A DNA stretch of 64,000 nt from Candidatus Omnitrophota bacterium (GTDB taxonomy: Bacteria > Omnitrophota > Gorgyraeia > Zapsychrales > Fredricksoniimonadaceae), in assembly GCA_013287965.1 (NCBI GenBank), contig JABDCU010000001.1, positions 5,910 through 69,909 of the forward strand. Reading direction: 5' to 3'. Each line of letters starts with the position of its first letter. Within the stretch, counting starts at the first letter, position 1. Made by a program: the position numbers and the translations under genes. Below the pieces are notes generated by a model. It saw nothing but the letters and a program-made list of their open reading frames with translations, ran no database searches and was not told the origin of the DNA. Of this stretch, positions 1 through 64,000 are shown one piece after another.

Positions 1-376
1 CCACATTGCCGTTGGTCACCACCAAGCCGCCTTGCGGGGTGCTGGTGCCGATGCCGATGTTATTGCTTCCCGTCGTGGAGTAAACGATCCCCACAGCCGT
101 GGTCCATCCGCTTAAGCCGCCGGCTGTTGACCAGGTCACGTCCCCGGTGCTGTCCGTTGCTGTCAGAACATACCCTGGCGCCGCACCCTGGCCGCTCACC
201 GCCAAGCCCGTCGAACGCACCGTGCCTTGCACATCCAGCGTCTGGCCGGGCGATGCGGAGCCGATACCGACATTCATATGAATGCTGGTATTAAAAGGCA
301 TGAATGAGGCGGCCGCCACAGGCGTCAAAGCCAGCAGCACCCCAAGACCCAAGATTATTTTACGCACGGTGTTCAT
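1..376 (-). CDS. N-terminal roughly 125 aa of a second, paralogous giant fibre protein. It is partial and continues beyond the window start.
   Basis: Hand translation of the minus strand from the ATG near 376 gives MNTVRKIILGLGVLLALTPVAAA then SFMPFNTSIHMNVGIGSASPGQTLDVQGTVRSTGLAVSGQGAAPGYVLTATDSTGDVTWS... Nt 1-265 are about 90 percent identical to the 270-bp repeat units inside the giant gene, for example 8790-9060. The ORF track omits it because it is truncated by the window edge. Confidence 0.6.
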   Translation of the reverse strand, partial: MNTVRKIILGLGVLLALTPVAAASFMPFNTSIHMNVGIGSASPGQTLDVQGTVRSTGLAVSGQGAAPGYVLTATDSTGDVTWSTAGGLSGWTTAVGIVYSTTGSNNIGIGTSTPQGGLVVTNGNV

Positions 377-440
377 AAAGATTTCTTGACATCACCCTTC
401 AAAGACCTGCCCTTTTCAAACATTGGTCCCCTTAATTCTG

Positions 441-700
441 TTACTTACAGCAATTAACATACGCCGTATAACCTGCACTGTTGCAAGTTATCCCTTGCCC
501 GCTCATTTGCACGTCACCGGAAGTGGTGCCGTTTGATACATAGCATGACCACTTGATCATCACCTCACCGGCACTGCAAGACGCACTGCCGGCGCCGCTC
601 CTTATCGTGCAGGTCCAGTTTGTTGGAGTAGAACCCGCGGCATCCACATACCCCTTAGCCGCCGCATCAGTGAACGCCGTGGATGTGGCAAGGTCATTGT
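441..700. repeat. 3'-terminal module (C-terminal Cys-rich domain coding region) shared at about 90 percent nt identity with 1318-1580.
   Basis: Direct nucleotide comparison of the last roughly 260 nt of the peptidase gene with the last roughly 260 nt of the fibre gene. Confidence 0.85.
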
Positions 701-1271
701 TGTGTCCCTTAAATTCAATTTTTCCTAAGATATCTCTCTTGTCAATGAGGCCAAACCTGGTTGCATCCAAGCTGCCGGAAACCTGATTACCCATGATGAG
801 ATAGGTGTTTTCCGGAAGCACGGGATAGCTTTTAATATAAAGTTCAAGCATCCGGATATTAGACCGGGAGATTTGATAAAATTCGCCCCGGGAATTCTTT
901 AAGGGCTTATCATCAACCATGATCCGCCAGCTGTTTTGGTCCTTATTTTCCTTAAGATTCCACCTGTCCCTGCCAACTGCCTTAACGAGCTTGATAATAG
1001 GCGCGTCACGACCCGTGTATTTGTAGGCAATGATGTCCCCCCTTTCGACTGGATGGCAGTTATAGTATCCATAAACTAACTTTACCGTCTCACCGGGATA
1101 GATCAAAGGAGCTAAAGAATATCCACGCACCTGTTTTAATTCAACCGTGGTAATGCAGCTGCCGGAATTGTCCCCCAGCGGCTTGCCCTCTTGCGCCTTG
1201 ATGGGAGTGACTCCTGAACCAAAGCACAAGATAAATAAGATTAAGAAAGTCCTTAGTCTTTTTAATTTCAT
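441..1271 (-). CDS. Membrane-anchored S26-family (signal peptidase I-like, Ser/Lys dyad) peptidase fused to a C-terminal roughly 85-aa Cys-rich module that is shared with the giant fibre protein.
   Basis: N-terminal TM anchor TFLILFILCFGSGV. S26 boxes are present. The Ser box is GYSLAPLIYPGE, box C is GDIIAYKY, the Lys box is IIKLVKAVGRDRW, and box E is YLIMGNQVSGSLDATRFGLIDKRDILGKI. The C-terminal TNWTCTIRSG...SCSAGEVMIKWSCYV..GITCNSAGYTAYVNCCK is nearly identical to the last 85 aa of the 2679-aa ORF. Confidence 0.8.
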   Translation of the reverse strand: MKLKRLRTFLILFILCFGSGVTPIKAQEGKPLGDNSGSCITTVELKQVRGYSLAPLIYPGETVKLVYGYYNCHPVERGDIIAYKYTGRDAPIIKLVKAVGRDRWNLKENKDQNSWRIMVDDKPLKNSRGEFYQISRSNIRMLELYIKSYPVLPENTYLIMGNQVSGSLDATRFGLIDKRDILGKIEFKGHNNDLATSTAFTDAAAKGYVDAAGSTPTNWTCTIRSGAGSASCSAGEVMIKWSCYVSNGTTSGDVQMSGQGITCNSAGYTAYVNCCK

Positions 1272-1317
1272 ACTATTTATCCCAGAAATTTGTCATTAAA
1301 TGTGTCCGTCACCTTTA

Positions 1318-1580
1318 TTATTTACAACAATTAACATATGCCGTATAAGCCGCGCTGTTGCAAGTTATGCCTTGTCCGCTCATTTGCGCGTCACCGAAAG
1401 TGGTACCGTTGAGTACATAGCATGACCACGTGATCATCACCTCACCGGCACTGCAAGACGCGCTGGTATTGCCACTCCTTATCGTGCAAGTCCAGTTTGT
1501 GGGAGTAGCAGCCGCGGCATCCACATACCCCTTAGTCGCCGCGTCAGTGGACGCCGTGGGTGTGGCAAGGTTAACGATCT
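1318..1580. repeat. 3'-terminal module of the fibre gene. It is the partner of 441-700.
   Basis: See 441-700. Confidence 0.85.
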
Positions 1581-4500
1581 TTTGACTGCCCATGTCCAGC
1601 GCGCCGGCCGGCGCCCAGGTACCGATACCTACGTTGCCGTTGGTCACGACAAAGGCTCCCTGCGGAGTCGTCGTCCCAATGCCCACGTTGCCGTTGAGAT
1701 CAATGGACATCTTAACGCTTGACGGCAGGGCCGTAGCGCTGGAACTGACCTGAAAATCCATACTCCCGTACGCGCTCAAGCCATCTGAAATTTGCCAACG
1801 GCGGCTGTTGGCATTTCCCACCGTGTCCGTCAATAAGATGCCAGGGACAGTGGCCGCAGCCCCGGCAGATGAAGCGATCTCGAATATCCTGGTCGGGGCC
1901 GTAGTGCCGATACCCAGATTACCGCCTGATGTAATAGCCATCTTCGTTCCACTGTAATCAAACAAGAGATTGTTCCCGGAAACGTATTGCGTCCACAGGT
2001 TCGTTGAGGTCGTTCGATCGGCAAGCTGCAATTGCCCCAGCGATCCAAAAATGTTCACGCGGCCATTCAAAACGCTGTCGCCGTTTACATTAAATAACCC
2101 CGTCGTTCCGCCTTGCGTATAGGCGCTCGTCGTGCCGATGCCCACGTTGCCGTTTTGGTCGATACGCATGCGTTCTGTATAGGTTGATCCATCGGTGGCA
2201 GTCTTGAATACAATGACCGGGTTCCCTGCATTTTGATCGTTGGCCTGGACTGACAAACCATTGTATGTGCCGTCACCCCACTGCCTTATTTCACCCCAAA
2301 TGTTTGTAGCGTTTCGCTGAACTCTCACCGCCGCCGTATTGGAAGCGGCAGCGACTTGCAATAGGGCGCCCGGCGCCGCCGTGCCGATGCCCACGTTGCC
2401 AGCGGTTGTTATTCTCATATATTCCGTATTGTTTGTTCTCAAAACCAACGGATGGTTGGTGGCAGTACTTAAGTATCCTGCACTATCATCAGCTCCAAGA
2501 GTGGCGGTCACTGGTGTGCCAGTAGACGTCACAAAAATTGTTGGGGAACTTGATCCGCGTACATTAATTCCGCTGCTTGTAGTACTCCCAATATCAACTG
2601 TCAGCTTTTTGTCCGGCGCCGCGGACCCAATACCCACGTTACCAGCGCTGGTGATCCTCATCGCTTCAGTCTCATTCCCGGTATAAACTCTAAAATTATC
2701 ACCACTATCCATCGTTTGAATAAAACCGCCTGTTGTATCCACTCCGAATTCAGCTTTTGATCCGCTTGTATCGGTAACACGCACCGCAGACTGGCCGTTT
2801 CGTGCAATTTCGAGACCGCCTCCATTGATCGTTGGAACTGTCGTGCCAATGCCGACGTTGCCGGAGGCATTAATGGCAAGCCGGGCAGCGCTGGCAGTCT
2901 CATCATAAATAGTGAAAAGGCCGGAGCCGATCCCGCTGCCTGTGCCGTTGGAGAACAAGGTAAACGCCCTGCCCGCCGCGCTGGTATTGCTTAAGGTCAA
3001 CCCGGTATCCGTTGAAGTGCTGGTGATCTTGGCCATTCTGACCGCACTGGTGCTGCCTTCTAAAATAAAACCATTGTTCGCATCGTTATAAACATATAGT
3101 TTACTGCTGGGAGCCGCAGAACCGATGCCGACATTGTCGCTTGTGTCCATTACGATGCCGTCGCTGCCAGCCCCTCCGCTGGTGCCTGTTATTGAGAATT
3201 TCCCGTTACCTGCTCCCCCTGAAGAAATAAACCAGTCCTTGTACCCATAATTATTCAAATCTATGACAGATTTATCCCCCGTTGTCCCGCCGCGAAGATA
3301 AATAGTGTTGTCCCCGCTGTCGCCATCGTTCCCGAACCGAAGCGTGCTGCCTCCCACAAGGCTTAATTTTGCCAGCGGCGCTGTCTGCCCGATGCCCACG
3401 TCGCCGTCCGTCTGGATGGTCAATTTGGGAGCGCTGGGGATGTCGGCATTGGTGCCTATCTTGAATTTATGGCTGTCCGCGTTATCGATCCCTGCAGACC
3501 AATTTTGCTGGCCGGGAACGCTCCAAACGACCACAGGGTTATACGCACTGGCACCACCTGTGGTCAGCTGCAGAGCGGCATAAGAGCCCGATGTGTTGCT
3601 GATGTTCTTCATCAGGAAGATCATTCCACTGCCAGGGACTGATTTTTCCATATCAATGTCATACGTCGGTGCCCAGGTGCCGATGCCGATATTGCCGTTG
3701 GTCACGACGAGACCACCCTGCGGGGTGGTGGTGCCGATGCCGACGTTATCGTTCGTTGTTGTATTGGAACCTGAAAGCGTCCAGCCGCTGGCGGAAACTG
3801 TTCCCGTGATCGTCCCGCTGGCACGGATATTGCCCTGCACGTCGAGTGTGGCACCCGGAGCGATTGAGCCGATACCGATGTTACCGGTGCTTGGAATATA
3901 CATCCGCAAATTATTTCCACCGGTGGTGAGCAGGAAATTATTCCCGGAATCAATGACCTCATCTCCTAACACGTCATGGGTAACGATGTCATTATTCTGT
4001 GTGGATACGCCAAGATATGATGCGGTTGCAAAAGCAGAAGTAAAAGTTATATAGGGAGTGCTGCCATTCGTGGTACCGGTTATGTTTAATTTTGAAATCG
4101 GTAGTGTCGTGCCAATACCCACATTGCCGCTAAAATAGGAGACTCCCGTTGAATCAGATGCTAAAGCATAATTTGTCCCCACGCCTCCTGTCACTGAATT
4201 GCCGAGCCGCAAAATCATATTATTGGTAATGGTGCCATTTCCCGACCTGAACGACGGCTCAAGATCCAAGGTCGCGGCTGTCGTTAATGTGTATCCTGTG
4301 CCTGTGGTTTGGACCGTGGGCTGTTCGAAATAGTTAAAATAATGAGTGGCACTATTTCCAGAAAGCGTGTACACAGCGGGAACGATATCAAGCGCGGCAC
4401 CCGGCACTGTCGTGCCGATACCCACGTTGCCAGAAGCGATTGTCATGTCCGGAGAGCCGCCAACTGTGCCGAAATAAATGTTGCCGCTCCCGGAGCCGGT

Positions 4501-7500
4501 ATCAACCATTCCGCCTCCTGACCCGTCCAATCTAACTTCTGAAAGCCGTGCCCGGTTAAGTCCGTAAAGCGTTCCTGAATATCCCGAGGCGTAAGAGTAC
4601 AGGGCAGATTGGTCGGACTGATCATTTCTTGCTGACACTTCCGCAATACCAGTGGTTCCAGCATTCATGTTAGACACATCAAACCGTAAATTCCCTGCAA
4701 ATGACTCTTTTACCTGCAGCACCGTAGCCGGTGCCCAAGTGCCGATGCCCACGTTGCCATTGGTAACAATGAGGCCGCCTTGCGGGGTGCTGGTGCCGAT
4801 GCCGATATTGTTGCTGCCCGTCGTGGAATAGACAAGTCCGGTACCTGTGGTCCAGCCGCTCAAGCCGCCTGCTGTTGACCAGGTCACGTCCCCGGTGCTA
4901 TCCGTGGCTGTTAACACATAGCCAGGAGCCGCACCCTGTCCGCTTACCGCCAAGCCTGTTGAGCGTACTACTCCTTGGACGTCTAATTTCTGGCCGGGGG
5001 CTGTAGAACCGATGCCCACGTTGCCGGTGTTTAATATAGTCATCACAGAATTACTCAGAGTCGGATTTGAAGTATCGGCCGTACTGTTTTGAAGGAAATC
5101 AAATTCTCCTCGGTTGAAAGACCCTGTTGTCGTATACGTGATCGCGCCTTTGCCGCGATTGGCGTCAAAACTGTCTTCCGAGAACAAAATACCCGCACCG
5201 TTTCCAGTCGTAGCGTTACTTGCCGCTATCCTTATGGGATAATACAGACCAGCTGTGCTGCTCGCGTCAACATCTAATGTTCTGCCCGGATTCGTCGTGC
5301 CGATGCCCACGTTGCCGCCGTTGGGATTTAACAAAATATTGTAAGTCGCGGATAAATCACTGTAGCCTGTTGCCTGTAACCAATACGCACCTGTAGAATA
5401 ATAATTTCCAAAGTCAAGGACCCCGCCATCCCTGCCTCTTAGGCGCAGAAGTCCATAAGTTTGGGTCGTGCCGCTGTTGGCAGGCAGGCCGCCTACCAAA
5501 TGCTGGACTTCCAAAGTGGCTGCCGGCGTCACTGTCCCGACACCCACGTTGAGGGATGTCGCTGCGATGCGCATCGCTTCGGTAGGTGATCCGCCAACTC
5601 CCGCTGAAAATCTCAATGCCTGGTCACTTTCAACAGTCCCCACTGTAGATTGATTCCTAAAGTAAAGAGTCCTGTCTGTGCTGCCTGTACTATCCATCCA
5701 TGTATCTCCAAATACAGTAAGTTTTGCGCCTGTAGGGCTTGTTGTCCCGATGCCCACGTTGCCGGTGTTATCTATTCTCATGCGCTCGGCGTTGTTCGTG
5801 CCCAACAGCAGACTGGTGGCGCCGGCGGTTGTAAACCCGAAATCCGTGGAGCTTCCGTTGGTAAAAGTGTAATTGCCACTGCCGCCGTACCCAATATCTG
5901 AACCGGCAACCCTAAAAACTAAAGCCAATCTTGTCAGGCCATCCGTGATCAATGTATTATTCGAACCAACCAAATGAAGTTGCCCTCCCGGCGCCCAGGT
6001 GCCGATGCCCACATTGCCGTTGGTCACCACAAACCCACCCTGCGGGGTGTTGGTGCCGATGCCGACGTTTTGCCCGCTGCTGATGGTCATGGCACGCGTG
6101 CTGTTGGTATAGAACTCCATGGCATTATCATCCGGAGCGCCGTTATTGATGGAATAAGCGATCTTTCCCTTATTCATCGTTGTCGCGTCTCCGAATTGTA
6201 TTCCCGTATCAGCCCCGCCCGCGTTTTCCGCTTCCAATTGGAGTATGGCGTCATTGCCTGATTGCGCATGGACCCTTATGTAAGCATCCCCATTGTTTTT
6301 GATGTCAAGCAATTGCCCAGGCACCGCCGTGCCGATACCTACGTTGCCGTTGACTACCAATTTGCCGCTGAGGCCGGACGTGTAGCCGATGCCGACATTC
6401 TGTGCCGTGTCGATCGCAAGCGCTGACGATCCGCCGGTTTGAAGCACAAGCGAACGGACCGTGCCCGTGCCGGCGGCGTCCGAATTGATCATGAGATTGC
6501 CTCCGCTTGTTCCGGTTACCAAGCGCTCATAATTTGAAGCGTCCGTGTATGTCTTGTAGACGCTGAATGTGGTCGTGCTGTTGGACCGGACGGCAACGCT
6601 GTTGCCGCCATCCCTGAAAAGATACGCGTCCGGCGAAGCAACTCCCGAACTGCCCCATTGGAAACTATTGGCCGAAGATAAAATGATATTGCCACCCTGC
6701 ACAACCAATGCCGCGCTCGGTGCCCAGGTGCCGATGCCCACATTGCCGTTGGTCACCACCAGGCCGCCCTGCGGGGTGCTGGTGCCGATGCCGATATTGT
6801 TACTGCCCGTCGTAGAATAGACAATGCCGGTGCCTGTGGTCCATCCGCTTAAGCCGCCTGCGGTTGACCATGTTACGTCTCCGGTGCTGTCAGTCGCTGT
6901 CAGCACATATCCGGGCGCCGCGCCCTGGCCGCTCACCGCCAATCCCGTCGAGCGCACCGTGCCTTGCACGTCGAGTTTCTGGCCGGGGGCTGTCGAGCCA
7001 ATACCCACATTACCGCCTGTCAAAACAGTTAACGCCTGTATGCCACCAGCCCCATTTGGAAATACACCAAAACCACTACTGCCCACAAATCCTGAGTACC
7101 CTAACCGTCCATAAGCGTCTGTGCCAAGATTCGTGATGCCTGCCCTGCCATAGACCGTCACACCCAAGCTCACGCCATCGTTTGAACCCTGGACCTTCAA
7201 ATCATAAGCATTGCCTGTGTTCGTAAAGTCTCCGATAGCGGTATTTCCTGAAACTTGAAGAGGATATTGCGGGTTGAACGTGCCTAGACCGACACTGCCG
7301 GAAACGATCAAACCGCTGGAAGGAGCAGTATTCAACCCGGCGTACGCGCCGATACCCACAGACCCGTTAACATCCAATTTATTAAGAGGTATCGTACCTC
7401 CATTGCCGATACCCACATTGCTGTCCCCTCCCCTGATCACAATGGCTGGGCTTGAAAACGTAAGTCCGGCTGTGACTGTTGAAGGGGTGATCTCAAAAGC

Positions 7501-9357
7501 GTTATTCAGGTTAATATTGTTGCCGATCTGCCACTTAAAATGAGTGCTGGACGTATCGTCATAAATCATTCTTCCGCCGCCGCCGTTGGAAATATGTAAA
7601 GGGGCCTGCGGGGTAAGGGTGCCGATGCCAACGTTGCCGTTGCTGTCAATGGTCATTCGGACGGCATTATTAGTGGCCAGCTGTAACGGATTCGAACTTG
7701 TTTGAAATCCAATAATGCTTGCGTAAGGTAAGTCTCCAGTAATAAAACCTCCACCGGCACTGCTTTCTACCCCCAAGACCAATGTTCCACCGGTGTTTGT
7801 TTCCTGTATCCCGACACGATTGGTCCCTGTCATTGATCTCATGGCAAAATCACCTTCAGCCGCTCTGAAGTCTATAGGATACTGCGTCGTCCAGGTACCA
7901 ATGCCCACGTTACCGTTGGTCACCACGAAGCCGGCCTGCGGAGTTGAGGTGCCGATACCGATGTTATTGCTTCCCGTCGTTGAATACACAAGTCCTGTGC
8001 CCGTGGTCCATCCGCTTAAGCCCCCTGCTGTTGACCAGGTCACGTCGCCGGTACTGTCGGTTGCTGTCAGCACATAGCCAGGAGCCGCACCCTGCCCGCT
8101 CACCGCCAAGCCCGTTGAACGCACCGTGCCTTGCACGTCGAGCTCTTGGCCAGGGGCATTGGAGCCAATACCAACGTTGCCCGGCAGGACGATCAGCGAT
8201 CCGCCAGGTGTCGTGGTGCCGATGCCCACGTTGCCGGACGAATCTATTCTCAATCTTTCATTAGAATTGGTGCTGAAAGCCAAAGTATGCGAAGCAGGAC
8301 GGAACATCCCGTTATTTGTATCGCCACCAAAAGTGAATATGGGAGCACCCGCCGTCCCGCCGCCATTACTGCCCGCGATAACACGGTTCCATATACTCGC
8401 ATCTGTTGAGAAAACGAAATTACCTTGGTCAAAAGAACCTCCTCCATAAACCTGTAACGCGTATCCCGGCGCCCAGGTGCCGATGCCCACGTTACCGTTG
8501 GTCACGACAAGACCACCTTGCGGGGTCGTGGTACCGATGCCGACATTGCCGGCAAAACTGCTTGCATTAGTACCTACCGAGATACTTCTCCATCGCAATG
8601 GCGTCGCTGTATTACCTAAATCGTAAACATTATCGCTCGATGGATAAAACGGATCGGCGGAACGCACGGAACTAAAACCCCCGCCGAGCCGTAATAAACC
8701 TGACCCTAGATCATCCACGGCAACTTGGTTATTAAGAAGCATCTGTGGGCCAAAATTTACGCTGCCGTTCACATCAAGTATCTTGCCTGGCGCCCACGTG
8801 CCGATGCCTACATTGCCGTTGGTTACAACAAACCCACCCTGCGGAGTTGATGTGCCGATGCCGATATTGTTGCTTCCCGTCGTGGAATAGACAAGGCCGG
8901 TGCCTGTGGTCCATCCGCTTAAGCCCCCTGCTGTTGACCAGGTCACGTCCCCGGTGCTGTCGGTCGCTGTCAGCACATAGCCGGGAGCCGCTCCCTGACC
9001 GCTCACTGCTAAGCCCGTTGAGCGGATAGTGCCTTGCACGTCGAGCGTCTGGCCGGGTGTCGCGGAGCCGATGCCCACGTTCATATGAACGCTGGTGTTA
9101 AAAGGCATGAATGAGGCGGACGCGGGCAAGGCAAACGCAAGGCAAAGCAAACCAGCGATGATCAAGCTCATTAATTTTGGTTTTGCCGCCCACTTCTTGC
9201 GGTCTTCCTCTATTAATTCCCTTAAGATCGTGACAAAAGACGGATCTTCCCCCCTCATTTTTCGCTCGAGGGCCTTGATCTTCAAGTACTGGTATTGGTC
9301 CCGTGTGAGATCAATAGAAGTCTTGATCATCCGCTCTGTGGGTTTGTTCTTTGGCAT
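1318..9357 (-). CDS. Giant (2679-codon ORF) secreted repetitive fibre or adhesin-like protein with NVGIGT-type tail-fibre-like beta-helix repeats. The mature fibre gene probably starts at the internal Met near 9171 (MSLIIAGLLCLAFALPASA signal peptide). The first 62 codons are an RHH-like module.
   Basis: Tens of repeats have consensus GNVGIGT(T/S)(T/A)P...(K)LDV(Q/N)G. Composition is strongly G/T/S/N-rich. An internal Sec signal peptide is followed by the SFMPFNTSVHMNVGIGSATPGQ motif, also found in the paralog at 1-376. There are four near-identical 90-aa blocks (KLDVQGTVRSTGLAVSGQGAAPGYVLTATDSTGDVTWSTAGGLSGWTTGTGLVYSTTGSNNIGIGTSTPQGG). A C-terminal Cys-rich module ends NCCK. Confidence 0.85.
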   Translation of the reverse strand: MPKNKPTERMIKTSIDLTRDQYQYLKIKALERKMRGEDPSFVTILRELIEEDRKKWAAKPKLMSLIIAGLLCLAFALPASASFMPFNTSVHMNVGIGSATPGQTLDVQGTIRSTGLAVSGQGAAPGYVLTATDSTGDVTWSTAGGLSGWTTGTGLVYSTTGSNNIGIGTSTPQGGFVVTNGNVGIGTWAPGKILDVNGSVNFGPQMLLNNQVAVDDLGSGLLRLGGGFSSVRSADPFYPSSDNVYDLGNTATPLRWRSISVGTNASSFAGNVGIGTTTPQGGLVVTNGNVGIGTWAPGYALQVYGGGSFDQGNFVFSTDASIWNRVIAGSNGGGTAGAPIFTFGGDTNNGMFRPASHTLAFSTNSNERLRIDSSGNVGIGTTTPGGSLIVLPGNVGIGSNAPGQELDVQGTVRSTGLAVSGQGAAPGYVLTATDSTGDVTWSTAGGLSGWTTGTGLVYSTTGSNNIGIGTSTPQAGFVVTNGNVGIGTWTTQYPIDFRAAEGDFAMRSMTGTNRVGIQETNTGGTLVLGVESSAGGGFITGDLPYASIIGFQTSSNPLQLATNNAVRMTIDSNGNVGIGTLTPQAPLHISNGGGGRMIYDDTSSTHFKWQIGNNINLNNAFEITPSTVTAGLTFSSPAIVIRGGDSNVGIGNGGTIPLNKLDVNGSVGIGAYAGLNTAPSSGLIVSGSVGLGTFNPQYPLQVSGNTAIGDFTNTGNAYDLKVQGSNDGVSLGVTVYGRAGITNLGTDAYGRLGYSGFVGSSGFGVFPNGAGGIQALTVLTGGNVGIGSTAPGQKLDVQGTVRSTGLAVSGQGAAPGYVLTATDSTGDVTWSTAGGLSGWTTGTGIVYSTTGSNNIGIGTSTPQGGLVVTNGNVGIGTWAPSAALVVQGGNIILSSANSFQWGSSGVASPDAYLFRDGGNSVAVRSNSTTTFSVYKTYTDASNYERLVTGTSGGNLMINSDAAGTGTVRSLVLQTGGSSALAIDTAQNVGIGYTSGLSGKLVVNGNVGIGTAVPGQLLDIKNNGDAYIRVHAQSGNDAILQLEAENAGGADTGIQFGDATTMNKGKIAYSINNGAPDDNAMEFYTNSTRAMTISSGQNVGIGTNTPQGGFVVTNGNVGIGTWAPGGQLHLVGSNNTLITDGLTRLALVFRVAGSDIGYGGSGNYTFTNGSSTDFGFTTAGATSLLLGTNNAERMRIDNTGNVGIGTTSPTGAKLTVFGDTWMDSTGSTDRTLYFRNQSTVGTVESDQALRFSAGVGGSPTEAMRIAATSLNVGVGTVTPAATLEVQHLVGGLPANSGTTQTYGLLRLRGRDGGVLDFGNYYSTGAYWLQATGYSDLSATYNILLNPNGGNVGIGTTNPGRTLDVDASSTAGLYYPIRIAASNATTGNGAGILFSEDSFDANRGKGAITYTTTGSFNRGEFDFLQNSTADTSNPTLSNSVMTILNTGNVGIGSTAPGQKLDVQGVVRSTGLAVSGQGAAPGYVLTATDSTGDVTWSTAGGLSGWTTGTGLVYSTTGSNNIGIGTSTPQGGLIVTNGNVGIGTWAPATVLQVKESFAGNLRFDVSNMNAGTTGIAEVSARNDQSDQSALYSYASGYSGTLYGLNRARLSEVRLDGSGGGMVDTGSGSGNIYFGTVGGSPDMTIASGNVGIGTTVPGAALDIVPAVYTLSGNSATHYFNYFEQPTVQTTGTGYTLTTAATLDLEPSFRSGNGTITNNMILRLGNSVTGGVGTNYALASDSTGVSYFSGNVGIGTTLPISKLNITGTTNGSTPYITFTSAFATASYLGVSTQNNDIVTHDVLGDEVIDSGNNFLLTTGGNNLRMYIPSTGNIGIGSIAPGATLDVQGNIRASGTITGTVSASGWTLSGSNTTTNDNVGIGTTTPQGGLVVTNGNIGIGTWAPTYDIDMEKSVPGSGMIFLMKNISNTSGSYAALQLTTGGASAYNPVVVWSVPGQQNWSAGIDNADSHKFKIGTNADIPSAPKLTIQTDGDVGIGQTAPLAKLSLVGGSTLRFGNDGDSGDNTIYLRGGTTGDKSVIDLNNYGYKDWFISSGGAGNGKFSITGTSGGAGSDGIVMDTSDNVGIGSAAPSSKLYVYNDANNGFILEGSTSAVRMAKITSTSTDTGLTLSNTSAAGRAFTLFSNGTGSGIGSGLFTIYDETASAARLAINASGNVGIGTTVPTINGGGLEIARNGQSAVRVTDTSGSKAEFGVDTTGGFIQTMDSGDNFRVYTGNETEAMRITSAGNVGIGSAAPDKKLTVDIGSTTSSGINVRGSSSPTIFVTSTGTPVTATLGADDSAGYLSTATNHPLVLRTNNTEYMRITTAGNVGIGTAAPGALLQVAAASNTAAVRVQRNATNIWGEIRQWGDGTYNGLSVQANDQNAGNPVIVFKTATDGSTYTERMRIDQNGNVGIGTTSAYTQGGTTGLFNVNGDSVLNGRVNIFGSLGQLQLADRTTSTNLWTQYVSGNNLLFDYSGTKMAITSGGNLGIGTTAPTRIFEIASSAGAAATVPGILLTDTVGNANSRRWQISDGLSAYGSMDFQVSSSATALPSSVKMSIDLNGNVGIGTTTPQGAFVVTNGNVGIGTWAPAGALDMGSQKIVNLATPTASTDAATKGYVDAAAATPTNWTCTIRSGNTSASCSAGEVMITWSCYVLNGTTFGDAQMSGQGITCNSAAYTAYVNCCK
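4733..5030. repeat. Intragenic 270-300 bp repeat unit, copy 4.
   Basis: See copy 1. It encodes the fourth KLDVQGVVRSTGLAVSGQGAAPGYVLTATDSTGDVTWSTAGGLSGWTTGTGLVYSTTGSNNIGIGTSTPQGG block. Confidence 0.8.
6718..7018. repeat. Intragenic 270-300 bp repeat unit, copy 3.
   Basis: See copy 1. It is marked by the antisense ORF 6824..7114 with VVHPLKPPAVDHVTSPVLSVAVSTYPGAAPWPLTANPVERTVPCTSS. Confidence 0.8.
7884..8180. repeat. Intragenic 270-300 bp repeat unit, copy 2.
   Basis: See copy 1. It is marked by the antisense ORF 7793..8077 with VVHPLKPPAVDQVTSPVLSVAVST. Confidence 0.8.
8790..9085. repeat. Intragenic 270-300 bp repeat unit, copy 1 of 4 in the fibre gene. A fifth copy is in the paralog at 1-265.
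   Basis: Near-identical DNA gcccacgtgccgatgcc...ccgcttaagcc...gttgaccaggtcacgtccccggtgctgtc... is shared among 8790-9085, 7884-8180, 6718-7018, 4733-5030 and 1-265. Confidence 0.8.
9172..9357 (-). other. RHH-like small-protein module copy A (62 codons). It is in frame with the fibre gene and not separated from it by a stop codon.
   Basis: MPKNKPTERMIKTSIDLTRDQYQYLKIKALERKMRGEDPSFVTILRELIEEDRKKW, then AAKPKL, then the fibre signal peptide. It is about 85 percent nt identical to 9367-9552. Confidence 0.45.
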
Positions 9358-9366
9358 TTTGTTACG

Positions 9367-9552
9367 TTACTTTTGTTTTTCTTTCCATTTTTTACGGTCT
9401 TCTTCTATTAATTCCCTAAGAATAGTGACAAAAGACGGGTCCTCCCCGCGCATTTTCCGCTCGAGGGCCTTGATCTTGAGATACTGGTATTGATCGCTGG
9501 TCAGATCAATAGAAGTTTTGATCATCCGTTCTGTGGGTTTATTTTTTGCCAT
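9367..9552 (-). CDS. Small (61 aa) putative ribbon-helix-helix / CopG-like DNA-binding protein, copy B of a tandem duplicate.
   Basis: MAKNKPTERMIKTSIDLTSDQYQYLKIKALERKMRGEDPSFVTILRELIEEDRKKWKEKQK. It has a beta-strand (RMIKTSIDL), helix (DQYQYLKIKALERKM), helix (SFVTILRELIEE) pattern typical of an RHH fold. It has its own stop codon and lies upstream of the fibre gene. Confidence 0.6.
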   Translation of the reverse strand: MAKNKPTERMIKTSIDLTSDQYQYLKIKALERKMRGEDPSFVTILRELIEEDRKKWKEKQK

Positions 9553-9740
9553 GAATGTAAAGACAGTGACTTGATTTTTATATAATTATTGCATTATTTC
9601 AAACTACAATTATCTAACAATATAATTATATAAAAAAAAATTCAGAAAGCTACACAATCTAAGGATTTCTTAAAGTAGTGAGATTTTCGTGTTTAGGGGA
9701 GTTTTAAGCAGAAACCTGACAATGGGTATTTATCCGTATT
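9553..9740 (-). promoter_or_regulatory. AT-rich upstream region of the RHH-fibre operon containing a perfect palindrome TATAATTATA (about 9621-9630) and a near copy (about 9581-9590). It is a candidate promoter or RHH operator.
   Basis: The low-GC, AT-rich 190-bp gap lies immediately 5' of the first gene of the minus-strand cluster. The palindromic decamer is repeated about 40 bp apart. No confident -35/-10 assignment was possible. Confidence 0.3.
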
Positions 9741-9759
9741 GAAGATAATGAATACTTGT

Positions 9760-9978
9760 CTAGACTTGCTGAATGTGAACCATGCCAGGAACATGGTTCA
9801 AAAACAACTCTTTAAGGTCGAGCTTTATACTAGCATTGTCAATGTCGATCCCGACGATTTCACCGTCTTTGTCGTAATCAAGATTGACACCGGAAGATAT
9901 TTCCCGCGTCTCAGTGCTGGCTCTTGAGGATAGATCGATATAAAGCGAGTCTGTGTCTGAATAATAATTAATTTTCAT
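9760..9978 (-). CDS. DUF2283 family small protein.
   Basis: MKINYYSDTDSLYIDLS....LDYDKDGEIVGIDIDNAS matches the characteristic YDxEaDaLYI ... DyDedGnlvGIEIlnAS pattern of DUF2283. Confidence 0.7.
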   Translation of the reverse strand: MKINYYSDTDSLYIDLSSRASTETREISSGVNLDYDKDGEIVGIDIDNASIKLDLKELFLNHVPGMVHIQQV

Positions 9979-10168
9979 AGTTTAAACCCCCTGTCAAAAA
10001 AGGCATTATGTATCGTTGTCTTGTCATTAAGCGTCACGACCCGTAAAAACTTGTCCGACGTCTGGGATATTTTGCCCCAAAAGCGATAACGATTATCGTC
10101 CTGCATTTCGGCACGCAACGGGTTGAAGGAAAGTCGAAGATTTCTAAATCAAACATTCCCTTCCCTTT

Positions 10169-11347
10169 TTAATGTTCCCTTGAAATCGAACTTTCCGAAT
10201 GCAGGGAACAATAAGTCTCCAAAGCTTTACGCCAGGGAAGAACAACAACATCATTCTTTAATTTACGGGAACTGGTTTCTCTGAGAGACGCTATATAAAG
10301 CTTAACTTTAGGAAATCTTTTACGGAAAGCCATTACTGCGGCCTCAGATATGGTCTCTGAAGATGTTTTACATTCAAATGCCATCAACGGCCCCTTAGGG
10401 CCGGTGACCAACAGATCAACTTCCTGCTTGCCTTCTCTCCAAAAAGAAATTTCATCGGGTTTTTCATAGTAATCCCGCAGCCATCTTAATTCATTATAAA
10501 AAAATGTTTCAAATAAATGCCCTTTTTCCTGCGGTGTCGGCGGATCGACCAAACGGTTTTGCAACGCACGAACGACCCCGCAATCAAAAAAATAAAACTT
10601 GGGACGGGCTTTTTTACGTTCACTCCGGTCCCATGGCCATAAAAACGATCCCAAAAGAGTATCTTCCAGGATAGAAAAATATTCTTTGACCGTGCTCATG
10701 GGTACCGCGGAATCACGGGCAATAGACGAAAACTCTATTGTCTCCCCATTCATTTGCGCTGCTACATTTAAAAACCTTTGGAAAGCGCCGATATTACGGG
10801 TCAACGCTTCAGCCTGGACCTCTTCTTTAATATAAACCGTACCATAAGTTTTTAAACGGCGTCGAACGTCCTCTTCTTTGTCCTCTAAAAGAAAAGAGAC
10901 TATGAGCGGTAATGTCCCATAAGATAATGCCTTATCAATATCGAAATCACGGCCGATTTCTATGCTGGTCAAAGGATGCAGCCTCAAGTCAAGGGCCCTG
11001 CCTCCTAAAAGATTGGCGCTTCCACGCCGCAATTTTCTGGCACTTGAGCCGGAAAGGATAAATCTTAATTTTAATTCTTCAATCCCCTTCTGAACATAAT
11101 CTAAAAGCACGGGAACACGCTGAATTTCATCCACAATGACCAGTTGACCGCTCTTTAAAACCCTTAATTGTTCCCAAAATTCTTTTGGTGAGCGTTTAAA
11201 CTTAAGTTCTTCTTCAGGATCTAAAAGGTCAACGAATAGATCTGCCTTTAGACGGCGCAATAAATAGGTCTTTCCCGTCATGCGCGGCCCAAACAAAAAA
11301 AACGAACCTGAAATATGCTCTAACTTTAATAATCGCTGAAAGTCCAT
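10169..11347 (-). CDS. AAA+ ATPase of the AAA_14 / DUF4143 family.
   Basis: A Walker A-like FLFGPRMTGKTYLL, Walker B LVIVDEIQRV, and a C-terminal DUF4143-like region. Confidence 0.75.
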   Translation of the reverse strand: MDFQRLLKLEHISGSFFLFGPRMTGKTYLLRRLKADLFVDLLDPEEELKFKRSPKEFWEQLRVLKSGQLVIVDEIQRVPVLLDYVQKGIEELKLRFILSGSSARKLRRGSANLLGGRALDLRLHPLTSIEIGRDFDIDKALSYGTLPLIVSFLLEDKEEDVRRRLKTYGTVYIKEEVQAEALTRNIGAFQRFLNVAAQMNGETIEFSSIARDSAVPMSTVKEYFSILEDTLLGSFLWPWDRSERKKARPKFYFFDCGVVRALQNRLVDPPTPQEKGHLFETFFYNELRWLRDYYEKPDEISFWREGKQEVDLLVTGPKGPLMAFECKTSSETISEAAVMAFRKRFPKVKLYIASLRETSSRKLKNDVVVLPWRKALETYCSLHSESSISREH

Positions 11348-11414
11348 GTTTAAAGAATAACATATTTATGTTATTTGTCAATATTAAATAACATATTGTT
11401 GTTATATGCCTTAA

Positions 11415-13181
11415 TTACTGGTGGCGGCCGTTTGCTAAACGGCAGAGTTTTATGTCCCTGGCGGCTTCGGGGTTTAACGGGTCTATGCTCAAGACCTGCT
11501 GAAAATCTTTGAGGGCCTCCTGCGCGCGGCCTGCTTGCATCCACAACATCCCCCGCTCCATATACGCATCCTCAAATTGCGGCTCAAGCGCGATCGCGCG
11601 CCCCAGGTCATCCAGGGCTTCCTTATAATTATGCTGGGTTTGGTATACCCACGCCCTTTTCACATAGGTTGAAAAATAATTGGGGTCCATGGCGATCGAC
11701 TTATTTAGGTCTTCCAGGGCTTGGGCGGTCCGGCCTTGCTGGCCATAAATGATCCCGCGGTTCTCATAGGTAATATTATTAGGGCTGATGGCAATGGCAC
11801 GGCTTAAATAATAAATAGACGCGTCTAGCCGCCCTAAAGAGCCATACACCCTTCCCAAACTCGCGTTCACACGGGCCTTGCCCGGCGACTCCTTGATATT
11901 GTTTTCCCAAAGCGCTAACTCATTGGCCCAGACTTTATTGCGCTGAAAACTCATAAAGGCCAAAACAAAGACCAGGCAGTATAAAAAAAACCGGGACACA
12001 TTGACTTTTTGTATACCCAAAAAGTCAATGTGTCCCGGTTTTTTCCACACCAAAACGGACAAGGCAGACACGAAGGCCAAAATGAAGCCAAATGAGATGA
12101 GATACAATTTATGCTCAAAGATCACATTGAATCGGGGCACTAAATTGACAGAAAATGTGATCAGCATCCATGCCAAGCCAAACGCTATTAAAGGAAAGCT
12201 GCGGCGCAGCTTGATGATCAGGAAAATAAACCCCAAGATCACGCCTAATCCTGCCAAGGTCAACGGCGGATGGAGAAAACCGGTTGAGGCCGGATAATCG
12301 TAATCCACATTTTGATGGATGGGCAAGACCAAAAGGCGAAGGAAGGTCAAAAAAACCCTCATCTGGGTCAACACATAATGCGCCGTGGTAAAGACATCCC
12401 CATCGTGAGATTCAGAAGGGATTGTTTTTGAAAAATCAACCAACTGTAAATGCAGCATTTTTGAGAACAACAGGCACAATAAAAATCCGGCGGCGAGAAT
12501 TGTTAAATAATGTTTGTTATGGATTCCCGCCTTCGCGGGAATGACAGTGTTTAATAATATCCATTCGCAAGCCAGGACCATCACCGGCACAGTCATGATC
12601 ACTTCCTTGGTTAAAACCCCTAAAATGGTTGCGAGCCCTGCCAGCCCAAATAATGCCATTTGGTGTGTCTTGACCGTTGACAGGCGCGCGCGCAGATAAA
12701 AATATATTGTCCCGAAATAAAACACAGCGGCCATGGATTCAAAACGCTGGGTGATATAGGTCACGGCCTGGGTTTGGCATGGATGGACCAAAAAAAGGAG
12801 AGCGATTATGAAAGGAAGATCTTTGTGGATTCCCGCTTGCGCAGGAATGACAGTGCGCGCAGTGATCTTAAAAAGCAAGTCTGCCAGGGCCCACACTAAT
12901 CCCGTTGCGATAAGATGCACGATAAAATTAAAAATGTGATATCCCCGGGCATCAAGCTGGTTGAAATAATAATTTAACGCGAAGGAATACATGCCCACCA
13001 GACGGGTCAAGGGAAAGGTATGCCACATCATATGGAAATTGCTGAAATTCTTGATAAAAGGATTGGCAACGATGAAGAGATTGTCGTCAAAAACAAAACC
13101 GAATCGGAAGGTCTGGCCGTAGACCAAAAGTCCCAGCAGGATGAGGGCCAAGCAGCGTAAGAATATTTTATTGATGCGCAT
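11415..13181 (-). CDS. Polytopic membrane protein (TMTC / PMT_2-like N-terminal domain with FVFDD motif) with C-terminal TPR repeats. It carries three in-frame palindromic element insertions.
   Basis: About 10 predicted TM helices, then 4-5 TPR repeats (GRVYGSLGRLDASIYYLSRAIAISP...). The REP-1-derived peptides TVIPAQAGIHKD and TVIPAKAGIHNK and the REP-2-derived KKPGHIDFLGIQKVNVSRFF are visible in the translation. Confidence 0.7.
   Translation of the reverse strand: MRINKIFLRCLALILLGLLVYGQTFRFGFVFDDNLFIVANPFIKNFSNFHMMWHTFPLTRLVGMYSFALNYYFNQLDARGYHIFNFIVHLIATGLVWALADLLFKITARTVIPAQAGIHKDLPFIIALLFLVHPCQTQAVTYITQRFESMAAVFYFGTIYFYLRARLSTVKTHQMALFGLAGLATILGVLTKEVIMTVPVMVLACEWILLNTVIPAKAGIHNKHYLTILAAGFLLCLLFSKMLHLQLVDFSKTIPSESHDGDVFTTAHYVLTQMRVFLTFLRLLVLPIHQNVDYDYPASTGFLHPPLTLAGLGVILGFIFLIIKLRRSFPLIAFGLAWMLITFSVNLVPRFNVIFEHKLYLISFGFILAFVSALSVLVWKKPGHIDFLGIQKVNVSRFFLYCLVFVLAFMSFQRNKVWANELALWENNIKESPGKARVNASLGRVYGSLGRLDASIYYLSRAIAISPNNITYENRGIIYGQQGRTAQALEDLNKSIAMDPNYFSTYVKRAWVYQTQHNYKEALDDLGRAIALEPQFEDAYMERGMLWMQAGRAQEALKDFQQVLSIDPLNPEAARDIKLCRLANGRHQ
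11983..12046. repeat. REP-2 hairpin element copy A, located inside ORF 11415..13181 at the TM/TPR domain junction and read through in frame.
   Basis: aaaaaaaaccgggacacattgactttttgtatacccaaaaagtcaatgtgtcccggtttttt. Translated as KKPGHIDFLGIQKVNVSRFF. Confidence 0.8.
12519..12549. repeat. REP-1 palindromic element copy (tggattcccgcCttcgcgggaatgacag consensus).
   Basis: Seen directly. Other copies are at about 12826-12855, 14211-14240, 23529-23557, 52749-52778, 54790-54818 (degenerate) and 55596-55625. Confidence 0.85.
12826..12855. repeat. REP-1 element copy.
   Basis: tggattcccgcttgcgcaggaatgacagtg. Confidence 0.8.
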
Positions 13182-14238
13182 GTCTTAGCTGGCCACAGGC
13201 GGCGTTCACGTCTTTGCCTCTCGGCGTGCGGATAGTGGCATGGACACCGCTGTCTTCAAGGCTGTCTCTAAAGGCAGTCATTTCCTTGCCGGTAGGTGTT
13301 TGGTGCCCGAATTCTGAAACAGGATTATAGGGGATAAGGTTCATTTTGCAGATGATCCCTTTAAAAGCTTTTTTCAAACTCGCCACGGCGTGCGGCGTGC
13401 ACGTGACATCCTTAATGAGGATATACTCGAACGTTATCTGCCGGTTGGTTTTGCGGACGTAGTCACGGCAGGCCGCGATCAATTCATCAAACGGGTATTT
13501 TTTATTGACCGGCATGAGCACATCGCGGGAAGGATTATCATACCCGTGCAGGGAAATGGCCAATTCCACCTGCAAGCCCTCTTGGGCCAATTCCCTGATC
13601 TTCGGGACAACTCCGACGGTGGAGATCGTGATATGCCGCGCCCCTATATTAATGCCCTTGTCCGCATTGATGATGCGCACTGCTTTCATCAAATTAATAA
13701 AATTATCCAAAGGCTCCCCCGTTCCCATGAACACGATATTGGTCAACGGCCTCTTATGTTTCAAGGCCTCTTCCTTGACATGCAAAACCTGGGTGACGAT
13801 CTCAGCACAGCTAAGATTTCTCTTCCAGCCGCCGATACCGCTGGCGCAAAACTTGCAGCCGAACTTACAGCCGGCCTGGGTCGAAATACACGCGGTTGTC
13901 CTGGTTGCGGTGGGGATCAGGACACTCTCGATCTTCTCATGGTCATGAAGGTCAAAGAGAAATTTGGTGGTGCCGTCCTCGGAGACCAGCTTTTGGGCGA
14001 TCTCATTGGTTTTAAGGACAAGGTCTTTCTTCAAACGGTCCCTTAATCCTTTAGGGACATTGGTCATCGCGTCAAAACCCCAAGCACCTTTTTGATAGAT
14101 CCACTGGAAGACCTGGTCAGCGCGAAAAGGCTCTGCATCAACAGAGCGCAAGTACGCCGTCAATTCTTCCAAAGACAAATCACGTATATCTGGATGAGGG
14201 GTCACGTTTATGGATTCCCGCTTTCGCGGGAATGACAA
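13168..14238 (-). CDS. rlmN: 23S rRNA (adenine2503-C2)-methyltransferase RlmN (radical SAM). The annotated TTG start lies inside a REP-1 element, so the true start is probably downstream.
   Basis: CKFGCKFCASG radical-SAM CxxxCxxC motif. The RlmN/Cfr family has conserved GTGEP, ISLHG and a C-terminal Cys. The N-terminus MSFPRKRESI is a REP translation. Confidence 0.85.
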   Translation of the reverse strand: MSFPRKRESINVTPHPDIRDLSLEELTAYLRSVDAEPFRADQVFQWIYQKGAWGFDAMTNVPKGLRDRLKKDLVLKTNEIAQKLVSEDGTTKFLFDLHDHEKIESVLIPTATRTTACISTQAGCKFGCKFCASGIGGWKRNLSCAEIVTQVLHVKEEALKHKRPLTNIVFMGTGEPLDNFINLMKAVRIINADKGINIGARHITISTVGVVPKIRELAQEGLQVELAISLHGYDNPSRDVLMPVNKKYPFDELIAACRDYVRKTNRQITFEYILIKDVTCTPHAVASLKKAFKGIICKMNLIPYNPVSEFGHQTPTGKEMTAFRDSLEDSGVHATIRTPRGKDVNAACGQLRHAHQ

Positions 14239-14240
14239 TG
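14211..14240. repeat. REP-1 element copy at the 5' end of rlmN.
   Basis: tggattcccgctttcgcgggaatgacaatg. Confidence 0.85.
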
Positions 14241-14241
14241 T

Positions 14242-15192
14242 TTACTTCTCAACAAACTCCCCGATGTCACGGTATTTTTTGTAGCGGGCGTCTAAAAGCT
14301 CTTTGGGACTTAACGTGGACGCTTTCTTAAAATATTTAATGAGCGCTGCCTTCAAAAGAAGCGCTGATTCCTGCGGCTCCCGGTGGGCGCCGCCCAAAGG
14401 TTCAGGGATGATCTCGTCCACAATATTGAATTTGATCAGGTCTTCCCCGTGCAGCTTCAGGGCTTCCGCGGCTTGCGGGGCTTTTAAAGAAGAGCGCCAA
14501 AGGATGGACGCGCAACCCTCGGGGGAAATGACAGAATAATAGGCGTGCTGTAAAATAAAAACACGGTCAGCCACTCCTATCCCCAGGGCCCCGCCGCTGC
14601 CGCCCTCGCCGATGATCACCGCGGCAATAGGTGTCCTGATGCCGGCCATATCACGCAAATTTTCCGCGATGGCCTGGGCCTGGCCGCGTTCTTCCGCCCC
14701 GATGCCCGGATAGGCGCCCGGCGTGTCGATCAGGCAAATGACCGGCACATGGAATTTTTCCGCCAGGCGCATCAGGCGCATAGCCTTGCGGTAGCCTTCC
14801 GGATGGGCGCAGCCGAAATTGCGCAACACATTTTCTTTGACATCACGGCCCTTCTGGTGGCCGATGACCATCACCTTCTGCCCGTCGATCTTGGCAAAGC
14901 CGCCGATCATGGCCTTGTCATCGGCAAAAAGCCGGTCCCCGTGCAATTCCAGGAATTCATCGGTCATCATGCGGATATAATCAAACGTATAGGGGCGTTT
15001 GGGATGGCGGGCGATCTGGATGCGCTGCCAGGATGTCATCTTGTTATAGACATCGTTTTTGAGTTTCTCGAGCTTGGATTCCAGGCGCTTGATCTCCGGC
15101 TCAAGGGTCACCCGCTTGGAGCCCATTTGGCGCAGGTCATTGATCTTATGTTCAAGCTCGAGGATCGGCTTTTCAAAATCCAGGATGGCCAT
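14242..15192 (-). CDS. accA: Acetyl-CoA carboxylase carboxyltransferase subunit alpha.
   Basis: Strong similarity to AccA along its length (ARHPKRPYTFDYI, DTPGAYPGIGAEERGQ, IGEGGSGGALGIG, SVISPEGCASILW). Confidence 0.92.
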   Translation of the reverse strand: MAILDFEKPILELEHKINDLRQMGSKRVTLEPEIKRLESKLEKLKNDVYNKMTSWQRIQIARHPKRPYTFDYIRMMTDEFLELHGDRLFADDKAMIGGFAKIDGQKVMVIGHQKGRDVKENVLRNFGCAHPEGYRKAMRLMRLAEKFHVPVICLIDTPGAYPGIGAEERGQAQAIAENLRDMAGIRTPIAAVIIGEGGSGGALGIGVADRVFILQHAYYSVISPEGCASILWRSSLKAPQAAEALKLHGEDLIKFNIVDEIIPEPLGGAHREPQESALLLKAALIKYFKKASTLSPKELLDARYKKYRDIGEFVEK

Positions 15193-15194
15193 AG

Positions 15195-16019
15195 TTAGTT
15201 TTGGATGACCACTTTGGTCCCGACGGGAATGATGTCAAAAAGCTCTTCAACATCTGCGTTTTTCAGGCGGACACAGCCGTCTGTCACCTGTTGCCCGATG
15301 CTTTCAGGGTGAAGGGTGCCGTGGATGCCGTAATGCGGGTCTGTATCAAAGCCCATCCACCGGCTGCCCAATTCATTTGCCGGGCTTTCAGAGGGGATAG
15401 GGGCGCCTCCGTTTTTAAACCATACCGGTTTTTCTATCTTGGTGGCGATCTTGAAGGCCCCGACGGGTGTGATATTGTCCCTTCCCGTTGACACATGATA
15501 GATCTTAAGCACCTCTTCGCCGGACTTAAGGAAGAGCACATTTTGTGATTTGTTGATCAGGACATTGAACGGCACCGTCCATATGCGCAGGCGCTCGCCG
15601 GTACGTATCACATCGCTCTTGAGATTGTTGGCTATTTTGATCAGCTGGGGCGTCGTGTTATATTTCCGGGCCAATTTCCCCAGAGAATCTCCGGGGACGA
15701 TCTCGTAAAGGACCGTTTGGGGCATTTGGGCCGGAGAAAAAATAAGGTCAATGTTCAAATTCCCAAGCTTGTCCTGCACCTCTTCGATCTTGTCATAATC
15801 CGGATAATTGCTGATGATCTGATCGTACGCTTCCTTGGCTTTAAGCTTGTCCCCCTCGGCCTCGTATTTGGCCGCTTCAGCCAAAAGCTGGTTAACAGGG
15901 ACGTTTGTTTCGTCAGAGACCCTGGAGGCAACAGCGGCCTTGTGGTGCTGATGCACGACGATACCACCCGCGACCAATACAATGGCCGCTATAATACCGA
16001 TCAAAACTTTCTGGTCCAT
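15195..16019 (-). CDS. LysM domain plus L,D-transpeptidase (YkuD) catalytic domain protein.
   Basis: N-terminal TM anchor. LysM segment YEIVPGDSLGKLARKYNTTPQLIKIANNL. The LDT catalytic motif is HGT...TDGCVRL. Confidence 0.85.
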   Translation of the reverse strand: MDQKVLIGIIAAIVLVAGGIVVHQHHKAAVASRVSDETNVPVNQLLAEAAKYEAEGDKLKAKEAYDQIISNYPDYDKIEEVQDKLGNLNIDLIFSPAQMPQTVLYEIVPGDSLGKLARKYNTTPQLIKIANNLKSDVIRTGERLRIWTVPFNVLINKSQNVLFLKSGEEVLKIYHVSTGRDNITPVGAFKIATKIEKPVWFKNGGAPIPSESPANELGSRWMGFDTDPHYGIHGTLHPESIGQQVTDGCVRLKNADVEELFDIIPVGTKVVIQN

Positions 16020-16028
16020 AACTCTCCT

Positions 16029-16490
16029 TTAATATAAGATCATGGCACAAACTACGCCAAAAGCAAACCCCGCCAGCACTTCGATGGGCGTATGCCCCAC
16101 TAATTCTTTAAGCCTCTGCTCCTGGACCTGGCCTTTCAAGTAAATATCATCCATCATTTTATTAAGGATGGTGGCCTGGTAACCGGTGGCACGGCGCACC
16201 CCTTGGGCATCAAACATCGTCACGATGGCAAAGCTGGCAGCCACGGCAAAAAGGGGTGAGTTAAAACCATATTCCAGTCCCACTGATGTTGCCAAAGCCG
16301 ATACTCCGGCCGCGTGGCTGGAAGGCATGCCGCCGGTACCGATAAGCCAGCGGAAATTAAACTTTTTTTCCTTTAAGACCCCCACAAGGACCTTGATCAG
16401 TTGGGCCAAGACCCAAACAACCAGGGTGATCAAAAGGATCCGGTTTTGAAAGATCTCCGGGAAAAACGAATGTGGATATAGGCCTAGCAT
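16029..16490 (-). CDS. Divergent PAP2 / DUF212 (YuiD-like) membrane protein.
   Basis: GGMPSSHAA and FDAQGVRR motifs of the DUF212 acid-phosphatase-related family. Four TM segments. Confidence 0.75.
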   Translation of the reverse strand: MLGLYPHSFFPEIFQNRILLITLVVWVLAQLIKVLVGVLKEKKFNFRWLIGTGGMPSSHAAGVSALATSVGLEYGFNSPLFAVAASFAIVTMFDAQGVRRATGYQATILNKMMDDIYLKGQVQEQRLKELVGHTPIEVLAGFAFGVVCAMILY

Positions 16491-16649
16491 GAAATATTGA
16501 CGGAAAATCCTCTTTGTGTTAGGCTACATTATAAGCTTGCTCCCCAAAAAAGCAAGTGAAGGTTTAGAACAGCAATTGCGTATCTTGCTTGACCCCCTCA
16601 AGCAAATGTAGTTTGGCCCTTAACTCCCCCTATCGTACTGGATCCTCCT

Positions 16650-18176
16650 ATGTTAGCCCGAATTTCTTCGTTTGGCCTTTGCGGCCTGGAAGCCTATCCT
16701 GTTGCCATTGAAACGGATATAAGCCCCGGACTGCCCGCCATCACCGTGGTGGGCCTTCCGGACAATGCCGTCAAAGAAAGCCGTGAACGCATCCGCGCGG
16801 CCATCAAAAACAGCGGGTATGAATTTCCTCTTCAGAGGATCACGATCAATCTGGCACCCGCGGACACCAAAAAACAAGGGCCTTGTTACGATCTGGCCAT
16901 TGCCTTAAGCGTTTTGGCAGCCCAAGGCCTGATACCCGTTGATGCTTTAAACCCGTATGCTTTTTTAGGAGAACTTTCTTTAGACGGACGCATCCAGCCC
17001 GTGCAGGGTGCCTTGTCTATTGCGCTGAGTGCGGCCTCAAGCCAATGCCGCGGTCTTATTGTTCCTTTTGAAAATGCCAAAGAAGCGGCCCTGGCCGGCT
17101 GCCCGGTTTTTCCTGCCCGGCATTTGAACGAGGTGGTGGCGTTTTTGAATGACCCGCAAACGCTGGCCGCCGTGCAAACAGATCTTGGGCTTTTGGTCAA
17201 AAATTCCCGTCGCAGCCATTTGGATTTTAGCGAAGTAAAAGCCCAGCAATACATTAAACGGGGCCTTGAGGTGGCTGCCGCCGGCGGGCACAATGTGATC
17301 ATCATCGGCGCTCCGGGCAGCGGTAAAACGATGTTAGCCAAGCGCCTGCCCACGATCCTGCCGGACATGACGCTGGCTGAAGTGCTGCAAACCACCCAGA
17401 TCCATTCGGTCGCCGGCCTGCTTAAGAATACTGACGGCATTATCACCCAGCGGCCCTTTAGGGCGCCCCACCACACAGCCTCAGACGTGGCCATTGTCGG
17501 CGGCGGGAGCGGGCCCCGTCTTGGTGAAGTGACCCTCGCGCATAACGGTGTTTTATTTTTGGATGAATTTTTGGAATTCAACCGCCATGTGCTGGAAGTT
17601 TTGCGCCAGCCCCTGGAAGACGGCTATGTCAATGTCGCGCGCTCCAGAGGGAGTGTGCGTTTTCCGACGAGATTTATGCTCATCGCCGCGATGAACCCCT
17701 GCCCGTGCGGCTGGAAGGATGTGCCGGGAAAAATTTGCCGCTGCTCTTGCCTGCAAGTCGAGCGTTACCGGCACAAAATTTCCGGGCCCCTGCTTGACCG
17801 CATTGATATCCACTTGCACGCCCTGCCTTTGAAAACGCGGGAACTTGTTTGTGTTCCTCTGGAAGAAACTTCCGCGGCCATCAAAGAACGCACGACAAAA
17901 GCACGGCAATTGCAATGGCAGAGATTCCAGGGCCTGCCTTGCCTTTGCAATGCCCATATGGAAACATCACACCTGCGTAATTTCTGTGTTTTATCAAAAG
18001 AGGCGAAAGGGATCCTGGTGGGTGCCATGGAAGAGTTGAAATTCTCGGCGAGGGCGCATGACAAGATATTAAAAGTCGCCAGAACGATAAGTGACTTGGC
18101 CGGGAGTGAGACTATTTTGCCCGAGCATATCGCTGAAGCGGTGGGCTACAGATCTTTAGATAGACCGACTTTTTAA
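16650..18176 (+). CDS. comM: YifB/ComM family Mg-chelatase-like AAA+ ATPase.
   Basis: N-terminal Lon-like substrate-binding domain, Walker A IIIGAPGSGKTM, and C-terminal Mg_chelatase_C. Similarity extends over the full length. Confidence 0.92.
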   Translation: MLARISSFGLCGLEAYPVAIETDISPGLPAITVVGLPDNAVKESRERIRAAIKNSGYEFPLQRITINLAPADTKKQGPCYDLAIALSVLAAQGLIPVDALNPYAFLGELSLDGRIQPVQGALSIALSAASSQCRGLIVPFENAKEAALAGCPVFPARHLNEVVAFLNDPQTLAAVQTDLGLLVKNSRRSHLDFSEVKAQQYIKRGLEVAAAGGHNVIIIGAPGSGKTMLAKRLPTILPDMTLAEVLQTTQIHSVAGLLKNTDGIITQRPFRAPHHTASDVAIVGGGSGPRLGEVTLAHNGVLFLDEFLEFNRHVLEVLRQPLEDGYVNVARSRGSVRFPTRFMLIAAMNPCPCGWKDVPGKICRCSCLQVERYRHKISGPLLDRIDIHLHALPLKTRELVCVPLEETSAAIKERTTKARQLQWQRFQGLPCLCNAHMETSHLRNFCVLSKEAKGILVGAMEELKFSARAHDKILKVARTISDLAGSETILPEHIAEAVGYRSLDRPTF

Positions 18177-20407
18177 TTCTGCTTCCCGCATGCTTGCAGT
18201 TTTTGGGTCAAAACACCAACGAGCCGGCCCTGTTCATTAATTTTGTCCAAGGCCTGTTGTAATTTTTCCCGAAGGCGGTCACCTTTAGGCAGGACTTCCC
18301 TCTTGCCGGTCAATGCCCTGATCTGGTCCTGCAAATCACCCTCTCTTACAACGGAACGCTCTTTAAGGCGGGTCACTTCCATGTTTTTATATTTCAGGTC
18401 TTCAGTCTGACGGTCCATTTCCTGCCGGGCCTGTACCAACTGGTCCTTCAGGCTTTTAAATTCCCTGGTCTGGCTCTTGAATTCTTTGGCATACTCATCG
18501 AAATCGGCCTTTATCTGGCTCAACGCCTGGTCTTTCTTGGCCAGCTCGATGGTGGCTTTCTTCAACCCGGTCCTTAAGAAGTTTATCTCGTCGCTGCTTG
18601 GCATGCCGGCAAGCTCTTCGCGGACCAGGGCCAGGTCGGTCTTAAGGCTTGTTATTTCCTTCACCTGCTCGTCATCCATGGCCTGCAGTCCGTTTATCTT
18701 GTCCTGATACCCATTGATCTTCTCGTCCATCGCCTTCTGCTGGGCCATGGCAAGGCTCAGGTCTTTTGCCTGGGTCTCACTGTCCTTCGCATTGGCCCAT
18801 TGCTGCAGATCGTACATGTCCTTTTTAATTTTAACGACCTGCGCTTCTTTCTCCTGCACTTGGGCGTTTAGATCAGCGACTTGGGCTTCCATCCGGGCCT
18901 GATAGTTCTTGAAAAATAATATTTGCCTCAATTGCTCATTGTAGGCACTGTCCCTGGATTCCAGTTTTTTCTGGTAATTGGCCATCATCAAGGTCATCTT
19001 ATCCGACTGGGCAATTTTACTGTCTAATTGCTGTTTTAAGGAATCCGCCTCTTGTTTGACCTCTTGGGCTGACTGGACCTGTGTTTTTAATGAATCTACC
19101 TGCTGGCGCTCTTGGTCCAGCTCGTCTTTCAATGCTTGTATACGATTTTGCATGTCCGCATTCTGGACCTGGTGGTCGGCCAATAATCTTTTGACCTTAT
19201 TCTCAAAAGCCAGGAAATGCCTGTCTAACATGGCATTTTGGTCTGCTTCAAGATCACTTTTCTCATCTAACAAAGCTGTTTCCTGCTGCTGCAGGTCGAT
19301 GAGCTGTCGTGCCAAGTCCATGTTTTCATTCAACCGGACAGAGCTCTTACGGGAATCCTTTTCTTCGTTCGCCTTAGTCTGCAGGATTGCCTGAATATCC
19401 GCCTTCATTTTAGCAATTTGATCTTCTTTCCAGGACATGTGCTGTGCAAAATCTTCCTTAATATCCCGTACTTCTCCCTGGACTTGCTGCAAAGATATCC
19501 GTTCTTCCTGTGAAGTTAGTTTATAATATTCCGCCTTTTCTTTAGCAACGGCCAAGACCTGCCTTAACCAACGGACAGATTCATTGTCATTAGGCTGGAC
19601 AACAACCGGTGGAATTTCCACGGCTCCTGGTGCCGCAGCAACATTACTGCCCCTGGCTTGCAATTCAGTGATCTTATGCTCAAGCTCTTCTTTTAACAGG
19701 TCGATCTGTTCTTGCTTCTTGGCCAGCTGCTGACCATTAGAGGCATTAACAATGACCGGCGGCAGTGCCACCACTCCTGAAACAGGGGATTTAACATTCG
19801 ACTGGATTATCACCGACGGCAATTCCACCGCCCCTGAAGGAGCGCTGAGTTGAACGATGACCGGTGAAAGCGGCATGGGTGCTTTCAATTCATTTTTGGC
19901 CATGACCAGGCTGTCTTTTAGCCGCGCCATCTGTTGGTCTTTTTGGGCCATGATCTCATCGAAATGGGAGATCTTTTGGTCCACTTCACCCAGCCTTTCA
20001 ACGAGCATTTGGATCTTGTCCTGCTGCTCTTGCGCGATTTTTTTGTACCCTTCAATGATCTTCTCTTTTTGGTCTGACGCGCCCAACCCTTCATCTCTGA
20101 GCTTATCGTCCAAAGCCGTCATCTCGTCTTTAAGGTCCGTCAGCATTTGGTATCTCTGCGCGAGCAGACCGCTCTTGCCTTCTAAATATCCCCGGTCTTC
20201 TGTCATGGCATCTGTATCCTCGGTCAAGGTGATCAGATCACCGTAACGCGAAACCCACATTTCGGGCAGGCCATAAGGTTGAACAATGATCGGCGAAACT
20301 TGCATGACCTCGGCGGCCCAACCGGGACCAACAGCAGAAAAGCCGAAACAAATGATCAAAGCACTGATAAAAAAATTCCTATTCATAAACACATCCTTAT
20401 TTGACAT
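18173..20407 (-). CDS. Signal-peptide-bearing long coiled-coil protein (744 aa) with repeated PPVIVQ-type segments. Function unknown.
   Basis: N-terminal signal or TM. Heptad-rich sequence with many E/K/Q/L. Repeats SPIIVQP, SPVIVQLSAPSGAVELPSVIIQSNV, ALPPVIVNA, EIPPVVVQPND. Confidence 0.65.
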   Translation of the reverse strand: MSNKDVFMNRNFFISALIICFGFSAVGPGWAAEVMQVSPIIVQPYGLPEMWVSRYGDLITLTEDTDAMTEDRGYLEGKSGLLAQRYQMLTDLKDEMTALDDKLRDEGLGASDQKEKIIEGYKKIAQEQQDKIQMLVERLGEVDQKISHFDEIMAQKDQQMARLKDSLVMAKNELKAPMPLSPVIVQLSAPSGAVELPSVIIQSNVKSPVSGVVALPPVIVNASNGQQLAKKQEQIDLLKEELEHKITELQARGSNVAAAPGAVEIPPVVVQPNDNESVRWLRQVLAVAKEKAEYYKLTSQEERISLQQVQGEVRDIKEDFAQHMSWKEDQIAKMKADIQAILQTKANEEKDSRKSSVRLNENMDLARQLIDLQQQETALLDEKSDLEADQNAMLDRHFLAFENKVKRLLADHQVQNADMQNRIQALKDELDQERQQVDSLKTQVQSAQEVKQEADSLKQQLDSKIAQSDKMTLMMANYQKKLESRDSAYNEQLRQILFFKNYQARMEAQVADLNAQVQEKEAQVVKIKKDMYDLQQWANAKDSETQAKDLSLAMAQQKAMDEKINGYQDKINGLQAMDDEQVKEITSLKTDLALVREELAGMPSSDEINFLRTGLKKATIELAKKDQALSQIKADFDEYAKEFKSQTREFKSLKDQLVQARQEMDRQTEDLKYKNMEVTRLKERSVVREGDLQDQIRALTGKREVLPKGDRLREKLQQALDKINEQGRLVGVLTQKLQACGKQN

Positions 20408-20759
20408 TATTATATTCGGAATTAAGATTTTCCCGCATCCGCATTATTTGGCCCCGTAATTCTTCTATTGATTTTTTTTCGGCCTCAATGGCTTCCTTCA
20501 AACCAATCGGTTTTTCCACCACCGGCAAATGTCCCATGTCCTTAAGATACTGTAAGGCCTGGACCTGATGGTCATCATAGGTCAAGACGCGGTCAAAAAC
20601 AGCGCGGGCCTCATTAAAATCCCCGCGATCATAAAGTTTCTGGCCATATTGCATCAAGGCATTAACAGTCAAAAATTTCATCCCTTCCATATTATTTTGG
20701 GCAAAAGATGGCCCGGCAATAAACAAGCATAAAGCAAGAATAAAAATAGTTTTTTTCAT
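20397..20759 (-). CDS. Small secreted TPR-like protein.
   Basis: Signal peptide MKKTIFILALCLFIAGPSFA. Helical repeat KLYDRGDFNEARAVFDRVLTYDD. Confidence 0.55.
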   Translation of the reverse strand: MKKTIFILALCLFIAGPSFAQNNMEGMKFLTVNALMQYGQKLYDRGDFNEARAVFDRVLTYDDHQVQALQYLKDMGHLPVVEKPIGLKEAIEAEKKSIEELRGQIMRMRENLNSEYNNVK

Positions 20760-20915
20760 TAGAGTTGTAAGTTATTATATTTCAAATAGTTAAAAAATAC
20801 TGATTAACGCGAAACTGTCGTCTTCCAGAATTAAGATGTTGTCTGGAAAGTATAACATTTCTTAGACAGCGTTGTCAAGGTGAGGAGGTTCCCCTAGGCC
20901 AAATCTTTGGGGGTA

Positions 20916-21482
20916 CTATTGCGGAGCAACTGCTGGAACTGCCGTTAAATTGACTTCTTTAATGACTTTAAAATCATGGTCATATTTTGTGATCTTATTA
21001 GAGGTGACCACAATGATGCCGCCATCAGAAGTGCTGACCACTGATCTATCCGTACCGCCTGATGCCGGTGGTGCTGCTGATTGCTCCTGGGACGGTGCTG
21101 GCGCCGGGCTTGAGGCAGCGGGCGCGGCATTCCCACTGCGCACGCTCATGAACCTTACTAAAGAATCTTGTTCATCCTTGTAATACGGGACAACTGCAGC
21201 GGGCGGACGATTCATGACCGCCCCTACATCAGCAAGGGTCATCTCTACCGCTGCTTCCCGGGGCATTTCCATGGCCTTCCCATCAATAGATGAGATCTCC
21301 CCTAAAAAAAAGGTCTTCGGCGTTCCGCCGACATCCACCATTATGCGCAGTTCTGTGTGTTCAATGATATTCCCTGTTATTCTTTCACCTGAATTAAGGA
21401 CAAGCGTTGTTGCATCTGCCATAGGTGACACCCAAAGGCTTATCATTAATACGGCCAGGTATCCAAACAATGCTTTAAGCAC
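20916..21482 (-). CDS. Hypothetical secreted protein with an Ala/Pro/Ser-rich linker.
   Basis: ORF with N-terminal signal peptide. No recognisable domain. Confidence 0.45.
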   Translation of the reverse strand: MLKALFGYLAVLMISLWVSPMADATTLVLNSGERITGNIIEHTELRIMVDVGGTPKTFFLGEISSIDGKAMEMPREAAVEMTLADVGAVMNRPPAAVVPYYKDEQDSLVRFMSVRSGNAAPAASSPAPAPSQEQSAAPPASGGTDRSVVSTSDGGIIVVTSNKITKYDHDFKVIKEVNLTAVPAVAPQ

Positions 21483-21567
21483 AACTCCCCCTTATTTTAA
21501 AACTCAGCCAAGTCCTTCCAATTAAAATAAATCTAATTTCGTCAACAGTCAACAGATGTTTGGAAAA

Positions 21568-22749
21568 TCAGGAGTGAGGCAGCATGCTGACAATGCCCGT
21601 CGCGAAGATCAAAGCAATAAAAAACCAATAAATGAACCTGTTGAATCCTTTCAAAGAAAAATTGCCCATCAATTTCTTGTTTGAAGCGATCACGCCCAGT
21701 ATGACCGCGGGCGCTATCAGCACAATGATCTGCAGGACCATCAAGTTCAGGGCGAGTTTTATAAGGTTAAATGAAAAAAGCGGGATCAGCACGGCGGGGA
21801 TCGATTCAATAAGATATACCTTAAACCAGTGCTTTTTCCCCCATCCCATGGCTTCTGTGACACCCCAACAACTTCCGAGAGAAATAACGATGAGCGCGAT
21901 AAAAGACGCTGTGATAAGGCCAACGCCAAAGACATACGGAGCGAAATGCCCTGCTACTGATGACAGGCTTTGTGAAAGGACCTTCGGGGACGTAAAATCC
22001 AAAGAGTTAGCACTTATTCCAATGGCAGATACCGCGATGGCCACCATGATCAATTCGGAAAATATCGCGCCTATCAAGGTCTCGAATCTCACGGCCCACA
22101 CGCTTGAACTGTCTGTCCCCTTTTCCACTGTCGCGGAGACCTGATAGAACAACATAAAAGGCATGATGACCGCCCCGATATTGGCGGCAAGCATGAAAAT
22201 AAAGTCTGGGGACGTGGAAAAATAAAACGGTACGACCACGATCCCATGCCGCGCCGTCAGGAAGGCGGCCACGATCCATACAACGGCGAAAATAAGAGAG
22301 CAAATAAGCAAGGGCTTTTCCGCCTCCGCGTATTTCCTGTTGTACACCACGACCACATGGGCCAAAAACGCGATCGGCACGGAGATCCAGGGCGATACCC
22401 CCATCATCTGAAAGCCGACGGCGATCCCGGTATACTCGACGATATAGCTGATGATGTCCACCAGGGCCATCGGTATGGCGGCCAGCACCGCGATGTGCCT
22501 GCTGTAATTTTCCCTGATCAGTTCGCCCAATCCCTTGCCTGTGACAGCACCCACCCGGCCTGCTACTTCCTGGATGACATATAAGGGAATGACCAACAGC
22601 ATTAAAAACCAGACAAGCTTTGTCCCGTACTGCGCCCCGGTGTCAGCAGCCGTGATGGCGCTGGCCGCGTCAACATCAGCGATCATGACGAGCCACGCGG
22701 GCCCCCATGTGCTGATGATCTTCCCCACTTTTCCTTTTAATCGCTTCAT
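21568..22749 (-). CDS. NRAMP-related divalent-metal transporter family membrane protein.
   Basis: GPAWLVMIADVDAASAITAADTGAQYGTKLVWFLML resembles the Nramp TM1 (GPGxLvsiAyiDPGNiaTdlqaGAqfGY.LLWvlL). There are 10-11 TM helices. Confidence 0.65.
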   Translation of the reverse strand: MKRLKGKVGKIISTWGPAWLVMIADVDAASAITAADTGAQYGTKLVWFLMLLVIPLYVIQEVAGRVGAVTGKGLGELIRENYSRHIAVLAAIPMALVDIISYIVEYTGIAVGFQMMGVSPWISVPIAFLAHVVVVYNRKYAEAEKPLLICSLIFAVVWIVAAFLTARHGIVVVPFYFSTSPDFIFMLAANIGAVIMPFMLFYQVSATVEKGTDSSSVWAVRFETLIGAIFSELIMVAIAVSAIGISANSLDFTSPKVLSQSLSSVAGHFAPYVFGVGLITASFIALIVISLGSCWGVTEAMGWGKKHWFKVYLIESIPAVLIPLFSFNLIKLALNLMVLQIIVLIAPAVILGVIASNKKLMGNFSLKGFNRFIYWFFIALIFATGIVSMLPHS

Positions 22750-22822
22750 TAAAACTACCTTCTATGTTATTTCTAGAGATGTGCCGTTTCCCAAAAATCA
22801 TATTAGAAAAACGGCGTTCATA

Positions 22823-23575
22823 TTAAAACTCGTACTCGATGACCCATTTCAATTCTCCCCGGGGGGCCGCGTCGGACATGCCGAATAAATAACCGATATC
22901 ATATTTAACATGCCTGTTCAGGCGGCCGTAAAAAACAGGTCCGGCCTGATGGCTTTGCTGATTATAGTCTAACTGATGGGCAACCGCACTAAAATCGTTG
23001 TAATACTCAACACCCGGCTCAAAATAAGGGGAAAGGCGGTATTTAGTGCTCCAGGACATTCCGCCGTCAATATGCGGGTTGGCGCCGCTGCCGCCAATTT
23101 CTTTATTGAAACTAATGTTAAGGATATTGGTGATCTTATCTATGGATTTTTCCAGCAAGATCTTCCCTTCAAATTTCCCCGCCTGTTTATCGATAAGGGG
23201 TGCCTCATAGGCAAGATAAAGTCCCGGGTCCAGCCAATATTCCCCTTTGGGGGCAAGTTGAAAAATATTCTCCCATTCCGTATGGGTTGCTTGGAGCTTT
23301 GTGACGGAACCATCTGTAGGCAATGTTTCCATTTCTACTTCTAATTCCGTTGCCCAATGACTGGTGACCCCATAACCGATCGCATTTTTATACTCTTGTA
23401 CTGCATTTTTATTCTTGGCACGGTCAAGATCATACAGCCCTGTTGTTTCATATTCCCATTCCCCTTGTGTCACATATGGCTCGAACACCCGCTTCTCGGC
23501 GAAGGCAGGATTGCACAAACTAACTATTATTGTCATTCCCGCGACAGCGGGAATCCATAAATATTTATTGAGCAA
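22823..23575 (-). CDS. Putative outer-membrane beta-barrel-like secreted protein. The N-terminus is partly encoded by a REP-1 element.
   Basis: Signal-like N-terminus. Alternating amphipathic strands. The C-terminal ...WVIEYEF has the aromatic terminal residue typical of OMPs. WIPAVAGMT is a REP translation. Confidence 0.5.
   Translation of the reverse strand: MLNKYLWIPAVAGMTIIVSLCNPAFAEKRVFEPYVTQGEWEYETTGLYDLDRAKNKNAVQEYKNAIGYGVTSHWATELEVEMETLPTDGSVTKLQATHTEWENIFQLAPKGEYWLDPGLYLAYEAPLIDKQAGKFEGKILLEKSIDKITNILNISFNKEIGGSGANPHIDGGMSWSTKYRLSPYFEPGVEYYNDFSAVAHQLDYNQQSHQAGPVFYGRLNRHVKYDIGYLFGMSDAAPRGELKWVIEYEF
23529..23557. repeat. REP-1 element copy within the N-terminal coding region of ORF 22823..23575.
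   Basis: ttgtcattcccgcgacagcgggaatccat. Confidence 0.85.
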
Positions 23576-23903
23576 CGATAATTCCCTTAGCGATGTCTTG
23601 ATGAAAATCTCCCCAATATTTATATGTTCCCGGCTTTAGCGGGCCCAGAAAAACGGTGATCTGTTTACCGCCTTCTACAACCTGCTCACGGTCTAAATCA
23701 AAGCTTTCAAATTCTTCCGCGGCAGGGTCCTGATTATCAACTATTATCCGGATCTTTTGGCCGGCAGGGACTGTTAATTGCGGCGGTATAAATTGATGGT
23801 CTTTGATCACAATGGTGTTGGGAGCTAAAGTTTGGGCCAAACACAAAACCGGCAGCCAAATACAAACGCCTAAAACCAAATAAACAATTGAACGAACAAG
23901 CAT
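23565..23903 (-). CDS. Small secreted cupredoxin-fold-like protein. No obvious Cu ligand set.
   Basis: Signal peptide. The HQFIPPQLTVPAGQKIRIIVDNQD...PGTYKYW pattern resembles the cupredoxin-like domain. Cys is present only in the signal region. Confidence 0.45.
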   Translation of the reverse strand: MLVRSIVYLVLGVCIWLPVLCLAQTLAPNTIVIKDHQFIPPQLTVPAGQKIRIIVDNQDPAAEEFESFDLDREQVVEGGKQITVFLGPLKPGTYKYWGDFHQDIAKGIIVAQ

Positions 23904-24038
23904 TTTTCCCCCTTAATATTAACTACGTCATTATTCGACTTATTTGAATCCATTAAAAAAGCTCTTTTAATTTTAGAAAAAAGAGCTTAACTAAGTCTTA
24001 CATTGACTTAGTTTAATAAATCATTTTGTTTTGTCAAG

Positions 24039-24094
24039 AAAAACCGGGACACATTGACTTTTCCAGCAAAAAAGTCAATGTGTCCCGGTTTTTA
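24039..24094. repeat. REP-2 hairpin element copy B. Intergenic and terminator-like.
   Basis: aaaaaccgggacacattgacttttccagcaaaaaagtcaatgtgtcccggttttt. Confidence 0.8.
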
Positions 24095-24472
24095 CTGGCG
24101 GGCTAACCATAGTAAAAAACACGGGACCGCGGTCCCTAAAAATAAGCAGGACCAAACGATCCACGGACGCGTGTACTTAAACGCCATAAGGATGCCAAGC
24201 ATGGTGGTGACCAACAGCCCCAGGGACATCAAAACAACTAGATCCTGAAAAGGCACTGACGACTCCGGGGCCATTTTACTGTCAACCCATCGCTGGTCTT
24301 TGTGCACTTGTGAAAGGGACTTGATGATCGCCGGCGGTTTATACCTGCCGTCTTTACTGGCCTCATGGAAACCAAAGACCTGCAGGCACCCGCTGATAAG
24401 AAAAAAAACCAGCAATGGTGCAAAGAAAACCCCTAAATATAAATGAATGTTCCTCATGACCTTGATATTCAT
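24092..24472 (-). CDS. Small membrane protein, PepSY-associated TM-like.
   Basis: Three predicted TM helices. Weak family resemblance only. Confidence 0.45.
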   Translation of the reverse strand: MNIKVMRNIHLYLGVFFAPLLVFFLISGCLQVFGFHEASKDGRYKPPAIIKSLSQVHKDQRWVDSKMAPESSVPFQDLVVLMSLGLLVTTMLGILMAFKYTRPWIVWSCLFLGTAVPCFLLWLARQ

Positions 24473-24481
24473 AAACGCCTC

Positions 24482-26731
24482 CTAGGTTAATTTCACCGGG
24501 GTCTCCGGCCTGGCCATCAGGTATCCCTGGCCAAAGGCCACCCTCAGCTCACGCAACACCTCTAGATCTTCCCTGGTTTCAATGCCTTCAGCGATCACAG
24601 AAGCTTTACAGCTTTCGATGACTTTTAAAAGACGTTTTAAACTGTTGGATTTTCCTGCGTCTTTTGAGATGCCATTGATGATCTTCCTGTCTATTTTCAC
24701 GATGTCCGGTTCTAAAAGGACCAGGGTCTCAATGGAACTGTGGCCGAAACCATAATCATCGAGGGCGATCAGGATCCCCGCCTCTTTGAGCTTCGTGACA
24801 CAAGGGACCAAATAAAGCGGGTCCCTTAAAATTTGCTGTTCATTGATCTCAAGGCAAAATTTGATGTTTTTCCCGGCAGACGCGAAATCCTGCAGCAGGC
24901 GCTCAACCGGGACCTCCGTGAGCGTGGAAGGAAAAATATTGATATAGACCCTCTGGGTGACCGGGACAACGGCTGCGGCCTCCTTAAGCGCCTTCAAACA
25001 TGTTTTCAGGCAGGCATAGTCAACGGTCCCCAAAATATCGGCATTGCGGGCAAAAAGAAAAAATGCATCAGGAGAAGAATACTCTTCATGGTCCAGGCGG
25101 GACAAAAGTTCAAAGCCCACCTTTGCCATGCTGCGTAGATCAAATATCGGCTGGGAAGCAGCGTAAAATTTATCGCCCGCGGCCAGGACTTTCTTGAGCT
25201 GAGAAGCAGCGTCGGGAACTTTCAAGCCGGCCTTAACCCGCTCCCCCTGGTACGCAATGCGGTCCTTGCCTTCACTCTTGCTTAAATGCAAAGATACATG
25301 TAATTGCTGGAGCAGTCCATCAATGGAAACAGGTGCCTCCCCCATAGGCACGATGCCTATGCTGCAGGTGGCCTTAACGACCTTCCCGAAGGAAGCTCCC
25401 ACAGAAGCCCGGGCAACAGCCATGCGTATCTTGTCCGCGACCTTGACCGCGTCCCCTTGCTTGCTGTCGAGCAAAAGCACCATGAACTCATCCCCGCCCA
25501 CCCTTGCAACGTAATCCGTCTGGCGGACCGTCTGGCGTATCTTATCAGCGACGGCAACAATGATGGCGTCCCCGATCCCATGGCCATGGCGGTCATTGAT
25601 CTGTTTGAAATTATCCAGGTCCAAAAGCAAGACCTGGATGCTTAGCCCCAGGCGCCGGACCATGTCGAATGTTTTTAACAGGACATCCTGCAGCCCCCTG
25701 CGGTTGAGGACCCCTGTCAATGGGTCATGGATGGCCATGGCCTGCAATTTTTTGATCGGATCAAAAATGGCCTCCGCGAATAATACACAACCCGCGATAA
25801 CAAGGAGCACGATCAAAAGGCAGATGATAAAAAACAAGGTGCGGATATTGCTGATCGAGGCAAAGACTTCCCCTCTATCGATTTTAGTGACCAACTGCCA
25901 ATTGACAAACGGGACATCCTGCCACACCGACAATACTTTATTGCCACGGTAATCAACGGTCTCTCTTATTTTCTTATCGACGGGCGGTGCTTTAAAGGCA
26001 AGCGCTGCCCGCTTGTTTAAAATGGCCTGAGGATCGTATAACAGAGGACTGATGAATAAATATTGATCATCCGCCATTTTTTTGACCAAAAACGTCTCCC
26101 CTGTACTGCCTAAACCCGTATTGTCCGAAATAAACTGGTAAATAACATTCATGTCCACTTCCAGGACGATGTATCCGGCGAACTGACTCTGTGTATCATG
26201 GGCCGCTGAAAGCAGATATAAAATGTACGGGTGCTTCCAATCCTTGGCCGCCACCGGGCCGCTGATATAGATATCTTTTTGGGCCTTTTGAAGCACGGCG
26301 TCATTAAAAAAAGTCCTGTCCAGATAGGTGCGGGCGTGCGCCGGGTCGGCGACAAAGACATCCTTGCCCTTCTTGTCCAAAAGAAGTATGTCGGCATAGG
26401 CGTAAGAATTCATGAAAGCCCGAAGCTGGTCATCCAATTGTAATTTGGCTTTGGAGTAGGCAAAACTGTAGCGGTCCCGGTCAAATTCCTGCAAGGTGGG
26501 AAGGTTTATCTGCACATCTGAAAACCCCTGGATGGCCCTTAAGTCTTCTTTTCTGGAATTAAAAAAAGTTTCCAGTTTATTTTGCTTAAGGGCTGAGACC
26601 GCCTTAAGCCGGTCATAGATCTCCCCTTTTAATTCTTTTTGGGTATTATAAAGGAAGATACCTGCCACGAGGACCAGCGGGATGATCGACAGGCTCAATG
26701 ATAAGATGATTATTTTCGCGTATATGCGCAT
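24482..26731 (-). CDS. Sensor diguanylate cyclase / phosphodiesterase (TM, periplasmic Cache-like domain, GGDEF and EAL domains).
   Basis: RVGGDEF GGDEF motif, and EAL-domain motifs (ELLSRL, DDYGFGHSS, EGIE). Two TM segments flank a periplasmic domain. Confidence 0.9.
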   Translation of the reverse strand: MRIYAKIIILSLSLSIIPLVLVAGIFLYNTQKELKGEIYDRLKAVSALKQNKLETFFNSRKEDLRAIQGFSDVQINLPTLQEFDRDRYSFAYSKAKLQLDDQLRAFMNSYAYADILLLDKKGKDVFVADPAHARTYLDRTFFNDAVLQKAQKDIYISGPVAAKDWKHPYILYLLSAAHDTQSQFAGYIVLEVDMNVIYQFISDNTGLGSTGETFLVKKMADDQYLFISPLLYDPQAILNKRAALAFKAPPVDKKIRETVDYRGNKVLSVWQDVPFVNWQLVTKIDRGEVFASISNIRTLFFIICLLIVLLVIAGCVLFAEAIFDPIKKLQAMAIHDPLTGVLNRRGLQDVLLKTFDMVRRLGLSIQVLLLDLDNFKQINDRHGHGIGDAIIVAVADKIRQTVRQTDYVARVGGDEFMVLLLDSKQGDAVKVADKIRMAVARASVGASFGKVVKATCSIGIVPMGEAPVSIDGLLQQLHVSLHLSKSEGKDRIAYQGERVKAGLKVPDAASQLKKVLAAGDKFYAASQPIFDLRSMAKVGFELLSRLDHEEYSSPDAFFLFARNADILGTVDYACLKTCLKALKEAAAVVPVTQRVYINIFPSTLTEVPVERLLQDFASAGKNIKFCLEINEQQILRDPLYLVPCVTKLKEAGILIALDDYGFGHSSIETLVLLEPDIVKIDRKIINGISKDAGKSNSLKRLLKVIESCKASVIAEGIETREDLEVLRELRVAFGQGYLMARPETPVKLT

Positions 26732-26741
26732 GGCCAGCGGC

Positions 26742-28751
26742 TCAATGTGAAGGTTTTGATTTACGCAGAAGGTTGTAGTAACCTGACAGCTTCCCCTTCA
26801 GTGAAATTTCATTGTCCCAATTGTTGATATGGATACGGTTTAATTCATAGGGATCGATATCAAAGCGGTCATAGCCCCGATTGGTCGTAAACGCGGCTTT
26901 ATACCCTGCCAACGCGATGATGGCCTTGATCTGCTCATTGAACCCTCCGGTAGGATAAGCAAAATAATAAACAGGCCGGCCTAAATTCTTTTCTATGATG
27001 CGTTTACTTCCTATGATCTCATCCTTCATCTGTTCTTGGGACATTTCCGGAAGATACGCGTGGTGACGGGTATGGCTCCCGAAAGAAATGCCGTACCGGC
27101 CCATTTCTTTGACCTGTTCCCAGTTCAAAAGGTTGGGTTTTTTCCCCACATAATCTGAGATCAAAAAAATAGTGGCCGGGAAATGGTACTTTTTTAGGAT
27201 AGGGAACGCATTCGTATAATTATCCATGTACCCGTCATCAAAAGTGATCACCACCGTATTATGAGGGAATTTTTTTCTTGCGTTGTTCCCTTCGATAAAA
27301 TCCTCAAGCGGGATCACATGGTACCCATTGTCCTCCAAAAAATCCATCTGTCTATCGAATAGTTTCGGACTGACCACGTTCAGTTGGGTCCTGACATCCG
27401 GGTGACGGAATAAAATATTGTCAGGGTTCGTATTAGCTGAAGAAACACTATGGTACATCAGGATCGGGACAACATATTCGTCCTGCGCCCAAACGAAAAA
27501 TCCAACAATGAAAATGAAAAAAATAAGGCAGATCGTCAATAAAAGGCGTTTGATATTTTTCCCCAGCTGATCGACACCAAATACCAGGGGCATGGCATGT
27601 TGCGTCCCTGCTTTGATCAATGGGGCCAACTGAAGCCATCCATACGCGGAAATAATAGCGATGTACGGCACTATAGGCACCCTATAACGTTCCCCCACCA
27701 GCCACATCTCGCTGATGATACTGCCGCTGACAAAATAAACGATGACAAGCAGTAAGAATTTATAATATTTATCTGCTTTTATCTTGATGGTCCCCCATAA
27801 AAATCCTGTCATCCAAAATATCATCAACGGATAACCCAGGACCTTACCGAAAACCGTAAAGGCATGACAATTAAAATTCTTAAAAGTCCCCGGCTTGGTC
27901 AATATGGACAACACACAACGCATGGTCACATTAATATAATAGGACACCGGCCCCATCTTCTGCGTAAAAGGGTCGGTATTCCTTAAATAACTTTTAAACA
28001 GCCCCACCTTGTAGGGGTCTTCCTGGAAGATACTGCTGAACGCAGGGTCCCCGAAAACCATGTAATTCCTTATTTGCCATATCCCCAGCAAAGCATACAC
28101 CACGGCCAAAAAAATAATGGAATGCAGGATGGACCTCTTAACATTATCGGCGGTATTTGTAAGTATAATAAAGAGGATGATGCCAAACCCGAGAAAATAA
28201 CTGCCCGGTCTTACATAGGTCGCCAAAACCAGCATCAAAGAAGACATGACAAGGGCGCTGACCTGCCCGTTTTTAAGGTACCGGATAAAATTAAACATAA
28301 ATAACGTCATTAAAAACAAAAATAACGTTTCTGTTAAGATCATCTGTGAATAAATGGAAACAATGATGGAATATAAAACTATCCCCGCGCTCAAAAAAGC
28401 CAGTTCAGGGTCTATCAAAACGGCTGTTTTATAAGTGATAAAGGCGGTGAGGACCGTTAAGAGCACTTGTATCAGGATGACGCCATTCAAAGGGACCCTC
28501 AAGAACCCATGCAAAATAGCAAGAAAAACGGGATACCCAGGGGTCCTGTTCAACTCGTGTTTTAGTGTTCCCGTCGCGTCGGTGGTGGCGAACACCCCTT
28601 TTGACGTGATCATCTCCGCCGTCTTCAGGTATTCAGATGAATCAGGCATGAATTTGCTTTGGGGTGCTTGCAGGAAGGCAAAAAGAAATAAAGCTATCTT
28701 TATTAAGATAGCGGCGCTGATAATTATCAAAAAATATTTTTTATTTCTCAT
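26742..28751 (-). CDS. Polytopic membrane protein (GT-C / ArnT-PMT-like) fused to a C-terminal NodB-type polysaccharide deacetylase domain.
   Basis: More than 10 TM helices. The C-terminal TFDDGYMDNY...HTRHH motifs match the NodB homology domain. Confidence 0.75.
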   Translation of the reverse strand: MRNKKYFLIIISAAILIKIALFLFAFLQAPQSKFMPDSSEYLKTAEMITSKGVFATTDATGTLKHELNRTPGYPVFLAILHGFLRVPLNGVILIQVLLTVLTAFITYKTAVLIDPELAFLSAGIVLYSIIVSIYSQMILTETLFLFLMTLFMFNFIRYLKNGQVSALVMSSLMLVLATYVRPGSYFLGFGIILFIILTNTADNVKRSILHSIIFLAVVYALLGIWQIRNYMVFGDPAFSSIFQEDPYKVGLFKSYLRNTDPFTQKMGPVSYYINVTMRCVLSILTKPGTFKNFNCHAFTVFGKVLGYPLMIFWMTGFLWGTIKIKADKYYKFLLLVIVYFVSGSIISEMWLVGERYRVPIVPYIAIISAYGWLQLAPLIKAGTQHAMPLVFGVDQLGKNIKRLLLTICLIFFIFIVGFFVWAQDEYVVPILMYHSVSSANTNPDNILFRHPDVRTQLNVVSPKLFDRQMDFLEDNGYHVIPLEDFIEGNNARKKFPHNTVVITFDDGYMDNYTNAFPILKKYHFPATIFLISDYVGKKPNLLNWEQVKEMGRYGISFGSHTRHHAYLPEMSQEQMKDEIIGSKRIIEKNLGRPVYYFAYPTGGFNEQIKAIIALAGYKAAFTTNRGYDRFDIDPYELNRIHINNWDNEISLKGKLSGYYNLLRKSKPSH

Positions 28752-28795
28752 GGACTTTTAGCAGAATACTAACAGAAATTGAGAATATATTCAAA

Positions 28796-30976
28796 TTGCA
28801 ACTTGATACCCATTTTGATAGACTTAAAAAATTGGACAGCTACCTTCATCCTCATTTTACACGCTTAAAGAAATTTGACCTGCTTTTTTTGATCACCCTC
28901 CTTGCAGGCATGAACACCTACTATCTCCTGCTGCCCTATCCCGTGTCCCATGATTCTGCTGAGGCCTTTGAATCGTTCTATTTCTTTTATAATCACTTCT
29001 ATTTTAACCACAATATCGCCCAATGGATGCCCTATTATTCCTTTGGTGTCCCCTCCCAGTATTGGCAATTGTACGCTTTGACCCCTGTCAGCTGCTTTTT
29101 TATCCTTCTGGGCTGCCTGTGCAAGGCCAATAATGTCCTTTTTGTCTTTAAACTATCCATCATCGTGGAACAAATGATCTTTCTTTGCGGCCTCTACCTG
29201 CTGTCCAAAAAGCTCTTTACGCAGCGCGGCACTGTCCTGGCTGTCTGCCTGGGAGGCATTGCCAGCGCGTTTACCTATGAGAATCTCCCTTCGGACTTCC
29301 GGATACTTTACCTGCTGCCCTTGGCGGTCTACTTCCTGGTCCGGTTCATCCAGGAAAAACGTCCGGAATTCTTTTGGCTCTGCGGCATCACGGTCCTGGC
29401 ATGGGACATGGGCAATGCCTTATATTTCATTTTTTTATGGACACCCCTTTTGGTGTTCCTGGGCAGCTTCCTGATACTTAAACAAGGCCGGCTCGATGTT
29501 TTTAAATGCCTGACCGAGCGGTCGTTCAGGAATGCCGGCCTCATTTTACTTTTTTGCGTGGCAGGCCTCTGTTTCTTTTATCAATTAAAAACATTCGCTG
29601 ATTTCATTGATTTTCTCAGCCGGCCGGCCGAAGGGAAAAACAACCTTTTCCAATTCCTGACCTATGCGAATACCAAGGTCGCCCTGCAGGATTACTTTAA
29701 CCGTTTCGTCCTTGGCCTATATCCCGGATCTTATGTCGGCCTCCTGCCCCTGATGCTGTGTTTTTGGAATACGCAACGGTTAAAACATAACGCCTATTAC
29801 CAGGCATTTTTTCTCGCCACCATTGGTCTTCTGTGGTTTTCGTTCGCGGGGATAGGGGCATCATTGATGTATTTCTTCCCGGGCATGCCGTATTACCGCC
29901 ACCTCATCTATGTCTACGGCCCCTTGAAGGTCCTGGTCCTGATATGCGCCGGATTTAAACTGGAAATTTTCTGGAACGCGGACGTAAAGGAAAAAAACAC
30001 CCTGATCTTTGTCTCTCTTTTTATCTTTTTATTCCTGGCAGATGCTTTAGGCCTGTCTAAAGATTGGTTGACCGGCCTGCTGGCAGACAAACGTCTGTTG
30101 AGCGAATTACAAGCCCAAATGAATTTCCATTCTCCCTTGTTCAGGTTCGCGATATACCCGCTTGCCGCGGGGGCGATCTTTATCTCGACCCTGCCACGGT
30201 TCAAAGGACTTAACAATGTCCGTCTCATCAAAGCAATCCTGCTCGCTGCCCTGTGCCTGGACATCGCTTCTTTCCATTACCAGGTTTACAAAGAAGTGTT
30301 GCAAAGGTCCTTCCCGTTACCTAAAGAATTCGAGCATTCATTATGGACCCACCGGGAAGGATTTGAGCCGCAACGTTCTGAATCTCCCCAGGATGGCCGC
30401 GCCCTGGATGTTTTGCTGGCACTTAACAATGGCCATAAATACGCCACGATCTATAGTGTGGCGCAATTTTCACCATGCGTCTCGTCTTTCAGGCTGGACC
30501 TGCAGCCCATCGAGATATCCCGTCTGTTGTCCGCCGCAACAGCCGGCAGTCAAGGGGCTTTAAAAGAAGTGATGGGCTGTGACGCGCCCAAACTGCGTTT
30601 AGAAAACTCTCCGCCCATGTCCCTGGTCTCTCCTGTTGTCCGGCCTGACTTAAGCCCGGGGCAGGTCCAGGTCACCCATTTTAACAGTGATGAGTTAACG
30701 CTCCGGGTGGACGCCCCTGCAGCCGGCGCCTGGTTAGTCTACGCGGATTCCTATCACCCCGGCTGGCAGGCCATGGTCAATGGGAAAAAACAGCCCATCG
30801 TCAGGGTTTACGGCGCATTCAAGGCCCTGCGCCTTAACGGGCACAACGACGTTGAATTTTATTTTAACAGCCCTGTAAATACACTGTGCAGCTGGTTTTT
30901 GATGTTGTTTGGGACCATGTCCTGTATTTTCCTGATAGGCCTGTTAGTCAAGACATTATATGAAAGCCTTATTTAA
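28796..30976 (+). CDS. Large polytopic membrane protein, possibly YfhO-family (glycosylation-related).
   Basis: 726 aa, many TM helices plus a C-terminal soluble domain. The family call rests on architecture and context only. Confidence 0.45.
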   Translation: MQLDTHFDRLKKLDSYLHPHFTRLKKFDLLFLITLLAGMNTYYLLLPYPVSHDSAEAFESFYFFYNHFYFNHNIAQWMPYYSFGVPSQYWQLYALTPVSCFFILLGCLCKANNVLFVFKLSIIVEQMIFLCGLYLLSKKLFTQRGTVLAVCLGGIASAFTYENLPSDFRILYLLPLAVYFLVRFIQEKRPEFFWLCGITVLAWDMGNALYFIFLWTPLLVFLGSFLILKQGRLDVFKCLTERSFRNAGLILLFCVAGLCFFYQLKTFADFIDFLSRPAEGKNNLFQFLTYANTKVALQDYFNRFVLGLYPGSYVGLLPLMLCFWNTQRLKHNAYYQAFFLATIGLLWFSFAGIGASLMYFFPGMPYYRHLIYVYGPLKVLVLICAGFKLEIFWNADVKEKNTLIFVSLFIFLFLADALGLSKDWLTGLLADKRLLSELQAQMNFHSPLFRFAIYPLAAGAIFISTLPRFKGLNNVRLIKAILLAALCLDIASFHYQVYKEVLQRSFPLPKEFEHSLWTHREGFEPQRSESPQDGRALDVLLALNNGHKYATIYSVAQFSPCVSSFRLDLQPIEISRLLSAATAGSQGALKEVMGCDAPKLRLENSPPMSLVSPVVRPDLSPGQVQVTHFNSDELTLRVDAPAAGAWLVYADSYHPGWQAMVNGKKQPIVRVYGAFKALRLNGHNDVEFYFNSPVNTLCSWFLMLFGTMSCIFLIGLLVKTLYESLI

Positions 30977-31595
30977 CAGATCTTCAATGGCCGTGCTGAC
31001 AGGGATCGCAGGGGTGACTGTCCTATGCGCCATTGTCATCAGGTCCGGTGAGCAGCCCGCCGGCCTGGAACAAAAAAACTATGCCGCGCGTTTTGGCATA
31101 AAATCCCTTAATGTGTTCATGCCCGAAAGCTACGCGCAACTTGCTAATGCCCTCGATGAAAACAGGGCCATCCCTCAAAACTACGGGACTTATTTTAAGG
31201 TGGCGGCTAAATTCATGCCGGATGATTTTGCAAGCCATTACATGCTGGCCCTCTATTACCAAAGCCGCGGCGAATGGGCCGAGGCCCAGGAAGCCTATAA
31301 AAAAAGCCTTGATCTAAATCCCGTCTTTTTCTGGTCTTACTATAATTTAGGGCTGATGCTTTGGGAGAATGACCGCAGGGACATGGCTTTAAGGATATGG
31401 TCGCAGGCGTTGAAGATCCCCCCCGAGGTGACTTTGCAAACATTGGTCTCAACAAAAGTGTTGGGTGATTGCGCGGCGGACCTGGCGTTGCGCGGGCATG
31501 ATATCAACCAGTCCGTCGTCAAGGGATACAGCCAATTGCAGCAGTGGGTCAAAGATAGGCAGGTGCCTCAAAACCCCCCGCTGGTAATGCTTTAA
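30960..31595 (+). CDS. TPR-repeat protein.
   Basis: YMLALYYQSRGEWAEAQEAYKKSLDLNPVFFWSYYNLGLML TPR pattern. Confidence 0.55.
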   Translation: MKALFNRSSMAVLTGIAGVTVLCAIVIRSGEQPAGLEQKNYAARFGIKSLNVFMPESYAQLANALDENRAIPQNYGTYFKVAAKFMPDDFASHYMLALYYQSRGEWAEAQEAYKKSLDLNPVFFWSYYNLGLMLWENDRRDMALRIWSQALKIPPEVTLQTLVSTKVLGDCAADLALRGHDINQSVVKGYSQLQQWVKDRQVPQNPPLVML

Positions 31596-32992
31596 AACTG
31601 AAAATAAATGAACGGCGTTCCGCCCCTACTTCCTAACACATAGATCAACGCAAACATTCCCATATAAACCGCATACCTGAAGATCGGCTGCCAACGGCAA
31701 AAACAATTGGGCCCTGCATCATATTCCTCGACAATATCCAGGCATACGACCGGGATAACCAGGAATAAAAATACGGCCAGTTGGTGGGTCATATCCAAAT
31801 CCCATTTAAACGACGAGAATATCTGTGAAAAGAAATGGATGAATTGCCCGATGGATTTGCTGCGAAAAATAAACCACCCAAGGCAAGTCAGGTGAAAATA
31901 AAGAATAACGCGGATGATCTTGGGCATCCCTAACTTAAAATTTCCGGTAAATTTCGAAAAAACGCGATGAATGACCAGCATCGATCCATGGAACACGCCC
32001 CAGATCACATAGGTCCAATTAGCGCCATGCCACAAGCCTCCTAAAAACATCGTCACCATCAGATTGGCGTAAGTTCTTTTTTCCCCATGACGATTACCGC
32101 CTAAAGAAATGTATAAATAATCCCGCAGCCAGGTTGAGAGGCTGATGTGCCATCGCTGCCAGAAATCACGGGGATTAACGGCAAAATAAGGGGCCCTGAA
32201 ATTCACCATCAGATCAAAACCCATTAAACGGCTGATCCCCCGCGCGATATTGCTATAGCCGGCAAAATCCCCATAGATCTGAAAAGCAAAAGCATAGACC
32301 GCCATGAGCACCTGGGCACCTTGTGGATCAGCTGCGGAAAAAACCGGATCAACCATTTTTGTCAAATTATCCGCTACAAAAACTTTTAAGAAATAGCCTT
32401 TTAAGATCAACCAAAGCCCGGATTTAATGTTGTCCCACGCCAATACCCTCTTTGTTTGCACCTGTACCAACAGGTGCTTGGCCCGTTCAATGGGACCTGC
32501 CACCAATTGAGGGAAAAAGCTCACAAAAAGAGAAAAATCAAGGAAGCGCTGGCAGGCTTTAATTTCCCCCCGGTAAACACTGAGGGCATAGCCAAGTGTT
32601 TGAAAAGTATAAAATGATATCCCTACAGGCACGATGATGCCTAATGTATGCAGGGATGTTTTAAATCCAAAAAAAGACAAAAGATCAGCCGTGCTATTGA
32701 TAAAAAAGTCATAATATTTAAAGAACCCCAAAAGGCCAAGGTTCACGGCAATGCTCACCATGATAAGCGCCCTGCGGGCCCTGCTATCCGTTGTTCTGTT
32801 TAAGCCCATCCCCACTGAATAATCCACCACCGTTGAGATCCATAACAGGAGAAGAAAACGGTAATCCCAAAACCCATAGAACACCCAGCTGGCTATCAAC
32901 AAAAGGACATTTTGCTGACGGTGTTCCAGCTTCAGGTATAAAAGATACACCATGAAAAAAAAGACACCGAATGTCCACGAGTTGAATATCAT
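31592..32992 (-). CDS. MBOAT family membrane-bound O-acyltransferase (AlgI/DltB-like).
   Basis: Conserved MBOAT His region WHISLSTWLRDYLYISLGGNR. Multi-TM. Confidence 0.88.
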   Translation of the reverse strand: MIFNSWTFGVFFFMVYLLYLKLEHRQQNVLLLIASWVFYGFWDYRFLLLLWISTVVDYSVGMGLNRTTDSRARRALIMVSIAVNLGLLGFFKYYDFFINSTADLLSFFGFKTSLHTLGIIVPVGISFYTFQTLGYALSVYRGEIKACQRFLDFSLFVSFFPQLVAGPIERAKHLLVQVQTKRVLAWDNIKSGLWLILKGYFLKVFVADNLTKMVDPVFSAADPQGAQVLMAVYAFAFQIYGDFAGYSNIARGISRLMGFDLMVNFRAPYFAVNPRDFWQRWHISLSTWLRDYLYISLGGNRHGEKRTYANLMVTMFLGGLWHGANWTYVIWGVFHGSMLVIHRVFSKFTGNFKLGMPKIIRVILYFHLTCLGWFIFRSKSIGQFIHFFSQIFSSFKWDLDMTHQLAVFLFLVIPVVCLDIVEEYDAGPNCFCRWQPIFRYAVYMGMFALIYVLGSRGGTPFIYFQF

Positions 32993-34017
32993 GGCCCTTG
33001 TTCTTTCTTCCGGTCCTTATCTTCAAAGAAGGCCAATGCTTTGCTGATAAGAAGATAGTGCCGGACCGCGTACCGGGGCTCTTCTTGTTGATTGGGATGA
33101 ATGGTATCCACAAAGGTCTCTTTGTTCCAATAAGAAGTCAGGTCGGCAAAAAGCGCATTATTCCTGCTTTGAATGATATCCTTAATAGTCTCGTATTCCA
33201 CTCCAAAATCCCCGCTCTGACGCGCTTCCTGCCAAATAAATAAGACCGGGACCCTGTGTTCCTGAAAAATATCCAGCACTTCACGCAGCACAATGAATTT
33301 TTCCTCTCCTGTCGACTTTTCCAATTGAGTCATTTGAATGGCCTTGATATTCCCCCTCATTTTAGAGTTAACATCATTAGGATAGGACAACCATTTTAAA
33401 AACCATTCTGGCAGCAAATGATATAGTCTGAAATTGTACCGGATGAGAGGATCAATGCGTTTTAATGGGATGGGGGTCGAAAGCGCGCATTCTACGGCAG
33501 TGTTATAATTAAAATACCGAAAATAAAAAGAGGCAGGCATGTTCTTTAATACTTCCGGATCAAAAACAATTTGATCGGAATCAGTTTTAAACCTTGGGTC
33601 AAAAGAAAATGTTCCTTCGTTCATGCAGATCACGACCATGTCGGGATGCCAGTTAACGATCTTTGCAGCCTGTGCCAAATAATCGTAAATGGTTGATGCG
33701 ATCTGGGCCATATTCATAAAGGCTACGGGAGCATTAAGCTCGTCTGCAATGCCTTGCATGTATTTAGGAATGTCGTTGTATTGATAAACGGAATTCCCAA
33801 GCAATATGACTAATTTCTTGTTTCCCAACTGCTCTCTGGAAGGAATTTGGGCGAGCTGAAATCCGTAGGAACCAAACTTGATGCCCGGGTACGTCAGAAG
33901 GCTGTAGTTAAAACCATTTTCAACGATGAAACCGCTGGAAATGGTCATAAAAGCGATCGTAAGCGCAGTCCAGAAGATCCTATTTCTTAACCGCTTCTCA
34001 CGATTATCTTCTATCAT
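32989..34017 (-). CDS. Putative periplasmic partner of MBOAT (AlgJ/AlgX/DltD-like SGNH-fold protein). Tentative.
   Basis: N-terminal TM anchor, translationally coupled to MBOAT with a 4-nt overlap. The call is by context and size only. Confidence 0.4.
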   Translation of the reverse strand: MIEDNREKRLRNRIFWTALTIAFMTISSGFIVENGFNYSLLTYPGIKFGSYGFQLAQIPSREQLGNKKLVILLGNSVYQYNDIPKYMQGIADELNAPVAFMNMAQIASTIYDYLAQAAKIVNWHPDMVVICMNEGTFSFDPRFKTDSDQIVFDPEVLKNMPASFYFRYFNYNTAVECALSTPIPLKRIDPLIRYNFRLYHLLPEWFLKWLSYPNDVNSKMRGNIKAIQMTQLEKSTGEEKFIVLREVLDIFQEHRVPVLFIWQEARQSGDFGVEYETIKDIIQSRNNALFADLTSYWNKETFVDTIHPNQQEEPRYAVRHYLLISKALAFFEDKDRKKEQGP

Positions 34018-34126
34018 AATCTTAACATCAGTAGCCCCAACCGGAAAAGGCTTCAGTGATCGCTCTCTGGGTCGACAGCCCTGTCGAATCTGTCTCGCCA
34101 GAGAGGTTCAAATCGGAAGGAAACAT

Positions 34127-34163
34127 ATTTTTAATAGATGGGCTTTCAGCCCATCTATTAAAA
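34127..34163 (-). terminator. Perfect hairpin (17-bp stem tttttaatagatgggct / agcccatctattaaaaa, loop ttc) immediately 3' of tRNA-Glu. Probable intrinsic terminator.
   Basis: Inverted repeat seen directly, with A/T runs on both sides. Confidence 0.55.
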
Positions 34164-34164
34164 A

Positions 34165-34238
34165 TAGCCCCAACCGGATTTGAACCGGTGTTTTCTGCCT
34201 GAGAAGCAGACGTCCTGACCAGGCTAGACGATGGGGCC
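34165..34238 (-). tRNA. tRNA-Glu (anticodon CTC).
   Basis: Hand-folded cloverleaf. Acceptor GGCCCCA/TGGGGCT. The D arm resembles E. coli tRNA-Glu (TCGTCTAG...CAGGAC). Anticodon stem TCTGC/GCAGA with loop TTCTCAG. T arm CCGGTTCAAATCCGG. Confidence 0.8.
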
Positions 34239-34329
34239 AAATCAATATTGAATGGTAAGGATATCTCAAAGCTCCTTAATCGTCAACAAATATCGTTGAC
34301 TCCTGGCGTCCTGAATTTATAATCGAATT

Positions 34330-35517
34330 ATGCCCACCAGTATCAGCATTGGATTCAGCCAGGACCCCGATCCCCCAAACGCTATTTTACAGGCTTGCGT
34401 GCAGGTCAAAAACCAGCTCAAGGCCGCTGATACTGACCTGGTCATTCTCTTTGCCTCGCCCCAGTATGTCGTCCCTGAAGTCCAGGATGTCATCACCCGC
34501 ACCCTTAAACCAAAACACTTAGTCGGCTCTTCCACCGGCGGCATCATCCTGTCCAACGGGGTGGCCAACCGCGGCATCGCCATCGTAGGCATTAATTCCG
34601 ACGATATGAACTTCGGGGTTTCCGCGATAAAGGACATTGACAACCAGGACATGCATTACACCGGATTTGACCTGGCCCGCAAAGCGGCCCAGGACTTAAA
34701 CTCCTCTCACCGGGAAGCCTTCATCACTTTTTCGCAAGGCCTTGAAAAAAACTCTTCCCCCTTTATCCGCGGCGTCAGGGAAGTATTGGGCGGGGGTTTT
34801 CCCGTGCTCGGGGCCATTTCCAGCGACGATTTTAAATATAAACGGCTCTCTCAATTTTATCAGGACCAAATATTGCATCATTCCGTCGTCGGCCTGCTGC
34901 TGGGCGGGGCATTCCATCTGGCCTTAGGCTGCAGGCACAGCTTTAAACCGTTGGGTAAACCTAGGACCATCACCAGGGTCGAGGGTCATATCATCCGCAC
35001 CATTGATGATAGGCCGGCCGTTGAAATTTATAAGCATTTCTTAGGGACCGAAGCTGAAGGGTTAAAAAATACTGCTTTAAACTCATACGCGGCGATGTAC
35101 CCCTTGGGCTCCTATCTGGAAGAGTCCCGCCAATATTTGCTGCGTAACATCATTGACATCCTGGATGACGGTAGTATCGTATGTCATGAGGGGATCCTTC
35201 AGGGCGCTGAAGTGCATCTGATGATCAGCAATAAAGAGTCTTGCCGCAACTCTGCCGTTGAAGCGGCGGAATCAGTCAAGGCGTCCCTGGCTGACAGGCC
35301 GGCCAAGCTGATACTTATATTTGAATCATTGGCCCGGCACAAGATCCTGGGGCGCAGCGCTTTTAATGAGATCCAGGCCATCAAGAATGTCTTAGGGAAC
35401 AGCACGCCGATCGCAGGCATGTGCTCCTACGGTGAAATAGGGCCCTTTGGCACACTGGACAATATAAAGAACATTTATTTGCATAACGAAAGCATCCTTA
35501 TCATGGCCATTGCATAA
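34330..35517 (+). CDS. FIST (N and C) sensory domain protein.
   Basis: Architecture and C-terminal ...CSYGEIGPFG motif typical of the FIST_C domain. First gene of a 3-gene plus-strand signalling operon. Confidence 0.7.
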   Translation: MPTSISIGFSQDPDPPNAILQACVQVKNQLKAADTDLVILFASPQYVVPEVQDVITRTLKPKHLVGSSTGGIILSNGVANRGIAIVGINSDDMNFGVSAIKDIDNQDMHYTGFDLARKAAQDLNSSHREAFITFSQGLEKNSSPFIRGVREVLGGGFPVLGAISSDDFKYKRLSQFYQDQILHHSVVGLLLGGAFHLALGCRHSFKPLGKPRTITRVEGHIIRTIDDRPAVEIYKHFLGTEAEGLKNTALNSYAAMYPLGSYLEESRQYLLRNIIDILDDGSIVCHEGILQGAEVHLMISNKESCRNSAVEAAESVKASLADRPAKLILIFESLARHKILGRSAFNEIQAIKNVLGNSTPIAGMCSYGEIGPFGTLDNIKNIYLHNESILIMAIA

Positions 35518-35519
35518 AT

Positions 35520-37064
35520 ATGGACCCGACAACCCTTGAAACCATATGGACGCTCGGCATCATCATTTTTATCCTGCTGTGCGCGACGACATATCTTTTT
35601 TATGCTTCTGCCACTAAAGAGGAAACCATCAAGAAAAAGGACGAAGAGCACAATAAACTCATGCGCTCTTTTAATGACCTGGATGAACAAGCCAAAATGA
35701 TCATCCGCACTGACCTGGAGCTCCATAAGGTCCGCGAAGAAACGGACCAGCGCCTCAACGGCTTAAACGCCCTTCAAAGAACGTCGCGGCAAATGAGCCA
35801 GGCGCTTAACGCGAATGAGATCTTCCAGCGGATCTCCCCCGCGCTTTTTGAAGACCTGGCCTTCGCCCGCGTCTTGATCGCCTGCGCGGATGATAAGAAC
35901 ACGTTAAAGGTCCGCCTTAACATAGGTTACACGGATGCCCGTGCCGAGGCCATCTTAAAAGAGATCGCCGCTGAAGAACAGCTCAAGAGCGCCCTGAAAG
36001 AGACCCACTCTGTTTCTTCCATCAATGGGTCCAACAAAACCAAAGAAAAAATGATCCATGCCTTTGAAGCGGAACATTTTATCTTCGCGCCCATCCTGAC
36101 CCAAACCGGAAGCATTGGTTTTGTTTTCGCGGGGAACCGTTACAATGCCCCCGCGGTGACACAAGGTGACGAAGAATTGATCACCATCCTGGCCGGGCAA
36201 ATAGGCCAGTCCATCGAAAACGCGGAACTGTTTGAAAAAGTGTTCCGCTCCAGCCAGGAGTTGGAATTAAAAGTCGCGGACCGTACCAAACAGCTGGCCA
36301 ACGCCTTACAAAAAGTCAACGACATCAGTAATAAAAAATCAGAATTTGTCTCCGCTGTTTCGCATGAGCTGCGCACCCCCTTGACGTCCATCAAAGGTTA
36401 TGCCGCCATCCTGATCGCCGGGAAGATCGGTGAAGTGCCTCCCGCGGTCAAGGAACGCTTGAGCAAGATCAACTCCCACTCCGACCATTTGGTCAGCCTG
36501 ATCAACGATCTCCTGGACCTCGCCCGCATTGAGTCCGGACGGCAGGAGATGAAATTGGCCGCTTACAAAATTAAAAATATCCTCGATAACGTCACGGACC
36601 TGCTGGCCCCCCAGATAGCTGCCAAGGGGGTTAAATTACACTTGCAACTGCCCCCGGAGGTAGAAGAGATCTATGCAGATACCTCCCATGTCGAACGTGT
36701 TCTTATCAATCTATTAAGCAACGCTGTAAAATTCACGCCCGCCAACGGCACCATCACCGTGGCGGTTGCACCGGCACTTGATGGCGGCTATGCCGTCTTT
36801 AGCGTGTCTGACACCGGCATCGGCATCCCCGCCTCAGAGGTAGAAAAACTTTTCAGTGAATTCTTTCGGGGCGAAAATGAGATCAACCAAAATGTCAAAG
36901 GGACAGGCCTGGGGCTGGTCCTGGCTAAAAATATTGTTGAGGCGCACCGTGGTAAAATGTGGGTCCAAAGCAAGGCCGGGGCCGGGACCACCTTTTATTT
37001 TACATTGCCCTCGTCCATGAAAGCTTACGAAGAACACCTGACCCTTGAGAAAACTGATGCGTAA
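35520..37064 (+). CDS. Sensor histidine kinase (TM, GAF-like, HisKA, HATPase_c).
   Basis: H-box FVSAVSHELRTPLTSIKGYA. N, G1 and G2 boxes (NLLSNAVKFT, DTGIGI, GTGLGL). Confidence 0.92.
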   Translation: MDPTTLETIWTLGIIIFILLCATTYLFYASATKEETIKKKDEEHNKLMRSFNDLDEQAKMIIRTDLELHKVREETDQRLNGLNALQRTSRQMSQALNANEIFQRISPALFEDLAFARVLIACADDKNTLKVRLNIGYTDARAEAILKEIAAEEQLKSALKETHSVSSINGSNKTKEKMIHAFEAEHFIFAPILTQTGSIGFVFAGNRYNAPAVTQGDEELITILAGQIGQSIENAELFEKVFRSSQELELKVADRTKQLANALQKVNDISNKKSEFVSAVSHELRTPLTSIKGYAAILIAGKIGEVPPAVKERLSKINSHSDHLVSLINDLLDLARIESGRQEMKLAAYKIKNILDNVTDLLAPQIAAKGVKLHLQLPPEVEEIYADTSHVERVLINLLSNAVKFTPANGTITVAVAPALDGGYAVFSVSDTGIGIPASEVEKLFSEFFRGENEINQNVKGTGLGLVLAKNIVEAHRGKMWVQSKAGAGTTFYFTLPSSMKAYEEHLTLEKTDA

Positions 37065-37986
37065 AGAACGTATCCTCATTATCGACGATGATCCTGATAT
37101 CCGCGATGTGCTTAATTTAAGCCTGGCGGAACATTACAGCATTTCCGCGGCCAATAACGGCAAAGAAGGTCTGGAGATGGTCAAGACCAAAAACCCTGAT
37201 TTGATCATCACTGATTATAATATGCCGGTGATGAACGGCCCGCAATTTGTCCGCCAACTGCGCCATGACATTTTACTGCGCCACCTGCCTGTTATCATGC
37301 TCACCGGCAAAGGCGAAACCAGGGACATGGTCACCGGGATCGAATCCGGAGCGGACGACTATATAGTCAAACCTTTTGAACCGGAGACCCTGCTGGCGCG
37401 CATCCGCATGATCTTAAAACGCACCACCCGCTCGCTGGATGCCAATCCCCTGACCCACCTGCCGGGAAACTCGTCGATCATGGAGGAATTCCAGGCCTAC
37501 ATCGACAACGGCAAACCATTCGCGGTGGGCTATGCGGACCTTGATAAATTCAAGATCTATAATGATAAATATGGTTTCGAACACGGGGACGAGGTGATCC
37601 GTTCTTTGGCCCGTATCCTCATTGATGCCACCCAGCAATTCTGCGGACCAGACGCTTTTGTCGGCCATGTCGGTGGGGATGATTTTGTGTTTATCTGCGC
37701 TGATGACAAGGCCGATGCCGTCAGCCAGAACATCATTGATGCCTTTGATAAAATCTCCCCCAGCTTTTATAACGATGAGGACCGCGCCGCGGGCTTTATC
37801 ATGGGAGTTGACCGGCAAGGCAATAGTGTCAAGGTCAGTTTAGTTTCTGTTTCCATCGGCATTGTCAGCAGTGTCAACCAGAAGATCACCCATGTGGCAC
37901 AGATCGGGGAACTCGGCGCGGAGTTAAAGAAATTCGCCAAGTCGGTGGGGAAAAGTAATTTTCAGAGGGACCAGAGGAAAAAATAA
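37045..37986 (+). CDS. Response regulator with REC domain fused to a GGDEF-type domain carrying a GGDDF variant motif.
   Basis: REC segment LIIDDDPDIRD...DLIITDYNMPVMNG...K. GGDEF-like segment YADLDKFKIYND...HVGGDDFVF. Confidence 0.85.
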   Translation: MRKLMRKERILIIDDDPDIRDVLNLSLAEHYSISAANNGKEGLEMVKTKNPDLIITDYNMPVMNGPQFVRQLRHDILLRHLPVIMLTGKGETRDMVTGIESGADDYIVKPFEPETLLARIRMILKRTTRSLDANPLTHLPGNSSIMEEFQAYIDNGKPFAVGYADLDKFKIYNDKYGFEHGDEVIRSLARILIDATQQFCGPDAFVGHVGGDDFVFICADDKADAVSQNIIDAFDKISPSFYNDEDRAAGFIMGVDRQGNSVKVSLVSVSIGIVSSVNQKITHVAQIGELGAELKKFAKSVGKSNFQRDQRKK

Positions 37987-38005
37987 AGACGAAGCAATCT
38001 TTTTA

Positions 38006-39502
38006 TTAATTCGGAACGCACTGTCCGGACGCGCTGCACTTTGTCCAAGTCGGCTGCCCGGCAGGCGGACAGTTCCCGCCATTGGAACCACAGGCGTTTC
38101 CGCAGCTGTCCTTCCCGCAATCCGCGCTCCAATTGGTTCCGCAAGCCGTATTAGCTTTACATGCACCAGCTTCCCAATGCTGACACGGAAGACAACACAG
38201 ACCGGGCAAGGTAGCAGCGGTGATAGTGGTACCGCTGTTGCTGCCGCTGCTGCATGGTTCTCCGCCAGAACAACCCCCGCTATTGGAACCGCAAGGGGTT
38301 CCATCGCTGTCATAACCGCAATCATTGCTCCCGCAAGGTGTCAAAGGCACACATCGAGATAAAATACCATTCCAAATTTCAGTATCAGGACAACTTGTCA
38401 CACACGTGCCAGGAGGCCCGTTAACGTCACCGGTAGTATTATTACATTTTTCCCCGGTAGGACAGTTCCCATTATTTGCCCCGCAAAAGCCCCCGCAACT
38501 GTCTTGACCGCAGCCATTGGGTGATGGAGAACCATTGGAAGCTATGGGGCAAGCGGGGCTCGCCTTGCAATTTCCCGGCACACATGTGTTCCCCTTCCAA
38601 TAAGTACAGTTATTAGGATCAGTGCTGTCATTGCAATTACACCGGCAAGAGTCATAGCCGGGATCCCCGAGAGTTGTATCACAGAATTGATTGGCCGGGC
38701 ATGAATTTATGTCCTGACATCCGGTCCCGGCGGAATTAACATCAGTACATTTATTACCATCTACCTGGCAATAAGCGCATGAGGACGTGGAACTGTCCCA
38801 ATAGGAATACTTAAAACAAGCGCATTCTTTTTTAGTGTCCGTCTGGGTTGAATCACAAAATCCATTCGTGCATACTGTCGGCACACACTTGGTCCCATCA
38901 AAAGTAGTGCATGGGTCCGGACAATAATTGACACACGCAGGCGGATTAGCGGACTGATCAAAATACCAGCCGGTGGGACATATGCATTGAGTGCATGTTG
39001 GGTCAGTTAAAGATCCCGGGACGGAAGAGCAATCCAGGCCATTGGAACAGCCGCATCCTGATGGATTATCAGTTGCTCTTTGTGCCACGGGAACTGCTCC
39101 GCAAACCTGGCCGGTGATTGGACAAAAGCAGGCATTGACCCCGTTACAGGCTACCTGCCCGCTCCCTGAACAATATGCCCCTCCAAATGCCGGCGCCGGG
39201 CATTCGCAGGAACGGTACATGACCGTAGGACCAAAACTGCCTGAAGCAGGACAAGTGACCGAACACCAGCCGCCGTTTATAGGAGTGATCTGTTTGCCGT
39301 CAATGGTCTCATTGCCATTTCCCATGATGACACGGGTAACGGTATTATAATAACCTTGTGCCGTGTCATGTATTTGGGAAACCAACGAGTTTGGGTTGGA
39401 ACTAAAACTGGCAATGACCGCCACCGCGACCACGGCCAAGAGCAAAAGATACTCCAGCGACGTCTGTCCTCGAATAGGGCTATAGGCAGCGGGCATTCTC
39501 AT
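38006..39502 (-). CDS. Type IV pilin-like (prepilin-type N-terminus) protein with a large, extremely Cys-rich extracellular domain. The ORF-track N-terminus (MCPGF...) is an artefact of the REP-2 hairpin, and the likely start is MRMPAAYSPIRG.
   Basis: RG then QTSLEYLLLLAVVAVAVIASF gives a positively charged leader, Gly, Glu at +5 and a hydrophobic helix, which is the class III / type IV pilin signal. The remaining roughly 460 aa contain dozens of Cys in CxxC / C-x-n-C arrays with G/N/S/T-rich spacers. Confidence 0.65.
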   Translation of the reverse strand: MRMPAAYSPIRGQTSLEYLLLLAVVAVAVIASFSSNPNSLVSQIHDTAQGYYNTVTRVIMGNGNETIDGKQITPINGGWCSVTCPASGSFGPTVMYRSCECPAPAFGGAYCSGSGQVACNGVNACFCPITGQVCGAVPVAQRATDNPSGCGCSNGLDCSSVPGSLTDPTCTQCICPTGWYFDQSANPPACVNYCPDPCTTFDGTKCVPTVCTNGFCDSTQTDTKKECACFKYSYWDSSTSSCAYCQVDGNKCTDVNSAGTGCQDINSCPANQFCDTTLGDPGYDSCRCNCNDSTDPNNCTYWKGNTCVPGNCKASPACPIASNGSPSPNGCGQDSCGGFCGANNGNCPTGEKCNNTTGDVNGPPGTCVTSCPDTEIWNGILSRCVPLTPCGSNDCGYDSDGTPCGSNSGGCSGGEPCSSGSNSGTTITAATLPGLCCLPCQHWEAGACKANTACGTNWSADCGKDSCGNACGSNGGNCPPAGQPTWTKCSASGQCVPN

Positions 39503-39538
39503 AGATAATACAAATATACCATATAATTTCAGGGTTAG

Positions 39539-39607
39539 CAAAAAACCGGGACACATTGAATTAAATTAAATTTTACATGAAACTTTAATTCAATGTGTCC
39601 CGGTTTT
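39539..39607. repeat. REP-2 hairpin element copy C (aaaaaaccgggacacattgaatt...aattcaatgtgtcccggttttt). Terminator-like, lying between rpe and the pilin-like gene.
   Basis: Perfect inverted repeat with roughly 20-bp arms flanked by an A-run and a T-run. The same core aaccgggacacattgac is found at 11983-12046 and 24039-24094. Confidence 0.8.
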
Positions 39608-40300
39608 TCTAAGACCCTTGGTGACATTGGAAATATCATCAGCGCCAAAAAGATAGCTGGCAGTAATGAGAACGTGCGCGCCTGCCTTCACCGCCAATGG
39701 GGCGGTTTGGGCATTGATCCCCCCGTCTACGGCGATATCACCTTTAAAAATTTCCTTTAGGCGTACCAGCTTAGGCAAGGCTTCGGCCATGAATTTTTGG
39801 CCGGCAAACCCCGGGTTAACAGACATGACCAAGACCCCGTCGCAATCATTCAAAATGGCCTCGCATAACGGCGTGCCGGGATTGATGACCACGAATGCTT
39901 TTTTCCCAAACCCGCGGACCTTTTTTAAGTCCGCGCGAAGGCCAGGGATGTCCACTTCATCGATCTCTTTAGGCCATTGGTCCCACTGGCGGCATGCAGC
40001 CCGACGCTGTCCATAGCACTCCACCTGGATTTGGATAATGTCTGCCCCGGCTTTCGCGTAGCTTTCAATATAATCCCCGGGATGCTCGATCATCAAGTGG
40101 GCTTCCAGGGGAAGTTTGGTGTGCTTACGCATGGCCTCAACGATCACAGGCCCAATGGTCAAATTAGGGACAAAATGCCCGTCCATGCAATCAATGTGAA
40201 AACGCGCCACCCCGCTGTCTTCACAACGCTTGATATCGCGGGCCAAATTGCCGAAATCAGCGGCGAGGATGCTGGCTGAAACTTCGATGGGTTTTTTCAT
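39590..40300 (-). CDS. rpe: Ribulose-phosphate 3-epimerase. True start at MKKPIEV. The track ORF is extended 13 codons into the tRNA-Leu gene.
   Basis: SILAADFGNL, HIDCMDGHFVPN, and MSVNPGFAGQKF motifs of Rpe. Confidence 0.9.
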   Translation of the reverse strand: MKKPIEVSASILAADFGNLARDIKRCEDSGVARFHIDCMDGHFVPNLTIGPVIVEAMRKHTKLPLEAHLMIEHPGDYIESYAKAGADIIQIQVECYGQRRAACRQWDQWPKEIDEVDIPGLRADLKKVRGFGKKAFVVINPGTPLCEAILNDCDGVLVMSVNPGFAGQKFMAEALPKLVRLKEIFKGDIAVDGGINAQTAPLAVKAGAHVLITASYLFGADDISNVTKGLRKTGTH

Positions 40301-40312
40301 AATGTTCTTTAA

Positions 40313-40394
40313 TGCGCGGGGAGGGAATTGAACCCTCACGCCTTACGGCATACGCCCCTCAAACGTACGCGTCTACCAATTCCGCCACCCGCGC
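40313..40394 (-). tRNA. tRNA-Leu (anticodon GAG), type II with long variable arm.
   Basis: Hand-folded. Acceptor GCGCGGG/CCCGCGC. D loop GAATTGGTAGA. Anticodon stem TACGT/GCGTA with loop TTGAGGG. Variable arm TGCCGTAAGGCGT. T arm GAGGGTTCAATTCCCTC. Confidence 0.85.
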
Positions 40395-40402
40395 TCAAAT
40401 AT

Positions 40403-42007
40403 TTATTTTACGTGATTTAAAGCCGCCGCGATAAAGCCCTTGAACAATGGATGGGCGCTGTCGGGCTTGGACTTGAATTCCGGGTGGAACTGACAGCCGA
40501 CAAACCACGGATGGTCCTTGATCTCAATGATCTCAACCAAGTCCCGCTCGGGATTGACTCCCGCGATCACCAGCCCTTTTTGCGTCAATTGCTGACGATA
40601 CGCATTGTTGAATTCATAGCGGTGGCGATGACGCTCGGAAATCTTAGCGTTCTTATACGCTTCAAAGCTTTTGGTGCCCTTTTCCAAAACGCAGGCGTAC
40701 GCGCCCAGGCGCATGGAAGCGCCCAAATTCTTGACCTTTTTCTGCTCCTCGATCAGGCTGATGACGGGATTGGAGGTCTCTTTGTCAAACTCCGTCGAGT
40801 TGGCTCCCTTGAGGCCTGCCACATGGCGGGCAAATTCGATGGTGGCGATCTGCATGCCTAAACAAATCCCGAAAAAAGGAATATTGTTCTCACGCACGTA
40901 TTTGACCGCCGCGATCTTTCCCTCGATGCCGCGGGCCCCAAAACCACCGGGGATCAAAACACCGTGGGCGTCTTTCAAACATTTCTTAAAACCGGCCTTT
41001 TCCACCTCTTCGGAATCAACTTTCAAAATAGTGACCCGCGCGTTATTGGCAATGCCCCCGTGCACCAGGGCTTCGTAAATGGATTTATAGGCGTCCTGCA
41101 AAGAAATATATTTTCCAACCACGGCGATCTTGACCTCTTTAGCCGGAGAACGCAGGCGCTTTAAGACCCCTTCTTCCCAATTTTTGATGCCGCGGTCAAC
41201 GAGCTTGATATTCAGCTTCTTTAAGATGAGCTCATCCAATCCCTCTTTTTTAAGGGCCAGGGGTACTTCATAAATGTGTTTAACATCCGCGGCCTCAATA
41301 ACAGCTTCCAGGTCCACATTGCAAAACAAGGCGATCTTCTCACGCTGTTCCTGCGAGATGGGCCGCTCCGTGCGGCACATCAAAATTTGAGGGATGATCC
41401 CTATTTCCCGCAAACGCCCGACGCTGTGCTGGGTTGGCTTGGTTTTCTGTTCGCCGGCGGATTTAATGTAAGGCAGCAGTGTCACATGGATATTCAACGC
41501 GTAACTTTCGCCAAGTTCCCAGCGCAGCTGCCTGATGGCTTCCAAAAAAGGAAGAGACTCAATGTCCCCTACCGTGCCGCCGATCTCAACGATCGTCACA
41601 TCCACGTCCGTGGACTTGGAGACCTTCTTGATGCGCTCCTTGATCTCATCTGTAATATGCGGGATGATCTGCACGGTCTTGCCTAAGTAATCCCCGCGGC
41701 GCTCCTTGGTGATCACGGAAAAATAGACCTTGCCGGCGGTGATACTGCTGTCCTTGGAAAGCTGGGTATTGGTGAAGCGCTCATAATGGCCTAAGTCCAG
41801 GTCTGTTTCCGCCCCGTCGTCGGTGACATAGACTTCCCCGTGCTGATAGGGGTTCATGGTGCCGGGGTCCACGTTCAAATACGGGTCGCATTTGATGATG
41901 GTCGTCTTAAGCCCGCGGGCTTCAAGCAATTTGCCTATAGAAGCAGCCGCAATGCCTTTGCCTAAGCTGGAAACAACACCGCCTGTGATAAAAATGTATT
42001 TGCTCAT
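40403..42007 (-). CDS. pyrG: CTP synthase.
   Basis: [19 protein letters not shown]..., a C-terminal glutamine amidotransferase domain (GICLGMQ), and full-length similarity. Confidence 0.96.
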
Positions 42008-43377
42008 GATTCCAACTTTAATTTATCCGTGTTTTTAGGGATGGCCGTCGGATATTTGCCTGTAAAACAGGCTGAACAGAAACTGCTCTTGTCCTTCATC
42101 ACGGACATCATGCCATCAAGGCTCAAGAAACCCAGGGAGTCAACCTTGATAAAATCCGCGATCTCCTGGACTGTCTTGTTATGCGCAATAAGCTCTCCTG
42201 ACGAGGGAAAATCAATCCCGTAAAAACAAGGGGACTTGATGGGCGGGCATGAGATGCGCATGTGTATTTCTTTGGCGCCCACTTCACGCAATTCTTCAAT
42301 ACGGCTGCGGGACGTTGTCCCCCGCACAATGGAATCCTCGATGATGACCACTTTTTTGCCCTTGATCACGTCCCTTATAGGATTAAGTTTAACACGTACA
42401 CGGAATTCACGCAAAAATTGAGTGGGTTGAATGAAGGTGCGGCCGATATAATGGTTTCGGACAATCCCCAGTTCAAAAGGCATGTTCAATTCCTGGGCAT
42501 AGCCCAAGGCCGCGTAATTACCGGAGTCCGGAATGCCCATGACAAAATCTGCTTTGGCAGGATGTTCTTTGGCCAACTGTGCGCCTAAACGCTTCCTGAC
42601 CTGGTAAATATTGTCATCAAAAATACGGCTGTCAGGACGGGCGAAATAAACATTTTCAAAAACGCAAAAAGCCTTTGCGGCGCTTTTACTGCCCGGCAAA
42701 TAAATGGATTCCAGTTTATTGCCTTTAATGATGACGATCTCGCCGGGTGCTATCTCCCGCACGAATTCCGCCTTCATCAGGTCAAAAGCACAGCTTTCGG
42801 AAGCTAAAATATACCCGTCGCCTAATTTTCCCAAACACAAAGGACGAAATCCCTGCGGATCTCGGGCCCCGATCAAACATTCTTCCAGCAAAAGCACGAC
42901 CGAGTATGCCCCCTTCACTTGGGAAAAAACCTTTGTCAGCCATTGGGCCATGTCGCCGTTGGGCGTCTTGGCCAATAAATGCACGAAAATTTCAGAATCC
43001 ATCGAGGTCTGGAAAATGGACCCTTCGTCTTCCAGTCTGGCATATAGCTCGTCGGTATTGATCAAATTGCCGTTGTGTGCCACCGCGATGGGTTTTTTGC
43101 GGTGATTGACCAGAATGGGCTGGATATTCTTGGTATGCGACCCGCCCGTCGTGGAATACCGGGTGTGCGCGATGGCCATATGGCCCTTTAACCGGCTGAT
43201 ATTGCTTTCATCAAAATTATCAACGGCCAAGCCGTCTTTTTTAATGACATGCATCTCACGGCCGTCGTAAGAGACGATGCCGGCCGCTTCCTCGCCGCGG
43301 TGCTGTAAGGCATACAGGCCTAAAAAGGCCATTTTGCTTGCTTCCTTATGATGACTGATCCCGACGATGCCGCACAT
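42004..43377 (-). CDS. purF: Amidophosphoribosyltransferase.
   Basis: N-terminal MCGIVGI Ntn-hydrolase Cys, and a PRTase domain. Confidence 0.94.
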
Positions 43378-43379
43378 GA

Positions 43380-46300
43380 TTAAACCGCCTTTAGGGACTG
43401 CGCATATAAATTCTGCAGCGACTCCACCGTAAACTCTTCTTTAATACTCGCTTCTATGCCGTTAACAGCTGCCCATGCCCCCTGCAGGGTTGTGATGCAG
43501 GGGATATTATGTAAAATAGCCGCCGCCCGGATGACCCTCATATCCGATTGGCTTTTCTTGCCTGAAGGTGTATTGATAATTAAGTTTATCTCACCTTTTT
43601 TGACTAATGTCAACGCGTTTTCTTCACCTTCATGATGTTTGTCCACAATGGTCACGTCAATGCCCGCTGAACGAAGCGCCTTGGCCGTTCCTCGCGTGGC
43701 CATCACCTTGAATTTCAGGTCTGCTAATTTCTTGGCAATGAACGCCACATCACGCTTGTCATGGTCATTGACACTGATAAAAACCACGCCTGATTTGGGC
43801 AAGGCCTGGTTGGCCGCCATTTGGGATTTGGCAAAAGCCGCGCCAAAATTCGAAGCGATCCCCATGACCTCGCCGGTGGATTTCATCTCCGGCCCTAAAA
43901 TAATATCCACCCCGGAAAAACGGCTGAAAGGCAGGACTGATTCTTTGACACAGATATATTTTAATTCTTCCGGATCGACCAATTCAAAATCACTTAATTT
44001 CTTGCCTGCCATGACCTGGGCCGCGATCTTGGCCAGCGGCATGCCGGTGGCTTTGCTGACAAAAGGGCTGGTGCGCGAGGCGCGCGGATTGACCTCCAGG
44101 ACATACACCTGGCGGCCCTTGACCGCGAACTGGATATTCATCAGGCCCACGACTTTCAGGGCATGGGCCAGGCGCACGGTCTGATTTTTAATGTCCTCGA
44201 TCACTTCTTCACTTAAAGTATGCGGCGGCAAAACGCAGGCTGAATCTCCTGAGTGAATGCCCGCGTTCTCAATATGTTCCATGACCCCGGCGACGTATAC
44301 ATCTTCACCGTCGCAGATGGCATCCACATCCACTTCCTGGGCATCTTCCAAAAACTTATCGATCAATACCGGATGCCCGCGCGAGACGCTGTGCACCTCA
44401 TCTAAAAAGGACTTGATAGATTCTTCATCATAAACAATACGCATGGCGCGCCCCCCAAGCACATAAGACGGACGGACGAGTACCGGATATCCAATGCGAT
44501 TGGCCGCGATCAGGGTTTCTTCCTTGGTTGTTGTTGAGGCGTTGGCCGGCTGTTTCAAACCCAGCTTGTCCATTAGCTTGGAAAAATGCTCCCGGTTTTC
44601 CGCCAGGTCAATGGAGTCAACAGAGGTCCCGATGATAGGCACTCCGGCCTGGGACAACCGGCGCGCTAAATTCAGCGGTGTCTGGCCGCCGAATTGCACG
44701 ATCACCCCATCGGGACGTTCCACTTCAAACACATTCATCACGTCTTCAAAGGTCAACGGTTCAAAATACAGCCTGTCGGACGTGTCATAATCCGTCGAAA
44801 CCGTCTCCGGATTGGAATTGACCATGATGGTTTCAAAACCCATTTCCTTAAGGGCAAAGGCCGCGTGGCAGCAGCAATAATCAAATTCGATCCCCTGGCC
44901 GATGCGGTTGGGCCCGCCGCCTAAGATCATGATCTTCTTCTTTTTAGATTTACGCTTTTGGTTATTGATGAGCGCTTCATCTTCAGTCTCATACGTCGAA
45001 TAATAATAAGGCGTATACGCTTCAAATTCCGCGGCACAAGTGTCCACTAATTTGAAAGTCGCCGTGATGCCCATGTCCTTACGCATTTGACGGACGTCTT
45101 TTTCACTTTTATCCAGGACCTCTGCCAATTGGGCATCGGAAAATCCGTATTCCTTGGCCTGGCGCAAAAGCTGAGGCGCCAAAGTCCCGCTGGATACAGC
45201 GACGGATTTCAAATGGTCCTCCAGCTCTAAGATCTGTGCTATCTGGTCAATGAACCAAATGTCGATCTTGGAAATTTCCGAGACCTGCTCTATGCTCATG
45301 CCTTTTTGCAAGGCGTATTTCAAATAGAAAATGCGTGAGGCATTGGGCTCAGCCAGGCGCAATTGGATCTTGGCGTCCTCAATATAGCGCCAGTCCTGTT
45401 TATTATCCAGGCCGATATGGTCGATCTCCAGGCCCCTTAACCCCTTTTGCAAAGCTTCCTTGAAATTGCGGCCGATGGCCATGGTCTCGCCGACACTTTT
45501 CATTTGTATGCCTAAGATGTCCTTGGCTTCGGGGAATTTTTCAAAAGTAAAGCGCGGGATCTTGACTACACAATAATCAATGGCAGGTTCAAAGCACGCG
45601 GGCGTTTCCCTGGTGATATCGTTCTGAATTTCATCCAGCGAATAGCCCACGGCCAATTTAGCGGCGAATTTGGCTATGGGGAATCCCGTGGCCTTGGATG
45701 CCAGCGCCGATGAACGCGAGACCCGTGGGTTCATTTCAATGACCACCATGCGCCCGTCTTTAGGATCAACGGCGAATTGGATATTCGACCCTCCGGTCTC
45801 TACCCCGATCTCACGGATCAAACGGATAGAAGCATCACGCATGTTCTGGTACTCGGCATCGGTCAATGTCTGCGCCGGAGCGACTGTAATGCTGTCCCCG
45901 GTATGCACGCCCATGGGGTCTAAATTTTCAATGGAACAGACGATCACGACATTATCCGCGTGGTCGCGCATCAGCTCCAGCTCATATTCTTTCCAGCCTT
46001 CGATGGATTCTTCAATAAGTATTTCATGGATCATGGAGCTTTCGATCCCCAGGGCCGCGATGCGTTCAAACTCCTGCGCATCATGCGCGATGCCGCCGCC
46101 CGTGCCTCCTAAAGTAAACGAAGCACGCACGATGCAGGGAAAACCGATCTGCCCCACTGCCTGTTTGGCTTCTTCGAGATTGTAAGCAAAGACACTTTTA
46201 GGCACATCCAGACCTACTTTGATGACCGCGGCTTTAAATTCACTGCGGTCTTCGGCCTTGCGGATCACCTCGTATTTTGCCCCCAGCATTTCAACATTAT

Positions 46301-46631
46301 ATTTGGCTAAAATGCCCTGCTCATGGAGTTTCATGGCCAAATTAAGGCCTGTCTGCCCGCCTAAAGTAGGCAAAATAGCGTCGGGCCTTTCCTTGCGGAT
46401 GATAAGTTCCAGGAATTCAGGGGTCAGGGGTTCAATATAAGTGGCGTCCGCGATGCCCGGGTCGGTCATGATGGTGGCAGGATTGGAATTGACCAATACT
46501 ACTTCATACCCTTCTTCCTTCAAGGCCTTGCAAGCCTGGGACCCGGAATAATCAAATTCGCAGGCCTGGCCTATGACAATGGGCCCTGCTCCGATGATCA
46601 TTATTTTCTTAATATCAACGCGTTTGGGCAT
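43380..46631 (-). CDS. carB: Carbamoyl-phosphate synthase large subunit.
   Basis: Duplicated ATP-grasp halves and an MGS-like C-terminal domain. 1083 aa with high similarity throughout. Confidence 0.96.
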
Positions 46632-47718
46632 TTTTATGCTTATCTATCATTTCAATAAACTGGCTGAATAAATATTTAGCGTCATGCGGTCCGGGGGCTG
46701 CTTCCGGGTGATACTGGATGGAAAATGCCGGAAAATGTTTATGCCGGATGCCTTCAACGCTCTGGTCATTTAAATTCACATGGATGACCTCTACCTCGCC
46801 CAGATCAAGGCTTTTGACATCCACGCAAAAGCCATGGTTTTGGCTGGTGACCGCGATGCGGTTCCCCTCAAAATCTTTGACCGGATGATTGGCCCCGTGA
46901 TGACCGAATTTTAATTTATATGTCTTTCCATCCAAGGCCAGCCCCAAGATCTGGTTGCCTAAGCAAATGCCGAAAATGGGCGTCTTGCCCAAAAGTCCCT
47001 TAACAGTGTCTATCACATAGGTCACCACCGCCGGATCGCCGGGCCCGTTGGAAAGGAACACCCCATCGGGCTTGATAGCCATGATCTCCTTAGAGCTCGC
47101 CTTGGCCGGGAACACATGCACCTCGCAGCCCATGCTGCTGAGGATGCGTAAAATATTAAACTTGATCCCGCAGTCAATGGCCGCGATCTTGTAAGCCCGA
47201 GGGCCATGGGACTTCCAAACATACTTCTTTAACGTGCTGACATCCTTGACAAAATCCATCCCTTCCATGGAAGGCATCGCATCCAGCTTTTGCTGGAGAC
47301 TTTTAGGGTCAAAATCTTCCGTTGAGATGATCGCTTTCATGGCCCCGGACATGCGCAAATGACGGGTCAAAGCACGGGTGTCCACCCCTTCCATCGCAAT
47401 GATCTTATTGTCATTTAAATAATCGGTAAGGCTTTTTTTAGCGCGCCAATTGGAATGGCGGCGGCAGAATTCTTTGACAACGAAGCCTTTGACGTGAACA
47501 GCGTCAGACTCAACATCCTGGTCATTAACACCGTAATTACCGATCAAGGGATAGGTCATCACAACGATTTGGCCGGTATAGGAGGGATCAGTGAGGACTT
47601 CCTGATAACCGGTCATGGCGGTATTAAAGACAGCTTCGCCCGCGGTTTCCCCGGTCTCTTTTAAAGTACGGCCGCGAAAACTTTTACCGTCCTGAAGATA
47701 TAATATTGCTTCTTTCAT
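46615..47718 (-). CDS. carA: Carbamoyl-phosphate synthase small subunit (glutamine amidotransferase).
   Basis: CarA N-terminal domain plus a class I GATase (GICLGNQ, HH...E). Confidence 0.94.
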
Positions 47719-47811
47719 GCCCTGCTTTTTTATTGAAAATATCGCGGAAATACGTCGGCGGGAAGGATAATCCCCATGCCTGAAACACTATAAAGCAAGT
47801 ACCCTTCATTG

Positions 47812-48183
47812 TCAAGCAAGAGCTTCCCTGATCGCGGCAACGAGTTCTTCCGGAGGCGTGTTTTTCTGGATATAGTCCCGGGCCCCGTAAGAAGCGTAAT
47901 CAATAAAATTCTTGGGGGTATCAATGGATGTGTAAAAAATAACAGGGATGTCCTTCGTGGACGTGTTTTGTTTAAACTTTTTACACAATTCGATCCCTGA
48001 AATGCCCGGAAGCAGAATATCCAAAAGGATCAGGTCCAATCTATGCTCCAGGGCCTTACTCAGACCTATTGAGCCGTCTTCCGCCAAAAGGACATTGAAG
48101 TCGTATTTTGCCAAAAGCCTGCTGATCAAGGTTCTGTCCACAGGGTTGTCGTCAATGAACAAAATTGTTTTTTGCGCTGGCAT
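47812..48183 (-). CDS. Single-domain response regulator (CheY-like REC). The likely start is MPAQKTILFIDD.
   Basis: Residues DD...D...T...K in the canonical spacing (FIDDNP, LILLDILLPGISG, T, K). Confidence 0.8.
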   Translation of the reverse strand: MPAQKTILFIDDNPVDRTLISRLLAKYDFNVLLAEDGSIGLSKALEHRLDLILLDILLPGISGIELCKKFKQNTSTKDIPVIFYTSIDTPKNFIDYASYGARDYIQKNTPPEELVAAIREALA

Positions 48184-48223
48184 AGATAAATTGAGTATAC
48201 AACCATTCCGATGGTACTGGCAA

Positions 48224-51200
48224 CTATAAACCAAGAAAATTCTTCAAATCCGTCATGGGTTGGATACTGATGATCACCGGTACAAAGCCCGGGGCGTTTT
48301 GCAACTGCGCCAGCATGGCTGGATCAAGGTGAAATTCTATTTCACCTCCATTATTTTGAGTCTGTAAATTCATATTGGAAGGAGTTAGGTCGATACCGCC
48401 TTCACGAGTCTTATATTCAACCTTCCTTTGAATATTCTTTGTCACCATAGCATCATCTGTAATAGGTTTTCCCTCTACAACAATGCCTTGTTGTTTAAAA
48501 ATTTCCGCTACCAATGCATTACGAAAAAAGTTGGTAAATTCTCGCGTATAATCGCCTGCTTCTGACAATCTATGTCCCATTTCTTCCATATAAGACCTGC
48601 CGAAAGATTCTGGGTCTGCCAGTTGACTTCTTTTCATCCCAATCTTCTTTGTTGCTGTATTCCAATAAGCCTGGTACCCTTCCAGCGCATCACCTGTCAA
48701 TTTACTTTTAACAGAAGTGAAAACTTCCATAGGACTAGGTTCTATTTTTTTCCCTAATATTTCTTCCAATTTTTTATCAATAATCTGGCGAAGTTGTAGG
48801 ATTTTAATCTCCGCAGGGGTCAAATCATCTATATTCATATATTGAAAATCTGGTTCCAATACTTCAGAATCAAGGTGAACCCCTAAGCTATGGATTACTA
48901 ACGCGATATTATAGTTCATAAACACCACTTGATAACCCATATTTCTTAAGAGTAACTGTGTATCGGGATCATGGATGGTACGTTGTGTGCCTAAAACAAC
49001 CTTCTTGGGATCCCATCCTTTTTGACTTACAACACTTTCCCATGCATTCTGCCAAGTCTGACGGTTTTTGTATGAAGGAATTCTTGTTACATCTTGATAC
49101 TCCGGTCGAGATCCGTTAACTTTTAAAGCCGCATTAATAACCGCAGTTACAGCCTCAACAGAATCTGTTTGTGCCAACATCAATCCAATTGCTTCAGTGA
49201 CTTTGCCTGCATGAAGAACATTCCGGTCGGGAGAAACAATGATTCCAGGTATATTAATAAAATTATAACTCAATATATTATGATGTGAACGTGCAGTATC
49301 TTGAACCTCTAAACCTTGGACATAAAGCCTATCACTAGTCGTTGAAACTATTTCTCCGCCTTCTGTCGTACTTAATGGATGATAATTGGGATTTAGAATA
49401 AGTGCTTTTTCTGCTAAGCGTCTAACAGATTTTAAAAAATCTGAAGTAGGTTGAGTGAAAATGGTCTCCGAACCTTCTATAAGTTGTTTACGTAAATGTA
49501 CCATATCATAACTCAAAACTTGCACTTGGACTGATTTGCCATCAGCATCATTATAAAATTGTGTTTCGATTTTAGCTTTAGCTTTCCAATTTCTTGATCT
49601 TAATTCAAGCCCTAATCCCGCTCTTAAACAAGCTGCGGACAACATTTTGAGACCTTCTCCCCATCCGCCCGCAGCTTCAGGGGTTTCATTTTTTGTACTG
49701 AATAAAAGTCCTAAAAGTTTATAATCATACCCTGTTCCATTGTCTCGGATACGAACGGATGCAATCCGGTCATCGTGGAATTGAGAAATCTCATTAATAT
49801 CCAGCCATCGGGATTCCTCTTCACCTTTTAATGAAAATTCCACGTTAATCTTCGTGGAGCCTGCGTCTTTAGGCAAATGGTTTTGGACTGCATCCAATAA
49901 AATTCGATCAATCCCCCAAGCGGTTTCACGATAATTAAGAGTCAATCCGGTACTTACATTTTGATTTTCTTTCTCATAATAAATTGATGTTGTTGTTGCC
50001 ACGCCTGCTTTTACTAAAAGAATTCCTACAAGGCCAGATATGAGTACGACCTTTTTCCCTTCTTTAATTGCTTGTTCAGTAAGCGCATCCGGTTTTCCAC
50101 TATAACCCGTTGTCTCCCCCAATATTGCGTCTTCACCATATAAACCTTGAAATGCTTGACGCCATACATTAGCCGCCCGTTCATCCAACTTCCTGTAATA
50201 ATCAAAATATAGACCGTTTTCATAGAACTCCTCCGAAACCTTAAACTTACCGTCCTCCTCTTTCATTATAGATTTCTGTATAAAATGTTTTGCAATTTCA
50301 GGTGTTATATTCTCAAACATTGCTAACTTTACCACTGCCTCTATCGCTGAACGAGGCAGGTTATCACGATCACGATTAAGATCTGAATCATTAAAAAGAT
50401 TATAGTTAAAAAGAGCAGGCCTGTAAGCGATATTGCCGTCCGGAAGACTTATAACGTAATTTCCTTTAACATAAATTTCACTCTTTTCTCCTGAGCGTTT
50501 CCCTACAACTTCTCCCACATTTCCAGTGACCAGTGTTGGTCTATATTCCTGATTTAAAAACAACACCAAGTCTGGCAACCTTTTTGCTTGATTCAAAAAT
50601 TCAGAACTAGGGGAACGGATGATCGTCCTTGAACCTGACATTCCTTGTGTATCACTTACTTGTAATGCAATGTTATATGTGGCGATCTCATTTTGAAAAC
50701 CCTTATTAAGGATTTTTTCTGCTATGATTGGTTTAGCCTGCCAAGAGCGGGATTGAAATTCAACTTGAATACCCCGCTTCATTGCAGCCGCGGTCGCAAT
50801 TTTAAGACCTTCTCCAAATTTTCCTGACTCCTCAGTTGAGCCTTTGGTCGTAAGAAAATATTTCAAATGTTCTACATCATAACCGATACCATCATCCGCT
50901 ATCTCAATCGAATCAACATCCTCTGGTCGAAGAGATTGGACTTCTGGATCCAACAGCCCAATAGTTCTTCCGTTTTTTAAATGAAAGGTTACTTCGGTCT
51001 TGCTTCCTTTTGCATCCGCGGGTTTATGATTTTGGACAAAATCAATTAAAATACGGCGTTCATCCCATTTTTCCAAACCACCGTAATCAAGAGTCATGTC
51101 CGTATCAATTATTTTGACTCCTTGTGCTTTGGGGACGCTTTCAATTCTTTCAGGTTCAATTACCACTTCCTGCTTTACTGAATCATCTACCACCTCTTTG

Positions 51201-53017
51201 TTTTTATTATCTTTTTTACGCCAATTAAAAAGACCCGTACCAATATCCGTCTGATTACCTGTCTGATTTACGTCCGCTGGATTAATAAGAACGCCATCTT
51301 TTAATTCCCGCACAGCCGCATTATGGGCTTCAATCCAGCCCCATGTTGGATTCTGTTTACGATAAAAAACTTCCCGTTGTTCATGTTTCAGAAGCCGTAC
51401 ATTATTTAATTCTTCTTCCAGCCCCACTATAAGCCACTGCCCATTCCAGGGGCCTTCCTGGGATGATTGAAAATTTACTGACTTAGCCCCAAAACCTTCT
51501 TGGGGATTCATTACCCATTTATAAATGGCTTTACCTATACGGTCTTCTTGGGCATGCTGGCTAATTTTCAAAATCACATTCCCATCTTGATCGACATCCT
51601 CATCTACCAAACCTTTCTGCCTTAACTGCTCTACTAAAAATTCAATAATTTCGCTGTTCGAACCTGTGGCGGATAAATGGGCAAAACGCGCAATTAGCCG
51701 TAAAATTCTGTTCAAACGTTGTGCGTTTCTATCATGCGCCATGGACGTTGAAGGTAAATTTTGATCGGCATTATCGATCTTTGTTGTTTCACCTATGCCA
51801 GGATCAACAAAAGTACCCACTACATAGGTTCCATTAGTATCATTTATATTAGGCATGACTCCTGCTGAAGTAACCAGCGGTGTAATGTTTAATTTTTCTA
51901 GTGCTACCCCGCCTGAAAAATACTTTCTGGGAATGGTCTCTTGGGATAATGTGTCCGTATCTTCCTTAATATAATTGAACACGCCCTTCTTAAAAGCCTG
52001 TAAATACCGCCCATAAATTCTTTCTTTTTCTTTTGGATCATCAATATTGACCCCCACAACCTTGTTCTTATTCTCATAAACTTGCTCCAAGATACTGTCC
52101 TTGATCTTTTTCTTGTACCAGGTGGCTAAGATGAGGGAATTGTAAACTTGGCGCAATTTGGCAAAATTCTTGCCTTCGTTGACTTCCTTGGTGAGCTCTG
52201 GGATGACGATTTCTCTAACGATTTGAGAGCCTAAAGTACTCACGTCATTCTGAGGCGTAGCCGAAGAATCTAAAGGTGTCTTAAGATGCGCTGCGCTTCT
52301 TCGCTCGCTCAGGATGACAGAATGCTTTTCTAATGATAAATAATCCTGCTCAAGCATTACCTTTAGCTTTGCTTCCACTACATACGCGGTGCCGGCTTTG
52401 GCGTTTTCGTAAACTACGGCTTTTTCCGGCACTATCCATACCTTGTTAAAAGTATTGACCGGAATATTGGTTGTGCCAAATCTTTTAGACGCCTCTTCAT
52501 AAATACGCTTCCAGAATTTCTTGCCAATCTCATCCTCAGGATAAATCAAACTCGCTGTTATTTGTTTGAGCATGTAGTCTTCGGCAAGCAGGTCTCGGCC
52601 CATTTCAGTAAGACCAAAACTTTGAGGAATGATCCTATCCTTCTCGTAAGGGCTCAGGTTGACCCAAAGGTCTTTTTCAGGGATGGTTAGGCTGGCTAGG
52701 AAGTATTTGATTAATTTCGTGGATTCTATTTTAAGTTGTTCTTGGTTCTGGATTCCCGCTTTCGCGGGAATGACAGGGTTAGAATCGCCTTGGTCTAATA
52801 TGAAATCAAAACGGAAAGGATTGTCAGGATGGACTTTGATCCCTTTCAGCATTGGAGGATTAAGCGGTGGGCTTAGATGGACCATGACCCCGGGCGCAGG
52901 CAATCGAAAATCTTGGGCTTGAACTAAAGGAACATTAAAACCAGTAACAGTAAAACATACCGTTACCAGTAAGCTGATCATCCTGCGCCAATTTAAAAAA
53001 TGAACAGGGGCTCCCAT
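48224..53017 (-). CDS. Giant (1597 aa) signal-peptide-bearing protein with two tandem GHKL (HATPase_c_3 / MORC-Hsp90-like) ATPase-like domains. Function unknown. It contains an in-frame REP-1 insertion (VIPAKAGIQ).
   Basis: Signal peptide MISLLVTVCFTVTGFNVPLVQAQ. Two copies of the N-box (DFVQNHKPADA, DAVQNHLPKDA), G1 (ADDGIGYD, RDNGTGYD) and G2 (GKFGEGLK, GGWGEGLK) are present. No HisKA H-box was recognised. Confidence 0.7.
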   Translation of the reverse strand: MGAPVHFLNWRRMISLLVTVCFTVTGFNVPLVQAQDFRLPAPGVMVHLSPPLNPPMLKGIKVHPDNPFRFDFILDQGDSNPVIPAKAGIQNQEQLKIESTKLIKYFLASLTIPEKDLWVNLSPYEKDRIIPQSFGLTEMGRDLLAEDYMLKQITASLIYPEDEIGKKFWKRIYEEASKRFGTTNIPVNTFNKVWIVPEKAVVYENAKAGTAYVVEAKLKVMLEQDYLSLEKHSVILSERRSAAHLKTPLDSSATPQNDVSTLGSQIVREIVIPELTKEVNEGKNFAKLRQVYNSLILATWYKKKIKDSILEQVYENKNKVVGVNIDDPKEKERIYGRYLQAFKKGVFNYIKEDTDTLSQETIPRKYFSGGVALEKLNITPLVTSAGVMPNINDTNGTYVVGTFVDPGIGETTKIDNADQNLPSTSMAHDRNAQRLNRILRLIARFAHLSATGSNSEIIEFLVEQLRQKGLVDEDVDQDGNVILKISQHAQEDRIGKAIYKWVMNPQEGFGAKSVNFQSSQEGPWNGQWLIVGLEEELNNVRLLKHEQREVFYRKQNPTWGWIEAHNAAVRELKDGVLINPADVNQTGNQTDIGTGLFNWRKKDNKNKEVVDDSVKQEVVIEPERIESVPKAQGVKIIDTDMTLDYGGLEKWDERRILIDFVQNHKPADAKGSKTEVTFHLKNGRTIGLLDPEVQSLRPEDVDSIEIADDGIGYDVEHLKYFLTTKGSTEESGKFGEGLKIATAAAMKRGIQVEFQSRSWQAKPIIAEKILNKGFQNEIATYNIALQVSDTQGMSGSRTIIRSPSSEFLNQAKRLPDLVLFLNQEYRPTLVTGNVGEVVGKRSGEKSEIYVKGNYVISLPDGNIAYRPALFNYNLFNDSDLNRDRDNLPRSAIEAVVKLAMFENITPEIAKHFIQKSIMKEEDGKFKVSEEFYENGLYFDYYRKLDERAANVWRQAFQGLYGEDAILGETTGYSGKPDALTEQAIKEGKKVVLISGLVGILLVKAGVATTTSIYYEKENQNVSTGLTLNYRETAWGIDRILLDAVQNHLPKDAGSTKINVEFSLKGEEESRWLDINEISQFHDDRIASVRIRDNGTGYDYKLLGLLFSTKNETPEAAGGWGEGLKMLSAACLRAGLGLELRSRNWKAKAKIETQFYNDADGKSVQVQVLSYDMVHLRKQLIEGSETIFTQPTSDFLKSVRRLAEKALILNPNYHPLSTTEGGEIVSTTSDRLYVQGLEVQDTARSHHNILSYNFINIPGIIVSPDRNVLHAGKVTEAIGLMLAQTDSVEAVTAVINAALKVNGSRPEYQDVTRIPSYKNRQTWQNAWESVVSQKGWDPKKVVLGTQRTIHDPDTQLLLRNMGYQVVFMNYNIALVIHSLGVHLDSEVLEPDFQYMNIDDLTPAEIKILQLRQIIDKKLEEILGKKIEPSPMEVFTSVKSKLTGDALEGYQAYWNTATKKIGMKRSQLADPESFGRSYMEEMGHRLSEAGDYTREFTNFFRNALVAEIFKQQGIVVEGKPITDDAMVTKNIQRKVEYKTREGGIDLTPSNMNLQTQNNGGEIEFHLDPAMLAQLQNAPGFVPVIISIQPMTDLKNFLGL
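52749..52778. repeat. REP-1 element copy inside the GHKL giant gene.
   Basis: tggattcccgctttcgcgggaatgacaggg. Confidence 0.85.
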
Positions 53018-53161
53018 GCTTAAAGTATTTAGTATAAAACTATATAATGCAAGGGCTTGGGAAGGATTTTGAGGAAACGGTTTCCTGTAAATATACCGAC
53101 GAGATAAAAAAATTCTATCTAAGATCAGAGGAAAATGATCTTTTAATTATTTCATAAAGGA

Positions 53162-53542
53162 TTAAATATGCGCTACAACTTCGATTTCCACCATGGAATC
53201 CTTGGGAATGCGGGCAACCTGGATGGTGGAGCGGGCCGGCGCTGTTTCGGCCTTAAAATGCTTGGCGTAGACCTCATTCATTCCCGCGAAATCATTGAGG
53301 TCTTTGAGGAAAACCGTGGCCTTGACCACCTTTTCCAAAGATGAACCGCCGTGGGTCAAGACCGCGATGAGATTTTGGATGACTTGCTCTGTCTGCTCCT
53401 TGATGCCGCCGGGAACCATATTGCCTTGGACATCCAGCGGGATCTGCCCGGCCGTATAAATTAAATTGCCGATGGACACGGCTTGATTATAGGGGCCAAC
53501 GGGTAAGGATGCTTTATCTGTTTTAATGATCTTCTTGCTCAT
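53162..53542 (-). CDS. ridA: RidA/YjgF family reactive-intermediate deaminase.
   Basis: Full-length match to the RidA family (APAPVGPYSQA-like PYNQAVSIG, C-terminal IEVVA). Confidence 0.88.
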   Translation of the reverse strand: MSKKIIKTDKASLPVGPYNQAVSIGNLIYTAGQIPLDVQGNMVPGGIKEQTEQVIQNLIAVLTHGGSSLEKVVKATVFLKDLNDFAGMNEVYAKHFKAETAPARSTIQVARIPKDSMVEIEVVAHI

Positions 53543-54770
53543 GGGAACTCCTATGTTTGATGATGGCCTGCGCTACGGTGTATCCGCTGGCCCAGGCCCA
53601 TTGAAAATTAAATCCGCCGATGCGGCCGTCCACATCCAGGATCTCTCCGGCAAAAAATAAACCGAGCGTTAATTTTGATTCTAACGTTTTAGGATTGATT
53701 TGGGTCCAATCAACACCGCCAGCAGTAACTTCTGCCTTACTATACCCGAGCACTCCTGTAACATCAAGCGGATATTGCACGCATCTGTCGATCAGGCGCT
53801 GACGGGAAGCTTTGTCCAACTGATTCATGGGCAAAGAAGCTTCAATGCCTGCTTTTTTGAAGATGATATCTGCCAAGCGTTGGGGCATTAGTTCGATCAA
53901 TACATTCCTGATTGTCTTGCGGGGATTTTGTGTCCCAAGCTGGCGCAGATGCTCACCCCAAGAATTCTCATTATAAGTCGGAATAAAATTAGCAATGACC
54001 TGTTTCTTGCCTTTGGCCTTAAGAAAATGCCGGCTGATATCCAGGGCCGCGGGACCTGAAAAACCAAGGTGCGTGAAAAGAAAACTGTCCCGGAAAGAAA
54101 TACACCGTTTGCCGTCGGCTACAAGCGTCAGCTGGACTTCAAGGGTGATGCCTGATAAAGATTTGAAATCATTGTCCTGAGTGGTCAAAGGTGTTAGCGC
54201 GGGAACGGTTTCGACCATTGAGTGCCCAAAAGATTGTGCCAGCCTATACCCTGTGCCGTCGCTGCCGGTAGTAGGATAGGACAATCCGCCGGTGGTGAGG
54301 ACCACATTTTTCCCATTAAAATGAAACTGGTCTCCTTGGAGAATGAACCCTTCTTTGTCCCTGCTGACAGCCTTGACTTTATGCTCGCATAAAAGCGTGA
54401 TGTTCTTGGCTTGATTGATTTTGCGTAAAAGTGCCTCGAGAACGGTTTTACCGGAATTGGTGGAAGGAAAATACTTGCCCGTGGGCTCCAGGACCAGCTC
54501 AACACCCAGGCCGCTGAAAAACCTGATCGTGTCTTCATTGCTGAAAGAACGCAAAATATTGCGCACATAAATGATCTCTTCGCTGTTAAAATCTTTTTCA
54601 CTGACAGCTTTGTTGGTGACATTGCAGCGGGTCCCACCGGACATCAGTATCTTGGCGCCGACTTTTTTCTGCCCTTCAAGCAAAAGCACCTGCAAACCGC
54701 CCTGGGCCGCCTGGATGGCTGTCATCAGGCCCGCTGCGCCGGCACCGACGATGATCACGTCATAAATCAT
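53523..54770 (-). CDS. HI0933 / BaiN family FAD-dependent flavoprotein.
   Basis: N-terminal FAD motif YDVIIVGAGAAGLM, and GGTRCNVTN characteristic of the HI0933 family. Confidence 0.88.
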   Translation of the reverse strand: MIYDVIIVGAGAAGLMTAIQAAQGGLQVLLLEGQKKVGAKILMSGGTRCNVTNKAVSEKDFNSEEIIYVRNILRSFSNEDTIRFFSGLGVELVLEPTGKYFPSTNSGKTVLEALLRKINQAKNITLLCEHKVKAVSRDKEGFILQGDQFHFNGKNVVLTTGGLSYPTTGSDGTGYRLAQSFGHSMVETVPALTPLTTQDNDFKSLSGITLEVQLTLVADGKRCISFRDSFLFTHLGFSGPAALDISRHFLKAKGKKQVIANFIPTYNENSWGEHLRQLGTQNPRKTIRNVLIELMPQRLADIIFKKAGIEASLPMNQLDKASRQRLIDRCVQYPLDVTGVLGYSKAEVTAGGVDWTQINPKTLESKLTLGLFFAGEILDVDGRIGGFNFQWAWASGYTVAQAIIKHRSSHEQEDH

Positions 54771-54772
54771 TT

Positions 54773-55504
54773 TTAAATCCTCATGTTCCGGATCCCCACC
54801 TTCGCGGGAATGACAGCGGAAGGATCAACTTCCCTAAATTGACCAGGGATAAGATCGCCCAATTTTAGTTTTCCAAAAGCAATGCGTTTAAGGGCCGTGA
54901 CCTCCGAGCCCAGCGCCTCGAACATGCGGCGGATCTCACGGTTTTTCCCCTCAGTAAGCTCTACGATCAGATGGGACTCTTTATTGCTGGCTTTTCGCAA
55001 AGTGATTGATGATGCTTTCAATATCTGCCCCTTGTCCTGGATGCCTTGTGATAAACGTTTTATCTCATCGTCGGTGATCTTGCCTGCGACACTGACCGCG
55101 TAGATGCGCGGTATTTCATTGTCCGGATCAGTCAAAAAATTCGAAAGCTGAGTGTCGGTAGTCATCAATAATAAACCGCAGCTCGCCATATCCAAGCGTC
55201 CCACCGGATGCAGGTGCTGTAAATGAGGCGGCAATAGGTCATAAATTGTTTTGCGCCCCTTCTCATCTGATCTGGTGGTGACAATGCCCCGAGGCTTATA
55301 CATCATGATCGTACAAGCAGCAGCGCGGGCCGCCGGCTTACCATCAATAGTGATACGGATTTTCTCCGGAACAACTAAAAACGCAGGGTCTTTGATGACA
55401 CGGCCATTGACTGCGATGCTGCCGGCCTCGATCAGCCGTTTAGTCTGCGCACGGGACATGATGCCTAGTTTTGACAATGCCCGCTCTAAAGGAACTTGAC
55501 CCAT
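54773..55504 (-). CDS. RsuA/RluB-family pseudouridine synthase (S4 domain plus catalytic domain). The C-terminus carries an in-frame REP-1 (VIPAKVGI).
   Basis: S4 domain at the N-terminus. Catalytic HPVGRLD motif. Confidence 0.88.
   Translation of the reverse strand: MGQVPLERALSKLGIMSRAQTKRLIEAGSIAVNGRVIKDPAFLVVPEKIRITIDGKPAARAAACTIMMYKPRGIVTTRSDEKGRKTIYDLLPPHLQHLHPVGRLDMASCGLLLMTTDTQLSNFLTDPDNEIPRIYAVSVAGKITDDEIKRLSQGIQDKGQILKASSITLRKASNKESHLIVELTEGKNREIRRMFEALGSEVTALKRIAFGKLKLGDLIPGQFREVDPSAVIPAKVGIRNMRI
54790..54818. repeat. REP-1 element, degenerate copy, at the 3' end of the pseudouridine synthase gene.
   Basis: ggatccccaccttcgcgggaatgacagcg. Confidence 0.7.
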
Positions 55505-56433
55505 AAGCCCGCCAGATAGCTTTCCTTAAAACTGTTGCTGCCCGTAAAATCCTTGTCCTGCCCCACCCGTTGAATATGCGCCACCCGTCGGCCGTTGATT
55601 CCCGCCTTCGCGGGAATGACAATGGAATGTAGCATGCGCTCCAGATCAGCGTGGCTGATCTCACTGTAATTCGTCGTTACCAGCAAATACCCTCCTGGAT
55701 TTAAGACCGCCACGGCCAACGCTATTAATTTAGGCAGATCGCGTTTGACCTGGAACACCTTGCCTTCATGACGGGCAAAAGAAGGCGGATCAAGGATGAT
55801 CACATCAAAATTATTTCCCTTTTTAAAAGCCCTCTGCAAAAATGAAACGGTATCTGCCTTGATGAATTCTCCCGCGGCACCAGGCAAAGCATTGAGCTGA
55901 TAATTATTCTTCCCGCGGTCCAGTATCTTGCGGCTGATATCTGTATTAATGACTTCGCTGGCACCCCCAGCGCGGGCATGTGCCCCGAAAGAACAGGTAT
56001 ATGAAAATCCGTTAAGGACTTTTTTTCCCTTGGAGAACTGTCCGACCATCCTGCGGTTGGCCCGCATGTCTAAAAACAAACCGCAGTTAAGCCCGTCATC
56101 CAAATTAACTTCAAACTTAATGCCGTATTCTTCAACGACCGTTCGGGGGTCAGCGCCTATCAATACCTCTGCCTTGACCTCTAGTCCCCTGCGGGCTTTG
56201 ACGATCAGATACTCCACCGGCATAGAGGAAGTCAATACATGGCAGATCTCATCCATTTGTTTATGCCAATGGTCAGCTAAAATCTGTACATGAAAATGTT
56301 TGTTATGCCGGTCGATCAGAAGCCCATCCAAGCCATCACCCTTGCCATTGACTAAGCGCATAGCATTGGTGATCAAATTTAATTGCTTTCGCCGTTGGAG
56401 GGCTTTCTCAAAGGTGCTTGCGAGCAATTTCAT
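55486..56433 (-). CDS. RlmI/RlmK-like class I SAM-dependent rRNA methyltransferase. The likely start is MKLLASTF. It carries an in-frame REP-1 insertion (IVIPAKAGINGRRV) near the C-terminus.
   Basis: Methyltransferase motifs VLNGFSYTCSFG and DVIILDPPSFA. A PUA-like N-terminal region. Confidence 0.8.
   Translation of the reverse strand: MKLLASTFEKALQRRKQLNLITNAMRLVNGKGDGLDGLLIDRHNKHFHVQILADHWHKQMDEICHVLTSSMPVEYLIVKARRGLEVKAEVLIGADPRTVVEEYGIKFEVNLDDGLNCGLFLDMRANRRMVGQFSKGKKVLNGFSYTCSFGAHARAGGASEVINTDISRKILDRGKNNYQLNALPGAAGEFIKADTVSFLQRAFKKGNNFDVIILDPPSFARHEGKVFQVKRDLPKLIALAVAVLNPGGYLLVTTNYSEISHADLERMLHSIVIPAKAGINGRRVAHIQRVGQDKDFTGSNSFKESYLAGLWVKFL
55596..55625. repeat. REP-1 element copy inside the RlmI-like gene.
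   Basis: ttgattcccgccttcgcgggaatgacaatg. Confidence 0.85.
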
Positions 56434-57941
56434 GGATGGGCTCTTAAGATTTCTTCTGTGGCCCGACGGCAGTTCCCTGTGGGACAATCCAGGTAGGACA
56501 ATTCCAGCCTGCGCTCCATGATATCATCAACATTTTGCGCCATCTCAACATCCCGCGCATAAACGACCTGGGCGGCAATGGCCGATGAGCAGGAGCAGAT
56601 CTTTTCTTTAAGCAGGTCATTGCCTTGGGCGATATTAAGCACATCCCCAAAGCGGCTGCCATAGATACCCTGCAAATACCTGACTAAGTCAAGCGACACT
56701 CCATAGCGCTGGCTTAAGATCTTAAGTTCCTCGTTACATCCCCCGCTGCCGTAAAGAACATACTTTTCCCCATACGGTATACGCGAAGCAATAGAAGGCA
56801 TTTCTTTCCTGACGGCCTCCTCGGCAATGGCGCGATAGGTGGTGTATTTACCGCCCATGACAAAACAAATACCGGAGGAATTCGTTTCAATGTCATGCTT
56901 ACGGGAAATGCGCGAAGGGTCTCCTTTGTCAGCGACCAAAGGCCTTAAACCGGCAAAGGTGGTAATGATCTTGGACGCGTTAAAATTAATATTAGGAAAA
57001 ACCCTGCCTGCTTCCTGCAATAAATACTGCACGTCCGCTTCCTCGACCTTTACGCTGTCCGGACTTTGATGGTAATCCGTATCAGTGGTCCCTATTAAAG
57101 TATTGCCCTTAAAAGGAATGACAAAAAAAATACGTTTGTCCTGGCGGCTTTGCAGTAAAAAGGCGCTGGAAGAAATTTCACCCCGGTAAACAATGTGGAC
57201 ACCCTTGGTCGGCCGCAGGCGCTTGACAGAGCGCGGCCTGTCTTTTTCAATTAACTCATCTGACCATGGCCCCGCGGTCACAATGATCTTGGACGCAAAA
57301 ATATCCATCTGCTGGCCGTTTAACCTATCACGGGCCTTGACACCAACGGCGCGTTTATTGTTGTCTTTGATAAAACTTTCAACCTCAACATAATTAGCTG
57401 CTGCTGCCCCGTGCAGGTCTGCCATCAATACATTTTCCAAACAAAGCCTGGCATCATCCATCTGGGCATCAAAATATTCCACCCCTCCGACCAGCCCGTC
57501 TAAGTTAATGGCCGGTGCCCGTGACGTAATGTCAGCGACGGATAAAAAGCGATGATGGCCGATCCGGTATTTACCGCCCAAAAGATCATAAAGCCAAACG
57601 CCTAATTGCATCATCCATAAGGGCCTTTTGTCATTCTTATAGACCGGGATAACAAAGGGCATGGGCTTGACCAGATAGGGTGCCGCCTGCCACTGGATGA
57701 AACGTTCCCTTAAGGATTCATGCACTAGGTCAAATTCAAAGTTTTCCAGATAACGGATGCCGCCATGCAGGAGTTTGGTGGATTTACTTGAGGTGCCGCC
57801 GGCAAAATCACCCTTTTCCAGCAAAGCAACGCTGGCCCCGCAACTGGCAGCCAAATTAGCAATGGCCGCGCCATTGATCCCTCCGCCGACGACAATGAGA
57901 TCGAATTTATTTTTACTAAGGCGTGAAATATCGCGGATCAA
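56430..57941 (-). CDS. glpD: FAD-dependent glycerol-3-phosphate dehydrogenase.
   Basis: DLIVVGGGINGAAIA dinucleotide-binding motif. Full-length GlpD/GlpA similarity. Confidence 0.88.
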   Translation of the reverse strand: MIRDISRLSKNKFDLIVVGGGINGAAIANLAASCGASVALLEKGDFAGGTSSKSTKLLHGGIRYLENFEFDLVHESLRERFIQWQAAPYLVKPMPFVIPVYKNDKRPLWMMQLGVWLYDLLGGKYRIGHHRFLSVADITSRAPAINLDGLVGGVEYFDAQMDDARLCLENVLMADLHGAAAANYVEVESFIKDNNKRAVGVKARDRLNGQQMDIFASKIIVTAGPWSDELIEKDRPRSVKRLRPTKGVHIVYRGEISSSAFLLQSRQDKRIFFVIPFKGNTLIGTTDTDYHQSPDSVKVEEADVQYLLQEAGRVFPNINFNASKIITTFAGLRPLVADKGDPSRISRKHDIETNSSGICFVMGGKYTTYRAIAEEAVRKEMPSIASRIPYGEKYVLYGSGGCNEELKILSQRYGVSLDLVRYLQGIYGSRFGDVLNIAQGNDLLKEKICSCSSAIAAQVVYARDVEMAQNVDDIMERRLELSYLDCPTGNCRRATEEILRAHP

Positions 57942-57950
57942 TTTATCCCC

Positions 57951-59432
57951 TTATTTGGCCAACGCCTGGCGCACCGCATGGCACCAGCCGTCATATTTAG
58001 TTTTGGCTATTGAACGCGGCATGCCGGGCTTAAAGATCCGCTCGATCGTTTTGATCTTAAGGACTTCCTGTGGTTTCCATAGACCAACGGAAACACCTGC
58101 TAAATAAGCCGCTCCGGCGGCGGTGGAATCAACCATCAAAGGCCTTGCAATAGGAATGGCCAGCATATCTGCCTGAAACTGCATCAAAAAATTATTGCGG
58201 CAAGCCCCGCCGTCAACGGCCAAAGATCTTATCCGAAGACCGGATTCACGGCCCATCAAGTCAAAGACTTCCTTGGTTTGATACGCCATGGATTCCAGGG
58301 CCGCACGCACGATATGCCGCGCGTTTGCCCCCCTTGTTAAACCTGTTATGATGCCCCGCGCATCCGCATTCCAATAGGGTGCCCCTAAGCCCACAAAAGC
58401 CGGGACCAGGTAAACTCCATTTGTATCCTTAATGCCGGAGATCATCTTTTCACTCGACGAAGAGTCCTTGATCATTTTTAATTCATCCCTCAGCCATTGG
58501 ATCACCGCCCCGGCGATAAACACAGCGCCTTCCAGCACATATGCCGGCTGTCCGTGAGCATCGCAACCCAAGGTGGTTAAAAGGCCTTTTTTAGAATAAA
58601 CGCATTTTTTGCCCGTGTTAAGCAGCATGAAACATCCTGTGCCATAGGTGTTCTTGATGCTGCCAGGCAGAAAACATCCCTGCCCGTATAAAGCTGCTTG
58701 CTGGTCACCCATCACGGCCGTGATGGGAATGCCATCGGGAAGACCGGCAACACCTTTGGCCGTATACCCAAACACCGATGATGAAGCTAGCACCTTGGGC
58801 AAAATATTTTCAGGGACATTCAACAATTTTAATAACGGCTTGCTCCATGCCTTGGTCCTGATATCAAAGATCAGCGTGCGGCTGGCATTGGTCATGTCTG
58901 TGACGTGGGCCGCGCCATTCGTTAATTTATAGATAAGCCAGCTGTCGATGGTGCCAAAAGCAACTTGTCCGCCGGCCGCTTTTTGTCTAAGGCCCGCCAC
59001 ATGGTCCAGGAGCCATTGGACCTTTGTACCTGAAAAATAAGCATCAACAACCAGGCCCGTTGTCCTGCGAAATAAACCTTCATGTTTTTTGAGCCCTGCA
59101 CAAATGGCCGCGGTGCGGCGGCATTGCCAAACAATAGCATGATAAAAGGGTTTGGAAGTCTTGCGGTCCCATAGAACAGTCGTCTCCCGCTGATTAGTAA
59201 TGCCGATGGCTGCGATGGCCTTGGGATCAATGCGGGAAGATGTCAGTGCTTTGCGTATAACGGCTTCAACGCTTCTCCAAATCTCCTGGGCATCATGCTC
59301 AACCCAGCCGGGCTTGGGATAATATTGCTTAAATTCCTGATAAGCGCTGGAAACAACATGGCCTTGGGCGTCAAAAATAAACGCCCTGGAGCCCGTCGTA
59401 CCCTGATCAATGGAAAGTATATATTTTTTCAT
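57951..59432 (-). CDS. glpK: Glycerol kinase.
   Basis: MKKYILSIDQGTTGSRAFIFD, and an FGGY kinase with conservation throughout. Confidence 0.96.
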   Translation of the reverse strand: MKKYILSIDQGTTGSRAFIFDAQGHVVSSAYQEFKQYYPKPGWVEHDAQEIWRSVEAVIRKALTSSRIDPKAIAAIGITNQRETTVLWDRKTSKPFYHAIVWQCRRTAAICAGLKKHEGLFRRTTGLVVDAYFSGTKVQWLLDHVAGLRQKAAGGQVAFGTIDSWLIYKLTNGAAHVTDMTNASRTLIFDIRTKAWSKPLLKLLNVPENILPKVLASSSVFGYTAKGVAGLPDGIPITAVMGDQQAALYGQGCFLPGSIKNTYGTGCFMLLNTGKKCVYSKKGLLTTLGCDAHGQPAYVLEGAVFIAGAVIQWLRDELKMIKDSSSSEKMISGIKDTNGVYLVPAFVGLGAPYWNADARGIITGLTRGANARHIVRAALESMAYQTKEVFDLMGRESGLRIRSLAVDGGACRNNFLMQFQADMLAIPIARPLMVDSTAAGAAYLAGVSVGLWKPQEVLKIKTIERIFKPGMPRSIAKTKYDGWCHAVRQALAK

Positions 59433-59449
59433 GGTCCTCTGACTTTATG

Positions 59450-60223
59450 CTAATTGCCCGATGGCTGTTGCTGTTGTTGCTCTGCCGCTTGGGTGAATCT
59501 TCTTTTATTCGCCTCAAATCCCGCGTCACCCAGGATCTTCCTGGCTAATTCATCTTTATCCATCCCATTGTCAAAATCATAATCCACAATGGCCACGATC
59601 TGTATCAGCTCCCCAAAGGACCTCTGGAGCATCTGCGGGTTGGCACCGGTTATCTGATCGATCATCTGCACATAATGCTCCGGCGGTTCATTGATCTTGA
59701 CCCCCTGCTTCTGGAAGCGATCAATGTACTCAGACACCGTTATGACCTTGGCCTGATCGTCGATCAACAATGGCCAGACAGTTGATGTTGTGTCCAGCTT
59801 TTTCCATACTTCAGCAAGGTCAACCGTATCTTTGACCTGTACCGGTCCCGCTTGGGGGATAAACTGCCGTTGCTGGGAGGCGCCGGGATTCACGGCCTGT
59901 GCTGTGGGCTCATCGATCTCTGTGCTATTGCCAAACGGCACACTGTCACTTGTGATTGATTGATTATGGGCAGCAAGAATGGCCTGGGCAATGGCCTGAT
60001 TGCGCTGGTCAACCGTCTGCTGATACGTCGGCTGTTCAGGGGCCCCTTGACCTTGCTCTCCCGTCTGCTGTTGATGCTGTTGGTACTCTGCCTGGGTTGG
60101 CCTGTGCCTATGGGCTTTCTTCTGGTTGATGAGGTATAACACGGCGCCACCATGGCAAATATCTGCTGATAGGGAAAAAATAAAGCAGAAAAGGATAAAA
60201 AAAAGCCGCCGCTTCAAATGCAC
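59450..60223 (-). CDS. Secreted Gln-rich hypothetical protein.
   Basis: Signal peptide. A Q-rich low-complexity segment. No recognisable domain. Confidence 0.45.
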   Translation of the reverse strand: MHLKRRLFFILFCFIFSLSADICHGGAVLYLINQKKAHRHRPTQAEYQQHQQQTGEQGQGAPEQPTYQQTVDQRNQAIAQAILAAHNQSITSDSVPFGNSTEIDEPTAQAVNPGASQQRQFIPQAGPVQVKDTVDLAEVWKKLDTTSTVWPLLIDDQAKVITVSEYIDRFQKQGVKINEPPEHYVQMIDQITGANPQMLQRSFGELIQIVAIVDYDFDNGMDKDELARKILGDAGFEANKRRFTQAAEQQQQQPSGN

Positions 60224-60237
60224 CGCCTCGATTTTTG

Positions 60238-60732
60238 TTACAATCTATTTAAAGCGTCCCTTGCGCCTGGATAATCATTGAGATCAACCGCTTTTTGGTA
60301 ATATCCCCTGGCCTTAAATTTATCCCCCAGGGCGTTAAGGTATATTTCGCCTAACATAAAATAGCACTGCCCTAAATAAACCTGGTCTTTGTTGGGATTG
60401 AATCCGTTGATGGCTTTAAGCAATTGCGCCTCTGCCAGGCGCAGGGTCTCTATGCCTTTTTTCTGGTCGCTGTCTTTAAAAATGGCCACCCCATTGCCAA
60501 AAAGGATGCTGCCGTAGATCAAATGCCTCATTGGGGTAGGGTCCAGGCGGATGGAACGGACCATGAGGTCCAAACCCTGGTCCATATTGCCATCATCAAT
60601 GGCTTGGGCGCTCTTGTCCTCAAGATCATCTGCCTGGGACTTAAGCTTTTGGCCGTCAGTGGGGATGGATTGCGCGAAAGCGTACCCCGACCAAAACACC
60701 AGCATGAAAAAAACAAGGTATCGACTCACCAT
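60238..60732 (-). CDS. Secreted TPR-like protein.
   Basis: Signal peptide. A TPR-like helix pair (LGQCYFMLGEIYLNALGDKFKARGYYQKAVDLN). Confidence 0.5.
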   Translation of the reverse strand: MVSRYLVFFMLVFWSGYAFAQSIPTDGQKLKSQADDLEDKSAQAIDDGNMDQGLDLMVRSIRLDPTPMRHLIYGSILFGNGVAIFKDSDQKKGIETLRLAEAQLLKAINGFNPNKDQVYLGQCYFMLGEIYLNALGDKFKARGYYQKAVDLNDYPGARDALNRL

Positions 60733-60752
60733 TACCTGCCCTGAAATGCTGA

Positions 60753-61268
60753 TTAATCCTTGCCCCCCGGTGGCGGCGTCTTGGCCTGGGCAGCATCCGG
60801 CATATCGATCAGTTCATGGAGTAAGGCCGCTGATTTAAGCATATTGTCCCTGTCCTGCTGGGCCTGGAAGATCTCAACACTGTGGCGGGCAGCTAAAACC
60901 GCTGGTAATTTCTTGCCTGACATTTTATTGGCGATGCTCAACATATAAAAAACAGTCCCGTCGTCAGGAAAGGTCTTGCCGGCCATCTCAAGAAAATCCG
61001 CGGCATGGTCATATTCCTGGACCTTCAGGAGGATCTGTCCTAAAAGCAGGTATGCTTCCGGCTCTGAAGGGTTGATCTTAATGGATGTTTCAAGGTCCAC
61101 GATGGTGGATTTCAGGTCTTTATTTTGCAGGTCATTCAAACTCTTCATGATCAATTTATGGCCAATGTCTTTTTGCTGGTCTGCTGTCGGCTGTTGCTGT
61201 TGGACTTCCTGCTTTTGGCAGCCGGCCAAGGCAAAAAGCGCGATCAAAACAAATAAAGTCTTTTTCAT
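60753..61268 (-). CDS. TPR-containing lipoprotein.
   Basis: Lipobox LAGC after the signal peptide (MKKTLFVLIALFALAGCQ). TPR-like repeats. Confidence 0.65.
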   Translation of the reverse strand: MKKTLFVLIALFALAGCQKQEVQQQQPTADQQKDIGHKLIMKSLNDLQNKDLKSTIVDLETSIKINPSEPEAYLLLGQILLKVQEYDHAADFLEMAGKTFPDDGTVFYMLSIANKMSGKKLPAVLAARHSVEIFQAQQDRDNMLKSAALLHELIDMPDAAQAKTPPPGGKD

Positions 61269-61273
61269 AGTAG

Positions 61274-62716
61274 CTATCCTTTTTGGTTTACCTTCGTTGT
61301 TAAATAATGGTGCACGCCTTGGGCTGCCGTGCGTCCTTCATGGATCGCCCACACCACCAATGACTGGCCGCGGGTCATGTCACCCGCTGTAAAAACACCC
61401 GGTACCGACGTCATCTTGTTAGCATCAGCGCTTACATTCCCACGGGCATCCAGGGCGACCCCTAATTCTTCCAACATCCCTTTTTTAACAGGACCTAAAA
61501 ACCCCATTGCCAAAAGCAATAGGTCACAATCCATTTCAAACTCGGACCCCGCGATCTCGCTCATCTTCATTTGCCCGTTGGCAGCATCCTTGCCCCACTG
61601 CAGGCGCACGGCATGCAATTTTCTCAACTGGCCGTTCTCCCCGCTTAAACGTTTAGTCATAATACTATAATCACGGACGCATCCTTCTTCATGGGAACTT
61701 GAGGTGCGTAAAATAAATGCCCAATTCGGCCAAGGATTGTCTGCAGAACGTTTTTCCGGGGGCTGAGGCATCAATTCAAACTGATGGATGCTTAAAGCTC
61801 CCTGGCGGGTGGCGGTACCGACACAGTCCGAGCCTGTGTCCCCGCCGCCTAACACGATCACACGTTTACCCTTGGCCGTAACTTCTTCAAACCTGTCCGT
61901 CGGACATTTATTATCGCGCAAATTCTGCTGCGGTAAATAATACATGGCCTGGTAGGTGCCTTTTAATTCACGCCCTGGTACCGGCAGTTCACGTCCGGCC
62001 TCAGCACCGCCGCATAAAACTATTGAGTCATACTTGTCCCGTAATTCCTTGGGACTGATATCCACCCCGACATGGGCATTGGTCTTAAAAACGATCCCTT
62101 CTTCGCGCATGCGGTCAACCCGACGGAAAACCACCTGCTTTTCCAATTTAAAATCCGGGATCCCCAGGGTCAAAAGCCCGCCGATAAGTTCATTCTTTTC
62201 ATAAACCGTGACCTTATGGCCTTTTTTATTAAGCTCATCCGCGCAAGCGAGTCCCGCGGGGCCGGAACCGATGACCGCGACCTTCATGCCGGTGCGGTGT
62301 TTAGGTTTATTGGGTTTGATCCAGCCTTTATCATAGGCGTGTTCAACAATGGCAAGTTCAATATTCTTGATCGTCACCGGCGGGGCATTAATGCCAAGCA
62401 CGCAGGCATTTTCGCAAGGGGCCGGACAAACGCGCCCTGTAAATTCCGGGAAATTATTGGTCTTGTGCAGCCGCTCGATGGCTTCCTGCCATCGGTCACG
62501 GTAAACCAGGTCATTCCAATCCGGGATGATATTGCCGATAGGGCAGCCTGACTGGCAAAACGGCACACCGCAATCCATGCAGCGCGCACCCTGGTCCTTT
62601 AATTCCTTTTGGGCGGGAAGATGCGTGAATTCCTTAAAATTCTTGACCCGACGGGAAATTTCGTCTTTCTTGTAGTCCTGCCGGTCATACTTCATGAAGC
62701 CCTTAATATCACCCAT
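61274..62716 (-). CDS. gltD: Glutamate synthase (NADPH) small subunit.
   Basis: Two Fe-S Cys clusters (CMDCGVPFCQSGCP, RVCPAPCENAC), and FAD/NAD(P) motifs (VAVIGSGPAGLA). Confidence 0.94.
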   Translation of the reverse strand: MGDIKGFMKYDRQDYKKDEISRRVKNFKEFTHLPAQKELKDQGARCMDCGVPFCQSGCPIGNIIPDWNDLVYRDRWQEAIERLHKTNNFPEFTGRVCPAPCENACVLGINAPPVTIKNIELAIVEHAYDKGWIKPNKPKHRTGMKVAVIGSGPAGLACADELNKKGHKVTVYEKNELIGGLLTLGIPDFKLEKQVVFRRVDRMREEGIVFKTNAHVGVDISPKELRDKYDSIVLCGGAEAGRELPVPGRELKGTYQAMYYLPQQNLRDNKCPTDRFEEVTAKGKRVIVLGGGDTGSDCVGTATRQGALSIHQFELMPQPPEKRSADNPWPNWAFILRTSSSHEEGCVRDYSIMTKRLSGENGQLRKLHAVRLQWGKDAANGQMKMSEIAGSEFEMDCDLLLLAMGFLGPVKKGMLEELGVALDARGNVSADANKMTSVPGVFTAGDMTRGQSLVVWAIHEGRTAAQGVHHYLTTKVNQKG

Positions 62717-64000
62717 TTATTTTCCCACCTTCACATCTAAATCAGCCGCGTTCTTGATCGATTCAGCTTCTTCCAAGACCCTGCGGTAATCACGCGGGTA
62801 AACTTTGACAAATTGTCCCAAAGACTTCTGCCAATTCTTTAAAATGCCCTCGGCAACAGTTGAGTTGGTGTACTTAAAATGTTTCTCGATCAGGTCCTTG
62901 AGCACCCAAATATCTTTTTCCTCTTTGATGGGGAACAGGTCCACCATGCCGGGATTACAATTTTTTTGCAAAAGCCCTTCAGTGTCCCAGACATAGGCAA
63001 TACCGCCGGACATCCCTGCCGCGAAATTGCGTCCCGTGGGACCGATGACAACAACCCTGCCGCCGGTCATATACTCACAGCCGTTGTCCCCGACACCTTC
63101 CACAACAGTCCACGCGCCGGAATTACGCACCGCGAAACGCTCACCGGCAAGCCCCCGGAAAAATGCCTCGCCCTTGATGGCCCCGTACAAAACCACATTA
63201 CCCGCGATCATGTTTTCCTCAGGAACATATTTCGCGGCACGCGGAGGGAAAACAACAATACGTCCGCCTGAAAGCCCCTTGCCCACATAATCATTGGCCT
63301 CTCCTTCAAGTGTCAAGCTGATGCCCTGGGCCAGAAAAGCGCCAAAGCTCTGGCCTGCCGAGCCGTTAAATTTAATTTGGATAGTATCATCAGGCAATCC
63401 CATAAATCCGTATTTACGCGCGACCTGGCTCGAAAGCATGGTGCCCACCGTGCGGTTAATGTTACGGATAGGCGATTCGATCTTGACAGGGACCTGCTGT
63501 TGGATGGCTTGCTGGCTTTGAGCGATCAATGTATTGTCCAAGGCCTTCTCAAGGCCATGGTCCTGGGTACTGGAGTGATGGATAGCCACCCCCTTGGGCA
63601 CGTCGGGACGATGCAAAATATTAGTCAGGTCAACACCCTTGGCCTTCCAATGCTCAATGGTCTCCTTTGTATCCAGCATATCAACGCGGCCGACCATGTC
63701 TTCAAATTTCCTGAAGCCAAGTTCTGCCATGATCTGGCGCACTTCCTCGGCGATAAAGGTAAAAAAGTTGACCACATGTTCCGGCTTACCGTCAAATTTC
63801 TTGCGCAGTTCGGGATCCTGGGTTGCGACCCCCACCGAGCATGTGTTGAGATGGCATTTGCGCAGCAAAATACAACCCACGGTGATCAAGGCCGTCGTGG
63901 AAAACCCGAATTCATCAGCGCCTAACATCGCGGCAATGGCCACGTCCCGTCCGGTCTTTAATTGCCCGTCGGTCTGCACACGGATGCGCCCGCGCAGGTC
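62717..64000 (-). CDS. gltB: Glutamate synthase large subunit, C-terminal (GXGXG / beta-helix) portion. It is partial and continues beyond the window end.
   Basis: GltS C-terminal domain repeats ([38 protein letters not shown]). The reading frame is open to the window edge. Confidence 0.9.

Follow-up and report, generated by a model that had tools for sequence, protein, structure and literature searches.

A subfamily of short S26 peptidases is genetically coupled to genes whose products carry a tail-fibre collar, an AA-x-G tract and a variable, mostly Cys-rich tip, and in the 64-kb window (the whole stretch of DNA analysed here) one such peptidase is found fused with a collar and tip of its own. 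On balance, the minus-strand genes of the window probably form a chromosomal locus that encodes giant, secreted adhesin fibres resembling phage tail fibres and is built of two separable conserved units, a regulatory unit with small RHH-like genes and a maturation pair of an S26 protease and collar/tip proteins. A more far-reaching reading is offered as possible but doubtful: that short S26 enzymes and collar/AA-x-G/tip proteins, cut in trans at the collar-tip junction, make up a previously unrecognised two-gene maturation system, used by ultrasmall and episymbiotic lineages such as Patescibacteria and Omnitrophota for their tail-fibre-like adhesins and their pilus-tip fibres, of which the window fusion would be a natural single-chain version.

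Organisation of the locus and its fibres

Four minus-strand open reading frames lie where the sequence-only reading had placed them, at 9367-9552 (61 aa), 1318-9357 (2679 aa), 441-1271 (276 aa) and, as an N-terminal fragment, 1-376 (Table 1). The gene linkage, the catalytic residues, the fusions and the palindrome described below are observations. Comparison of the window with itself shows a locus rich in repeats, and scans for promoters and terminators gave nothing above chance for the region as a whole.

The giant fibre (fibre 1) matches the PHROG tail-fibre families phrog_9942 (E=5.6e-69) and phrog_18345 (E=4e-65), which bears out its earlier description as tail-fibre-like. Its stalk contains 37 N[VIL]G[IV]G…P…L motifs and has no match in Pfam (E up to 0.1) or NCBIfam, and no relevant description of the repeat motif was found in the literature. 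Four internal copies of a 300-nt module lie in the stalk region and a fifth in the start of fibre 2 (3-302). The Pfam scan (E up to 0.1) detected no S74 domain with its SDxxxK motif in the fibre, the C-terminus of which is instead formed by a 6-Cys module. The fragment at 1-376 had been taken for a second fibre paralogue, and rightly so, as it has the post-signal motif in common with fibre 1 and the two are related with a dN/dS of 0.06; the same signal and mature end recurs in the fibres of three other loci (L034, L116 and L119).

Table 1. Features of the fibre locus, with positions in the window
Feature	Position	Strand	Description
Second fibre paralogue start	1..376	-	signal peptide MNTVRKIILGLGVLLALTPVAAA then SFMPFNTS…; runs off the window
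Collar (D193-G213) and 6-Cys tip fused to peptidase	441..695	-	includes stop codon
S26 peptidase proper	696..1271	-	hydrophobic anchor residues 4-19, catalytic domain ~40-186, linker FKGHNN
Catalytic dyad	S52 1116-1118, K94 990-992	-	Ser nucleophile in box B, Lys general base in box D
Fibre tip	1318..1506	-	63-aa module with 6 Cys (…NWTC…NCCK), plus stop codon
Fibre collar motif	1507..1581	-	KIVNLATPTASTDAATKGYVD then AAAA tract; collar HMM E=9e-13
Fibre stalk	1582..9114	-	Gly/Thr-rich beta-helix-type repeats
Vestige of canonical overlapping fibre start	9092..9193	-	GTG at 9193, VGGKTKIN in +2 frame of RHH2 tail
Fibre signal peptide h/c region	9115..9171	-	M63-A81, MSLIIAGLLCLAFALPASA, then conserved mature end SFMPFNTS
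RHH2	9172..9357	-	residues 1-62 of the big ORF, in frame with fibre signal peptide
RHH1	9367..9552	-	stand-alone 61-aa RHH-like protein; ORF
Candidate RHH operator/promoter	9567..9644	.	inverted repeat, core TATATAATTAT...ATAATTATATA 9579-9632, arms 9567-9589 and 9622-9644

The S26 peptidase and its collar-tip partners

The peptidase had been read as an S26 enzyme with an intact Ser/Lys dyad, and profile searches, residue conservation and structural comparison all agree. It matches PF10502 (E=1.4e-12, 48.3 bits against a cut-off of 22.9) and passes TIGR02227 marginally (50.6 bits against 47). Across 23 homologues, S52, K94, D169 and R172 never vary, and G161 and N162 are conserved in at least 90%; the catalytic residues and box E (GDN…S.DSR) align with GESMDP, VKRVIGVPGD and DSRAFG of SpsB. 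The AF2 model reaches pLDDT >90 over residues 40-189, and the Foldseek search that had been suggested for it returned SpsB (1e-6), SipA (4n31, 8e-5) and LepB (4e-4). Sequence and predicted structure together indicate that the protein is a catalytically intact S26 type-I signal peptidase. The closest named relatives come from an Omnitrophota MAG (64%, truncated) and an 'Altiarchaeota' MAG (55%), and the named hosts of the subfamily comprise Patescibacteria lineages, Omnitrophota, Elusimicrobia, a Gammaproteobacteria MAG, Desulfosudis and two archaeal-labelled MAGs. The viral contigs scanned contained no relatives of the peptidase family, and a phage origin of the gene was therefore rejected.

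In the gene-neighbourhood search proposed with the sequence-only reading, 21 of 32 genome loci have a collar HMM match no more than 3 kb from the peptidase (22 matches near, 0 far), as have 10 of the 20 evaluable loci of an independent metagenome set (25 near, 1 far), so that over both sets 47 collar matches fall within 3 kb of a peptidase and one beyond. These counts support the conclusion that the peptidase is not a random neighbour; on the opposing side, the same HMM detects no collar gene in roughly a third to a half of the S26 loci. The collar motif as such is generic in tail-fibre-like proteins, but the collars next to S26 genes are set apart by what follows: the four residues after YVD are AA[GASTV][GAS] in 50-59% of S26-adjacent collars as against 1-3% of 763 generic collars. 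Beyond it the tips are very diverse (DUF1554/endostatin-like, Gly_rich_2 and the 6-Cys module). The N-termini of the partners are heterogeneous too, with Sec AxA sites, WxEP-type ends and type IV pilin signals (PF07963), which leaves collar and tip as the only feature common to all. No description of an S26/collar-tip pairing was found in the literature, including that on dedicated signal peptidases with tail fibres or in CPR.

In the window, the 3' end of the peptidase gene (441-694) is 88% identical to that of fibre 1 (1318-1571) over 254 nt, a similarity that begins at the stop codon and does not extend downstream. The shared C-terminal module of the sequence-only reading is thus real at the protein level (71 of the last 84 residues match, 84%), but it contains six cysteines rather than eight, and its first ~25 aa are the generic tail-fibre collar and do not belong to a specific tip. 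Homologues of the 6-Cys tip occur only in small proteins of 93-256 aa; the profile search against the PDB drew a blank, as did Pfam for any meaningful match, and the AF2 model of the fused copy stays below pLDDT 50.

The origin of this composite protein is illuminated by L075, in which an S26 gene is followed by a 152-aa gene with transmembrane segment, collar and module, and again an S26 gene by a 144-aa gene. Residues 36-186 of the window ORF match the L075 S26 protein at 5e-40 and residues 202-276 the 144-aa downstream gene at 2e-11. Because the two parts are adjacent separate genes in L075, the window ORF qualifies as a Rosetta-stone fusion, which by the usual reasoning from sequence is classical evidence that peptidase and tip module work together. 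Compared with L075, the fusion has lost the N-terminal anchor of the partner and kept its collar and tip. The S26 gene would on this evidence have fused with its usual downstream small collar-and-tip gene, which would account for a peptidase that 'carries the fibre's tip'. Derivation of the module straight from the 3' end of fibre 1 as its sole origin was considered and rejected, given the separate small gene in exactly that position in L075 and the relatives' fibres without collar and module.

The RHH-like genes and their palindrome

The high similarity of the two RHH copies stands as claimed: over 182 nt, RHH1 has 83% DNA identity to the first 56 codons of the big ORF, with ~92% identity in protein, and a dS of 1.3 with a dN/dS of 0.03 implies that both copies are translated and constrained. 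Their assignment to the RHH family is less secure. The predicted strand-helix-helix topology (AF2, pLDDT 80; strand 11-17, helices 19-35 and 41-60) and the conserved upstream palindrome speak for it, but no family match is significant: Pfam gave none for the window protein and weak ones for the family (RHH_1 at E=0.12 in one of 31 members, VapB antitoxin at 0.013 in one), a PDB profile search with the family found nothing, and Foldseek with the model returned no significant match (best E 3.3; ParD 2an7 at 7.8). By hhalign, the N-terminus aligned weakly with RK2 ParD (E=0.008 over 18 residues) and no similarity to CopG was seen. RHH1 has 73 small homologues (46-103 aa, 65-97% identity), and relatives contain tandem copies as well as one single-chain RHH-RHH protein.

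An inverted-repeat search located a 23-nt repeat ahead of RHH1 that overlaps promoter-like hexamers, with promoter-like sites on the minus strand at 9620-9593 and 9602-9574. The palindrome pattern occurs once in the 64-kb window (0.00 expected by chance) and, among 119 loci, only in L034, L035, L116, L118 and L119, each time just upstream of the first RHH gene; L034 holds a second copy ~300 nt further upstream. This conserved 15-nt inverted repeat, present upstream in five independent loci, makes TTTTTATATAATTAT…ATAATTATATAAAAA a candidate RHH operator/promoter. The proposed regulatory unit would run from a 15-nt palindromic operator/promoter to one or two small RHH-like genes, with the 3' end of the RHH gene normally overlapping the start codon of the fibre gene. 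The small RHH-like gene forms a conserved unit of its own. The four-gene order of the sequence-only reading was not recovered as a conserved cassette: the syntenic L119 of a relative comprises two RHH genes and fibres without collar or S26 gene, and the relatives' other RHH-fibre loci likewise have neither. L119 also bears a scar at a junction, where a fibre ends with the tail of an RHH protein.

The two fusions

Neither fusion turned out to be the rule. The ~100 other members of the short S26 subfamily all end where the catalytic domain of the window protein ends, with their C-terminus 16-31 aa past the D[AS]TRFG motif, and among these homologues the peptidase-module fusion was seen in the window alone. 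The in-frame joining of RHH2 to the fibre, too, departs from a family norm of separate overlapping ORFs. Canonical fibre starts in relatives read MGRKTKIN, MGRETKIN, MERKIKIN or VERKTNIK, and the frame that opens at the window's GTG 9193 falls out of frame after VGGKTKIN and runs to a stop; the RHH2-fibre fusion is, as far as the reading frames tell, a frame change in the signal-peptide region.

It is very improbable that the shared 3' module or the RHH2-fibre junction was created by a misjoin or indel in the metagenome assembly. The repeats of the locus would invite such an artefact, one inserted or deleted base in the A-rich sequence at the RHH2/fibre junction would suffice to make the fusion, and the window proteins come from a single contig. 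However, 12% of positions differ between the two copies of the module and no repeat is common to the fibres and the peptidase side of the junction, which renders collapse or misjoin unlikely for the module, and the identical peptidase protein is recorded in both NCBI and JGI, albeit on one contig.

Less remote, though still improbable, is the view that frequent recombination between fibre paralogues produced both fusions as a neutral or deleterious side effect, that the fused module is functionless, and that the peptidase may be a general LepB paralogue. The restriction of the fusion to one protein among ~100 homologues would fit, as would the GC content of 0.44 in the catalytic part against 0.54 in the module (the latter like the fibre), the further junction scar in L119 and the non-canonical frame at the RHH2/fibre junction. 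Nor is the dN/dS of 0.28 between the two module copies decisive, since the ratio may predate the fusion and does not by itself demonstrate maintenance of the fused module. On the other side, neither fused ORF is disrupted, the module retains all 10 of its family-invariant residues, RHH2 is under strong purifying selection, and the wider S26-collar linkage is strong and independent of the window fusion.

A proposed role for the S26-collar pair

In the model proposed here, a short membrane-anchored and intact S26 protease would be paired with a gene whose product ends in a collar (…ITNLxxPTxxxDAxTKxYVD), a tract of small residues (A-A-[GSAV]-G) and a variable tip that is usually rich in Cys. Fibre 1 bears such a collar and tip. 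The S26 enzyme would act as the dedicated processing protease of these proteins; judged by linkage and sequence, such a role in maturation is somewhat probable. We infer the substrate of the S26 enzyme and its cleavage site, as we do the binding of DNA by the RHH-like proteins.

If processing is indeed the task of the enzyme, cleavage in the small-residue tract just after the collar is slightly favoured as the form it might take. This would be the trans-acting counterpart, by analogy, of the self-cleaving S74 C-terminal chaperone or of procollagen C-propeptidase. Against it, the tips look like receptor-binding domains, which it seems counter-productive to cut off, most partners possess plausible N-terminal AxA sites, and the AA-x-G tract could be a mere linker of the subfamily. 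TraF apart, the membrane-anchored S26 enzymes with a Ser/Lys dyad that have been characterised all cleave, to our knowledge, signal or leader peptides at the N-terminus. Removal of the N-terminal signal or anchor, as by SipW, is somewhat less probable within the same model, and docking or another role takes the remaining share.

Taken as an account of its own, in which S26 is a dedicated peptidase that removes the N-terminal signal or membrane anchor of fibre-family proteins and the fused tip is a passenger or docking element, the SipW-like alternative seems unlikely, though it has more in its favour than either artefact or scar. The enzyme has the fold and the dyad of a type-I signal peptidase, a hydrophobic segment is present at the N-terminus of nearly all partners, and TasA and TapA, processed by SipW, provide a precedent (PMC9245690). 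Many partners also carry V/A-x-A motifs, some of them unusually far (about 12-14 aa) from the hydrophobic core, for which a special enzyme could be needed. This account is at odds, however, with at least seven partners bearing type IV prepilin signals, which are cut by prepilin peptidase on the cytoplasmic side, and with WxEP-type partners whose canonical AxA sites are within reach of housekeeping LepB. Moreover, the relatives' fibres share the SFMPFNT-type signal end without an adjacent S26 gene, and the window fusion discards the partner's N-terminal anchor while retaining collar and tip.

Implications

Patescibacteria and Omnitrophota are regarded as living attached to other cells or as preying on them, and little is known of how they build and diversify their attachment fibres. 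If a protease subfamily is a reliable marker of fibre-tip genes, it would provide an annotation handle for hundreds of unannotated adhesin candidates, among them mini-tips of 90 aa, fibres of up to 3 kaa and tips fused to pilins, and its pairing with collar proteins would offer a testable maturation step, to which the natural fusion in the window adds direct genetic evidence of protease and tip acting together. The RHH gene and palindrome would give the giant fibre genes a defined regulatory element.

Comparison with known systems

SipW is an ER-type Ser/His enzyme, whereas the S26 protein here is P-type Ser/Lys with an invariant Lys in box D. SipW is the S26 signal peptidase of the tapA-sipW-tasA operon of B. 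subtilis, encoded with the secreted fibre subunits TasA and TapA (PMC9245690), and the likeness lies in the window-type S26 genes adjoining putative fibre-subunit substrate genes in the genome and metagenome loci counted above (21/32 and 10/20 evaluable). The partners here, in contrast, are tail-fibre-like collar/tip proteins rather than TasA jelly-roll subunits, with no TasA or camelysin Pfam match among them, and the feature that they have in common is C-terminal instead of a signal peptide.

TraF, also of family S26, is a dedicated membrane enzyme that acts on TrbC at the C-terminal end of its substrate, not at a signal peptide, in the maturation of conjugative pilin. The peptidase here matches TIGR02771 weakly (E=6e-4) and far below the cut-off (19 against 100 bits), and unlike TraF it stands in no conjugation context and its substrates are unrelated. 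With SipA/LepA of the Streptococcus pyogenes pilus islands it shares the signal-peptidase fold, with 4n31 as a structural neighbour at E=8e-5, and a connection to the assembly of surface fibres. In SipA the Ser/Lys dyad is lost and the role is a non-catalytic one (PMC4049620), whereas S52 and K94 are invariant here.

The non-S74 MAT fibres of Bdellovibrio are cell-encoded tail-fibre-like adhesins with VG(G/N)πxxPxxxL capping-loop repeats and swappable C-terminal tips (PMC10769870). The likeness rests on the capping-loop-type repeats of fibre 1, its tip and its PHROG tail-fibre matches; a conserved ~130-aa N-terminal domain and trimeric assembly are features of MATs, to which the fibres here are likened by repeats and tail-fibre homology. 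PMC10769870 mentions neither an RHH gene nor a palindrome nor an S26 partner for MATs, and the fibres here differ further in reaching 2.6-3.1 kaa.

The S74 chaperone of phage tail fibres, endosialidases and S74-type MATs is a Ser/Lys protease that acts at the C-terminal end of a trimeric beta-helical fibre, as is proposed for the enzyme here, and S74-type fibres have collar and capping-loop repeats similar to those here (PMC10769870). S74, however, has an unrelated fold and an SDxxxK motif and is fused in cis to the fibre, whereas the fibre here lacks an S74 domain and the protease has an S26 fold and is normally encoded by a separate gene. If cleavage does take place at the collar-tip junction, the task performed in phage fibres by the unrelated S74 domain would here fall to an S26 enzyme.

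Organization of the Fiber Locus

The sequence-only reading had placed four minus-strand ORFs in this locus, and all four were found (Table): a stand-alone RHH-like gene (RHH1), a 2679-aa fiber ORF (fiber 1) that opens with a second RHH copy (RHH2), an S26 peptidase ORF, and the start of a second fiber. RHH1 and the first 56 codons of the fiber 1 ORF share 83% DNA identity with a dS of 1.3 and a dN/dS of 0.03, and both copies are therefore translated and constrained. The second fiber paralog has a dN/dS of 0.06 against fiber 1.

This four-gene order, first read as a candidate fiber cassette, does not hold as a conserved one. The syntenic locus of a relative, L119 (ChlI-like, DUF212, YkuD, accA, rlmN, TPR, RHH×2, fiber, fiber), has no peptidase between its fibers, and genes for the S26 enzyme and for the collar motif described below are absent from L119 and from four further comparison loci (L034, L035, L116, and L117). 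In this small sample, the peptidase therefore goes with the collar and tip and not with the RHH genes or the SFMPFNT signal end, and the order in the window is a combination of two conserved units, not one cassette.

In the window, the interval separating the TPR gene from RHH1 holds a short ORF remnant, a DUF2283 gene that follows it, and an AAA_14/DUF4143 ATPase gene, which look like an insertion because the TPR gene of L119 directly precedes its RHH genes. Two further ORFs of the window have no Pfam match. One, 1597 aa long, has an N-terminus resembling a signal peptide and a GC content of 0.40 (window, 0.49), and may have arrived by horizontal transfer; the other encodes a secreted protein of 744 aa that is rich in coiled coil and in which P(S/P)V(I/V)VQ segments recur.

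Coordinates of features in the window and in comparison loci
Feature	Locus	Position
RHH1, 61 aa	Window	9367-9552
Fiber 1 ORF	Window	1318-9357
S26 peptidase ORF, 276 aa	Window	441-1271
Second fiber, start	Window	1-376
Shared 3' ends (peptidase; fiber 1)	Window	441-694; 1318-1571
GTG (VGGKTKIN)	Window	9193
A-runs (A4-A7)	Window	9160-9200; 9367-9400
A-runs (A4-A7)	L034	10130-10165
Inverted repeat	Window	9579-9632
Inverted repeat	L034	1514-1543; 1203-1248
Inverted repeat	L035	9890-9919
Inverted repeat	L116/L118	5130-5183
Inverted repeat	L119	9742-9771
DUF2283 gene	Window	9760-9978
AAA_14/DUF4143 ATPase gene	Window	10169-11347
744-aa protein	Window	18173-20407
1597-aa ORF	Window	48224-53017
123-aa RHH-RHH ORF	L116	5205-5576
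3104-aa fiber; next fiber start	L119	10165-19479; 19458 onward
Duplicated S26/small protein pair	L075	3741-6366
S26 gene and TM+collar paralogs	L016	3868-7865
S26 gene and TM+collar paralogs	L024	10442-11404
S26 gene and TM+collar paralogs	L032	10680-11861

The RHH Unit and Its Overlap with the Fiber

RHH1 is a member of a family of small, tightly conserved proteins (46-103 aa), and searches of Pfam, PDB profiles, and Foldseek gave no significant family or fold match. Its candidate RHH identity rests on a beta-alpha-alpha AF2 model, a weakly ParD-like N-terminus, and a cis element. The latter, TTTTTATATAATTAT…ATAATTATATAAAAA, is a perfect inverted repeat of 15 nt whose spacer varies; it is located 5' of the first RHH gene in every RHH-fiber locus seen, occurs once in the window (0.00 expected by chance), and is found in none of the remaining 114 loci scanned. 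RHH copies occur in tandem in L035 and L119 and singly ahead of each of three fiber genes in L034; L116 carries two RHH units within a single ORF, possibly a single-chain dimer, in keeping with the tandem genes of the window, L035, and L119.

Fiber genes normally start within the RHH tail but in a different frame, reading (M/V)G(R)KTKIN…. The window retains this start as a GTG, but translation from it runs out of frame, and it is the RHH2 frame that continues into the hydrophobic core of the signal peptide. The apparent RHH2-fiber fusion is therefore a frame change within an A-rich overlap, for which a genuine mutation, a phase-variable switch, and a sequencing indel are all possible origins. 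The overlap is full of A-runs, at which a one-base slip would toggle the fiber between its canonical frame and the RHH frame, a possible form of phase variation. In L119, a fiber ends in …EENRKKWNAKQT, the tail of the RHH protein, and overlaps the next fiber start, suggesting either a junction cassette reused between fiber genes or a recombination scar.

The S26 Peptidase and Its Fused Module

By sequence and model, residues ~40-186 of the peptidase are a bona fide type-I signal peptidase domain. They match PF10502 (E=1.4e-12) and score barely over the TIGR02227 cut-off, and the family profile aligns with Staphylococcus aureus SpsB (E=8e-16), pairing the catalytic residues with GESMDP, VKRVIGVPGD, and DSRAFG. 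The Ser/Lys dyad read from the sequence is intact, with S52 and K94, as well as D169 and R172, invariant across 23 homologs. The AF2 model (pLDDT >90 for residues 40-189) superposes onto SpsB, SipA, and LepB, and an N-terminal hydrophobic helix (residues 4-19) acts as a membrane anchor or export signal. No relatives were found in the viral contigs scanned.

As had been noted, the peptidase and fiber 1 share their 3' ends, at 88% identity over the last 254 nt, although the encoded module has six cysteines rather than the eight first counted. The similarity starts exactly at the stop codons, with none downstream. A search of the 86-aa shared piece against 1.84 billion representative proteins returned 434 matches, the majority covering residues 1-25/47 alone, a collar motif (ITNLAxPTxxxDAATKxYVD) that tail-fiber-like proteins, some ending in S74, repeat up to 21 times each. 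The first ~25 residues are thus generic. In the 63-aa module proper, ten positions are invariant (P, W, I, G, and six Cys); it has few relatives, all small (93-256 aa), and no match in Pfam, NCBIfam, or PDB.

Peptidases of 22 protein-database homologs, 27 genome loci, and 51 metagenome loci all end 16-31 residues past D[AS]TRFG; that of the window runs 108 residues past it and is the only module fusion among the homologs compared. In the comparison locus L075, a 1131-aa NVGIG fiber is followed by an S26 gene, a 152-aa protein (TM anchor, collar, and SWTC…WCCQ module), a second S26 gene, and a 144-aa protein (TM anchor, collar, and …ANCCQ module), so that the pair is tandemly duplicated directly 3' of the fiber. 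Residues 36-186 of the window's peptidase ORF align with the L075 peptidase (E=5e-40) and residues 202-276 with the small protein downstream of it (E=2e-11), which makes the ORF a Rosetta-stone fusion in which the membrane anchor of the small protein has been lost. GC content differs between its two parts, at 0.44 for the catalytic one and 0.54 for the module, the latter as in the fiber. The comparative data are metagenome assemblies throughout.

Linkage of S26 Peptidases to Collar Proteins

The S26-collar partnership is widespread, and the collar very often lies in the gene adjoining the peptidase. Counting within 3 kb of the peptidase, with within-locus match density as the adjacency control and an HMM that overlooks variant partners, a collar was matched in 21/32 genome loci (22 near, 0 far) and in 10/20 evaluable loci of an independent metagenome set (25 near, 1 far). 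The neighborhood comparison proposed earlier thus recovers the pairing, but neither the fusion nor the four-gene order. Named hosts are chiefly Patescibacteria, with Omnitrophota, Elusimicrobia, a Gammaproteobacteria MAG, Desulfosudis, and two archaeal-labeled MAGs.

Partner N-termini vary between canonical Sec AxA sites, a class with a conserved W-x-E-P-x-x-x-P-P-x-x-N mature end, and type IV prepilin signals (PF07963; at least 7 partners). Stalks range from zero to dozens of NVGIG repeats, and tips (DUF1554/endostatin-like, Gly_rich_2, 6-Cys module, and others) mostly have a Cys among the final four residues. What the partners have in common is a collar that leads into a small-residue tract. 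Read with an HMM ending at YVD, the next four positions are A (85%), A (67%), G/S/A/V (86%), and G/A (78%), and AA[GASTV][GAS] follows the collar in 50% of 52 non-identical partners vs 1% of 763 generic collars (3% of last-copy collars).

Seven Patescibacteria loci (L013, L018, L020, L026, L050, L061, and L114) encode type IV pilin-like proteins (GF[ST]L.E signal, PF07963) beside the S26 gene, with NVGIG repeats, a collar, and a C-terminal tip (e.g., DUF1554/endostatin-like), that look like pilus-borne tail-fiber adhesins. In other Patescibacteria loci (L016, L024, and L032), the S26 gene precedes one to four paralogous TM+collar proteins with glycine-rich tips (PF21722 Gly_rich_2) ending in …VEW(V/A/T)E.

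Proposed Role of the Peptidase

Gene linkage, intact catalytic residues, two fusions, and the palindrome are direct observations; by a modest balance, the probable reading is that collar/tip proteins have in the S26 enzyme a processing protease dedicated to them. Cleavage would be slightly favored within the small-residue tract just past the collar, because the tract is the sole feature common to all partner classes and is strongly enriched beside S26 genes, because pilin-type partners need no S26 enzyme at their N-terminus, and because a fusion would stay viable if the enzyme frees the module. Against this site, most known S26 enzymes cleave at N-terminal signals, and the tips resemble domains that bind receptors. 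A SipW-like role is close behind post-collar cleavage, and a neutral recombination scar or an artifact of assembly is less likely.

Relation to Known Systems

Searchable literature yielded no description of the S26-collar/tip pairing or of the 6-Cys module, and none of the RHH family or of the palindrome. TraF with TrbC and the self-cleaving S74 fiber chaperones are among the closest known systems. To these can be added SipW with TasA/TapA (PMC9245690), streptococcal pili, where SipA is catalytically dead (PMC4049620), and the MAT fibers of Bdellovibrio (PMC10769870). The present arrangement differs from all of these in pairing a Ser/Lys S26 enzyme with tail-fiber collar/tip proteins.

Follow-up and report, generated by a model that had tools for sequence, protein, structure and literature searches.

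Organization of the locus

The window, i.e. the whole 64-kb stretch of DNA analysed, carries a peptidase gene located between two fibre genes, all of them on the minus strand (Table 1). The three genes are arranged as in an operon: they lie 46 and 64 nt apart, and the coding strand shows nothing resembling a terminator. Since CarB, PyrG, AccA, RlmN and a GGDEF/EAL protein are also encoded in the window, it represents bacterial chromosome and not phage.

Table 1. Features of the peptidase-fibre locus (coordinates are positions in the window).
Feature	Position	Strand	Basis
Second fibre gene (fibre B), 5' part, runs off the window; directly 3' of the peptidase	2..376	-	translation
S26 peptidase::fibre-head fusion gene, 276 aa	441..1271	-	ORF, translation, Pfam, NCBIfam
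Six-Cys head in peptidase, TNWTC...YVNCCK	444..623	-	alignment; keeps the six invariant Cys as well as W, G and AY
Neck copy in peptidase, DLATSTAFTDAAAKGYVDAAGSTP	624..695	-	MAFFT, profile
Fusion junction KGHNN, residues 188-192; ancestral stop expected here	696..710	-	homologue ends
S26 catalytic domain, residues 42-187	711..1148	-	Pfam envelope
Predicted N-terminal signal peptide or anchor, MKLKRLRTFLILFILCFGSGVTPIKA / QEG	1194..1271	-	read from sequence
Giant fibre ORF (fibre A), 2679 aa	1318..9357	-	ORF, translation, PHROG
Six-Cys head, fibre C-terminus, predicted resistin-like beta-sandwich	1321..1500	-	model
Neck motif, fibre C-terminus, NLATPTASTDAATKGYVDAAAATP	1501..1572	-	MAFFT, profile

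In the giant fibre, N[VIL]G[IV]G repeats (mostly NVGIGT) number 37 and a single YVD motif lies at residue 2608; the protein matches tail-fibre families of PHROG (phrog_9942, 5.6e-69; phrog_18345, 4.1e-65); a Pfam search of the 2679-aa ORF returned no match. Its true start is likely the ATG at 9171, which would give a protein beginning with MSLIIAG... and a signal peptide ending in ...ALPASA/SFMPFNTS. Fibres A and B share the mature N-terminus (SFMPFNTS...) at 83% nucleotide identity, with a dS of 0.85 and an omega of 0.06 across 100 codons, and both carry canonical A-x-A/S signal-peptidase sites followed by identical mature N-termini. A signal peptide and a conserved N-terminal module are combined with a C-terminal tip that varies among the fibre genes beside related peptidases, as in tail fibres and mosaic adhesive trimer (MAT)-type fibres.

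A module shared by the peptidase and the giant fibre

The peptidase and giant fibre genes end in the same sequence module. On the minus strand, 441-694 aligns with 1318-1571 over 254 nt, ungapped and at 88.2% identity, with concordant results from MAFFT, blastn/tblastn and a repeat search (blastn E = 4.6e-91 for a search within the window). The original prediction of a highly similar shared 3' module is hence confirmed as to its existence and corrected as to its dimensions, which had been put at ~260 nt and ~90% identity. At the protein level the copies span 84 codons and are 84.5% identical, and each joins one neck-motif unit (LATPTxxxDAxTKGYVD) to a rare head of 60 residues. The module contains six Cys and not the eight initially counted; of the seven Cys of the fibre, one lies in the signal peptide and the other six are confined to the C-terminal 56 residues.

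Immediately 5' of the module, identity between peptidase and fibre drops to background (17-40% per 30-nt block), and past both stop codons the 3' flanks are unrelated. The upstream parts of the two genes are as dissimilar as had been proposed, the peptidase ORF being a Peptidase_S26 protein and the fibre ORF bearing NVGIGT-type repeats and PHROG tail-fibre matches. Further copies of the module were sought by blastn/tblastn against the whole window, where only the two known copies occur. No other repeat pair at the locus is as similar (88% vs 74-83% for fibre-internal repeats).

The six-Cys head and its predicted fold

A whole-module profile found 2 proteins in a word-indexed search and 431 matches in an exhaustive one, mostly at profile positions 1-35, where the neck motif dominates; these positions match hundreds of multi-repeat fibre proteins. 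The head family was searched with a head-only query that left the neck out. In other metagenomes, heads of this family cap fibre-like proteins whose length varies from 94 to 2679 aa. Some of the carriers are small and have a membrane anchor at the N-terminus; type-IV-pilin-like N-termini occur in some of their neighbours. Because the carriers are fibre-like, the head follows the neck and some of these proteins are anchored N-terminally, the head should be placed distally and not at the anchor.

The head Cys follow the spacing C-x10-C-x10-C-x19-C-x10-CC-x1-end. AlphaFold2, run on an 8-sequence alignment, predicts an all-beta six-Cys domain (pLDDT 75-88 at residues 31-91), while the neck in the same monomer model reaches a pLDDT of only ~41-42; three disulfides are predicted in the head. 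Such a domain behind a neck motif, together with the occurrence of the same head on other fibre-like proteins, agrees with the earlier proposal that the module is a C-terminal tip.

The closest fold to the predicted head is the disulfide-rich beta-sandwich of resistin, RELM-beta and the PCSK9 C-terminal domain (PCSK9-CTD), an architecture that the model reproduces. A link at the sequence level was considered and rejected: searches of seven heads at E up to 10 retrieved no Pfam family, Resistin included, an hmmsearch of PDB sequences with the head did not match resistin, and hhalign of head against resistin gave a non-significant result (E 0.07, probability 0.8%). Additionally, we take the resistin/RELM signature, with resistin sequences checked against PDB, to be 10-11 Cys and a CC-x(3-6)-end, whereas the head has six Cys. 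The proposed relationship to resistin, RELM-beta and PCSK9-CTD is accordingly one of modelled fold only. A phage origin of the head was likewise discarded, as no significant match was found in BFVD and no relative in IMG/VR contigs.

The S26 peptidase and the fusion junction

The fusion protein matches Pfam PF10502 (48.3 bits, cut-off 22.9), with Peptidase_S26 at residues 42-187, and NCBIfam TIGR02227 (50.6 bits, cut-off 47), generic signal peptidase I being the sole NCBIfam model matched above its cut-off. Columns S52, K94, D169 and R172 are invariant in a 23-sequence alignment (A3); S52 in GxSLxP and K94 in IIKxVKA occupy the Ser/Lys dyad boxes and would, by homology, be the catalytic residues. 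In the AlphaFold2 model of the peptidase, pLDDT exceeds 90 for most of ~residues 40-160 and 10-residue block means are 78-97 up to residue 189. This full-length model, which was built with two head sequences only, comprises a confident S26 domain and a separate C-terminal extension, with the head at low confidence.

At the N-terminus, the residues suggest a cleavage after MKLKRLRTFLILFILCFGSGVTPIKA, and the closest homologues also show a hydrophobic stretch followed by V/I-x-A. What looks like a cleavable signal peptide in the peptidases of the closest clade would mean a soluble enzyme, unlike classical signal peptidases, which are membrane-anchored.

The nearest GTDB peptidases, none of them above 64% identity, come from Omnitrophota, Patescibacteria and other MAGs. 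An entry identical to the fusion protein (P0001) is the sole member of its 90% cluster; on the same contig, the PyrG and AccA clusters have 29 and 100 members, compared with 1 for the fusion protein.

The closest homologue of all (L039, 75% identical) has GGAAAAGTGAAGCAGTAA at the position where the window has GGAAAAATTGAATTTAAGGGA.... Homologues are 170-220 aa long and 21 of 22 stop 2-10 residues past "DILGKV"; the exception, P0017, bears a longer, unrelated tail, likewise without a head. Judging from these ends, only a few codons separate the join from the ancestral stop. The module is present in none of the 26 delimitable peptidases from 23 of 28 GTDB loci (172-265 aa), nor in the 6 delimitable peptidases of metagenome loci, and no head was found on any of ~56 related peptidases, which are at most 75% identical. 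The peptidase-head fusion is unique to the window genome among the peptidases compared. A promoter-like match located 5' of the junction (745-718, minus strand) was dismissed, as 3 such sites were found vs 1.8 expected, and no in-frame start follows it downstream.

Age of the duplication and selection on the module

The two copies of the module differ at 30 of 254 nt (31 of 252 when aligned as codons). The differences are evenly spread, the longest identical run measures 31 nt vs ~26 nt expected by chance (our own estimate), and no conversion tract was found between the copies. As dS reaches 0.31 over the module and 0.45 in the head and such a tract is missing, the duplication is not recent; the event is old, at dS 0.3-0.45, and the recent duplication or ongoing gene conversion previously put forward is not supported.

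Omega is 0.28 for the module (bootstrap 95% interval 0.11-0.64), with an excess of synonymous changes (binomial p = 0.002), and 0.16 for the head, where 13 synonymous and 10 non-synonymous changes are counted. The head thus evolves under purifying selection. The module omega nevertheless exceeds the values of 0.03-0.06 seen in the other paralogous modules of this locus, and the peptidase copy may therefore be partly relaxed; omega is a pairwise estimate that assigns no change to one copy or the other. In this regard, the neck of the peptidase has replaced two family-conserved residues (P by S and T by A) and, with an omega of ~1.2 over few sites, looks relaxed.

Peptidase-fibre neighbourhoods in other genomes

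Fibre motifs occur in 18 of 48 ORFs adjoining related peptidases, compared with 12 of the 433 ORFs that do not adjoin them (Fisher p = 1.4e-12; odds ratio 21). Head-family genes are found directly beside S26 genes at loci L034, L040 and L045/L046, the first of which holds two tandem S26/head pairs. Across Patescibacteria, Omnitrophota and further MAGs, peptidases of this divergent S26 subfamily are conserved neighbours of fibre-like or head genes; we found no description of an S26-fibre/tip gene pairing in the literature. Together with the A-x-A/S sites of adjoining fibres, this neighbourhood provides indirect evidence that the subfamily may cleave signal peptides of exported proteins, although its substrates could be other than fibres.

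The fibre genes beside related peptidases have other Cys-rich ends or an S74 chaperone, the latter (Peptidase_S74) on a fibre gene by the closest peptidase homologue. Given these different tip types, fibre tips are modular over evolutionary time. To this extent the suggestion of modular tip swapping stands, but the window does not hold an array of alternative cassettes.

Discussion

On balance, we consider it probable that the peptidase gene is an in-frame "Rosetta-stone" fusion between a fibre-dedicated S26 peptidase and a fibre head, which would tether or target the enzyme to fibre tips. The shared module represents the C-terminal tip of a surface-fibre family, a copy of whose head is joined in frame to the peptidase gene in the window genome alone. 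As to its origin, we infer that a small deletion most likely fused the peptidase with the 3' portion of a head gene immediately downstream, and peptidases followed by such a head gene are seen unfused in other loci; an inserted copy of the fibre 3' end would be an alternative cause. After the fusion, the head would have been kept by purifying selection and the neck, devoid of a stalk, would have drifted. Regarding the substrate, the A-x-A/S sites and identical mature N-termini of the adjoining fibres suggest that the peptidase may be their dedicated maturation enzyme. The fused head, in turn, could function as an oligomerisation or targeting domain that puts the enzyme at fibre heads, either by head-head association or by recognition of the same ligand. 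Because the fusion joins enzyme and tip, and none of the ~56 relatives has the head, peptidase and fibre tips probably work together.

The peptidase could instead carry a functionless relic, that is, an open frame left by chance after a deletion or duplication, running from the enzyme into a fragment of the fibre 3' end and simply tolerated. The uniqueness of the fusion among ~56 related peptidases, the loss of conserved neck residues with its omega of ~1.2 and a module omega above that of other modules at the locus would be in line with this notion; nevertheless, we deem it rather unlikely, as the head retains an omega of 0.16 after a dS of ~0.45, the synonymous excess is significant, and all six Cys, the W, the G and the AY are intact with neither frameshift nor stop. 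Stronger objections apply to a recently duplicated or actively converted tip cassette swapped between genes. The module does exceed the other repeats of the locus in identity, its dS is below that of the N-termini of fibres A and B (0.85) and of the small duplicated upstream genes (1.3), and tips do differ among the fibres beside related peptidases. Its divergence, however, is not that of a recent event, its differences are evenly spread with a longest run near chance, its two copies are not accompanied by a silent cassette array in the 64-kb window, and its homology ends exactly at the stop codon and the neck, between unrelated flanks, all of which makes such an exchange improbable.

We attach still less credit to a C-terminal sorting or anchoring signal, comparable to a T9SS CTD or PEP-CTERM and common to unrelated secreted proteins. 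The sharing of only a ~80-aa domain, at the C-terminal ends of an enzyme and an adhesin-like protein, fits the pattern of such tags, but neither protein nor the isolated heads match any sorting domain in Pfam or NCBIfam, the window has two carriers only, the head is otherwise restricted to fibre-like proteins, distally and after a neck motif, and its predicted fold is resistin-like. Lastly, peptidase and fibre 3' end might have been misjoined during assembly. The source is a metagenome-assembled contig with a repetitive fibre region, the fusion occurs in no second genome, and a 3.1-kb Logan contig of run SRR8431262, an independent assembly that encodes an identical AAA protein, breaks at the start of the fibre. 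Yet the copies differ at 12% of positions, making the peptidase-linked copy a distinct sequence, and the 5' junction is in frame and within unique sequence outside the repeats, so that a chimera is very improbable; nor would any misjoin create the pattern of synonymous and non-synonymous changes seen in the head. Absence of the module from the peptidase of closely related strains had been named as a sign of chimerism; it was indeed general among the related peptidases found, but these are at most 75% identical and do not represent close strains.

The fusion that we favour can be compared with known systems in which S26 enzymes serve filaments. In Bacillus subtilis, an additional type-I signal peptidase gene, sipW, forms part of an operon with the secreted fibre proteins TasA/TapA, which its product processes. 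Likewise, S26 genes are associated here with fibre genes whose products bear A-x-A/S sites; SipW, however, is an ER/archaeal-type enzyme, whereas the present subfamily has the bacterial Ser/Lys pattern. TraF-type peptidases are small S26 enzymes each dedicated to the maturation of one filament subunit. NCBIfam TraF models match the peptidase weakly (E 6e-4 to 2e-2, far below cut-offs), but its best match is generic signal peptidase I and conjugation genes were not found nearby. To our knowledge, no peptidase is fused to a domain of its own putative substrate.

As regards the fibres, some Bdellovibrio MAT fibres end in an S74 chaperone and others in diverse adhesive tips (PMC10769870). MAT and phage tail fibres resemble the giant fibre in their overall plan: behind a signal peptide and a conserved N-terminal module, a long stalk of repeats leads to a C-terminal tip that can be exchanged. 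The giant fibre differs in its 60-residue six-Cys tip, absent from the BFVD and IMG/VR data searched, and in being paired with an S26 peptidase gene whose product itself bears the tip, features that are not known to be reported for MAT fibres.

Resistin and RELM-beta, which permeabilise bacterial membranes, serve vertebrates in host defence and signalling (PMC13647132, PMC8253364). It is conceivable, if doubtful, that the six-Cys head is a prokaryotic relative of resistin, RELM and PCSK9-CTD that binds or perturbs the envelope of other cells as the business end of the fibres of ultra-small or predatory bacteria; in that case, the fusion would act as a protease that is targeted to the tips and thereby reaches the surface of a partner or prey, and not as a housekeeping maturation enzyme.

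Phages, predatory bacteria and, probably, ultra-small episymbiotic bacteria recognise other cells by means of fibres with exchangeable tips. The locus described here adds a rare tip type, with a predicted fold otherwise known from vertebrate resistin-like host-defence proteins, and an S26-fibre/tip gene pairing that is widespread among Patescibacteria, Omnitrophota and further MAGs. The natural "Rosetta-stone" fusion argues that peptidase and tips act together physically and, being small (276 aa) and expressible, the fusion protein would offer a direct handle on what this conserved peptidase does for the fibres.

The two-copy module

The S26 peptidase and the giant fibre A, encoded on the minus strand, end alike. 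Their last 254 nt align without gaps at 88.2% identity, with MAFFT, blastn and a repeat finder in agreement (blastn E 4.6e-91, search within the window), and the encoded proteins are 84.5% identical across 84 residues. Upstream of the module identity is at background at once, the flanks 3' of both stop codons are unrelated, and no third copy was found by tblastn and blastn in the whole window. The 3' module that the original prediction placed in both genes is confirmed and its peptide had been read correctly, except that it has six cysteines, not eight. Of only seven cysteines in the 2679 residues of fibre A, six belong to the module and one to the signal peptide.

Features of the window and of related loci (L handles: contigs from GTDB and metagenomes)
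Feature	Position	Strand	Description
S26 peptidase gene	441-1271	minus	276 aa; signal-peptide-like N-terminus; Peptidase_S26 domain at residues 42-187
Giant fibre A	1318-9357	minus	37 N[VIL]G[IV]G repeats (mostly NVGIGT); PHROG tail-fibre matches
Fibre B gene	376 downwards, leaves window	minus	starts 64 nt downstream of peptidase
Module, peptidase copy	441-694	minus
Module, fibre A copy	1318-1571	minus
About 300-nt block	3-302, 4751-5050, 6740-7039, 7907-8206, 8810-9109		repeat copies, nucleotide identity 74-83%
61-aa gene, tandem duplicates	9367-9552, 9190-9357	minus	MAKNKPTERMIKTSIDLT...
Probable true start of fibre A	9171		ATG
Sigma-70-like match	718-745	minus	TTGACA, 16 nt, AAAAAT
516-aa ORF	38006-39556	minus	61 Cys
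L034 (JGI 3300027863)	344-6366		fibre and S26/head-protein pairs
L046	8221-12668		overlapping head protein/S26 genes, then PilB-like ATPase
L001	7707-9866		repeat protein upstream of fibre/S26 pair
L001	10819-14592		1257-aa ORF downstream of peptidase
L038, L039 (P0002 loci)	137-1035, 1-1566		P0002 gene, ORFs preceding it and fibre fragment following it

An exhaustive profile search over 1.84 billion representative proteins gave 431 matches, nearly all to module positions 1-35 alone and often repeatedly per protein, so that the first 24-30 residues (LATPTASTDAATKGYVD...) are a widespread fibre repeat unit, the neck. The remaining 60 residues, the head, are matched by a handful of proteins only (P0026, P0081, P0130, P0142, P0145 and P0177-P0180, with ORFs in L034, L040, L041, L043, L044, L045/46 and L047). 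The module thus consists of one neck unit and one head. In all family members the head is the extreme C-terminus behind a YVD neck, typically ending in TAYANCC plus one residue; six cysteines are invariant, and W, G and AY positions invariant or nearly so. Since it occupies this position on proteins of such varied length (94 to 710 aa outside the window), the head is a rare, mobile tip on stalks of very different length.

Genes of the locus

The peptidase scores 48.3 bits against Pfam Peptidase_S26 and 50.6 bits against NCBIfam signal peptidase I (cut-off 47). Ser52 and Lys94, its putative catalytic residues, do not vary within the subfamily. AlphaFold2 predicts a confident S26 domain (pLDDT >90 over most of residues 40-160; block means 78-88 for residues 161-189), followed by a separate C-terminal extension. 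Fibre A has no Pfam match; among the PHROG tail-fibre families it matches two (5.6e-69 and 4.1e-65). Following an A-x-A site, fibre B has the mature N-terminus SFMPFNTS... in common with it. Spacers of 46 and 64 nt lie between the three genes, and the coding strand shows no terminator-like site. Otherwise the window is ordinary bacterial chromosome, encoding RlmN, AccA, an L,D-transpeptidase, CarB, PyrG and a GGDEF/EAL protein.

Upstream of fibre A lie tandem duplicates of a 61-aa gene, ribbon-helix-helix-like by eye only and without a Pfam match. The second copy lacks a stop codon, and its reading frame continues into the fibre signal peptide (…KKWAAKPKL-MSLIIAG…), a second in-frame fusion at the locus. 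The strong conservation of the protein between the duplicates (dS 1.3, omega 0.03) makes it probable that this small gene still functions. Fibre A contains four copies of a block of about 300 nt (…LDVQGTVRSTGLAVSGQGAAPGYVLTATDSTGDVTWSTAGG…NIGIGTSTPQGG…), and the fibre B gene contains one; for one pair, the fibre A/B N-termini, the protein is nearly identical (omega 0.06). The blocks are apparently old duplicates kept alike by strong purifying selection, not by concerted evolution. Elsewhere, the 516-aa ORF, whose N-terminal class III (prepilin-type) signal peptide matches Pfam PF04021 (E 2e-5), seems to encode a pilin-like surface protein very rich in cysteine.

The fusion is peculiar to this peptidase

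From its distribution, the head is not a normal part of this S26 peptidase. Among 22 protein homologues (33-75% identity, 162-219 aa), 21 stop 2-10 residues beyond the conserved DILGKV, and the remaining one, P0017, is likewise headless and ends in a longer, unrelated tail. The same headless ending was found in the peptidases of the metagenome loci examined and in those delimited in 23 of 28 GTDB species-representative loci (among them Patescibacteria lineages, Omnitrophota and Elusimicrobia). In P0002, the closest homologue at 75% identity, a stop codon stands where the window peptidase reads on as FKGHNND-LATST..., which places the junction only a few codons from the ancestral stop. No other protein shares the 90% cluster of the fusion protein; the clusters of PyrG and AccA, encoded on the same contig, number 29 and 100 members. 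Our results thus show an in-frame, lineage-specific fusion of a fibre-associated S26 peptidase to a head.

Age, selection and alternative explanations

Substitutions between duplicated sequences of the locus
Pair	Sd	Nd	dS	dN	omega
Whole module (84 codons)	15	16	0.31	0.088	0.28
Head only	13	10	0.45	0.074	0.16
Neck only	2	6	0.105	0.126	about 1.2
Fibre A/B N-termini	40	11	0.85	0.051	0.06
Duplicated small upstream genes	21	5	1.3	0.038	0.03

The head has been conserved under purifying selection since the duplication. Bootstrapping puts the whole-module omega at 0.11-0.64 (95% interval), and synonymous changes in the module are in excess (binomial p = 0.002); the neck copy of the peptidase is alone in the family in having S for a conserved P and A for a conserved T/N. 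Recent duplication or gene conversion had been proposed. Judged by dS, the head pair is the youngest duplication at the locus, yet not a recent one, and the longest identical run between the copies, 31 nt, is so near the run of about 26 nt that we estimate for chance that it gives no sign of a conversion tract. Ongoing cassette exchange is therefore not supported.

The difference between the copies at 12% of positions, in a pattern shaped by selection, makes an assembly chimera unlikely. It is possible that the fused extension is a tolerated relic without function, although the omega of the head argues against this. A C-terminal sorting tag would also account for a shared C-terminus, but profile matches do not support one, and on proteins anchored at the N-terminus the head lies at the distal end.

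Predicted fold of the head

With an 8-sequence alignment, AlphaFold2 predicts an all-beta head (pLDDT 75-88 at residues 31-91) and gives no confident model of the neck. Foldseek independently ranked resistin/RELM-beta 1-3 and PCSK9 4-24 (E about 5e-3, TM about 0.5). The head has no Pfam family and no match in a PDB sequence search, viral models gave no significant match and IMG/VR contigs no relative; hhalign against a resistin alignment, its sequences checked against PDB entries 1rfx, 1rgx and 1rh7, gave E 0.07 and probability 0.8%. Since sequence homology is thus unsupported, we call the head resistin-like in predicted fold only.

Peptidase and fibre neighbourhoods

Fibre motifs occur in 18 of 48 same-strand ORFs immediately adjacent to the peptidases versus 12 of 433 other ORFs of the same loci (odds ratio 21, Fisher p 1.4e-12). 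Many neighbours begin with a membrane anchor or a type-IV-pilin-like segment, carry a YVD neck and are Cys-rich at the C-terminus, and head-family genes with enough flanking sequence usually adjoin an S26 gene, L043 being the exception. In L034, a 1131-aa fibre with GNVGIGT repeats is followed by two tandem pairs of S26 and small head protein, the unfused version of the window architecture. The order is head protein, then S26 in L040, and head protein, overlapping S26 gene and type II/IV secretion ATPase in L045/46. The fibre fragment beside the P0002 gene ends in a Peptidase_S74 chaperone domain and has no head, so tip types differ among loci.

Upstream of the L046 head/S26 genes lies a protein with GW(A/I)WSxNIGWISF repeats, and L001 has a similar one; gene order hints that the fibres are linked to type IV pilus machinery in Patescibacteria-like genomes. 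By eye, the ORFs preceding the peptidase in the P0002 loci look like transposase (IS30-like) fragments. The L001 1257-aa ORF, unrelated to the finding, looks by eye like an isoleucyl-tRNA synthetase interrupted by a large insertion that resembles a histidine-phosphatase domain.

Dedicated signal-peptidase/fibre operons are known from SipW-TasA, and the locus resembles these in pairing an extra S26 peptidase with a fibre. In design the fibres resemble phage tail fibres and Bdellovibrio MAT fibres (PMC10769870): a signal peptide and a conserved N-terminal module are followed by a stalk and a variable tip, which may or may not include S74. A search of the open-access literature found no paper on an S26/fibre pairing, a bacterial resistin-like tip or a peptidase bearing a fibre tip.

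Proposed origin and function

In L034, 37 nt separate an S26 gene from the small head-protein gene downstream. Deletion of the stop codon, the spacer and 45-50 membrane-anchor codons would convert such an arrangement into the window architecture; alternatively, a duplicated fibre 3' end may have been inserted. The sigma-70-like match, which lies in the peptidase gene shortly before the fusion junction, could be what is left of a promoter for a head gene that once stood separately downstream, but the scan yielded only 3 sites versus 1.8 expected by chance.

Fibres A and B both carry canonical A-x-A/S sites and identical mature N-termini, and the peptidase would mature these neighbouring fibres. 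The fused head may oligomerise with the fibre heads or bind the same target, so that the enzyme would be placed at the fibres.

Follow-up and report, generated by a model that had tools for sequence, protein, structure and literature searches.

An NTS-type hairpin of the CGTC-1 family occurs as single copies, mostly within intact genes, in an Omnitrophota genome

The 64,000-nucleotide stretch analysed here (the window), from the metagenome-assembled genome of an uncultured Candidatus Omnitrophota bacterium, contains seven copies, and no more, of a 27-base palindrome for which the chance expectation is none. Judged by its sequence, this element is a member of the CGTC-1 family of REPs, which is also the dRS3/NTS repeat of Neisseria, the RPE-6 element of Rickettsia conorii and the "Ssn-related motif" (SRM). 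The earlier note on this DNA had counted at least seven palindromic copies, in agreement with our result, and had given them the local name "REP-1", which has to yield to that of a named family whose cognate nuclease is known. The explanation that we favor, with a probability of about 0.8, is that solo hairpins of this family would have multiplied as passengers of an Ssn system and survive at sites that tolerate them.

Structure and Statistics of the Element

The copies were collected by scanning the whole window with up to 6 mismatches tolerated outside the loop; the only additional hits were one chance-level match at 58498 and the palindromic copy at ~55595 picked up again on the other strand. 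The 27-mers proper span 12520–12546, 12826–12852, 14211–14237, 23531–23557, 52749–52775, 54789–54815 and 55595–55621. All follow the pattern TGTCATTCCCGC-NNNN-GCGGGAATCCA with a loop of 4 nt (7/7) rather than the spacer of 4–6 nt originally described, and the literal 29-mer with a 6-nt spacer matches nothing. The core TTCCCGC-N(3-8)-GCGGGAA was observed five times vs. 0.00 expected from 100 dinucleotide-preserving shuffles, and similarity between the aligned copies ends abruptly at the element borders.

The element is oriented, with (C/T)GTC as its 5′ tag and CCA(G/T) as its tail; the stem between them has 8 bp (ATTCCCGC/GCGGGAAT) and is closed by a tetraloop of the form G-N-A-R, the window consensus being TGTCATTCCCGCGAA(A/G)GCGGGAATCCA(G/T). 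The tag is TGTC in all seven copies, the stem is perfect in five, and the tail reads CCA in five, CCG in one and TCA in one; the GTC of the tag and the C after the palindrome (read as GACA and as the G of GGAT) are invariant in 7/7, the decayed copy included. By RNA folding, each copy forms an 8-bp hairpin (−12.4 to −16.2 kcal/mol, z down to −6). The length of 27 nt equals exactly nine codons, and a stop codon is present in only one of the six reading frames. The encoded peptides are VIPAKAGI(H/Q/N), VIPAQAGIH, WIPAVAGMT, SFPRKRES and VIPAKVGI, and all translations quoted in the earlier note are indeed present in the ORFs. The VIPAKAGI-type frame is used by 5 of the 6 coding copies (P about 0.01).

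Coding sequence makes up 95% of the window. Six copies are part of the translated sequence of genes that are intact, four of them internally and in frame (two in a TM-TPR protein, one in a giant protein and one in an RlmI-like methyltransferase), and the seventh, at rlmN, is intergenic. The proposal that the copies sit mostly in frame inside conserved genes stands, though not for the one at rlmN, and no host gene is disrupted. All seven copies are singletons, and the window contains no head-to-head dimers.

Relationship to Known Repeat Families

In its published definition, the CGTC-1 family has CGTC or TGTC as the tag, CCA as the tail, a loop of 4 nt and an 8-bp stem starting with AT, and it was equated with both dRS3 and RPE-6 (Di Nocera, De Gregorio & Rocco 2013, PMC3733652). 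The window copies share the TGTC variant of the tag, the AT-starting stem, the 4-nt loop and the CCA tail. On the other hand, CGTC-1 elements were described in five phyla, chiefly in Alphaproteobacteria and chiefly as head-to-head dimers, whereas the copies reported here are single and their host phylum is not listed in that study (PMC3733652); dimer organisation is a tendency of the family that falls outside its sequence definition. In-frame intragenic copies are likewise on record already (PMC3733652). The parallel with Rickettsia palindromic elements that had been drawn for this DNA turns out to go beyond analogy, the peptides published for intragenic CGTC-1/RPE-6 copies in housekeeping proteins of R. 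conorii being VIPAKAGI, SFPRKRES, DSRFRGND and WIPAF(T/A)GMT, so that both the sequence family (per Di Nocera 2013) and identical in-frame peptides are common to the two organisms. Unlike the single copies of the window, those of RPE-6 are often dimers encoding 20–30 aa, and the classic RPE-1 elements of Rickettsia (100–150 bp) are unrelated to the window element in sequence.

The NTS is a 28-nt motif (CGTCATTCCCGCGMAVGCGGGAATCYRG) that SsnA, a GIY-YIG nuclease, binds and cleaves as an ssDNA hairpin. Cleavage depends critically on the GTC tag, and binding on the C that follows the palindrome; the enzyme does not act on RNA (Nat Commun 2025, PMC11893778). All seven window copies are within 3 mismatches of the NTS and one is within 1 mismatch, while the SRM pattern HGTCWYN(0-2)YYVSBRHN(0-5)WNVSBRGN(0-2)RNCYNB is matched exactly by three copies vs. 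0.29 expected in shuffles. The near-identical sequence, the oriented hairpin, the conserved GTC and C after the stem, and the multi-copy occurrence in the genome are thus shared with NTS/SRM. Unlike the NTS, the window copies have T rather than C as the first base, are single, mostly intragenic and not clustered around genes, and reside in Omnitrophota, where the role of the NTS in transformation of Neisseria is perhaps irrelevant. The dRS3 core ATTCCC-N8-GGGAAT is exact in 5/7 copies and carries 1 and 3 changes in the other two; unlike in Neisseria dRS3/NIME, no mosaics or arrays of RS units lie between the copies.

A broader likeness extends to the GTAG REPs/REPINs with RAYT and to IS200/IS605, in which short ssDNA hairpins are also recognised by a small, single-copy, IS-derived enzyme with a hairpin-flanked gene; a lagging-strand-template bias may be a further likeness. 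The present element differs from GTAG REP/RAYT in its tag (TGTC, not GTAG), in having a GIY-YIG nuclease as its partner in place of an HUH/Y1 transposase, and in that its mobilisation is putative.

The identical 27-mer is found in considerably more than ten phyla, and its exact 22 specified bases recur in over 120 stretches of genome spread across many phyla, the consensus of 206 instances being Y-TGTCATTCCCGC-GNAR-GCGGGAATCCA-G/T. Elsewhere the 27-mer is mostly extragenic, only 25 of 193 instances lying deep within a long open frame.

Occupied Sites in the Window

Two copies reside in the TM-TPR gene (11415–13181, minus strand), which encodes a multi-pass membrane protein with C-terminal TPR repeats and is full length in comparison with orthologues. 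The copy at 12519–12546 (minus strand; TGTCATTCCCGCGAAGGCGGGAATCCAT) is read in frame as NTVIPAKAGIH in a loop that is about 8 aa longer than in relatives (EWILF-P(N/K/Q)K(N/D)-NK). The copy at 12825–12852 (minus strand; 1 mismatch, located in the stem, where RNA can still form a G-U pair) is read in frame as TVIPAQAGIH and adds only 2 aa net to a loop that reads KITKV(F/L)PAKDR(V/L)TQELPF in relatives; the closest of these (locus L124) has an element copy in the same loop.

At the accA–rlmN junction, the copy at 14210–14237 (minus strand) lies between the accA stop (14242) and GTG 14205, which from sequence comparison is the orthologous rlmN start (corrected gene 13168–14205, minus strand). 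The stop of accA and the ATG of rlmN overlap in some 20 relatives (AAATGACC), and the window has GAGAAG TAA ACAT-(element)-TAAAC GTG ACC, a new, element-filled spacer of 36 nt. RlmN homology to solved structures starts at ORF residue 17–18. As the copy is intergenic, the peptide MSFPRKRES, previously placed at the start of RlmN, falls outside the gene as a spurious ORF extension; moreover, this extension cannot be ascribed to the internal ATG of the element, as had been suggested, since the ORF begins at a TTG straddling the element border and the ATG is on the opposite strand.

The sole copy in the opposite orientation (23531–23558, plus strand) lies in a gene for a secreted OMP-like protein (22823–23575, minus strand); the gene starts at a TTG (23575) that overlaps the stop codon of a cupredoxin gene upstream. 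Read on the gene strand, the copy encodes WIPAVAGMT. The signal region is MLNKYLWIPAVAGMTIIVSLCNPAFA|EK here, vs. MLNKYIPIIIAFIGIFVWARPAFA|E and LLNKYL... in two database proteins (P0139 and P0138, respectively), and the start codon in the window corresponds by homology to that of a related locus (L210; ATG CTC AAT AAA TAT). Since orthologues start at this upstream codon, the element would encode the h-region (hydrophobic core) of the signal peptide. In the database the protein is annotated with 237 aa, starting at the internal ATG of the element; this start is probably wrong, so that the ATG yields a truncated annotation rather than the N-terminal extension formerly attributed to it.

The giant host gene (48224–53017, minus strand) encodes a protein of 1597 aa that matches GHKL ATPases weakly and begins with a module often found in Omnitrophota. 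Its copy (52748–52775, minus strand), 1 mismatch from the published NTS motif, encodes PVIPAKAGIQ and is a clean +9-aa insertion in a hypervariable linker, for which short-form homologues have GD-SQL-SNDQLK. Among the homologues, three different TGTC-tagged hairpin families, including the window element, are found at one codon position, and one homologue has an insertion nested within the hairpin loop.

The decayed copy (54788–54815, minus strand; 3 mismatches, left arm eroded) supplies a new C-terminal tail, DPSAVIPAKVGIRNMRI*, to an RluB/RsuA-type pseudouridine synthase (54773–55504, minus strand). Homology of the catalytic domain stops at residue 227, and the protein has 243 aa vs. 232 aa in relatives, which end in EV-KSKEIL*. 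The last copy (55594–55621, minus strand; 1 mismatch) is in frame in a gene for an RlmI-like SAM-dependent rRNA methyltransferase (55486–56433, minus strand; 315 aa, identical to database protein P0001). Nearly all relatives have 308 aa (DLERML-AGGLN-GRRV) vs. 315 aa with DLERML-HSIVIPAKAGIN-GRRV here. In the AlphaFold model, residues 273–283 form a loop between helix 261–272 and strand 284–290, with pLDDT <50 at 275–279; this copy is predicted to fall in a surface loop, at low model confidence.

Empty Sites, and a GIY-YIG Partner Gene in Other Genomes

Almost all relatives with 61–91% identical RlmN lack the copies and provide empty sites for comparison. In 527 kb from relatives there are 4 copies, vs. 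7 in the 64 kb of the window (P about 8e-7, Poisson), which points to a recent expansion in this lineage, close relatives having kept the unoccupied sites. Relative to orthologues, only the giant-protein copy is a clean insertion of +27 nt; at other sites the net length change is about +6, +24, +21 or ~0 nt. The history of most sites must therefore include extra indels or some replacement process.

In Neisseria and Wolbachia, the hairpin is bound and cut by Ssn, a small GIY-YIG nuclease (cd10448 type), in one orientation only. Inverted hairpin copies typically flank the ssn gene, forming an IS-like unit with it. In five of the loci fetched, small GIY-YIG ORFs (Pfam PF01541, E 1e-13 to 1e-17) adjoin the element or one closely resembling it: an exact copy is present on both sides of the gene in two of them (L083, L011), variant or decayed copies lie beside it in another two (L054, L087), and the Omnitrophota locus (L045) has variant or partial copies only. 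Within the 64-kb window, phmmer and a Pfam survey found, in the ORFs that they covered, neither a GIY-YIG/ssn gene nor a transposase domain.

Origin and Maintenance of the Copies

The reading that we prefer builds on observed facts: the family sequence identity, the empty orthologous sites, the intact frames and the linkage of the identical 27-mer to GIY-YIG genes elsewhere. The element folds into its hairpin as single-stranded DNA, and the Omnitrophota lineage would carry, or have carried, a cognate Ssn nuclease, whose non-autonomous passengers the solo hairpins would have been, mobilised by Ssn or by something else. With about 95% of the DNA coding, most landings would be within genes, where a length of nine codons, a stop in only one of six frames and change-tolerant sites would let the copies survive, presumably as neutral additions to the host proteins. 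Such sites comprise inter-helix loops, the hypervariable linker, the surface loop, the signal-peptide core, the C-terminal tail and the gene junction. Several points speak against this explanation: neither a GIY-YIG/ssn gene nor a transposase was found in the 64 kb, most sites are other than clean 27-nt insertions, the frame shared by 5/6 coding copies is not predicted by pure neutral landing, and singletons occur here vs. mostly head-to-head dimers elsewhere. In addition, to our knowledge, transposition by Ssn has never been demonstrated, and we know of no strand joining by GIY-YIG nucleases, which cut DNA.

The same frame bias would suit selection at the protein level, with the peptide IPAKAGI acquired convergently by unrelated proteins. 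The intergenic copy and the one on the opposite strand in effect refute this idea: it is the nucleotide sequence that is conserved, at synonymous positions as well and in the untranslated copy at rlmN, the signal-peptide copy is read in another frame and orientation, and the 27-mer is mostly extragenic in other genomes. It appears quite improbable that the hairpins act mainly as RNA and are kept for such a role, be it stabilisation of mRNA, a barrier to RNases, attenuation or termination, as with the REPs of E. coli. Every copy does form a stable 8-bp RNA hairpin, the G-N-A-R loops are partly GNRA-like, and one copy lies exactly between two co-transcribed genes (accA and rlmN); however, hairpins in six of the seven copies would be unwound by translating ribosomes, and close relatives almost all manage without copies. 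No copy is flanked by a T-run such as follows the GC-rich hairpin of an intrinsic terminator; a terminator scan of 11–25 kb did not call those at 12.5, 12.8, 14.2 and 23.5 kb, and with curated Rfam models over the whole window no copy reached the gathering score, two tRNAs being the only finds. Moreover, the asymmetric positions that are conserved, in tag and tail, are those required by an ssDNA nuclease that is inactive on RNA.

Domestication of the copies, as recombination or integration targets or as restriction-like marks limiting the uptake of foreign ssDNA, has precedents for both roles in Neisseria, where dRS3 is the target of the IS110/Piv-type recombinase of filamentous phages (Neisseria literature) and NTS/SsnA demonstrably limits foreign ssDNA uptake in N. 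meningitidis (PMC11893778). The three hairpin families at one codon of the giant protein and the loop-nested insertion would also fit preferred sites of break and repair. We nevertheless consider it unlikely, as the copies are scattered singly in housekeeping genes instead of bracketing variable genes as in Neisseria, and the window has no prophage, filamentous prophage or Piv/IS110 recombinase genes, nor competence genes adjoining the copies. In addition, we know of no natural transformation in Omnitrophota. From the same two observations, together with the replacement of native codons by several of the "insertions", it might be argued more tentatively that TGTC-tagged Ssn-type hairpins in Omnitrophota are recurrent hairpin-targeted break/repair sites, swapping families and remodelling protein loops; we regard this as doubtful, with a small chance of being right.

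Implications

As both the element family and its in-frame tolerance have been published, the present observations leave the field unchanged. The analysis does correct the annotation, in that the 5′ extension of rlmN is spurious and the database start of the OMP-like protein is probably wrong. It also extends the NTS-type exact 27-mer to Omnitrophota, candidate-phyla-radiation bacteria, Chloroflexota, Planctomycetota and many others, far beyond the five phyla of 2013. The recent expansion and the empty sites provide material for studying hairpin insertion and its tolerance by proteins, e.g. in a repeat-encoded signal-peptide core. If the break/repair reading were true, this lineage would offer empty, filled and swapped sites from which the movement of orphan CGTC/SRM repeats may be worked out.

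Identification of the repeat

To delimit the repeat, every position of the window was scored against the 27-mer TGGATTCCCGC-NNNN-GCGGGAATGACA, the loop being disregarded. This returned exactly the seven copies that the earlier note had located (as REP-1), namely those at 12520, 14211, 52749 and, in reverse orientation, 23531 (no mismatch to the consensus), at 12826 and 55595 (one mismatch each) and at 54789 (three mismatches and a decayed left arm); the next best position had six mismatches, which is chance level. A multiple alignment confirmed that the copies share a palindromic core, with similarity stopping abruptly at the element borders and with the GTC tag and the C after the stem invariant in all seven, the decayed copy included. 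The core TTCCCGC-N(3-8)-GCGGGAA occurs five times in the window vs none in dinucleotide-preserving shuffles, and folding yields an 8-bp hairpin (−12.4 to −16.2 kcal/mol) for each copy. The loop is always 4 nt, and therefore the literal 29-mer with a 6-nt spacer, as first proposed, matches nothing. The element is 27 nt long, or exactly nine codons, with a stop in only one of six frames (GFPLSRE*); its opposite strand reads TGTC-ATTCCCGC-GAAR-GCGGGAAT-CCA. An assembly artefact was ruled out, as the same proteins recur in independent Logan and NCBI/JGI assemblies and the closest relative (L124) shares the copy in one protein loop of the TM-TPR gene. A search of Rfam found no family covering the element.

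Judged by its sequence, the element is a known kind of repeat (CGTC-1, dRS3/NTS, RPE-6 or SRM) in a new host phylum. It agrees point by point with the definition of the CGTC-1 tagged REPs, which carry a CGTC tag ("changed to TGTC in many repeats"), form an 8-bp stem whose first bases are AT, have a loop of 4 nt and end in a CCA tail, and which their authors equated with Neisseria dRS3 and Rickettsia conorii RPE-6 (PMC3733652). The supplementary table of that paper lists the peptides VIPAKAGI, SFPRKRES, DSRFRGND, CHSRESGNP and WIPAFTGMT for intragenic R. conorii copies, the same peptides as those of the window copies; the comparison with Rickettsia drawn in the earlier note is therefore one of homology rather than just analogy. 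A full-text literature search for the encoded peptides gave no matches, that table being the only place where they were found.

As of 2013 the CGTC repeats had no linked enzyme (PMC3733652); a 2025 study has supplied one for a repeat of this type (PMC11893778). SsnA, a 94-aa GIY-YIG protein of family cd10448, binds and cuts the 28-nt NTS (CGTCATTCCCGCGMAVGCGGGAATCYRG, which contains dRS3) as a single-stranded DNA hairpin, in one orientation only and with no action on RNA or double-stranded DNA; cleavage depends most on three bases upstream of the palindrome and binding on the C just after it (PMC11893778). The SsnA/NTS pair limits transformation of meningococci by NTS-bearing DNA, and across many bacteria the motif flanks ssn genes in an IS-like manner (PMC11893778). 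All seven window copies match NTS within three mismatches (the one at 52748-52775 within one), and three match the degenerate SRM pattern of the same paper exactly.

Occurrence and association with GIY-YIG genes

With one genome taken per species, the pattern GGATTCCCGCNNNNGCGGGAATGACA was present in at least 120 genome stretches. Among the matches listed are Pseudomonadota, Bacteroidota, Planctomycetota, Chloroflexota, Nitrospirota, Desulfobacterota, Acidobacteriota, Spirochaetota, Elusimicrobiota, Verrucomicrobiota, Cyanobacteria-related groups, many Patescibacteria and Omnitrophota (including Ca. Omnitrophus magneticus), as well as a Rickettsia endosymbiont and cultured Massilia, Cupriavidus, Limnohabitans and Polaromonas. 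The consensus of 206 instances in these listed matches is Y-TGTCATTCCCGC-G-N-A-R-GCGGGAATCCA-(G/T).

A GIY-YIG query run against all ORFs of the fetched loci revealed small GIY-YIG ORFs adjoining the element, and Pfam PF01541 confirmed the four that were scanned (E 1e-13 to 1e-17). In locus L083 the Ssn-like ORF 2639-2932 lies between TGTCATTCCCGCGAAGGCGGGAATCCA on its upstream side, a 27-mer identical to the copy at window position 12520, and the inverse of this 27-mer on its downstream side. In L011 the ORF 6147-6476 is preceded by a decayed copy (read-through peptide CHSRVGGNL) and followed by an exact one; variant or decayed copies lie alongside the GIY-YIG genes of L054 and L087, and only long-loop and partial variants beside that of L045, an Omnitrophota locus (7260-7550, minus strand). 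Two close relatives of the window organism (L128 and L129), which have no CGTC-1 copies, carry an ssn-like ORF (630-959, minus strand) flanked by a different TGTC-tagged hairpin, an arrangement that fits the cognate nuclease-motif pairs of PMC11893778. Searched against NCBIfam and PDB, the Ssn-like ORFs gave only weak matches to GIY-YIG intron endonucleases and spurious WD40 matches. A GIY-YIG search of the 64 kb found no ssn gene in the window, nor was a RAYT or other transposase found there.

Copies within and between genes

Named homologues come from Candidatus Omnitrophica/Omnitrophota, and 80 metagenome loci from relatives have the accA-rlmN-TPR gene order kept (RlmN identity 61-91%). Close relatives are without copies at the same sites, the coding copies of the window are in frame, and all six host genes are free of truncation and frameshift.

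In the TM-TPR gene (11415-13181, minus strand) both copies fall in inter-helix loops of variable length. The first loop reads …KITKV(F/L)PAKDRVTQELPF… in relatives vs …KITARTVIPAQAGIHKDLPF… in the window (net +2 aa), and the second …EWILFP(N/K)K(N/D)NK… vs …EWILLNTVIPAKAGIHNKHY… (about +8 aa); the closest relative has its copy in the KITKV(F/L) loop and none in the EWILFP loop. The RlmI-like methyltransferase measures 315 aa vs 308 aa in nearly all relatives, DLERML-AGGLN-GRRV being changed to DLERML-HSIVIPAKAGIN-GRRV (net +21 nt). Its AlphaFold model (mean pLDDT 84.6) places the element-encoded IPAKAGI (residues 273-279) in a predicted loop between a helix (261-272) and a strand (284-290), with pLDDT below 50 at 275-279. 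Homology of the RluB/RsuA-type synthase stops at residue 227, where the tail EV-KSKEIL* of relatives becomes EV-DPSAVIPAKVGIRNMRI*, directly followed by the ATG of the next gene. The giant GHKL protein presents a clean gain of 9 aa (GD-SQL-SNDQLK in short-form homologues vs GD-SNP-VIPAKAGIQ-NQEQLK).

In the OMP-like gene (22823-23575) the element, here in the opposite orientation, encodes the hydrophobic core of the predicted signal peptide, which reads MLNKYLWIPAVAGMTIIVSLCNPAFA|E; orthologues have ordinary signal peptides, e.g. MLNKYIPIIIAFIGIFVWARPAFA|E. In the public annotation (P0121, 237 aa) the protein begins at the element's own ATG, a start that would leave a 13-aa pre-sequence with no charged N-region and is probably a mis-annotation. 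Comparison with orthologues points instead to the TTG at 23575, where start codon and stop of the upstream cupredoxin gene overlap, as TTG CTC AAT AAA TAT is homologous to ATG CTC AAT AAA TAT in L210.

The remaining copy is intergenic. Most relatives have an rlmN start that shares bases with the stop of accA (…GAGAAAAAATGACC…), and the window junction reads GAGAAG-TAA-ACAT-[element]-TAAAC-GTG-ACC, its GTG ACC CCT CAT CCA GAT being orthologous to ATG ACC CTC CAG CCA GAT at the rlmN start of relatives; homology of RlmN to solved structures begins at ORF residue 17-18. The "MSFPRKRES" that the earlier note had placed at the start of rlmN is thus a mechanical lengthening of the ORF, which begins at a TTG on the border of the element. 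That note, largely right in its interpretation, erred on this copy and on the part it assigned to the internal ATG: the annotated OMP-like start does use this ATG, with the pre-sequence shortened, not extended, and the rlmN extension does not arise from it. The TAAAC on both sides of the junction copy probably represents an extended tail rather than a target-site duplication, for TAAA also follows copy 23531 with no matching left repeat. At the same junction the closest relative has (around 4904-5000) a long-loop variant hairpin TGTCATTCCCGAATGCTTCTGTCGGGAATCCAG and then a second palindrome CCCCCGATTAAAACATTCGGGGG, which marks it, on this comparison, as a recurrent landing site.

Other hairpins and repeats

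Homologues of window 51818-53017, in the giant protein (P0212, P0215, P0224, P0237, P0255; L206-L209), bear different TGTC-tagged hairpin families at the same codon position, after FDFILDxGD: CGTC-1, TGTCATTGCAAGGAGCGAAGCGACGAAGCAATCT (read VIARSEATKQS) and TGTCATCCCCGAATGG… (read SSPNGLIGDL). All three filled homologues whose DNA was read continue with CAA GAA CAA CTN AAA after the hairpin, and in P0255 the loop of the hairpin itself contains a nested insertion. The shared position hints at hairpin-targeted replacement, but a permissive linker would account for this position equally well. At 52268-52330 the window itself retains the decayed remains of a further hairpin family, also TGTC-tagged (TGTCATCCTGAGCGAGCGAAG…, read as SVILSERRSAAHLKT); the corresponding place in homologue P0212 is taken by a CGTC-1 copy.

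A second, unrelated palindrome family (AAAAACCGGGACACATTGACTTTT...AAAAGTCAATGTGTCCCGGTTTTT), an approximately 60-bp perfect inverted repeat with A/T runs on its flanks, occupies 11985-12044, 24039-24093 and 39541-39608. Two copies within the scan of 11-25 kb were called terminator-like on both strands, and one is in frame within the TM-TPR ORF (…WKKPGHIDFLGIQKVNVSRFF…, +12 aa vs relatives), which therefore holds three palindromic inserts. A 2679-aa ORF (1318-9357) consists of about 30 copies of a repeat with the DNA core TGCCGATGCCCACGTTGCCGT (GNVGIGT-type peptide). Over 254 nt at the 3' end this ORF shares 88% identity with the 3' end of its neighbour, ORF 441-1271 (441-694 vs 1318-1571), in which a signal-peptidase S26 domain is encoded; the 182 nt at its 5' end recur just upstream with 83% identity (9176-9357 vs 9371-9552). 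Two tandem 31-nt AT-rich repeats (AATAACATATTTATGTTATTTGTCAATATTA, 11356-11417) are located in the short spacer separating the DUF4143 ATPase and TM-TPR genes.

Spread and persistence of the copies

The 80 relative loci contain 4 copies in 527 kb vs 7 in the 64 kb of the window (Poisson P ~8e-7), so that a recent expansion of the element has taken place in the window lineage. Three of the seven window copies lie at least 50 codons inside an open frame vs 25 of 193 instances among the matches listed; copies within genes are therefore unusually frequent in this lineage, in keeping with what a gene-dense genome would lead one to expect. With a coding fraction of about 95% and an element of nine codons that is closed in a single frame, it follows from the sequence that most landings fall in genes, many of them keeping the frame open.

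We propose that a cognate Ssn-type nuclease in this genome would recognise the hairpin on single-stranded DNA, that solo copies would spread as its non-autonomous passengers, and that purifying selection would then leave them in tolerant places only. The presumably cleavable TGTC strand is the minus strand in six of seven copies. GC skew on the plus strand is negative throughout the window, and the G-rich minus strand would thus serve as lagging-strand template, a bias suggested by a small sample and confounded with gene orientation. The VIPAKAGI frame is used by five of the six coding copies (P ~0.01), and at most sites the change differs from a clean gain of 27 nt.

A terminator function was not supported, no copy within the scan of 11-25 kb being called terminator-like. 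Targeting by microhomology to a "proto-site" was suggested by several empty sites that look REP-like by eye (FPAKD, GGCGGGCTCA, ATTCCC). Against a locus-wide null, the local alignment of empty site and element was significant only at TM-TPR site 2 (score 10 vs mean 5.4, P ~0.01), not at TM-TPR site 1, RlmI, RluB or the accA/rlmN junction, and we rejected such targeting as a general rule. At site 2 the codons V(F/L)PAKDR of relatives L143, L136 and L139 read GTCCTTCCGGCCAAAG vs GTCATTCCCGCGAAAG in the element (13/16 over left arm and loop, P ~0.01), so that this "empty" site may derive from an ancient copy that has decayed, or the resemblance may be coincidental. Overall, the comparison provides a good series of unoccupied sites and, as one notable case, a signal peptide whose core is encoded by a repeat.
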